A DNA stretch of 25,144 nucleotides from an uncultured Methanosarcinales archaeon (GTDB lineage Archaea; Nanobdellota; Nanobdellia; Woesearchaeales; CAIVOO01): contig CAZAIK010000007.1 in the NCBI GenBank assembly GCA_964485195.1, forward strand, positions 62,001 to 87,144, in the 5' to 3' direction. The translations under genes were made by a program, and so were the position numbers. This document shows positions 1 to 25,144 of the stretch, piece after piece; position 1 is the stretch's first letter; every line of letters starts with the position of its first letter. Under the pieces are notes generated by a model. That model was given only the letters and a program-made list of their open reading frames with translations, did no database searches and was not told the origin of the DNA.

Positions 1-639
1 CAGGTCTTTTGATTTCTGCTTAAATTCCTGTATCTCCACTATTTCTCCGCCTAATCCCGTGAATCTTTCATTGAAAACTTCCTTCAGCCCATAGCACCAG
101 TCGCTCAGGCAGGACAATACTGCCGCTTTCCTTACACCCAAGTCATTATAAGCGTATTCAGCAGCGAATTTTCCCTGAAAAGAGTCAGAAGGGTAATCCC
201 TGAATATGAAATCCCCTGCATTTGTTATGTCCGGGTTTGAAGAGCAGGGCGAAATCATTACAACCTGGTTTTCTTCTGCAATTGAGGTTGCAGCCATGGT
301 TTCTGAAGAGCATAGCCCTCCTATGATGTAATCCACTCCATCAACGTTAATTAACTTGTGTGCAACATTGGAAGAATCCTTTCCGAGGCATTTGCCATCC
401 TCATAATATGCAGAAATCCTTTTTCCGTTTATTCCCCCTGCTTCGTTTATCTCATCCACTGCCATTTGCACAGAATTCCTTGTGGCCTGCCCAATGCTTG
501 ATACATCTCCTGACAACGGGCCTATGAATCCCATCTTTATCGGCTCTTCAGTTTGCTTTTTCTCAACTATGACATTGCCTGTTGAGCATCCTGCCAAAAC
601 AAAAACTGAAATCAGTGCCAGAATTAATATTGTTTTCAT
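1..639 (-). CDS. LivJ/LivK-type branched-chain amino acid ABC substrate-binding lipoprotein (3' end outside the window)
   Basis: Manual translation from ATG 639: MKTILILALISVFVLAGCSTGNV...PIKMGFIGPLSGD...EINEAGGINGKRI...EDGKC...FIFRDYPSDSFQGKFAA. LAGC lipobox; paralog of the adjacent gene, separated by 1 nt. Not in the ORF track. Confidence 0.9.
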   Translation of the reverse strand, partial: MKTILILALISVFVLAGCSTGNVIVEKKQTEEPIKMGFIGPLSGDVSSIGQATRNSVQMAVDEINEAGGINGKRISAYYEDGKCLGKDSSNVAHKLINVDGVDYIIGGLCSSETMAATSIAEENQVVMISPCSSNPDITNAGDFIFRDYPSDSFQGKFAAEYAYNDLGVRKAAVLSCLSDWCYGLKEVFNERFTGLGGEIVEIQEFKQKSKDL

Positions 640-640
640 T

Positions 641-1768
641 TCATTCCCTCCTCACAGGCATTCCGTTTTTTATAATCATAATAACGTGATTAGCTTCGGA
701 AATGTCCCCGTTTTCGTCAAAAGAAATTGTGCCAGAAGCCCCTTCATATTCCCTGACTTTGTAAAGTTCTTCTTTCACTGCAACAGGGTCATCTCCTGCC
801 TTCTCAATTGCGTTTTTAATAAGGTAAATAGCATCATATCCCTGTGTTGCGCAAAGTGTTATCTCTGCATCTTCACCAAACCTTTTATGAAATTTCTGTG
901 CAAAATCTTCAGGCGTGTTTATGTTGGTTATGGCATACATAACGCCTTCTGAGTACTCTCCTGTGCTTTCCCATATGGTTTGGTCTGTCCAGGTTGTAGG
1001 GCCGATTATGGGAACATTTATCCCAACCTCTTTTGCTTGCTTTAATCCATTTATTGCTGATTCAGTGTAAGATACGAAATAAACCAAATCAGGATCTGAT
1101 TGCTTTATTTTTGTCAAAGATGTCTTTAAATCGGTTGAACCCTGCTCAAATTCCTGAATTTCAACAATTTTGCCGCCAAGCTCCCCGAATCTTTTACTAA
1201 AAACATCTTTTAAACCAACGCAATAATCGCTCAGGCAGGAGATTACTGCAGTTTTCCTGGCGTTAAGCTCATTGTAAGCAAAGTCAGCAACGAATTTCCC
1301 CTCAAAAGTGTCTGAAGGATAATCCCTGAAAATAAAGTCTCCTGCATTTGTAATGTCAGGGCTTGAAGCCCCCGGAGAGATAACAATAGTATTGGAATTT
1401 TCTGCCAATGGCGCCATTGCAAGTGTTGAGGAAGAACATATGCTTCCAACAATATAATTAACTTTGTCTAAATTTATTAACTTGTTCGCTATACTTGCGG
1501 CTTCTTTTGCATTGCATTTGTCATCTTCATAGATTACTTTCAGTTTTTTCCCATTGATTCCCCCTCCATTATTTATCTCTTCAACTGCTAGCTGAACAGC
1601 TTTTTTTGTGCTTTGCCCTAAACTGGCAAGATCTTGCGTTAAAGGAACCATTAACCCAATCTTTATTTCTTTATCTTCCACAGCTTTTTTAGTAATATTG
1701 TTTGAGCATCCTGCTAATGCTATTAATGTTAACACTGCAAGTATCCCTATTAATGCGTGTGTTTTCAT
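641..1768 (-). CDS. LivJ/LivK-type branched-chain amino acid ABC substrate-binding lipoprotein
   Basis: LAGC lipobox, IKIGLMVPLT, EINNGGGINGKKL, EDDKC, FRDYPSD, GYDA, GASGTISFDENGD motifs. Start placed at ATG 1768 behind GGGGTGGAG; the track starts at GTG 1777. Confidence 0.92.
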   Translation of the reverse strand: MKTHALIGILAVLTLIALAGCSNNITKKAVEDKEIKIGLMVPLTQDLASLGQSTKKAVQLAVEEINNGGGINGKKLKVIYEDDKCNAKEAASIANKLINLDKVNYIVGSICSSSTLAMAPLAENSNTIVISPGASSPDITNAGDFIFRDYPSDTFEGKFVADFAYNELNARKTAVISCLSDYCVGLKDVFSKRFGELGGKIVEIQEFEQGSTDLKTSLTKIKQSDPDLVYFVSYTESAINGLKQAKEVGINVPIIGPTTWTDQTIWESTGEYSEGVMYAITNINTPEDFAQKFHKRFGEDAEITLCATQGYDAIYLIKNAIEKAGDDPVAVKEELYKVREYEGASGTISFDENGDISEANHVIMIIKNGMPVRRE

Positions 1769-1878
1769 TTTCTCCACCCCTCATCCAAACGTTTTGTATC
1801 GTCGTAGTGGTAAGGATGAAAACCTGAGTATTATATATATGCTTTTATAATATATTATATATAATATTAATAATATTG

Positions 1879-1900
1879 ATAAAATAGCAATATTTATATA
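1879..1900 (+). promoter_or_regulatory. Archaeal BRE/TATA promoter of the first AbrB-PhoU regulator
   Basis: TTTATATA at 1893-1900, 29 nt before ATG 1922; 20/22 identical to 17408-17429. Confidence 0.65.
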
Positions 1901-1921
1901 TGTGTGGGTCTCTCTACGCAT

Positions 1922-2800
1922 ATGAAGCGGAAGATAGTGAAACTGGGCCCTGCAACCCTTGTGGTAAGCCTTCCCAGCAGGTGGGCAAAGGAATTCAACC
2001 TTAAGCAGGGGGACGAGCTGGAGCTGGAACAGCAGAATTCTGACCTGCTGATAAGCACGGAAAAGGGCTACAAAATCAAGAAAGAAACAGTAGACCTGAC
2101 TAACATTGATGCCCTTATGAAGAGGATTGTCGCTTCCAAATACCTGAAAGGGGCAGATGAGGTAGAAGTAAAGGTTGATTCTCCTGAAAAGTCAGGGACA
2201 ATCCAGAAGCGGGTGGACGAGATGATTGGAATGGAAATTATTGAGCAGGGCAAGGACAGATTGCTGCTCAAGGACATGGGCTCAAGAGAAGACACCTTTG
2301 ACTCAATCCTGAAAAGGGTTCTGTTTTTGCTAAACCAGGTTTCTGAAGAGTCCCTGAAAGCAATTAAGAACAGGGAAACAGGCCTGCAATACCTTGAGAA
2401 CATGGAATTGAACATCAACAGGTTCACGGACTACTGCTTCAGGCTTCTGAACAAGAAAGGGCATTACAATATCAGGAAAACAGCTGTTTATTACTGCATC
2501 TTGTTTTTGCTTGAGGACCTGGGAGATCATTACAAGAAACTGATTCATAATATTAGCGAAAACAAGGTAAGGCTGAGCAATGATTTGATAAAATTGTATG
2601 AAAAAATAAGGAATTATCACAGGAATTTTGAGAAAATGTTTTTGAAATTCAGCTATGAAGAAGCCATTAACCTTGCGAGAGAAAGAGATAAATTAATCAA
2701 GGAAATAAACAAAATCAAGCAAAGAGACATAGCAAAACATTTTGAAAACATTGTTGAGACAATAATAAAGATTATGGGGCAATTGCTTAATATGAATTAG
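1922..2800 (+). CDS. AbrB/MazE-domain + PhoU-like regulator (archaeal phosphate-uptake-regulator family)
   Basis: N-terminal MKRKIVKLGPATLVVSLPSRWAKEFNLKQGDEL (AbrB fold), IGMEIIEQ, helical C-terminus with E-x-x-INRFTDYCFR and LEDLGDHY. ATG 1922 fits a leaderless start. Confidence 0.88.
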   Translation: MKRKIVKLGPATLVVSLPSRWAKEFNLKQGDELELEQQNSDLLISTEKGYKIKKETVDLTNIDALMKRIVASKYLKGADEVEVKVDSPEKSGTIQKRVDEMIGMEIIEQGKDRLLLKDMGSREDTFDSILKRVLFLLNQVSEESLKAIKNRETGLQYLENMELNINRFTDYCFRLLNKKGHYNIRKTAVYYCILFLLEDLGDHYKKLIHNISENKVRLSNDLIKLYEKIRNYHRNFEKMFLKFSYEEAINLARERDKLIKEINKIKQRDIAKHFENIVETIIKIMGQLLNMN

Positions 2801-4842
2801 GGAATGTTTAACGGCCCTATGCCTGGAAGCTTTTCCATAATGTCCTTAATGCTTTTGCCTTCATCTCCTGAAACTATGTCCTGATAAGTGGGGAAACCTT
2901 CAGGGGGTTTCACGATGCCCGCCATCTTCATACCGTCAAAATACCTTACTCCAGTAAGTGCGTTGTAAGCGAGTTTTCTTGCTTCCTGGGTCACAAGGAA
3001 CGCCTCTTCATTCAACGGCCCGTAGGTTGTGAATTCCATTTTGGGAGTATAGAAATCTATCAGGGCTTTTTCAACGCTTCCGTCGTGTTTGCCAAGCAGC
3101 TGTTTAAGCCTGGCAGTTCCTTTTCGCAGGTTTTCTTCTGCATCAATTTCCTCATATATCTTGGAAGAGACGGGGTCCAGTATGTTTACAGTCGGTGCAT
3201 TGTCCTTGCTCAGTGTTGTGCGCAATCCTGCATAAACCTTGTTGACATTCATGATGCGGATTAACAATGAGGGTTCAAGGCCATTCTCTTCAGCGGTTTG
3301 AATGACTATTGGGTCTCCAGCCTCAAAAGAGCTTTTTGTCTTCCCTGTTATGATGTCTGCCATTGCCTTGGAATAGATGCTCTTAAAATGATTATTATAA
3401 TTCGAAAGATGCCCCGCCTGCATATCCCTAAGGACCTCTTCACTTTCCCTCATCTTTTCTATTTCACTTTTAATTAACAGGCTCCCTCCCATCGCAGCAG
3501 CTGCTGCCAAAGGCACTGCCGCGTCCTTCCCCACCTGAAGGAACCTTCTCCTGCTGATTTCTTTTCCTATGCCTTTAAGGCTCTCTTCAGAATCCTCCTC
3601 AATCAAGTCAACAAGGGGGGTGGCGGGATGCATTGCTTCCTGGGACATCAGCGCGTTGGGGTTGTATTTTGATTTCAGTATCTTAAACCCTTCATCAGGA
3701 ACTTCAGAAACTGCTTCCGGAGCTGTTTTTACAACTTCTTCCAAAAATGCTCCGCTCAGCATTCCCTCATCAACAGCCTTCCTTATCCTTCTTAGAGCGG
3801 AATTGTGCCAGACATTTGCCATTCCCTCCAATTTCTTCCTGACGTCTTCCTGCTTGCCGTCAGCCCTGCCAAGATACCTTTTCACAGCCAGCAATTCCTG
3901 CGTTATCTGGTTCTTTGCAAACCTCCTTGCACTTGCTTCCCGATCTTCAGGATTTTCAAACAGTTTTTGTGAGGCATATCTTGCCAGTTTTTCTTCCAAG
4001 GCTTCATTAATGTCTGATTTCGTCAGTAATTTTCCAATGTCAAATTCAGGAAATCCGTTTGATGCAGCATTTGCCCAGTCAAGGTACACACATCTGCTGT
4101 TTGTAAGAACATTCTTCGGATGCCAGTCCCCGTGGATGTTGTATTTTCCTGCTTCATTCAGCTCATCTGCAATATTTTCCCTGAATAGACTGAACAGGGG
4201 CGAAAGCGGGTCTATGTCCAGGTTGTTGTCGTGGAAAAAAAGGTAAAAGTCCTGCATATCCCCGGGAAAATTCAGTTTCTTGCTTACCTCTTCCCTGTTA
4301 ATGTGGGAGAAAAAGGCAGCGTAGTCATCTATTGCTGATTTCAGCAGCTGCTCTTTCTGCTCTTGTGATGCAGTGTCGAGGGCTTCCTTTAGCGTGGTGC
4401 CCTCAATGTATGGAGTTACCATTATTCTCTGCCTTTTGTTCACGAACTGTGGGGACGGGACTATTCCTTCAAATTGGGTTCCCTGAAGATTCTTGTACAG
4501 CTTTTTCTGCACATTGACAGCTTTTTTGAAGTCCTCTTTTTTTGAGGATTTCTTGATTATGTTTCTGATTTCCGCGTTCTGCGTGATCGGAAGTGCTGCT
4601 TCAATAAGATAAGCGTCCTGTTCAACAGTATTAATTGTGATTTCATCAAGGCACCTGATTTGCGGCTCTAATACTTCAACACCTCTCTGCCTGACCAAGT
4701 CCCTTATCTTTCTAAGCTCAGGCCCGCTAATCTTGCCTGATTCAACCAGCTCTTCCAGTTTTGGATAAATAATCTTGTCTACATAATCCAGTGCCTTTCT
4801 CTTTCCAAGCAATCCTCTCAGCGACAGGTTAATCTCTCCCAT
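2797..4842 (-). CDS. Predicted membrane-anchored APH/choline-kinase-like phosphotransferase with a C-terminal degenerate SLT-like domain (681 aa)
   Basis: MVTPYIEG hinge, HGDWHPKNVL catalytic loop, YLDWA metal-binding motif; SRRRFLQ followed by a hydrophobic segment; AEENGLEPSLLIRIM...DAEENLRKGTARLKQLLGKHDGSVEKALIDFY resembles SLT. The kinase call is firmer than the SLT call. Confidence 0.75.
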   Translation of the reverse strand: MGEINLSLRGLLGKRKALDYVDKIIYPKLEELVESGKISGPELRKIRDLVRQRGVEVLEPQIRCLDEITINTVEQDAYLIEAALPITQNAEIRNIIKKSSKKEDFKKAVNVQKKLYKNLQGTQFEGIVPSPQFVNKRQRIMVTPYIEGTTLKEALDTASQEQKEQLLKSAIDDYAAFFSHINREEVSKKLNFPGDMQDFYLFFHDNNLDIDPLSPLFSLFRENIADELNEAGKYNIHGDWHPKNVLTNSRCVYLDWANAASNGFPEFDIGKLLTKSDINEALEEKLARYASQKLFENPEDREASARRFAKNQITQELLAVKRYLGRADGKQEDVRKKLEGMANVWHNSALRRIRKAVDEGMLSGAFLEEVVKTAPEAVSEVPDEGFKILKSKYNPNALMSQEAMHPATPLVDLIEEDSEESLKGIGKEISRRRFLQVGKDAAVPLAAAAAMGGSLLIKSEIEKMRESEEVLRDMQAGHLSNYNNHFKSIYSKAMADIITGKTKSSFEAGDPIVIQTAEENGLEPSLLIRIMNVNKVYAGLRTTLSKDNAPTVNILDPVSSKIYEEIDAEENLRKGTARLKQLLGKHDGSVEKALIDFYTPKMEFTTYGPLNEEAFLVTQEARKLAYNALTGVRYFDGMKMAGIVKPPEGFPTYQDIVSGDEGKSIKDIMEKLPGIGPLNIP

Positions 4843-4975
4843 TTTTTGCCTCAATGAATTTCTTTACAGAATACTCTATGATGTGGCTCTTGTTCCTGAA
4901 AAGCCCCTCTTCCAGCACTTCCTCCAGCTGTTTCAGGAGCTCTTCTTCCACTGTAATGCTTATTTTGGCCTTCAT
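4829..4975 (-). CDS. Small ribbon-helix-helix (CopG/Arc/MetJ) DNA-binding protein, 48 aa
   Basis: MKAKISITVEEELLKQLEEVLEEGLFRNKSHIIEYSVKKFIEAKNGRD matches the RHH pattern; overlaps the kinase start by 14 nt; TTTATAA about 30 nt upstream. Not in the ORF track. Confidence 0.85.
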   Translation of the reverse strand: MKAKISITVEEELLKQLEEVLEEGLFRNKSHIIEYSVKKFIEAKNGRD

Positions 4976-5086
4976 CAAAGGTAGGATTTTATCACACCCT
5001 TATAAAGGTTTCTGTTTTTAACCACTTTAAAGTAATTAACTCTTGAAAATGCGGCATATTCGCCTTAAAATCACAGCACTTAAATA

Positions 5087-5108
5087 TTAGTATGATTTGT
5101 CATACTAA
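5087..5108. promoter_or_regulatory. Probable operator of the MNT-HEPN operon
   Basis: Perfect 9-bp inverted repeat TTAGTATGA-tttg-TCATACTAA between the TATA box (CTTAAATA 5079-5086) and ATG 5111. Confidence 0.65.
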
Positions 5109-5110
5109 AT

Positions 5111-5650
5111 ATGAATAGGATAAAAGCATTGTTTTTTGAGGAAACAGTCAGAAGATGGCATTTTGAGGATATCTTAGAAGCCAGCGGAATGAGCAGGGAA
5201 AGAGTCAATCATTACCTCAAAGAATTGCTTAAAGAAAAACTCATAATAAGGGTCAAGCCAAGAGGCAAGATGCCTTATTACATTGCCAACAGGGAATCTG
5301 AAAAGTTCCGTTCTGAAAAGAGATTTTATGGTTTAGAATTTCTCAAGAAGACAGGATTGTTTGAGCATATAAGATCCTTAGGTGGAGTTAAGACAGCCAT
5401 ATTGTTCGGAAGTTTCAGCAGGGGCGATTTCGGAAAGTCAAGCGACATAGACATTTTCATCTATGGGGATTCAGAGGGATTTGATAAATCAAGATTTGAG
5501 TTGAAGACAAAAAGAGAAATACAATTATTCAGCTATAAGGATAAGAAAGAGATAAAAAAAGAGCTTGACCCAGGTCTGATTCCGAATATTTTAAAAGGAT
5601 TCAACATAAAGGAGAATATAGAACCGTTCAGAGTTGAGATTAATGCCTAG
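5111..5650 (+). CDS. wHTH + minimal nucleotidyltransferase (MNT/MntA-like antitoxin)
   Basis: N-terminal HTH (FEDILEASGMSRERVNHYLKEL) and GS-X10-DXD motif (LFGSFSRGDFGKSSDIDI). Confidence 0.9.
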   Translation: MNRIKALFFEETVRRWHFEDILEASGMSRERVNHYLKELLKEKLIIRVKPRGKMPYYIANRESEKFRSEKRFYGLEFLKKTGLFEHIRSLGGVKTAILFGSFSRGDFGKSSDIDIFIYGDSEGFDKSRFELKTKREIQLFSYKDKKEIKKELDPGLIPNILKGFNIKENIEPFRVEINA

Positions 5651-6101
5651 AGAAAAGAAACCAGAAGAAGTCTACGACGAGCTCATGGCAGAAGGAGCCT
5701 ATGAAGAAGCCAATCTTGACAGGGAAGAAGTCAGGAAAGTGGTTAAGTTAACAATTGAGGACTATGAGTTCGGAAAAAGCCTGAGAAAACTTAGCAACCC
5801 TAATTGGAGGGTAATATTCAACATAAATTATGATGTTCTCAGGGAATTATGTGACCAGCTAATGAGGTTCAAGAAGCAGAAGGCACGCAACCACCAGGGA
5901 TTGTTCGCATTCATACTCCTTAAATTCCCGGAGTTAGAGCTTGACTGGATTTTCTTTGAGGCAATTAGGACAGCAAGGAACCAAAATAAATATAAGGGAG
6001 CTGACATAACAAAAGAGATGTGGAAGAAAGCAGAGATGCAGATGGACCTGTACATCTCAACTCTGAAGAAAGATATTGAAAAAAGATTGGAAGAGAACTG
6101 A
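5643..6101 (+). CDS. HEPN-like protein paired with MNT
   Basis: All-helical, overlaps the MNT stop; YDVLREL, NHQGL and RTARNQNKY motifs (R-X4-Y rather than R-X4-H). Start placed at ATG 5643. Confidence 0.75.
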   Translation: MPREKKPEEVYDELMAEGAYEEANLDREEVRKVVKLTIEDYEFGKSLRKLSNPNWRVIFNINYDVLRELCDQLMRFKKQKARNHQGLFAFILLKFPELELDWIFFEAIRTARNQNKYKGADITKEMWKKAEMQMDLYISTLKKDIEKRLEEN

Positions 6102-6240
6102 TTCTTAAAAGATTCTGCATATCTTAGTATTTTACGCATTTATAAACCTTTAGAATCCTAAAACACCCGAATCCTGGCCTTTCCAAGCCAGGCTCACAGG
6201 ATGCAGAATCTATAAATATGAGATTATCCCAACAAGCAGG

Positions 6241-6471
6241 ATGGGAAACAGGCTATTCAGGAAAGGGCCGGATTCAAGCAACCTTCTGGCACTGATAAGG
6301 GAGTCAAGGAGATATCAGGAGATGACAAATGAAGAACTACAGCAAAAAATGGAAAAATACGAACGCTCTTTCTGCTACCAGATGAGGAATATTCTTAGTC
6401 TTGAACAGCCGGTGAAATACAGGGCGATGAGATATGAAATAAGGGAAAGAACAAAAGAAAAAATAAAATAA
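6241..6471 (+). CDS. Small basic hypothetical protein, 76 aa
   Basis: Fills the intergenic gap; TATAAATA at 6211, 30 nt before the ATG. Confidence 0.6.
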   Translation: MGNRLFRKGPDSSNLLALIRESRRYQEMTNEELQQKMEKYERSFCYQMRNILSLEQPVKYRAMRYEIRERTKEKIK

Positions 6472-6475
6472 AAAA

Positions 6476-7597
6476 TCAGGAAATCACTTTTGTTTCTTCC
6501 AGTTCTCCATTAACAACTTCGTAAACAACGAATGGTTTCTCTGTGACTTCCCCGTATTGGTCAAACTTCACAATGCCTGAAGCTCCATAGTATTCCACAT
6601 CATACAATGCTTCCTTCACTTCTTCGCTGTTAGTTGTTCCTGCTTCTTCAATCGCCTGCTCCAGGGCCATCAATGAGTCATATCCGTATTCGCTGTAGAT
6701 TGCCGGCTCTTCACCGTATTTTTCCTTGTATTTCTCCTTGTATCCCACGTAATCTGTCGGCTCTGCAAAAAAAGGAACAAGAACACCTTCAGCAGCCTCT
6801 CCTGCAGATTCTATCAATGATTCCTCCCTTAGTGTTTCTGAGGCGATTATCTGCGATTCAATGCCCAGCTCCTTTGCTTGTTTGAGTATGGCGGGGAATT
6901 CTGCCCTTGCCACAATTACCAGGACCTCAGGGTTTTTTGCCTTTATCTTTGTAAGCTGTGTCCTGAAATCCTTGTCGCCTGATGTAAAAGTCTCTTCTGC
7001 AACTACGTTTCCAAAGCCTTCTTTGAACGCGTCCCTTATTCCGACGCCGTAAGCATCGTTCACATAGAGCACTCCCGCAGTTTCATATTGCCTCTCCTCT
7101 GCAATTTTAACCATTACTTCGGCTTGCGCAGAGTCTGAAGGAACCACCCTGAAAACATAGTCTCCTGCTGTTTTCAGCTCTGGTGTTGATGCTATGGGGA
7201 CCATGTAAACAGTCCTTGTTTCATCTGCCAGGGGAGCAGCTGCCAATGTCGCTCCTGACCCCTCTGCAGCTATTACAATGGGATAGCCATTTACATTGAC
7301 AAACTTGTTCATTGTGGAGACTGCTGCCTTTGAGTCAAGGTGCGTGTCTTCATAAACAAGTTTTACCTCTCTTCCGAGCACTCCACCTTCATTGTTAATT
7401 TCCCCTGCTGCAAGGTCAAGACCATTCTTTATGGCATTTCCGTAAACAGCTGCATCGCCTGAAAGCACGGTGAAAACACCTATTTCTATAGGCTCCTTTG
7501 TTTTCTGTTCCAGATAAACGACATTGCCGCTTGTGCAACCTGCTACCAAAAATACAGCAAGGATTGCGAACATTGCTATTAAGTATCCTGTTTTCAT
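6476..7597 (-). CDS. LivJ/LivK-type ABC substrate-binding lipoprotein (no adjacent permease)
   Basis: VAGC lipobox, IEIGVFTVLSGD, EINNEGGVLGR, YVFRVVPSD, DFRTQLTKIK, GYDS, GASGIVKFDQYGE; SD GGAGGTGG. Confidence 0.92.
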   Translation of the reverse strand: MKTGYLIAMFAILAVFLVAGCTSGNVVYLEQKTKEPIEIGVFTVLSGDAAVYGNAIKNGLDLAAGEINNEGGVLGREVKLVYEDTHLDSKAAVSTMNKFVNVNGYPIVIAAEGSGATLAAAPLADETRTVYMVPIASTPELKTAGDYVFRVVPSDSAQAEVMVKIAEERQYETAGVLYVNDAYGVGIRDAFKEGFGNVVAEETFTSGDKDFRTQLTKIKAKNPEVLVIVARAEFPAILKQAKELGIESQIIASETLREESLIESAGEAAEGVLVPFFAEPTDYVGYKEKYKEKYGEEPAIYSEYGYDSLMALEQAIEEAGTTNSEEVKEALYDVEYYGASGIVKFDQYGEVTEKPFVVYEVVNGELEETKVIS

Positions 7598-7720
7598 TTT
7601 CCACCTCCAAGTTGTAACTACTTGATGATGACTAGAAACATATACATATATTAAATACTTTTTTCACAAAAACCTTATGTTTGCGTAATATTTATATATA
7701 AGTAACACATATGCTAAAAA

Positions 7721-8683
7721 ATGGCCTTAAAACTGGACGTAAAGGACAAGAAAATCCTTGCCCTGCTGGATGAAAATGCGAGATACAGCAACAGCCAGAT
7801 AGCCAGGAAGGTGGGGCTGAGCAAGCCGGCAGTTGAGTACAGGATCAGGAGGCTGCAGAAAAACAATGCCATCCTTGAATTTTACACCCTGATAGATTTC
7901 AACAAGCTGGGCTATTCCCAGTACAAGATTTATCTCAAGCTTCAGGACGCCACACTTGATGATGAGAAAAAGATAATTGATTACTGGACCGGACAAAAAA
8001 ACATAGTGTGGATTGCCCAAATAAGAGGTCCTTATGATTTAACAGTCTCTGTGCTTGCAGAGAACAACTTTGAGTTCGGGAGGATACTCTCAAACTTTAT
8101 GAATAAATTCTCCCGGTTCATACTTGAAAAGGACGTGCTTATGACAGAGTACTCCCCCATCTATCCAAGGGAGTATCTAACAGAAACAAGCCCTTCAGAA
8201 TTCGTATATGGAATCCCAACAGAAAAATATGAACTGGACGAGGCAGACAGAAAAATCTTGAGGGCCTTGTCAACTAATGCGAGAATTCCTGTTGTTGAGC
8301 TTGCGGAAAAAACAGGCCTGACCAGGGACATAGTCAATTACAGGCTCAGGAAACTGAAAAAGGATAAAATCATATTCCAGTTCAGGTGCTTCCCAAACTT
8401 TTCAAACATTGGCATGATGTTTTACAAGCTAGTCCTGAGAACAAAGAATTTCAATGAGGAATATGAGAGGAAGATAAAGCAATACATCGCCCAGCACAAG
8501 AAAGCCACGCAGCTTCTGAAACTGATAGGCTCCTGGGATCTTGAGATAGAGTTTGAAGTTGAGAATGAAGATGAGCTTTACAAGCATTTAACAGAGATAA
8601 GAAAGAAATTCTCAGATGTTATAAGGGATTTTGACATCATAAGGATAACAGAAACCCACAAATACAATTTTTTTCCTTTTTGA
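7721..8683 (+). CDS. Lrp/AsnC-family regulator with two tandem HTH-RAM units
   Basis: LDVKDKKILALLDENARYSNSQIARKVGLS...GPYDL and LDEADRKILRALSTNARIPVVELAEKTGLT...GSWDL; divergent from the binding-protein gene; TTTATATA at 7691. Confidence 0.92.
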   Translation: MALKLDVKDKKILALLDENARYSNSQIARKVGLSKPAVEYRIRRLQKNNAILEFYTLIDFNKLGYSQYKIYLKLQDATLDDEKKIIDYWTGQKNIVWIAQIRGPYDLTVSVLAENNFEFGRILSNFMNKFSRFILEKDVLMTEYSPIYPREYLTETSPSEFVYGIPTEKYELDEADRKILRALSTNARIPVVELAEKTGLTRDIVNYRLRKLKKDKIIFQFRCFPNFSNIGMMFYKLVLRTKNFNEEYERKIKQYIAQHKKATQLLKLIGSWDLEIEFEVENEDELYKHLTEIRKKFSDVIRDFDIIRITETHKYNFFPF

Positions 8684-8695
8684 GAACAGTGTTGC

Positions 8696-8786
8696 TGTTA
8701 GCGCGCTCCGTATTCATTGTTAATTGTTGTTTATCTGAATTATTCTCTTTCGCTTCTGCAACGGAGAACTTCGCTCGGCGCTAACA
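8696..8786. repeat. Nested inverted-repeat element between convergent genes
   Basis: TGTTAGCGC (8696-8704) / GCGCTAACA (8778-8786) and inner CTCCGT (8706-8711) / ACGGAG (8761-8766). Confidence 0.6.
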
Positions 8787-8792
8787 TCTTTA

Positions 8793-9512
8793 TTACCTGA
8801 AAGCGTAACTCACTGATATCCTTGCTGTCACTGTAACTTCTCCTGGCTCCACTTGTATTAACGCTCCCTTTTCCGCAACATCTGCCATTGCAACCTCTGC
8901 CCTGTAGGGTATGAAATCATAGGAAGTGTCCCTCACTCTTGTTATCCCTGTAATCCTGACTCCGAGCCCTTCAGCAATTGAGTCTGCCTTTGCTTTTGCA
9001 AATGTCGTTGCCTTTTTGTAAGCTTCTGCCCTTGCCATCTCCCTTGTCTCCTCTTTTAGGCCGAAGTTTATTCCATATATATTATTGGCGCCGGCACCCA
9101 CTGCGGCATCGAGGATGTCTGGCACCTTCTCGATCTTGTCAGTGTCTATGCTTATGCTGTGCCTAACAGTGTATCCTGTAATTTCCCCTGAGCTTCCCCG
9201 GTAATCCCTGTTGGGATAGATGTTGAATGATTCTGTTTTGTAGTCCTTGCTTGTAAGCCCCAGGTCTTCCAGGGCAGAGTAAAGTTGGTTTGTTATTTCA
9301 GTGTTTTCAGCCTCAGCTTCCTGGGCATCTTCTGCCTGGGTTTCAACACCTATGGAGAGGGTTGCCTTGTCAGCCGGCCTTGTTATTGAAGATGTTCCTG
9401 TAACATCTATTGCCCTGTCAGATTTTTCTGTCAGCGAGAATATTGTTAATCCTGCTGTGACTATTGCCAGCACTATTATTACCGCGACAAGAATCATTGT
9501 TGTGTTCTTCAT
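8793..9512 (-). CDS. SIMPL (DUF541) domain protein
   Basis: N-terminal TM/signal, IDVTGTSSITRPADKATLSIGVET, ILDAAVGAGANNIYGINFGL, AKAKADSIAEGLG, VEPGEVTVTARISVSY. Confidence 0.92.
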   Translation of the reverse strand: MKNTTMILVAVIIVLAIVTAGLTIFSLTEKSDRAIDVTGTSSITRPADKATLSIGVETQAEDAQEAEAENTEITNQLYSALEDLGLTSKDYKTESFNIYPNRDYRGSSGEITGYTVRHSISIDTDKIEKVPDILDAAVGAGANNIYGINFGLKEETREMARAEAYKKATTFAKAKADSIAEGLGVRITGITRVRDTSYDFIPYRAEVAMADVAEKGALIQVEPGEVTVTARISVSYAFR

Positions 9513-9636
9513 AGTGCAGGAAAGCGCGCCCTTTTTTTAAATACTTTATTATTAGTTAAGCCCTTTGCCTTTATGTCATTACTATACGATAACAAAAGGG
9601 GAAAACTTTATAAAACAATGCTAAACAACAAAATTT

Positions 9637-10644
9637 ATGAGAATCCCACAAAGAATATTTTATGACGAACTTCGGCATTTCTACTCCAACCCCCCTAAAG
9701 ATAATACAGCATACTTGATGACAATACAGGATAAAGAAGGCAAACCATACACCTTTGACGTCATAAAAACACCCAGGGCAAACCTTGCCAGGGTTCTTGA
9801 GAAATCAAAGCTTTTCCTGATAGAGCATGAGGTAATAGACGACCTGGCAAGCATACCCCACGAGACAGACTACAGGGAGGTGATGTATCTTCCTTTTCCC
9901 AGGATGTTCTTCGAGTTCACAAGGCCCCTGGAGATAATGATAGATGAGGACAAGAGCAAGATGATAAAGGGAATGATGATTGGCCGCACAAAAGACGTGG
10001 AGTTCGAGCCCCCACTGATGTTCAAGGAAAAAACAGATGATGATTTCAATGTTTACTTCTTCAACCAGCAAATTCAGGACGGGGCAGCGCTTCCCGACGC
10101 TGTTTACCTCAACCTTCAGACACTCCCTGAAATTGAGTTTGTCTCTGAATTTTTCTCCTACAAGTATCATCCTGACACAGGAATCAGCAGGACCCATTCA
10201 GGCTCAACACCTGCAGGAAGAAAATATCTTGAGCAGTTCAGCCACAGGCATCCGGAAATAGCGAGGGAAAGCTTTCAAAAGCTGCTTGACCTTTGCGTCA
10301 ACACAGTAACCTACATCAACGCGGACAATGCTGTATTAAAAACAGCTGACAGGAACCCCTCAAACCTTGACCAGATTAACAGGAAAAGGAAGAAAAAGAA
10401 CAAGAAAATAATGAAGCCTTTTAAGCCGGTTAACTGGATTTACATAAAGCCAGTGGAGAACAACAATGCTGATAGCCCCTGCGGAAGAACCCTGAACTGC
10501 TCTCACGAGGTCAGGGGCCATTTCCAGAGCTACTGGTCGGGGTCAGGAGAGGGCAAGAAAAAGATAAGAAAATGGATAAAGGCTTATGAAAGGGGGCCGA
10601 GGGATTCTGAACACAGGAACAGCAGGTACAAGCTCAATCATTAA
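9637..10644 (+). CDS. Hypothetical protein with a C-terminal H-x-x-RGH motif
   Basis: 335-aa ORF with TTTATAAA at 9607; basic patch NRKRKKKNKK; HEVRGHFQSYW...KWIKAYERG. Confidence 0.75.
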   Translation: MRIPQRIFYDELRHFYSNPPKDNTAYLMTIQDKEGKPYTFDVIKTPRANLARVLEKSKLFLIEHEVIDDLASIPHETDYREVMYLPFPRMFFEFTRPLEIMIDEDKSKMIKGMMIGRTKDVEFEPPLMFKEKTDDDFNVYFFNQQIQDGAALPDAVYLNLQTLPEIEFVSEFFSYKYHPDTGISRTHSGSTPAGRKYLEQFSHRHPEIARESFQKLLDLCVNTVTYINADNAVLKTADRNPSNLDQINRKRKKKNKKIMKPFKPVNWIYIKPVENNNADSPCGRTLNCSHEVRGHFQSYWSGSGEGKKKIRKWIKAYERGPRDSEHRNSRYKLNH

Positions 10645-10964
10645 TGCCTGGCTTCCCTGCTCACAAGGCAGAGTATGCCTCCCACCAAGGTGAAAATGTT
10701 CAGGGGCGGTATGACACTGGAAACTATTCCCAAAACACCGGCCTGATGATACTTTTTCTCAGATGTTGCCTTGAAGGCAAAAACTCCGACAATAGCGCCG
10801 ATGACCTGCACCACGCCCAGGCCAAGAAATATTCCGCTCAGGAAAACAGGCATAAACTGGGCGAAGACAGCGCTCCAGATGATTATGAAAAACGCGCCCA
10901 CAAACGCCAGGATAAAACCTATGAGGATAAATATCTTGCCGACCTTTGCCTCAGTGGACTCCAT
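10641..10964 (-). CDS. Small multi-pass membrane protein (DUF4064-like)
   Basis: 107 aa from ATG 10964 (MESTEAKVGKIFILIGFILAFVG...), 3-4 hydrophobic segments. The family name is tentative. Confidence 0.75.
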   Translation of the reverse strand: MESTEAKVGKIFILIGFILAFVGAFFIIIWSAVFAQFMPVFLSGIFLGLGVVQVIGAIVGVFAFKATSEKKYHQAGVLGIVSSVIPPLNIFTLVGGILCLVSREARH

Positions 10965-11019
10965 CCTGCCTGAAAGGCAACAGGGGTTTAATAATGTTCT
11001 GCCAAAAAACACCAATACC

Positions 11020-11108
11020 TTTATAAATGACCGGCTGAACCTAGCTTTCAGGAAGAGAAGAAAAGGCCTACAGGGGGATTCTGAAAAGCCTTTTCAGAGG
11101 TTCCGTAT
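11020..11108 (+). promoter_or_regulatory. Promoter and about 60-nt leader of the L30e-nusA-S12-S7 operon
   Basis: TTTATAAA at 11020-11027; palindrome TCTGAAAAG-C-CTTTTCAGA at 11080-11098. Confidence 0.55.
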
Positions 11109-11372
11109 ATGGCAGAAGCAGAAGAGATAACAAAATTGCTGAAGTCCAAGAACTTTATCATAGGCACAAACAGGACTATCAAATACCTTAAACTTGGCAA
11201 GTTATCAAGGGTCTATGTTTCATCCAACTGCCCCAAAAACGTGAGGGAAGACATTGATTATTATGGGGGATTGTCAAAAACCCCTATAATCGAGCTAAAC
11301 CAGACAAACGAGGAGCTGGGCACCCTTTGCAAAAAGCCTTTTTTTGTTTCAGTCTTGAGCGTACTTAAATGA
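11109..11372 (+). CDS. rpl30e: 50S ribosomal protein L30e
   Basis: IIGTNRTIKYLKLGK, VYVSSNCP, NEELGTLCKKPFFVSVLSV; conserved position before nusA. Confidence 0.93.
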   Translation: MAEAEEITKLLKSKNFIIGTNRTIKYLKLGKLSRVYVSSNCPKNVREDIDYYGGLSKTPIIELNQTNEELGTLCKKPFFVSVLSVLK

Positions 11373-11782
11373 GCAGGGTAACATTTGATTCGGAAAAAAT
11401 GAAGCTCATATCGCTTTTTCAGGCGATGACAAGGGCTTCAGTCAAGGACTGCGTGGAAAACGAGGAATTGATATTCATCGTGGGCGAAGGAGAAATAGGA
11501 AAGGCCCTGGGAAAAAAGGGAATGAATGCAAGAAGAATATCGCAAATGCTGAAAAGAAAGATTAAAATAGTTGAGTTTTCCAATAACCTCTCACAGTTCA
11601 TAAAAAACCTTGTCCAGCCGCTAAGGGTGGAAAAGGTAGAGGAAAATGAGGGCGTAATCACATTGACAGCCTCGGACACCACCACAAGGGGCTATCTCAT
11701 AGGAAGGGGCGGAAGCGCACTCAGGAAACTGGAAGAAAGAGTCAAGAGGCACTTCCCCATAAAGGAAATAAAGGTAGCGTAA
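11369..11782 (+). CDS. nusA: Archaeal NusA-like KH-domain transcription factor
   Basis: [30 protein letters not shown]; lies between L30e and S12. Confidence 0.93.
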
Positions 11783-11783
11783 A

Positions 11784-12221
11784 ATGAGCAAAAAGCCATC
11801 AGGAATAAGGGCAGCAAAAAAGCTTGAGAGCAGAAGGAACAAGTTCAGGTGGTCCAACAAGTGGTATACCAAAAGGACTTTGGGGCTTGACAAGAAGTCA
11901 GACCCACTGAAAGGCTCTGCCCAGGCAAAAGGCATTGTGCTGGAAAAGGTGCAGCTGGAGGCAAAACAGCCGAACTCAGCTATGAGAAAGTGCGTGAGGG
12001 TCCAGCTGATAAAGAACGGAAAGCAGATAACAGCATTCGCTCCAGGAGACGGGGCAATCAAGCTCATAGACGAACACGACGAGGTCGTGGTGGAGTGCAT
12101 CGGAGGAAAGATGGGGAGGTCTATGGGAGACATTCCCGGAGTGCGATGGCAAGTCATAAAAGTAAATGACCAGTCCCTGGAAGCATTAAGAAGAGGAAAA
12201 ATAGAGAAGGCAAGAAAATAA
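11784..12221 (+). CDS. rps12: 30S ribosomal protein S12 (uS12)
   Basis: [38 protein letters not shown]. Confidence 0.98.
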
Positions 12222-12820
12222 TGGCAGATATAAAGGCATTCAACAAGTGGGGAACAGAAGGGATAAAGGTTGAGGATCCCGGACTGAAAGATTACATCAA
12301 CCTGGAACCCAAAATCGTGCCAAAAACAGGCGCAAGATACGCAGGAAACAGGTTCCACAAGTCAAGGATATTCATTGTTGAAAGGCTGATAAACAAGGTG
12401 ATGCTCCCCGGGCACAAGGGAAAGAAGCACAACAAGAGCTCGGGCCACTGCACAGGAAAGGCAAACACAGCTTTTCAGGTTGTTGAGGAGACCTTCAGGA
12501 TAATAGAGAAAAAGCTCAACAAGAACCCTGTTGAGGTCTTTGTGAAAGCAATTGAAAACGCAGCTCCCAGGGAGGAACTTGTCACCATAGAATACGGAGG
12601 CGCGCGGTATCCCAAGGCAGTTGAGTGCGCTCCCCAGAGAAGAATTGATTTAGTGCTGAGATATTTCGTGCAGGGGGCATACCAGAAATCCTTTGGAAAG
12701 AAGAAAAGCGCAGAAAGCGCGCTGGCAGACGAGATAATAGCCGCATACCAGCTAAGCCCGAACTCAAACGCAATAGCGAAAAAGAACGAGTTGGAAAGGC
12801 AGGCAGATGCTTCGCGCTAG
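12221..12820 (+). CDS. rps7: 30S ribosomal protein S7 (uS7)
   Basis: IVERLINK, NPVEVFVKAIENAAPREE, APQRRID, LADEIIAA, KKNELERQADASR. Confidence 0.98.
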   Translation: MADIKAFNKWGTEGIKVEDPGLKDYINLEPKIVPKTGARYAGNRFHKSRIFIVERLINKVMLPGHKGKKHNKSSGHCTGKANTAFQVVEETFRIIEKKLNKNPVEVFVKAIENAAPREELVTIEYGGARYPKAVECAPQRRIDLVLRYFVQGAYQKSFGKKKSAESALADEIIAAYQLSPNSNAIAKKNELERQADASR

Positions 12821-14148
12821 TAGAGGAACCTGCCCTGAAAGTCAGGGGATATCTCTCTTTTCATAACTTCTCCATTCTTTGTTTTTACGAGGAGCTTGAA
12901 ATCATCTTTCAACCCTCTCCCTGCATTGTGGGCGAGTATAGCGCAGGGGTTATTTCTTGGGTAAAATCCTGCGATATTAACTATATTGTCAATATGGAAT
13001 TTATATTTCCTCTCAAGAAGCAGAAATACTGAATCTTGCGCATCCGGATTTATATTTCTTAAGCGGAGATATTCCATACTCTTGGGCCTGGTGGAAAAAC
13101 TTCTGAATTCAAAACCAAAATCCTGAGTTTTATGTGCGTTTAAGGGCAAATCCCCATAGTATAAAAAGACATAATTACCGAGAAAATAAGCATTTATCTT
13201 TTGTCGCGCATAATCCTTGTTCACATATATGCGTTCTTCACTGTTGTCTGTTATTGGATGTCTGAATCTTAAATTTCCATAGCTGTCAAGGGTTCTGGGC
13301 CATTTTCCTTCTAAAATCAGGCCGGCTCCCTGCCCTTCAAAAACTTCAGGACGCTCTTGCCACTTTGAAATCAGATAATTTTCAGCTTGGGACAAAAAAC
13401 TGCTTTTAGCAAAATTCCTTGATTCATCCAGTAATAAATCAAAATTGGAACTTTTTCTTTCAGCTTCCGAGGGTAGCAAGGCGATTTTTTCATTGAAAAA
13501 GTTATAAGCATAATGAGCGCCCCTATTGAATACCAATATCATAAATCTTCCCCTTCTTTTTTTAGCGTAGTAATTCTCTCCCAGTATTTTAATATTCTTT
13601 TTTACACCAAGCGGTCTTAATTCAATACCAGAGCATTTATTCAAAAAAGGTTCTTTCATAACCCTGTATGTGAAAAACTCTCCTGGCGCTCTTATCTTTT
13701 TTTCATGTATCTCACCGTATAATTCAAATCTCACAACAGCTTCATTAACCCCTCCTGCTGACAAGCGGGGATTAATCTCAACAACACTTTCAAGCGATTT
13801 CCCATAAGAAGGGGAACTAAGAATAAAATGTCTATTTCCGCAAAGATGAATCAACTTCCGTTGGTAAATCCTGCCTCCTTTCCCCTTAAAAACCGAGTGC
13901 CGGGTACCTATTTTGAATTTGCCTGAGACTAAAGCTCCCCTCTTTTTTGGATTTTCTGTATCAAAATCTATTATCAGGTGTTCCAATGCAGGCGCAAGAA
14001 AATTTGGAAAGTGTATTCCATCATCCCACAGCATTTGGTGGAAATCCACGCAGAATCTTTCTCTTTTTTTAGCATTTTCCTTCAGTTGCTTTAATAATGT
14101 TTGCTCTTTTTTTATTAATCTTTCCAGTTCTCCGGTACCTGTCCGCAT
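12817..14148 (-). CDS. Basic, beta-rich hypothetical protein, 443 aa
   Basis: Long ORF, last gene of the minus-strand operon, visibly more AT-rich than its neighbours. Confidence 0.75.
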   Translation of the reverse strand: MRTGTGELERLIKKEQTLLKQLKENAKKRERFCVDFHQMLWDDGIHFPNFLAPALEHLIIDFDTENPKKRGALVSGKFKIGTRHSVFKGKGGRIYQRKLIHLCGNRHFILSSPSYGKSLESVVEINPRLSAGGVNEAVVRFELYGEIHEKKIRAPGEFFTYRVMKEPFLNKCSGIELRPLGVKKNIKILGENYYAKKRRGRFMILVFNRGAHYAYNFFNEKIALLPSEAERKSSNFDLLLDESRNFAKSSFLSQAENYLISKWQERPEVFEGQGAGLILEGKWPRTLDSYGNLRFRHPITDNSEERIYVNKDYARQKINAYFLGNYVFLYYGDLPLNAHKTQDFGFEFRSFSTRPKSMEYLRLRNINPDAQDSVFLLLERKYKFHIDNIVNIAGFYPRNNPCAILAHNAGRGLKDDFKLLVKTKNGEVMKREISPDFQGRFLY

Positions 14149-14161
14149 TTTTTTGATTCAC

Positions 14162-15274
14162 TCACCACTTCGCACTCCACATCACGTAACCATAACTTTC
14201 CCCCTTGCTTCCCTCTTCCTGCCTGTAAACTGCCCTGAAATTTCTGTAGTCATAGCCCACTCCTGCAGTGGTTGATGTTTCTGTTTCATTGCCTGTTCTT
14301 GTCCGGTTCCATTCAGCCCCGACAAAGAAATTCCTGAATGGTTCTGGGCTTTCTACATACGCAAGAGGGTAAAGTGCCGTGTCCGCATTTATGCTCTCGG
14401 TGTTTTGAGAGCTGTCAGCTGAATGCGTTATTTCAGCACCCCAACCCCTTGTGTAATGGGTAGGCAGGAACCATTCAGCAACTCCTGCATTTTCACAGGG
14501 GGCAATGGGATACTCAGGAACTACACCGGCGTTGGTAAGCCCTCCTTCCCTCGGGGCGATGGGGTAATAAGCATCCGATTCATACAGGAGGTCGCTTGAA
14601 AGGATTATTTGTTGCAACGTTTTCTCTGCAGTGGGCTCCCAGTAAAGTTTTACCCTGTAGCCAAAGCTTCCTGTTTCATTTAATGCGACAATTCCGTACC
14701 ACTGGCTTTCCTCAGAAAGCTTGTAGCCAATTCCGAAATGATGCTCCTGCCCGGTGAAGTTGACTGCCCCGTTAACAATGGTTTCAATGTCATCCTCTAT
14801 GACAGTATTGTAAAGTCCTCCCTCTATTCTCACTCCTTTCTTTTCAATGTGCCCCTGCAATCCATAATGTGTTGTGTTGGCATTGTTCTTTGTCAGGGAT
14901 TCAACAATGGGGCCGAGGGAATGGTTGCAGTCAAAGAAGAATCTCAGCCTGGCTCCCAGGGCGCTTTGCTCTTTTTCCTCTGCCCCGGTCAATTCTGCCC
15001 TCAGCCACTTGTCTCCGTCAAAATAAACAGGAACCCTTGCCGCAGCCAGGTTTCTGTTATTTGTTTCTCCGCCAAGCTCTTCCTGCTGCTGCTCTCCCCC
15101 GAAGAAGAGGTTTTCATCATAAACCCCGAGCCTTGCCCCTCTCATCCTGAACTCACTGGCAGGCCTGTTGCTGAAGGCGAAAGCTGCGTCTGTTTTCGGC
15201 TCTGCCGTGGCGTTTCCGGCGGCAAACAAGGAAAGCATTGCCGCGCTGACTCCAGCAACAATAATCTTTTTCAT
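14162..15274 (-). CDS. Secreted protein with an outer-membrane beta-barrel-like pattern, 370 aa
   Basis: Signal peptide ending ATA|EP; many short amphipathic Gly/aromatic strands; C-terminal YGYVMWSAKW. Confidence 0.65.
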   Translation of the reverse strand: MKKIIVAGVSAAMLSLFAAGNATAEPKTDAAFAFSNRPASEFRMRGARLGVYDENLFFGGEQQQEELGGETNNRNLAAARVPVYFDGDKWLRAELTGAEEKEQSALGARLRFFFDCNHSLGPIVESLTKNNANTTHYGLQGHIEKKGVRIEGGLYNTVIEDDIETIVNGAVNFTGQEHHFGIGYKLSEESQWYGIVALNETGSFGYRVKLYWEPTAEKTLQQIILSSDLLYESDAYYPIAPREGGLTNAGVVPEYPIAPCENAGVAEWFLPTHYTRGWGAEITHSADSSQNTESINADTALYPLAYVESPEPFRNFFVGAEWNRTRTGNETETSTTAGVGYDYRNFRAVYRQEEGSKGESYGYVMWSAKW

Positions 15275-15276
15275 TT

Positions 15277-15891
15277 TTATCTGGTTTTTAGATGGTCATA
15301 ATACTCCTTTATGTCTAAGAAAAGCTGTTCAAGCCCTTTCGTATCGCAGATAGCTGTTTGTCCTGAATAAACCACCTCTTCAGGCGTGGTGGTTACATCA
15401 AAACCATTAGAATAAAACCTCCCTCTAAACCAGTCAACAAATTTTGGTTCAATAACTTCTGATAGCAAGGTTCTAATATTCCCGTATAACCCAAGTTGGC
15501 CACGATTAAGATGAAGATTCAATATTGGATGTGTAAATTTTGGTTGTCTTAAATAAGGTGAAACATTAGGAAGGTTCAGGGTTGTTCTAACACGCTCATC
15601 AACCCTGTTGATATTTACGAAAAGAGCATCCCAACTGCCGGGGCAGCTAGCAGGAAGCGCAGAAAGTGAAGTGGAAATTATCTCATCATAAACACTTCTC
15701 ATCCTCTTTGTTACTTTAAACCTTTTTTCGCTGATTTCAGGATGAGTTTCAGAGAATACTGCGCGGTTATGAGAAACATCAGAGCTGGTTAATCCAGCTT
15801 CAACTGCGGCTTTTCTGAACACCTTCCATTCCTCACCGGCAATTGCCTGTATGAGAGGGGATTCATCCTCCCAGAATGTTTGCTCAGTCAT
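15277..15891 (-). CDS. Hypothetical protein, 204 aa; possible distant paralog of 16327-17278
   Basis: ATG 15891 overlaps the upstream stop (ATGACTGA); AAVEAGL and DTKGLEQLFLDIKEY resemble the paralog motifs. Confidence 0.75.
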   Translation of the reverse strand: MTEQTFWEDESPLIQAIAGEEWKVFRKAAVEAGLTSSDVSHNRAVFSETHPEISEKRFKVTKRMRSVYDEIISTSLSALPASCPGSWDALFVNINRVDERVRTTLNLPNVSPYLRQPKFTHPILNLHLNRGQLGLYGNIRTLLSEVIEPKFVDWFRGRFYSNGFDVTTTPEEVVYSGQTAICDTKGLEQLFLDIKEYYDHLKTR

Positions 15892-16330
15892 TTCCTTCCT
15901 CCAGATTATCTTCAATTGAGCTTTTTGCAATCACTCGTTCTCTCGCACCCCTCCATTTTTCATAACCATAAGAAGCAAGGTTTGTCAGGGCAGGAATTGC
16001 CAGGGCTTCGCCATGCCCTCTCTGAATTGCATAACTATAAGCAGATATCTGAGCAACAACCAAAAGACAACCAGCTAAAACACCTAATCCTCCACATACT
16101 TTTTTATTCTCAGCGTCTAATAACAACCCTACGTTTATTAACGGCTCTATCCTTCTCTTATATGCTGGGATTGTATAAGGAATGGTAGCACATATTCCCG
16201 CAACTTTCAACGCAGTGCTAAAATCTGTCAGATGTTTCTTTTTACTCTGAAAGGAGTTCTTCAACTGCTCCTTGCTGCCCTGCAACAGCTCTTCCAGAAC
16301 TTCCCTGTTTGTTGGTTTGTATTCAGTCAT
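15884..16330 (-). CDS. Hypothetical membrane protein, 148 aa
   Basis: Hydrophobic segments GGLGVLAGCLLVVAQISAYSYAI and ALAIPALTNLASYGYE; ATGA overlap with the upstream gene. Confidence 0.78.
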   Translation of the reverse strand: MTEYKPTNREVLEELLQGSKEQLKNSFQSKKKHLTDFSTALKVAGICATIPYTIPAYKRRIEPLINVGLLLDAENKKVCGGLGVLAGCLLVVAQISAYSYAIQRGHGEALAIPALTNLASYGYEKWRGARERVIAKSSIEDNLEEGND

Positions 16331-16827
16331 TGTTTACCTTCCAGCAGTTTGTCCAGATCTGATATGTCCTGTAATACTGCTTCCAGTTTTTCTACTGTAT
16401 CAGCAGATGCTCTGCTGTTGTACCTAATCCAGCCGTTCATATTAACGAAAGCGCCCATACCCATGTTGTACCCCCTCTCTGCAAAAAAATCCCTTGCCTT
16501 GATAAGTTCAGAACATCTTTTAATAGCTTCTTCAGGAGTGCAAACTTTAACAAGGCTTGTTGAAATAATCAGCCTTAAATTTGAAACATAGTCAAGGTAT
16601 GAATATGGAGCTGGCAAATAGCTGAACTGGTCAGGCGTAAAATTAACTTTCATAAGATGTTCTGTTTTTGTAGAATCAAAACAAAATTTGCCTAAATCAA
16701 AAAGAGTTTCATTTGGTCTCCCATCTGTATATGCTAATCCATATTTTACAGCCAAATTTTCATAAAATTTGTGTTGCGAAAATTTTTCTTCTGATTCGGG
16801 TTCCTTAAGCTTGTCGCGTATTTTCAT
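16327..16827 (-). CDS. Hypothetical protein, 166 aa (tandem paralog B)
   Basis: Shares FYE..A.K.GLAY, ARDF...RGY.M and LE.VLQDISDLD.LLE with the upstream gene. Confidence 0.82.
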   Translation of the reverse strand: MKIRDKLKEPESEEKFSQHKFYENLAVKYGLAYTDGRPNETLFDLGKFCFDSTKTEHLMKVNFTPDQFSYLPAPYSYLDYVSNLRLIISTSLVKVCTPEEAIKRCSELIKARDFFAERGYNMGMGAFVNMNGWIRYNSRASADTVEKLEAVLQDISDLDKLLEGKQ

Positions 16828-17278
16828 TTTCCAATAACCTATCCAGGTCAGAAATGTCCTGCAGGACTTTTTCCAGTTGCTTGACTGTTTTTACTTTCAG
16901 ATACTTGTCCCTGTATGTGCAGAAGCCGGAATCCGTTGGGCTCAGCTCCATATGGTAGCCTCTTCCTATGAGAAAGTCCCTCGCCCTGATCATCTCAAGG
17001 CTTATTTCCATTGCTTTTTCCGGAGCGCAGTTTTCACGAATTGCTGTAGCAATAAAAAGCGGCAGGTTACGAAACCTTATCCGAGGCGGGGAAAATTCTG
17101 CTCTGATGAGATGCTTGTCCTTGGGGTCAAAATAAAATCTTCCATAACCTGAAGAACTTTTAGCAAATTCATATGCAAGACCGTGCTTTGCAGCGGCAGC
17201 TTCATAAAAAACATCTTCTGAAACCCCTTTCTCTTCAAGTTCCTTAAGCTTGCTTAACAGCTGTGTCATTTTAACCAT
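16805..17278 (-). CDS. Hypothetical protein, 157 aa (tandem paralog A)
   Basis: First gene of the operon; same shared motifs as paralog B; the start could be the second Met. Confidence 0.82.
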   Translation of the reverse strand: MVKMTQLLSKLKELEEKGVSEDVFYEAAAAKHGLAYEFAKSSSGYGRFYFDPKDKHLIRAEFSPPRIRFRNLPLFIATAIRENCAPEKAMEISLEMIRARDFLIGRGYHMELSPTDSGFCTYRDKYLKVKTVKQLEKVLQDISDLDRLLENENTRQA

Positions 17279-17282
17279 AAAA

Positions 17283-17329
17283 GGAGTGGCAGCCCTTAGA
17301 AAGGGCAGTCAGCTGGAATTTACCACTCC
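17283..17329 (-). promoter_or_regulatory. Structured 5' leader of the minus-strand operon
   Basis: Transcript GGAGUGGUA...GCCCUU-UCU-AAGGGC-UGCCACUCC-UUUU-AUG; minus-strand TATAAATA at 17360-17367. Confidence 0.5.
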
Positions 17330-17407
17330 CCAGTTTTTACTGAATATTCACATAGAATATATTTATACTTTCTTATTAAAGTATATAAATTAGTATATTT
17401 AGTTTAA

Positions 17408-17429
17408 ATAAAATAGCAAAGTTTATATA
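17408..17429 (+). promoter_or_regulatory. BRE/TATA promoter of the second AbrB-PhoU regulator
   Basis: ATAAAATAGCAAAGTTTATATA, nearly identical to 1879-1900. Confidence 0.6.
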
Positions 17430-17478
17430 ATAGCAAGATTTTTATATTTTCACTTAGAAACAGATTTCGCCAAATGCT

Positions 17479-17518
17479 TGAGCGAAAAGCCCCCAGCGAG
17501 CTTTTTGCTCATTTTTTT
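17479..17518 (+). terminator. Terminator-like hairpin plus T-tract in the leader of the second AbrB-PhoU gene
   Basis: TGAGCGAAAAGC (17479-17490) / GCTTTTTGCTCA (17500-17511), 12 bp with one G-U pair, followed by T7. Confidence 0.55.
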
Positions 17519-17527
17519 GTTTAACAA

Positions 17528-18427
17528 ATGAAAAGAAGCATTGTCAAGCAGGGAGCGGCCACTTTAATGGTTTCTTTGCCGTCAAAATGGGCCAGGAAGT
17601 TCCATCTCACCAAAGGGGATGAGATTGACGTAGTTGAAAAGGGCAAGGAACTTCTGATAACGCCTGAACTCGTGCCTGAAACAAGAAAGGCAACAATCAA
17701 TATTTCTGAACTGGAAACTTTGTGGAGAAGGGCAGTCCGCGCATTGTATTGTGCAGGATATGATGAGATTGAAATACAATTCAGCAAGTCCGGCGAGATA
17801 AAGAATGTTTATTCAATCCTGCAGGAATTCGTGGGATTCGAGATAATAAGCCAGAAGGAAAACAGCTGCACAATAAGGGAGATAGTGGAGACAAAGGAGA
17901 CCAATTTCAGGACGATACTGAGCAGGACTTTCAATATGCTTTCCTCAATTGCAGAGGACTGCTCAAATGCCCTCAAGGAGAAAAACACGGAACTGCTCAG
18001 GACAATTTCCGAGAGGGATTTGATAATAAACAAGTACTCAAACTTCTGCATCAGGATAATTAACAAGGGGCTGGTGGAGCAGGAAAACGCGCCGATGCTT
18101 TACTACATCATACTGCAGATAGAGGCACTGGGGGACATGTACAAGGAACTGTCAAAATACCTGTCTGAGAAAAACAAGATACCATCCGTAAGCTCCATTA
18201 AAATATTTGATGAGATAACATCCTTAATAGGGGATTTCCATTCTGTCTTGAACAGGTTTGACAATAAAACAGTCCTCCTGTTTGAACAGAAATTAAGGAA
18301 AACAAGGAAATCAATAGAGTCGGTAAAGACAACTTCAATCCAGGAAGTCCAGATAATAAATTACCTTTCGCAGATGAGGGAAATCCTTTATGGGCTTGTG
18401 GAGCCGTTGCTCACTCAGAATCTCTAG
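17528..18427 (+). CDS. AbrB/MazE-domain + PhoU-like regulator (paralog of 1922-2800)
   Basis: MKRSIVKQGAATLMVSLPSKWARKFHLTKGDEI, LYCAGYDEIEI, VGFEIISQ, INKYSNFCIR, IEALGDMY. Confidence 0.88.
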   Translation: MKRSIVKQGAATLMVSLPSKWARKFHLTKGDEIDVVEKGKELLITPELVPETRKATINISELETLWRRAVRALYCAGYDEIEIQFSKSGEIKNVYSILQEFVGFEIISQKENSCTIREIVETKETNFRTILSRTFNMLSSIAEDCSNALKEKNTELLRTISERDLIINKYSNFCIRIINKGLVEQENAPMLYYIILQIEALGDMYKELSKYLSEKNKIPSVSSIKIFDEITSLIGDFHSVLNRFDNKTVLLFEQKLRKTRKSIESVKTTSIQEVQIINYLSQMREILYGLVEPLLTQNL

Positions 18428-20768
18428 GCTGCCATCTCTCTGCCCAGTTATGGTTCTCAGTCAAAAAATCATTTTGCACAAGCCACGGCACCATTACATA
18501 TTCCCAGGAATAATCCTCCCCTGAGCTGATCCACCCTTTCTTGGTCTCCCTGAAAGGGGCGGCATCCTCTGCCATAAAAGGATGGAATGCAATTGCCCTT
18601 TCTGTAAGTTCCCTTGCAATCTCAGGGAGGTATTCGCTGTAATCTTCATAACTAACGCTTCCTGCCTTTCTCTGTGCCGTGTCAAGAGTTTCAGGTCCCG
18701 CAAACAATCTTGCGTAAATGTCTATGGGATATCCCGTGCCCGGAACTGTCATTGCCTGCATTCCGACGCTGATGATTTCAAAATCCCTCTGGGGCTTTTC
18801 AGCCCAGTATTCATTTTCTTCTTCCTCATCCCCTCTCACTTTATTGATATAATTAATGGTTTCAAGAGGCAGTGTCAGGACATTGCCAAAATAATCATTT
18901 TCCCTTGCCCTCCCCTTTAATTCAGGGCTTGAAAGAGAAGCACTGATTGCCGCTCTCAAATATTGCGGCGGCAGGCCCCAGTCTGAACTCATTCTCATTG
19001 CGTGGGAGTCCGCATTTCTTTTGTCGCCAATCACAGGAGGCCTTTTATAGTCGCAGCCGAACAGGTAGTTATATTCTGTGAGGCCTTTGCTGAGATTCAT
19101 TGTTATGATGTATTCCTTCAGGTATTTTGCAACCTGCTCGTTTTTCTCTGCTTCATCACATCCCTTTGTCTGCCCGTGCAGCCTGCAGTAGTCAAAATCC
19201 GAGCCAGAGACAAGCTTCTGGATTTCAGCCCAGCTAGGCCTGGCATTAAGATATTCCATATAGCTGTGCTCTTCTGATTTGGGAGCAAATGATGCTATTA
19301 ACGCAGCTCCTCCGATAAATGCTGCCAGGCCAAGCCCCACAGCCACAGGACTCTTGACATAGTCCCACGCTCTCTTAGTCCAGGGCTCTGGCTCAAAAAT
19401 GAATTCAGGAATGTGCACTTTTGACCTCATTCTCTTGAGGTCCATCACAGTTGCATAGTCCTTTGAGTCAATGCCAAGCTCAGTTTCAAGTTTTGCGTAA
19501 TCGCCATCATCCAGCCTGGGACGTTTTGACTTTTCTGATATTTCCCGCATTTCAGAGTCCATCCCCAAATTTCCAAGGTCGGCAAGGGCCCTGTTGAAAT
19601 AAAGCAGGGCAATGTCTTCAAGCAGTTTTTTATTCTCCTTGAAATAAGGCCTTTTTGCCCTTTCCAAAAACCTATTGGCCCTTGTCAGGTTCTGCACAGG
19701 CCTCTCCAGCTCATACCTTGCAACAAAACCTTCAATAAATGTTTTCTCGCCGTGCTTTCTGTTCCCTTTCTGCTCAACAAAAATCTTTCTTGCAGCGTGC
19801 TCAACAAGCTTTCTTTCCTCGGGCTGGAAACTCCCCATTTTTTCAAGGTAGCCGTGTAGCAGGCTGAATATGGGTCCGCAGGTGAGCCCGTCCAGGTCGC
19901 ACACCTTTGCCTTTCCTGTGCTTGAATCTATTATTGTGTTTGATGTCCTGGGGTCCTCTGGCATAATGAATTTCTGCTCCTTCCCTGTCCTGAACCTTTT
20001 CGCAATGTTTTTTGCATTCTCTTTGGGCATTTCAGGGCAGAGCTCCCTGACGGCATATAGCATCTGCTGCTCCAGCCCCGGCTGTCGGGAAAAAACATGC
20101 CTTTGCCTGTGATAAAGCGCCTCGTCAAAATCCCGTTTGAAGACATTTTTGTTTCTCGTCAGCAAAAATGCAAGGCTGAGGTTAACATTCAGTCCCTTAA
20201 GGACTGCGTCGTCTTTTTGTGTCTTGGCGTGCTGAAGAATGTTCTCTCCTGAATGCGAATAAGTCACTGTTGAATTCTTTTCATCTGCGCCTATTGGGGG
20301 AATGGTTAAATTGTCAATATCCTCTATCCTGCTCATTCTTCTCACAAGGTCAAGGTGCTTTTTCATCTCCTTTGGGTCAGAATATTTTTTAATGAAGTTC
20401 TGGACAGCGAGGCCGGGAAGAAATATTGTTTCAGTGAAATACCCTCCTCCGCCGTAATAAGCCTGCTTTCCCACAAACAATTCATCCTTTGAGAACGTGG
20501 GGAAACCTGTTCTGGAGGATAGTGCAGATTCAATCTCTTTCCTTTGCTCCTGGGTGAGTTTTTCAATGTTTTTCTCCACTGCCTGGATTATGGCCCTGTT
20601 GTTCCTGTCTGCTGTGAAAAAAGGAAGCAAATCCCTTGTTTTCAGGGCGTGCCTGGCAGCAACCTCTGCCGGAATATTTTCAGACCTGAGCAGTTCCATA
20701 TCTTCCCTGTAAATCCTCTGTAGTTCTTCATAGCTCAAATCTGCCAGGTTTTCCAGGTTCTCAGTCAT
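18411..20768 (-). CDS. Predicted membrane-anchored divergent kinase-like protein with a C-terminal degenerate SLT/MltD-like domain (785 aa)
   Basis: FIKKY, PEDPRTSNTII (D-x4-N), VCDLD; TM VAVGLGLAAFIGGAALIASFA; WGLPPQYLRAAI and LFAGPETLDTAQRKAGS...YLPEIARE; mid-region homologous to 2797-4842. Confidence 0.68.
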   Translation of the reverse strand: MTENLENLADLSYEELQRIYREDMELLRSENIPAEVAARHALKTRDLLPFFTADRNNRAIIQAVEKNIEKLTQEQRKEIESALSSRTGFPTFSKDELFVGKQAYYGGGGYFTETIFLPGLAVQNFIKKYSDPKEMKKHLDLVRRMSRIEDIDNLTIPPIGADEKNSTVTYSHSGENILQHAKTQKDDAVLKGLNVNLSLAFLLTRNKNVFKRDFDEALYHRQRHVFSRQPGLEQQMLYAVRELCPEMPKENAKNIAKRFRTGKEQKFIMPEDPRTSNTIIDSSTGKAKVCDLDGLTCGPIFSLLHGYLEKMGSFQPEERKLVEHAARKIFVEQKGNRKHGEKTFIEGFVARYELERPVQNLTRANRFLERAKRPYFKENKKLLEDIALLYFNRALADLGNLGMDSEMREISEKSKRPRLDDGDYAKLETELGIDSKDYATVMDLKRMRSKVHIPEFIFEPEPWTKRAWDYVKSPVAVGLGLAAFIGGAALIASFAPKSEEHSYMEYLNARPSWAEIQKLVSGSDFDYCRLHGQTKGCDEAEKNEQVAKYLKEYIITMNLSKGLTEYNYLFGCDYKRPPVIGDKRNADSHAMRMSSDWGLPPQYLRAAISASLSSPELKGRARENDYFGNVLTLPLETINYINKVRGDEEEENEYWAEKPQRDFEIISVGMQAMTVPGTGYPIDIYARLFAGPETLDTAQRKAGSVSYEDYSEYLPEIARELTERAIAFHPFMAEDAAPFRETKKGWISSGEDYSWEYVMVPWLVQNDFLTENHNWAERWQPRDSE

Positions 20769-20931
20769 TTTCCGGCTCCCTGACCACGTCTATGGTCAAT
20801 TTTACTACTGTTTTCGGCCTTAATTCCTCCTTCAGAAGTGTAGGTATGACTATGATGGCCTGTTTTCCGTGTTTTGCTATTCTTTTTGTTATTGTAAAGC
20901 TTTTAAGGCTTTTTATGGCTTTTTCTTCCAT
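20761..20931 (-). CDS. Small AbrB/MazE-like swapped-hairpin DNA-binding protein, 56 aa
   Basis: MEEKAIKSLKSFTITKRIAKHGKQAIIVIPTLLKEELRPKTVVKLTIDVVREPEND; ATGACTGA overlap with the 785-aa gene. Not in the ORF track. Confidence 0.82.
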   Translation of the reverse strand: MEEKAIKSLKSFTITKRIAKHGKQAIIVIPTLLKEELRPKTVVKLTIDVVREPEND

Positions 20932-21046
20932 TTTCCAGCTGACTGCGTATAGAGGAAAGATACATAAGCCATATATAAATTTATTACTTTTTGGTGGTTA
21001 ATTGCAGAAAGTTTTATAAAGCCAGTATGCATTTTTCAGGTGAAAA

Positions 21047-21214
21047 ATGGCTGATAAAACAAAGAAGAGCCTGGCGGAATACAGGGACATAAATGTTCTT
21101 GCTGTTGAAGGAATCCTGGAGAAAGAATTAACAGAGTTTCACAGGGCATACAATGGAAGTATGGTTGAACTGGCGATATATTTAATAAAAAACGGATTTA
21201 ACTTATTATTATGA
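21047..21214 (+). CDS. Small hypothetical protein, 55 aa (possibly truncated)
   Basis: MADKTKKSLAEYRDINVLAVEGILEKELTEFHRAYNG...; AGGTGA SD and upstream TTTATAAA; ATGA overlap with the next gene. Not in the ORF track. Confidence 0.5.
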   Translation: MADKTKKSLAEYRDINVLAVEGILEKELTEFHRAYNGSMVELAIYLIKNGFNLLL

Positions 21215-21747
21215 GGGTTTTTGACATCCAAGAAGTGGGTTTTGAATCTGTAATGAGGCAATACAGAAAAGATAATGGTGCCAAAAATGACTGGTGGGAA
21301 GAGAGAAACCTTAAGAGGGCAAATGAGAAGTTCGGGAAGTGGATTAAGGCAAAAATACCGGTCCAGTACATTGGAGAGCTGATTATGCCGCATTACGATC
21401 ACGGCGGCGCGCCAATCACGCCTGAAGAAGGAGCACCATTGTCTGTTGCATATGGGATTTTTGAGGACAATAGAAATAAATTTGAAAAAGAGAATCCTCA
21501 ATTCTGCGAACGATTTGAATCACAGAAGGACGTAATCCTTAAACAGGGGGTTAAACCGGTTTATCTGAGCCAAGAACCATTGCTTGTGGGAACTTCTTAC
21601 TCAAAACTGGTCCAGTACAAAAACCATTTAACTCATCTTGACGGATTTCACAGGCTTATGGCACTAATGGGGCTAAACCAAAAACCCCAATACATAGAAT
21701 GCTTCATTGCAGTATATCCTGCATTCAAGCCAGCCCAATTTTTCTAG
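21211..21747 (+). CDS. ParB/sulfiredoxin-like domain protein
   Basis: KPVYL...HLDGFHRLMAL...IECFI resembles the ParB/Srx DGxHR core. Confidence 0.65.
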   Translation: MRVFDIQEVGFESVMRQYRKDNGAKNDWWEERNLKRANEKFGKWIKAKIPVQYIGELIMPHYDHGGAPITPEEGAPLSVAYGIFEDNRNKFEKENPQFCERFESQKDVILKQGVKPVYLSQEPLLVGTSYSKLVQYKNHLTHLDGFHRLMALMGLNQKPQYIECFIAVYPAFKPAQFF

Positions 21748-21872
21748 TGTGTTATGCTGATGCATAGCAAACAGATTTTAAAAGAAGCAAGGGTTGTGAG
21801 GCTTCTTGACTGCATCAGGACAACATCTACTGAAGACCTGCCAGAACATCATTTAATTCTCAGGACGCAAAG

Positions 21873-22832
21873 CTAGATTAAGACAGTGGCGATGGAGAAA
21901 TAAATCACCACGCTCAGCATATCCTGAATGATTGTGGTGAAAGGCCCGCTTCCTATTGCAGGGTCCTTCCTGAACTTGACCAGCAGGAAGGGTATTCCCA
22001 GGGCGAAGATTGTTGCAACAATTATGGAGCAAAAGACAGCGAAGCCGACAACAATCCCCAGCAGGCTGTCCTGCCAGGCAATCAGGGATATTGCCCCAAT
22101 CACTGCCCAGCACGCAATTCCTATGAAAAAGGACACCAGGAGCTGCTTAAGGCTGTACTTCAGCATAGCTATCTTTTGTGAAGTGGCCAGGTCGCGGATG
22201 TACAGGACCTGCGTCTGCGCCCCCACTGCATTGGCAATGTAGGCAACCAGCGGGATGAAGGCAGCCAGCATAACCTCCTTTTCAAGAACGCTCTCAAAGC
22301 TGCTTATGATTCTTGCGGCGAGAAGCCCCCCGAAAAGCCCCAGCACTATCCAGGGGCTGCGGTGAAGGAAGCTTTTCAGCACAGGCAGCCTTTCCTGTTG
22401 GATGGCATCACTTGGGATGATACCTGTCATCAGCATGAAGTCCTCGCGGGTCTCACTGTCAAGAATGTGGAGTATGGCATCGCTGGGCACCACTCCCAGG
22501 AAATTGTTATTCTTGTCAACAACAGGCACTGCCTTTATGCCGTGCCTCAAGGCCATATGGGCAATTTTCTCCCTGTCCATTCCAGGATGGGCCTTCACCA
22601 CTTTAGTGACAGCGCTGTCCCTCACGAGAGAGTTTCCAGGCTTCCTGAAAAGCTCCTTGATTGAAATAACCCCTTTTAGCTTCCCCTTCTTGGTAACCGC
22701 ATACACATAATTAATGGTGTCAAACCTGCCAGCGTTCTTTTGCAGGTAATCCCTGACCTCAGATATTTCCTGGCTGGAATGGCAGGTGGGAACATTCCTT
22801 GCTATTCTCTTAAAAGAACTTGGCAGCTGCAT
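21873..22832 (-). CDS. mgtE: MgtE-family magnesium transporter (CBS pair + membrane domain, no N-terminal domain)
   Basis: INYVYAV...LKGVISIKEL, AVPVVD...FLGVV, RSPWIVLGL, LAAFIPLV, DPAIGSGPFTTIIQD. Confidence 0.93.
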   Translation of the reverse strand: MQLPSSFKRIARNVPTCHSSQEISEVRDYLQKNAGRFDTINYVYAVTKKGKLKGVISIKELFRKPGNSLVRDSAVTKVVKAHPGMDREKIAHMALRHGIKAVPVVDKNNNFLGVVPSDAILHILDSETREDFMLMTGIIPSDAIQQERLPVLKSFLHRSPWIVLGLFGGLLAARIISSFESVLEKEVMLAAFIPLVAYIANAVGAQTQVLYIRDLATSQKIAMLKYSLKQLLVSFFIGIACWAVIGAISLIAWQDSLLGIVVGFAVFCSIIVATIFALGIPFLLVKFRKDPAIGSGPFTTIIQDMLSVVIYFSIATVLI

Positions 22833-22947
22833 AACCCTTCCTAATCATTAGGGTATATAACTTTTTCTCTTGTAAACCGCATTATGGTATCATTGTTTGT
22901 GTCTTTTCAGAGTGATGAAATAGGAAGAACTATGAGGAAGCAAGAAT

Positions 22948-23061
22948 TCACTGTTTGTCTTTATGATACAAGTCCGGGAGTATTATTTTATTTTCTTCTT
23001 TAAGGCGCATATATGAGAATCTGTATGGCGCAATGTAAATCTCTCTTGTCCCTTTCCTAGA
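22948..23061 (-). pseudogene. C-terminal fragment of a RelE/ParE-type toxin
   Basis: SRKGTREIYIAPYRFSYMRLKEENKIILPDLYHKDKQ*; in-frame stop immediately upstream and no start codon. Confidence 0.65.
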
Positions 23062-23096
23062 TTAACACCATATTAATATCCTATTAGGGCGATATT

Positions 23097-23245
23097 ATGG
23101 TGCAAGCAATAATAAACATAGAGGAAGAGACTAATAGTGCCCTGAATATAGTCAAAGCTAAATTTGGGCTCAAAGATTAAAGAAGCAGAAAGGAATTCGC
23201 TTTAAAAGCGTCAAAGAGTCGAGGAAACATATAGAAAATGCGTGA
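23097..23245 (+). pseudogene. DUF2683-type antitoxin, internally deleted and frameshifted
   Basis: MVQAIINIEEETNSALNIVKAKFGLKD* (stop 23178-23180), then KKQKGIRFKSVKESRKHIENA* in another frame. Confidence 0.72.
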
Positions 23246-23333
23246 ATTCGAGATTAAGCCAGAACTAAACAAAAAGCTGGTTAAGTTATCTAAGAAAGAT
23301 AAAAGAGTAAGGATGAGGCCTCAAAAAATATAA
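23238..23333 (+). pseudogene. N-terminal fragment of a RelE-type toxin
   Basis: MREFEIKPELNKKLVKLSKKDK..., only 31 aa; overlaps the antitoxin stop (ATGCGTGA). Confidence 0.68.
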
Positions 23334-23346
23334 ATATCCCTATTAT

Positions 23347-23532
23347 ATGACCTTCTTCACAGGTATAGATGATTGTTGTGAACATAGTGCATGTTGTGAT
23401 GGAACCTGTTCTGGAATGTATCCTGCACCCGGAACCAAGTTTGTGTCTCCTGAAGAAGTTGAGAAAATGCCTGATGAAACCCTGAAACAGATTCTCGAGC
23501 TTGAACAAAGAGCACCGATGGGCATTAACTAA
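23347..23532 (+). CDS. Small Cys-rich hypothetical protein, 61 aa
   Basis: CC-x4-CC-x3-C N-terminus and a helical acidic C-terminus; promoter spacing is atypical. Confidence 0.45.
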   Translation: MTFFTGIDDCCEHSACCDGTCSGMYPAPGTKFVSPEEVEKMPDETLKQILELEQRAPMGIN

Positions 23533-23642
23533 CAGACTTCTCAAATGCTTCGGAGAAGGCTAAATTTCTGGGACGGAGAGTTGCACTCTTTCAAGAGGGA
23601 TTTTTAGCAATTTATTTAAATACCAAAATCAACCTGAATGAT

Positions 23643-24539
23643 ATGAACAAGTTCATTTTCCCTGTTGTGCTTCTGCTACTGATACCATCTGCTCTGGCTA
23701 TAGAAACGCACGACATTACTTACACTGTTAATGATATTGTAAAAGTGCAACACCTGCTGGCAGGCGCAGATGAGTCCTCTGTACAGTTGCTTGTTCCAGA
23801 GGACGCCTATAATTTTGATGTTGTAGTTGATAAGAAACCAGCGGAATTTACCTTGTCAAGAACAGACCAGCATAAACAAGTTGTTATCCCTCTTTCTTCT
23901 GGTTCTCATAAAGTTGGAGTTTCCTATTTGACTGCAGCATATTTAGAAAAAGGGAGGTATTCCTATTTTGTAGGTTCATTGCAAACAACGCAACATACGG
24001 ACACGCTTTCGGTCTACCTGACACTGCCGGAGGGGGCCCTCTTAGCAAGACCGCTTACTGCTTTGAATCCGCCAGTAAACCCCCTTCCTGTCTCTGTTGG
24101 AACGACCGGGAGGCAGATAATGATCAAATGGCTTGAAGAGGAGGTAAAACCCAGCGATGCTCTTTCAATGTTTGTAATATACGAAGAAAAGAGTGGAGTT
24201 TTGTGGTACCTTGTTTTGGCTGGCTCTGTCATTGCAGCTTTTGCAGCGGTTTTCTACCTCTATGCAAGGCATAAGAAGGTTGTACCAATGAAAAAGGAAG
24301 CATTTTCTCATTTGCTTGAACCTGAACAACGCGTGGTAGATGCGCTATTCAAAGCAAAAGATCATACTATGTGGCAGAAGGAGTTGCAGATAGCAGTAGG
24401 GTTTACGAAGTCAAAACTGAGCAGGGCAATCAGGAATATGGAGCAGAGAGGTTTGGTAAAGAAGATACCCTACGGAGCAACGAACAAGATTGAGCTGATT
24501 ACCAAGGGGGAACCAGAAGAGACAAAAGAGGAAGAATAG
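23643..24539 (+). CDS. Membrane-anchored protein with ectodomain, TM and C-terminal wHTH (COG2512-like)
   Basis: Signal peptide, VYLTLPEGA ectodomain motif, TM WYLVLAGSVIAAFAAVFYLY, QKELQIAVGFTKSKLSRAIRNMEQRGLVKKIPYGATNKI. Confidence 0.85.
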   Translation: MNKFIFPVVLLLLIPSALAIETHDITYTVNDIVKVQHLLAGADESSVQLLVPEDAYNFDVVVDKKPAEFTLSRTDQHKQVVIPLSSGSHKVGVSYLTAAYLEKGRYSYFVGSLQTTQHTDTLSVYLTLPEGALLARPLTALNPPVNPLPVSVGTTGRQIMIKWLEEEVKPSDALSMFVIYEEKSGVLWYLVLAGSVIAAFAAVFYLYARHKKVVPMKKEAFSHLLEPEQRVVDALFKAKDHTMWQKELQIAVGFTKSKLSRAIRNMEQRGLVKKIPYGATNKIELITKGEPEETKEEE

Positions 24540-24647
24540 CCTTGTTCTATGGGAGTTGCATACCGTTGCAGGGTGTTTCAGCTATATTTAATATACTTAT
24601 TATACCATTTAATTAGTGTAGGAGCGGAAAGCTCTGGAGGCAAAAAA

Positions 24648-25144
24648 ATGAAGTATATAAAAAACATGGCAGCCATTTTGGCCGTATTGGTCTTAATGGC
24701 AGTGCCTGTAGCAGCCCAACCAGAGTTGCCTGATCCGGGAATGACACCTGACAGCCCATTTTACTTTATGGACAGGCTGTTTGATGTATTCCAATCTGCT
24801 GAATCACTGGCAGACGAGAGGGCATCTGAGATGGTAGCTATGGCACAAACAGCAAATGCAAAAGGCTTAGAAAAAGCCACAGAAGGCTATCAGAAGGCAA
24901 TGGATAAGCGACAACAGGAAGCTGAAAAAGATGAAAACGTGGCTGAAGAAGTTGCAAGGCAAACCAGCAACCACCTGGCTGTTTTGGCTCGTGTCAGGGA
25001 GCAAGTTCCTGAGCAGGCAAAATTTGGTATTGACCTGGCGCTTGATGAAAGTGCAAAGGGACGTGAGAATGCATTGACTGCATTAGGACGGCAAAACCCT
25101 AATAGAGCTGGTGCAGTTGCAGAAGCAACATTGCAGGAAGTAAT
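24648..25144 (+). CDS. Secreted DUF5667-type helical protein (runs off the window)
   Basis: GGAGG SD; MKYIKNMAAILAVLVLMAVPVAA|QPELPDPGMTPDSPFYFMDRLFD...ADERASEM...HLAVLARVREQVPEQAK. Not in the ORF track. Confidence 0.85.
   Translation, partial: MKYIKNMAAILAVLVLMAVPVAAQPELPDPGMTPDSPFYFMDRLFDVFQSAESLADERASEMVAMAQTANAKGLEKATEGYQKAMDKRQQEAEKDENVAEEVARQTSNHLAVLARVREQVPEQAKFGIDLALDESAKGRENALTALGRQNPNRAGAVAEATLQEV

Follow-up and report, generated by a model that had tools for sequence, protein, structure and literature searches.

The window analysed here, a stretch of 25,144 nucleotides from the 1.13-Mb, 99.5%-complete genome of an uncultured, Woesearchaeota-like archaeon, raises the question of what is gained by an arrangement that it holds twice. 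In both modules a plus-strand gene for an AbrB-PhoU regulator overlaps tail-to-tail with the gene of a large single-pass membrane protein, and a small ORF lies upstream of this large kinase-like gene and overlaps its start. The repeated layout had been claimed from a sequence-only reading, and ORFs and coordinates bore it out as real and not due to chance. The tail-to-tail overlaps were also as claimed, 4 nt in module 1 (2797-2800, TTAG) and 17 nt in module 2 (18411-18427). The small ORF overlaps the kinase gene by 14 nt in module 1 (26 nt if kinase 1 starts at TTG 4854) and by 8 nt in module 2. The features are as follows:

1-639, running off the window, beside the gene at 641..1777: second Peripla_BP_6 copy
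641..1777, minus strand: Peripla_BP_6 solute-binding lipoprotein (PF13458, E 8.9e-64; lipobox LAGC), divergent from AbrB-PhoU 1
1812..1921, plus strand: divergent promoter region of AbrB-PhoU 1, BRE/TATA at 1881-1900
1922..2800, plus strand: AbrB-PhoU 1, N-terminal AbrB/SpoVT swapped-hairpin domain and two PhoU repeats (PF04014, E 4.9e-8)
2797..4842, minus strand: kinase 1, 681 aa from ATG 4842; the ORF reaches TTG 4854 (2797-4854)
2800-3468, minus strand: degenerate SLT ectodomain of kinase 1, catalytic Glu replaced by Asn
near 3466-3522, minus strand: hydrophobic anchor of kinase 1, with SRRRFLQ just before it
3736-4623, minus strand: APH-fold kinase-like domain of kinase 1 (PF01636, 25.9 bits against a cut-off of 23.2)
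4829..4975, minus strand: small ORF 1, RHH-like (ORF 4829-4978, ATG at 4975), overlapping the start of kinase 1
12817..17278, minus strand: six-gene operon divergent from AbrB-PhoU 2
14162-15274, minus strand: signal-peptide protein of 370 aa within the six-gene operon, 51% identity in G001
17350..17527, plus strand: promoter and ~80-nt leader of AbrB-PhoU 2, two BRE/TATA copies (17410-17429 and 17427-17446)
17528..18427, plus strand: AbrB-PhoU 2 (PF04014, E 2e-7; PF01895, E 0.0029)
18411..20768, minus strand: kinase 2, 785 aa
18414-19286, minus strand: ectodomain of kinase 2, 291 aa, with a conserved Cys pair
19290-19346, minus strand: transmembrane segment of kinase 2
19488-20456, minus strand: divergent APH-fold kinase-like domain of kinase 2, by hhalign to the kinase-1 family
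20761..20931, minus strand: small ORF 2, 56 aa, overlapping the start of kinase 2

The regulators are paralogues (31% identity over 272 aa, E 2e-44) and kept the AbrB-PhoU label of the earlier reading. PF04014 scored above its 24.7-bit cut-off in AbrB-PhoU 1 (33.2 bits), AbrB-PhoU 2 (31.3 bits) and a third paralogue (42.2 bits). With single sequences PF01895 reached 18.4 bits, below its cut-off of 23.5; a profile of the 77-sequence family matched the PhoU structures 2i0m (E 1.5e-7), 4q25 and 1t72, each over two stretches. The acidic E...D motif of the PhoU part (E198 and D202) was conserved. The ORF of AbrB-PhoU 1 extends upstream to GTG 1904, and its paralogues, when aligned, favour ATG 1922 as the start; AbrB-PhoU 2 has an orthologue in the congeneric genome G001 with 59% identity. 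No pst phosphate transport genes were found in the window, as had been noted before, and in the whole genome the best PstB score was 139.5 bits against a cut-off of 343.2, with no PF12849/PstS-type match. Since the genome has no recognisable Pst transporter, its four PhoU-domain proteins are not Pst accessories.

Both large proteins are predicted to cross the membrane once, so that the kinase domain lies within the cell and a sensor domain faces outward. Kinase 1 carries the catalytic motifs HGDWHPKN...LDW (D-x4-N and a metal-binding Asp), and an alignment of 33 sequences showed one invariant Asp together with one Asp and one Asn conserved in at least 90%. In the PDB its kinase profile matched APH(2'')-Id, choline kinases, YihE and bacterial Ser/Thr kinases including PknB-type enzymes. 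The ectodomain is homologous to SLT lytic transglycosylases (PF01464) by hhalign (98.3%, E 1.4e-14), and the A5 ectodomain profile gave 269 matches at E<=1e-3, with 51 of the 53 scanned lower-ranking ones being canonical SLT proteins of PF01464. A Pfam SLT match was not obtained for kinase 1 itself, and its relative L012 reached 14.5 bits, below the 21.3-bit cut-off. The SLT motifs of kinase 1 are altered from Glu-Ser to Asn-Lys, from GLMQ to NILD and from AYNAG to FYTP. The same order of kinase, hydrophobic segment and pseudo-SLT domain was found in 41 cluster representatives, and in 33 of them the pseudo-SLT domain directly follows a hydrophobic segment. The catalytic Glu was retained in none of the 42 receptor-type pseudo-SLT sequences (Asn in 35, Ser in 4, His in 2, Thr in 1) and occupied this position only in the six canonical long SLT proteins of the comparison. 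With the catalytic Glu lost, the SLT domain of kinase 1 is at most a binding domain and was not filed as an enzyme; its most likely role is to bind, without cutting, the glycan strands of peptidoglycan or of some comparable wall polymer. The source genome also encodes two canonical SLT genes.

Kinase 2 is more distant. A Pfam scan gave no match, PF01636 included, and BLASTP found no similarity to kinase 1 (E 0.092); the homology of the two large proteins shows at the level of profiles and for the kinase-like domain only. The two families aligned by hhalign at 97.6% (E 2.7e-12, 288 columns), the first iteration with the kinase-2 profile picked up kinase 1 (E 1.5e-6), and PEDPRTSN...CDLD of kinase 2 aligns with the catalytic motifs of kinase 1, keeping Asp, Asn and Asp. 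An orthologue of kinase 2 was found in G001 only. The ectodomain of kinase 2 had no match in Pfam, PHROGs, PDB or Atlas. By hhalign it reached 6.7% with SLT and 9.5% with the receptor-type domain, and an SLT assignment was rejected; the designation "kinase-SLT", previously given to both proteins, thus survives for kinase 1, in degenerate form, and not for kinase 2. A resemblance of the kinase 2 ectodomain to SLT in short motifs was noted by eye.

A third module, on contig C4 of the same genome, comprises an RHH gene, a Hanks-type kinase and an AbrB-PhoU gene. Three of the four AbrB-PhoU genes of the source genome accordingly face a large kinase, and their partners are the three largest kinase-like genes of a genome that has only about ten. 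Eighty related loci were sampled, with a callable AbrB-PhoU gene in 78. A kinase-like gene stood at position +1 in 33 of these 78, on the opposite strand in 32, compared with 10 of 938 ORFs at other positions, an enrichment that is partly circular because the kinase profiles were trained on these same neighbours. A control that used Pfam only (APH or Pkinase, E<=1e-5) identified 15 of 55 large downstream neighbours as kinases, compared with 3 of the 78 other ORFs that were 440 aa or longer (Fisher p = 1.5e-4); two of the three Pfam-positive background ORFs belong to the cassette itself, as tandem kinases in L045. In the reverse direction, four of the five APH-like matches in five near-complete genomes adjoin an AbrB-PhoU gene, and across the order an AbrB-PhoU neighbour was found at 20 of 29 kinase loci from genomes other than the window's own (18 within the flank, two by coordinates). 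As the pairing is strongly enriched across the order in both directions, the neighbourhood comparison proposed with the earlier reading speaks against coincidence. Two genes make up the core of the cassette, one for an AbrB-PhoU transcription factor and one for a large kinase from the protein-kinase-like superfamily. They lie tail-to-tail in nearly all cases, and this convergent orientation means that they are not co-transcribed.

We lean towards the view that the two window loci and the C4 locus are paralogous copies of one signalling cassette, conserved among Woesearchaeota-type DPANN archaea, in which the kinase acts on the AbrB-PhoU protein. A ligand bound outside would alter kinase activity inside; the kinase would then phosphorylate, or dock onto, the neighbouring AbrB-PhoU protein; and that protein would bind differently, through its AbrB domain, at an AT-rich divergent promoter module, so that the regulator gene and its divergent neighbours would be expressed differently. 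The putative divergent targets are amino-acid-binding lipoproteins and a secreted-protein operon here and an Lrp/AsnC regulator in most relatives. A precedent exists in Bacillus subtilis, where the Hanks kinases PrkC, PrkD and YabT are described as phosphorylating AbrB (PMC6213207) and PrkC as sensing wall fragments through PASTA repeats (PMC4478028). As far as these accounts go, the likeness lies in a single-pass kinase, an outward domain related to wall recognition and an AbrB-fold factor as the proposed target. In contrast to the PrkC type, the cassette has an APH-like kinase domain (Hanks-type in the source genome only in module 3), a dead SLT domain instead of PASTA repeats as sensor, a regulator with PhoU repeats, fixed convergent neighbours and an archaeal host, and its phosphorylation step is a proposal.

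To our knowledge, DPANN archaea largely lack classical two-component systems, and we know of almost nothing on how they sense partners or surroundings. The cassette looks like an undescribed way of doing so, and literature searches found no published report of it. As a fixed pair of kinase and transcription factor that occurs in several copies per ~1-Mb genome, with AbrB-PhoU genes in 110 of the 121 sampled genomes of the order (398 matches), it is a candidate for the principal means of signal transduction in these archaea. The PhoU domain would work outside phosphate transport, and an APH-fold domain may fill a role normally held by Hanks kinases. The pseudo-SLT ectodomain provides a concrete ligand hypothesis, cell-wall glycans, in line with the interaction proposed between small Woese-/Pacearchaeota and the walls of bacteria (PMC8204110). 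That article describes giant extracellular SLT-domain proteins of these groups, and its accessible text describes no kinase fusion of an SLT domain; kinase 1 differs from the lytic transglycosylases in that a kinase and then a membrane anchor precede the fused domain, besides the replaced Glu-Ser. A bolder version, possible but doubtful, is a lineage-wide one-step signalling system, undescribed in print, in which the dead-SLT ectodomain detects the wall glycan of a bacterial or pseudomurein-bearing partner and the APH-fold kinase phosphorylates AbrB-PhoU. If true, archaea would have an equivalent of the PASTA-kinase pathway, and host recognition by these symbionts would become directly approachable. 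On the regulator side, TK2245 of Thermococcus kodakarensis, a SpoVT/AbrB-PhoU protein alike in its two-domain architecture by annotation only, is listed among chromosome-associated proteins in PMC7325993, the accessible text of which reports neither a function nor a kinase link for it.

The relation could also run in the opposite direction, with the PhoU domain modulating the kinase, possibly reporting phosphate or metal, and the AbrB domain tethering the complex to DNA. PhoU is described as binding the PAS domain of the kinase PhoR and, through it, suppressing autophosphorylation (PMC13577022, PMC9239213), so the PhoU-PhoR-PstSCAB system, as described there, likewise ties a PhoU-domain protein to a sensor kinase. 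The conservation of the PhoU repeats and of the E...D motif agrees with such a role, as does the survival of the pairing through a change of kinase family. We nevertheless consider it rather unlikely: the cassette kinases are not histidine kinases, a PAS domain was not detected in them, and there is no Pst system to supply the phosphate signal. The cassette differs further from the PhoU-PhoR-PstSCAB case in having neither histidine kinase nor response regulator; PhoU is joined here to AbrB as a DNA-binding domain, and the 1.13-Mb genome has four such paralogues.

APH-family enzymes are mostly small-molecule kinases. It is conceivable, if quite unlikely, that the APH-fold domains phosphorylate a small molecule such as a wall-derived sugar or amino sugar, and that AbrB-PhoU is an ordinary local regulator sensing the phosphorylated product or phosphate. 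The closest solved relatives are aminoglycoside and choline kinases, Pfam assigns kinase 1 to APH and not to Pkinase, and the sensor domain derives from a glycan-cleaving enzyme; against this, the profile also matches the protein kinase YihE and PknB-type kinases, and a membrane anchor with an outward sensor would have no obvious logic for such an enzyme. The cassette kinases share the fold and the catalytic loop D-x4-N ... D with APH/choline-kinase-like phosphotransferases (PF01636), including YihE/SrkA, but they are large, multidomain, membrane-anchored or fused to TPR repeats, and in fixed pairing with a transcription factor. Moreover, Hanks-type Pkinase domains hold the position of the APH-like ones in module 3 and seven related loci, and the presence of two kinase families at one position argues that they act as protein kinases and that the pairing is under selection.

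That the genes have no functional link, and are kept together by inherited synteny because overlapping 3' ends make separation costly in compact genomes, appears improbable. DPANN genomes are compact, 3' overlaps of 4 nt or slightly more are common at the junction in related loci, and many AbrB-PhoU paralogues have no kinase neighbour: a kinase at +1 was missing from 45 of the 78 loci, and only 6 of 23 paralogues in five genomes were kinase-linked. However, the pairing spans more than 100 GTDB families at ~30% protein identity, recurs as several paralogous copies per genome and with two kinase families, and includes co-directional forms (G028:C4, G022, G032, G127), while the genes on the far side of the kinase vary. 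In a quick tree of AbrB-PhoU proteins the kinase label formed clusters and yet was scattered, changing 23 times where shuffling gave 33.6 changes on average.

The small ORFs have been proposed as DNA-binding partners of the kinases. This fits small ORF 1, which is RHH-like: it matched PF01402 with E 0.0076 and 16.6 bits, below the 20.5-bit cut-off, and is 45% identical to the module-3 RHH protein, which with 25.6 bits lies above that cut-off, as does a relative in L045 (24.5 bits). Its orthologues precede the kinase-1 orthologues in L010-L012. For small ORF 2, by contrast, a DNA-binding role is not supported: it is unrelated to small ORF 1 and had no assignable fold in family searches (no match in Pfam, NCBIfam or PHROGs; 0.9% by hhalign to the AbrB domain), although G001 has an orthologue with 76% identity at this place. 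Seven independent loci carry RHH-like ORFs, with L092 apparently coming from the same genome as L010; most cassettes lack such an ORF. The pairing of kinase and AbrB-PhoU in the suggested signalling cassette recurs three times in the genome and is enriched in both directions, but a small regulator is not a general part of it. The RHH-like ORF of L085 precedes a 569-aa protein unrecognised by Pfam or the kinase profiles, and an eighth RHH match, in L006, is oriented away from the kinase operon. That the cassette serves as a toxin-antitoxin or anti-virus defence module, with a small RHH/AbrB-type antitoxin and a kinase toxin, is barely credible. The small overlapping upstream RHH-fold ORF is reminiscent of type II operons, the Pfam family that the AbrB domain matches bears the name MazE_antitoxin, and the module-3 kinase matches PADLOC kinase models, but the PADLOC matches are generic Ser/Thr-kinase ones, PADLOC recognised none of the six window proteins, the kinases are membrane receptors of 685-785 aa, the small ORF is mostly missing, and the cassette is chromosomal and syntenic, not patchy.

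For the signalling cassette that we favour, the genes divergent from the regulators are the candidate targets. Genes for exported proteins lie divergent from both AbrB-PhoU genes, as the sequence-only reading had pointed out: two Peripla_BP_6 genes, one with a lipobox, in module 1, and the six-gene operon with the signal-peptide protein in module 2. The operon also holds two paralogous ~160-aa proteins, is partly syntenic in G001, and none of its proteins belongs to a Pfam or NCBIfam family. The further suggestion of that reading, control of surface genes, agrees with module 1, since Peripla_BP_6 genes also diverge from the PhoU1-type gene of L011, L012 and L014, and with module 2, which is syntenic in G001, but does not extend to most relatives, where an Lrp/AsnC regulator gene takes the divergent position (34 of 44 tested). 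An AT-rich promoter module of ~70 bp could be aligned across 20 relatives and both window promoters, the 20 sequences having been picked for enriched words in a region that is AT-rich. The 8-mer ACCTTATA occurred upstream of 16 of 75 AbrB-PhoU genes and in 2 of 773 other upstream regions, and is absent from both window promoters. Given the position of its BRE/TATA element (1881-1900), the mRNA of AbrB-PhoU 1 is probably leaderless. The leader of AbrB-PhoU 2 contains a hairpin at ~17479-17511, followed by a T-run (fold -18.7 kcal/mol, z -3.13), the sequence of which is conserved in G001.

The ORF listing, together with Pfam and NCBIfam scans, bore out the observation made from the sequence alone that two loci in the window share one layout. 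At each locus, a plus-strand AbrB-PhoU gene meets a large kinase-like gene tail-to-tail, with the claimed overlaps of 4 nt (locus 1) and 17 nt (locus 2), and a small ORF overlaps the start of the kinase-like gene.

Genes of the two loci (from the ORF listing and Pfam/NCBIfam scans)
1922-2800, plus strand: AbrB-PhoU 1
2797-4842/4854, minus strand: kinase 1, 681/685 aa
4829-4975/4978, minus strand: small ORF 1, 49 aa
17528-18427, plus strand: AbrB-PhoU 2
18411-20768, minus strand: kinase 2, 785 aa
20761-20931, minus strand: small ORF 2, 56 aa

The proposed divergent genes for exported proteins were likewise found at both AbrB-PhoU genes. At locus 1 they encode two binding proteins of the Peripla_BP_6 family, of which one carries a lipobox, and at locus 2 they form a six-gene operon that includes a signal-peptide protein. 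This protein (370 aa, 14162-15274, minus strand) ends in an aromatic residue, which recalls bacterial outer-membrane beta-barrel proteins; no family match was found for it, and its counterpart in the congener G001 is 51% identical. The operon is headed by two adjoining paralogues of ~160 aa without known family (16327-17278, minus strand; 39% identical). Between the loci, a nucleotidyltransferase (PF01909) gene overlaps a family-less 155-aa ORF (5111-6101, plus strand) in a layout resembling minimal nucleotidyltransferase pairs, and a 320-aa protein with two tandem Lrp/AsnC-type HTH domains is encoded at 7721-8683 (plus strand).

AbrB-PhoU 1 and 2 are plainly paralogous, with 31% identity (E 2e-44). 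Kinase 1 and kinase 2 showed no significant similarity by BLASTP (E 0.092), and neither retrieved the other from the genome. Single-protein searches of relatives gave no match for kinase 1 (0/40) and one in G001 only for kinase 2; an index of 5.8 billion proteins held three relatives of kinase 1 and none of kinase 2, and the full-length kinase-1 family found nothing in a sequence search of the PDB. An iterative profile seeded by kinase 2 recruited kinase 1 in round one (E 1.5e-6), and profile-profile comparison aligned the two families over 288 columns (97.6% probability, E 2.7e-12), pairing HGDWHPKN...LDW with PEDPRTSN...CDLD. In a 33-sequence alignment of the kinase-like domain, one Asp never varied, and a further Asp and an Asn were at least 90% conserved; the profile of this alignment matched the solved structures of APH(2'')-Id, choline kinases, YihE and bacterial Ser/Thr kinases. 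Based on the profile alignment, the conserved catalytic residues and the structure matches, both large proteins are assigned an N-terminal kinase-like domain of the APH fold. One hydrophobic segment and a C-terminal outer domain, the ectodomain, follow in each. A twin-arginine-like motif, SRRRFLQ, lies mid-protein in kinase 1 (3520-3560, residues about 427-440), directly before the Ala-rich membrane anchor; it is retained in the close relatives P0002 and P0003 and not in those of loci L010-L012.

The kinase-1 ectodomain was searched, as a profile of four sequences, against 1.84 billion representatives; of the 269 matches, the best roughly 45 had the same architecture. An N-terminal APH domain or, in one case, a Pkinase domain was present in 15 of the 20 top matches scanned, and 51 of the 53 lower-ranking matches scanned were canonical lytic-transglycosylase (SLT, PF01464) domains. 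The ectodomain aligned with SLT by hhalign (98.3%, E 1.4e-14), with the catalytic Glu-Ser replaced by Asn-Lys, GLMQ by NILD and AYNAG by FYTP. In place of the Glu, the 42 receptor-type sequences have Asn (35), Ser (4), His (2) or Thr (1), and a hydrophobic segment stands just ahead of the domain in 33 of 41. Judged by its sequence, the kinase-1 ectodomain is a dead SLT domain, which is read most simply as a putative glycan-binding sensor.

Pfam detected SLT in the ectodomain of L012 alone, weakly (E 0.026), and the ESM Atlas held no usable match for either ectodomain. That of kinase 2 had no significant match in Pfam, PHROGs, PDB, the ESM Atlas or an hhalign comparison with SLT. The SLT label that the sequence-only reading attached to both proteins thus stands for kinase 1, as a dead domain, and is unsupported for kinase 2, where only short motifs were seen by eye and were not counted. 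Canonical SLT genes over the Pfam cut-off are located at C2:89972-90283 and C1:169488-169862 of the same genome, and SLT-domain surface proteins have been described in Woese-/Pacearchaeota lineages (PMC8204110). A further wall-degrading enzyme of this lineage, of 863 aa and with a GH25 lysozyme domain, is encoded in a related genome (locus L015, 14-2605).

The conservation of the pairing was surveyed from both sides. An alignment of AbrB-PhoU paralogues retrieved 419 relatives in one-genome-per-species contigs; 80 loci were fetched, and an AbrB-PhoU ORF was called in 78 (L049 and L055 had no call). At 41 of these 78 loci an ORF of 440 aa or more came first downstream, in convergent orientation, and Pfam APH or Pkinase was found in 22 of the 55 large downstream neighbours (E ≤ 1e-3). 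An APH-like profile from kinase 2 converged at 38 proteins with no drift to pyruvate kinase, PPDK or Hanks kinases, and a second profile covered eight Hanks-type neighbours. A kinase-like gene occupied the +1 position at 33/78 AbrB-PhoU loci (32 convergent) versus 10/938 elsewhere, as scored by profiles trained on these same neighbours. A Pfam-only control (E ≤ 1e-5) was therefore run, giving matches in 15/55 downstream neighbours versus 3/78 other large ORFs (Fisher p = 1.5e-4), the latter being those of 86 control ORFs that were within the size limit; two of the three control matches belong to the L045 cassette, whose kinases are in tandem. Five near-complete genomes contain 23 AbrB-PhoU genes, which are adjoined by four of five APH-like matches and two of 15 PF00069 matches.

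From the kinase side, the 30 loci retrieved comprised 29 from outside the window's genome, and 18 of the 29 had an AbrB-PhoU ORF within 1.5 kb, with two more by coordinates. The sequence-only reading had reckoned with a coincidental repeat should kinase homologues elsewhere lack enrichment for AbrB-PhoU or small-regulator neighbours; the counts show AbrB-PhoU enrichment in both directions and so do not refute the cassette. AbrB-PhoU genes occurred in 110 genomes (398 matches) and an APH-like match in 41 genomes of a 121-genome sample of the order. This sample includes the unpublished G112, none of whose sequence was used, and the kinase-side search drew the same kind of sample. Relatives of the window's genome are labelled Woese-, Pace- or Nanoarchaeota in public records. 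The AbrB-PhoU tree was a quick tree that excluded ORFs <250 aa, such as that of L010.

The window's genome (1.13 Mb, 99.5% complete) encodes four AbrB-PhoU paralogues and about ten kinase-like genes, the three largest of which each face a different AbrB-PhoU gene. The third such module has the following composition:

Module 3, contig C4 of the window's genome (G000)
Locus L008, 2349-6285: ribbon-helix-helix (RHH) gene, Hanks-type kinase gene, AbrB-PhoU gene, Lrp/AsnC gene

The RHH gene (46 aa; PF01402, E 1.1e-5) overlaps that of the kinase, a 754-aa Hanks-type Pkinase (PF00069, E 9.7e-26) without membrane segment. The kinase and AbrB-PhoU genes converge and abut (gap of 0 nt), and the AbrB-PhoU gene is divergent from the Lrp/AsnC gene. 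No kinase adjoins the fourth paralogue, whose neighbours are aminoacyl-tRNA synthetase genes.

The small ORFs 1 and 2 are unrelated, with nothing significant by BLASTP. Small ORF 1 is RHH-like, and an RHH ORF was found with kinase 1, its orthologues (L010, L011, L012), module 3, L045 and L085 and no others, counting L092 and L010 as seemingly one genome; a further, eighth match, in L006, points away from the kinase operon. No fold could be assigned to small ORF 2 from Pfam, NCBIfam, PHROGs, PDB or comparison with the AbrB domain, and its reading as an AbrB-type domain, unsupported by hhalign (0.9%), was rejected. With 76% identity to its counterpart in G001, small ORF 2 is judged a real gene.

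Of 44 loci tested, 34 have an Lrp/AsnC regulator gene diverging from AbrB-PhoU on its upstream side, as does module 3; the two window copies have other divergent partners. Binding-protein genes divergent from the regulator, the module 1 type, recur in L011, L012 and L014, and module 2 with its divergent operon is syntenic in G001. No conserved partner gene was found upstream of the kinases, where TrmB, AlaE, SecDF, Kae1, NUDIX or unknown genes are located. Since the RHH, divergent and kinase-upstream genes vary, the core of the cassette comprises the AbrB-PhoU gene and the kinase gene. The majority of APH-like partners are cytoplasmic proteins whose C-terminal kinase domain is preceded by TPR repeats, unlike kinases 1 and 2, which have the membrane-receptor form. 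At L045 (4360-9625), one AbrB-PhoU gene is faced by an RHH gene and, after it, three Hanks-type kinase genes in tandem (731, 482 and 496 aa), all convergent with it. At L050 and L076, the gene directly ahead of a ~946-aa TPR and APH-like kinase facing AbrB-PhoU is Kae1/TsaD (10764-11723 and 8423-9382, respectively), which recalls the Kae1-Bud32 pairing. A defence-system reading of the cassette was rejected on the PADLOC result.

A 77-sequence AbrB-PhoU profile matched solved PhoU proteins over two stretches. PstB and PstS are absent from the window's genome, so the PhoU domains are not serving a Pst system there. The kinase activity, target, ligand and regulon that we infer for the cassette would form a pathway from the outside to the gene: the ectodomain would act as sensor for the membrane kinase, which would signal to the AbrB-PhoU factor and through it to the divergent promoter. 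We favour this pathway because the pairing is fixed in both directions and survives a swap of kinase family, because the catalytic residues are intact, and because there are precedents: AbrB is phosphorylated by PrkC, PrkD and YabT (PMC6213207), wall fragments are sensed through PASTA repeats (PMC4478028), and PhoU binds a sensor kinase (PMC13577022, PMC9239213). No report of the AbrB-PhoU/kinase pairing or of a kinase-SLT fusion was found in the literature covered, mostly that outside subscription journals. The window adds a genome with three cassette copies, a receptor kinase in an APH-fold variant, a putative sensor shown by its sequence to be a dead SLT domain, the absence of Pst alongside the cassette, and an enrichment counted in two directions.

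At the promoters, ACCTTATA was enriched upstream of AbrB-PhoU genes (16/75 versus 2/773 other upstream regions). In twenty relatives, chosen for holding the enriched words, an AT-rich module of roughly 70 bp separates the proximal BRE/TATA from a TATA-like box lying distally; the DNA there is AT-rich in general. The two window promoters can be aligned to the skeleton of this module and lack the word ACCTTATA. Both window AbrB-PhoU promoters contain AAAATAGCAAnnTTTATATA, found three times in the window versus 0.04 expected. About 20 near-matches genome-wide ruled it out as a specific operator: AAAATAG[C/T/A]AA-N2-TTTATATA has about 20 copies across the genome with up to two mismatches. The shared word therefore looks like the organism's general BRE/TATA consensus. 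In the ~80-nt leader of AbrB-PhoU 2, a stable hairpin and then a T-run come shortly ahead of the start codon (17471-17519; -18.7 kcal/mol, z -3.13); the hairpin sequence is also present in G001 and may be an attenuator-like element.
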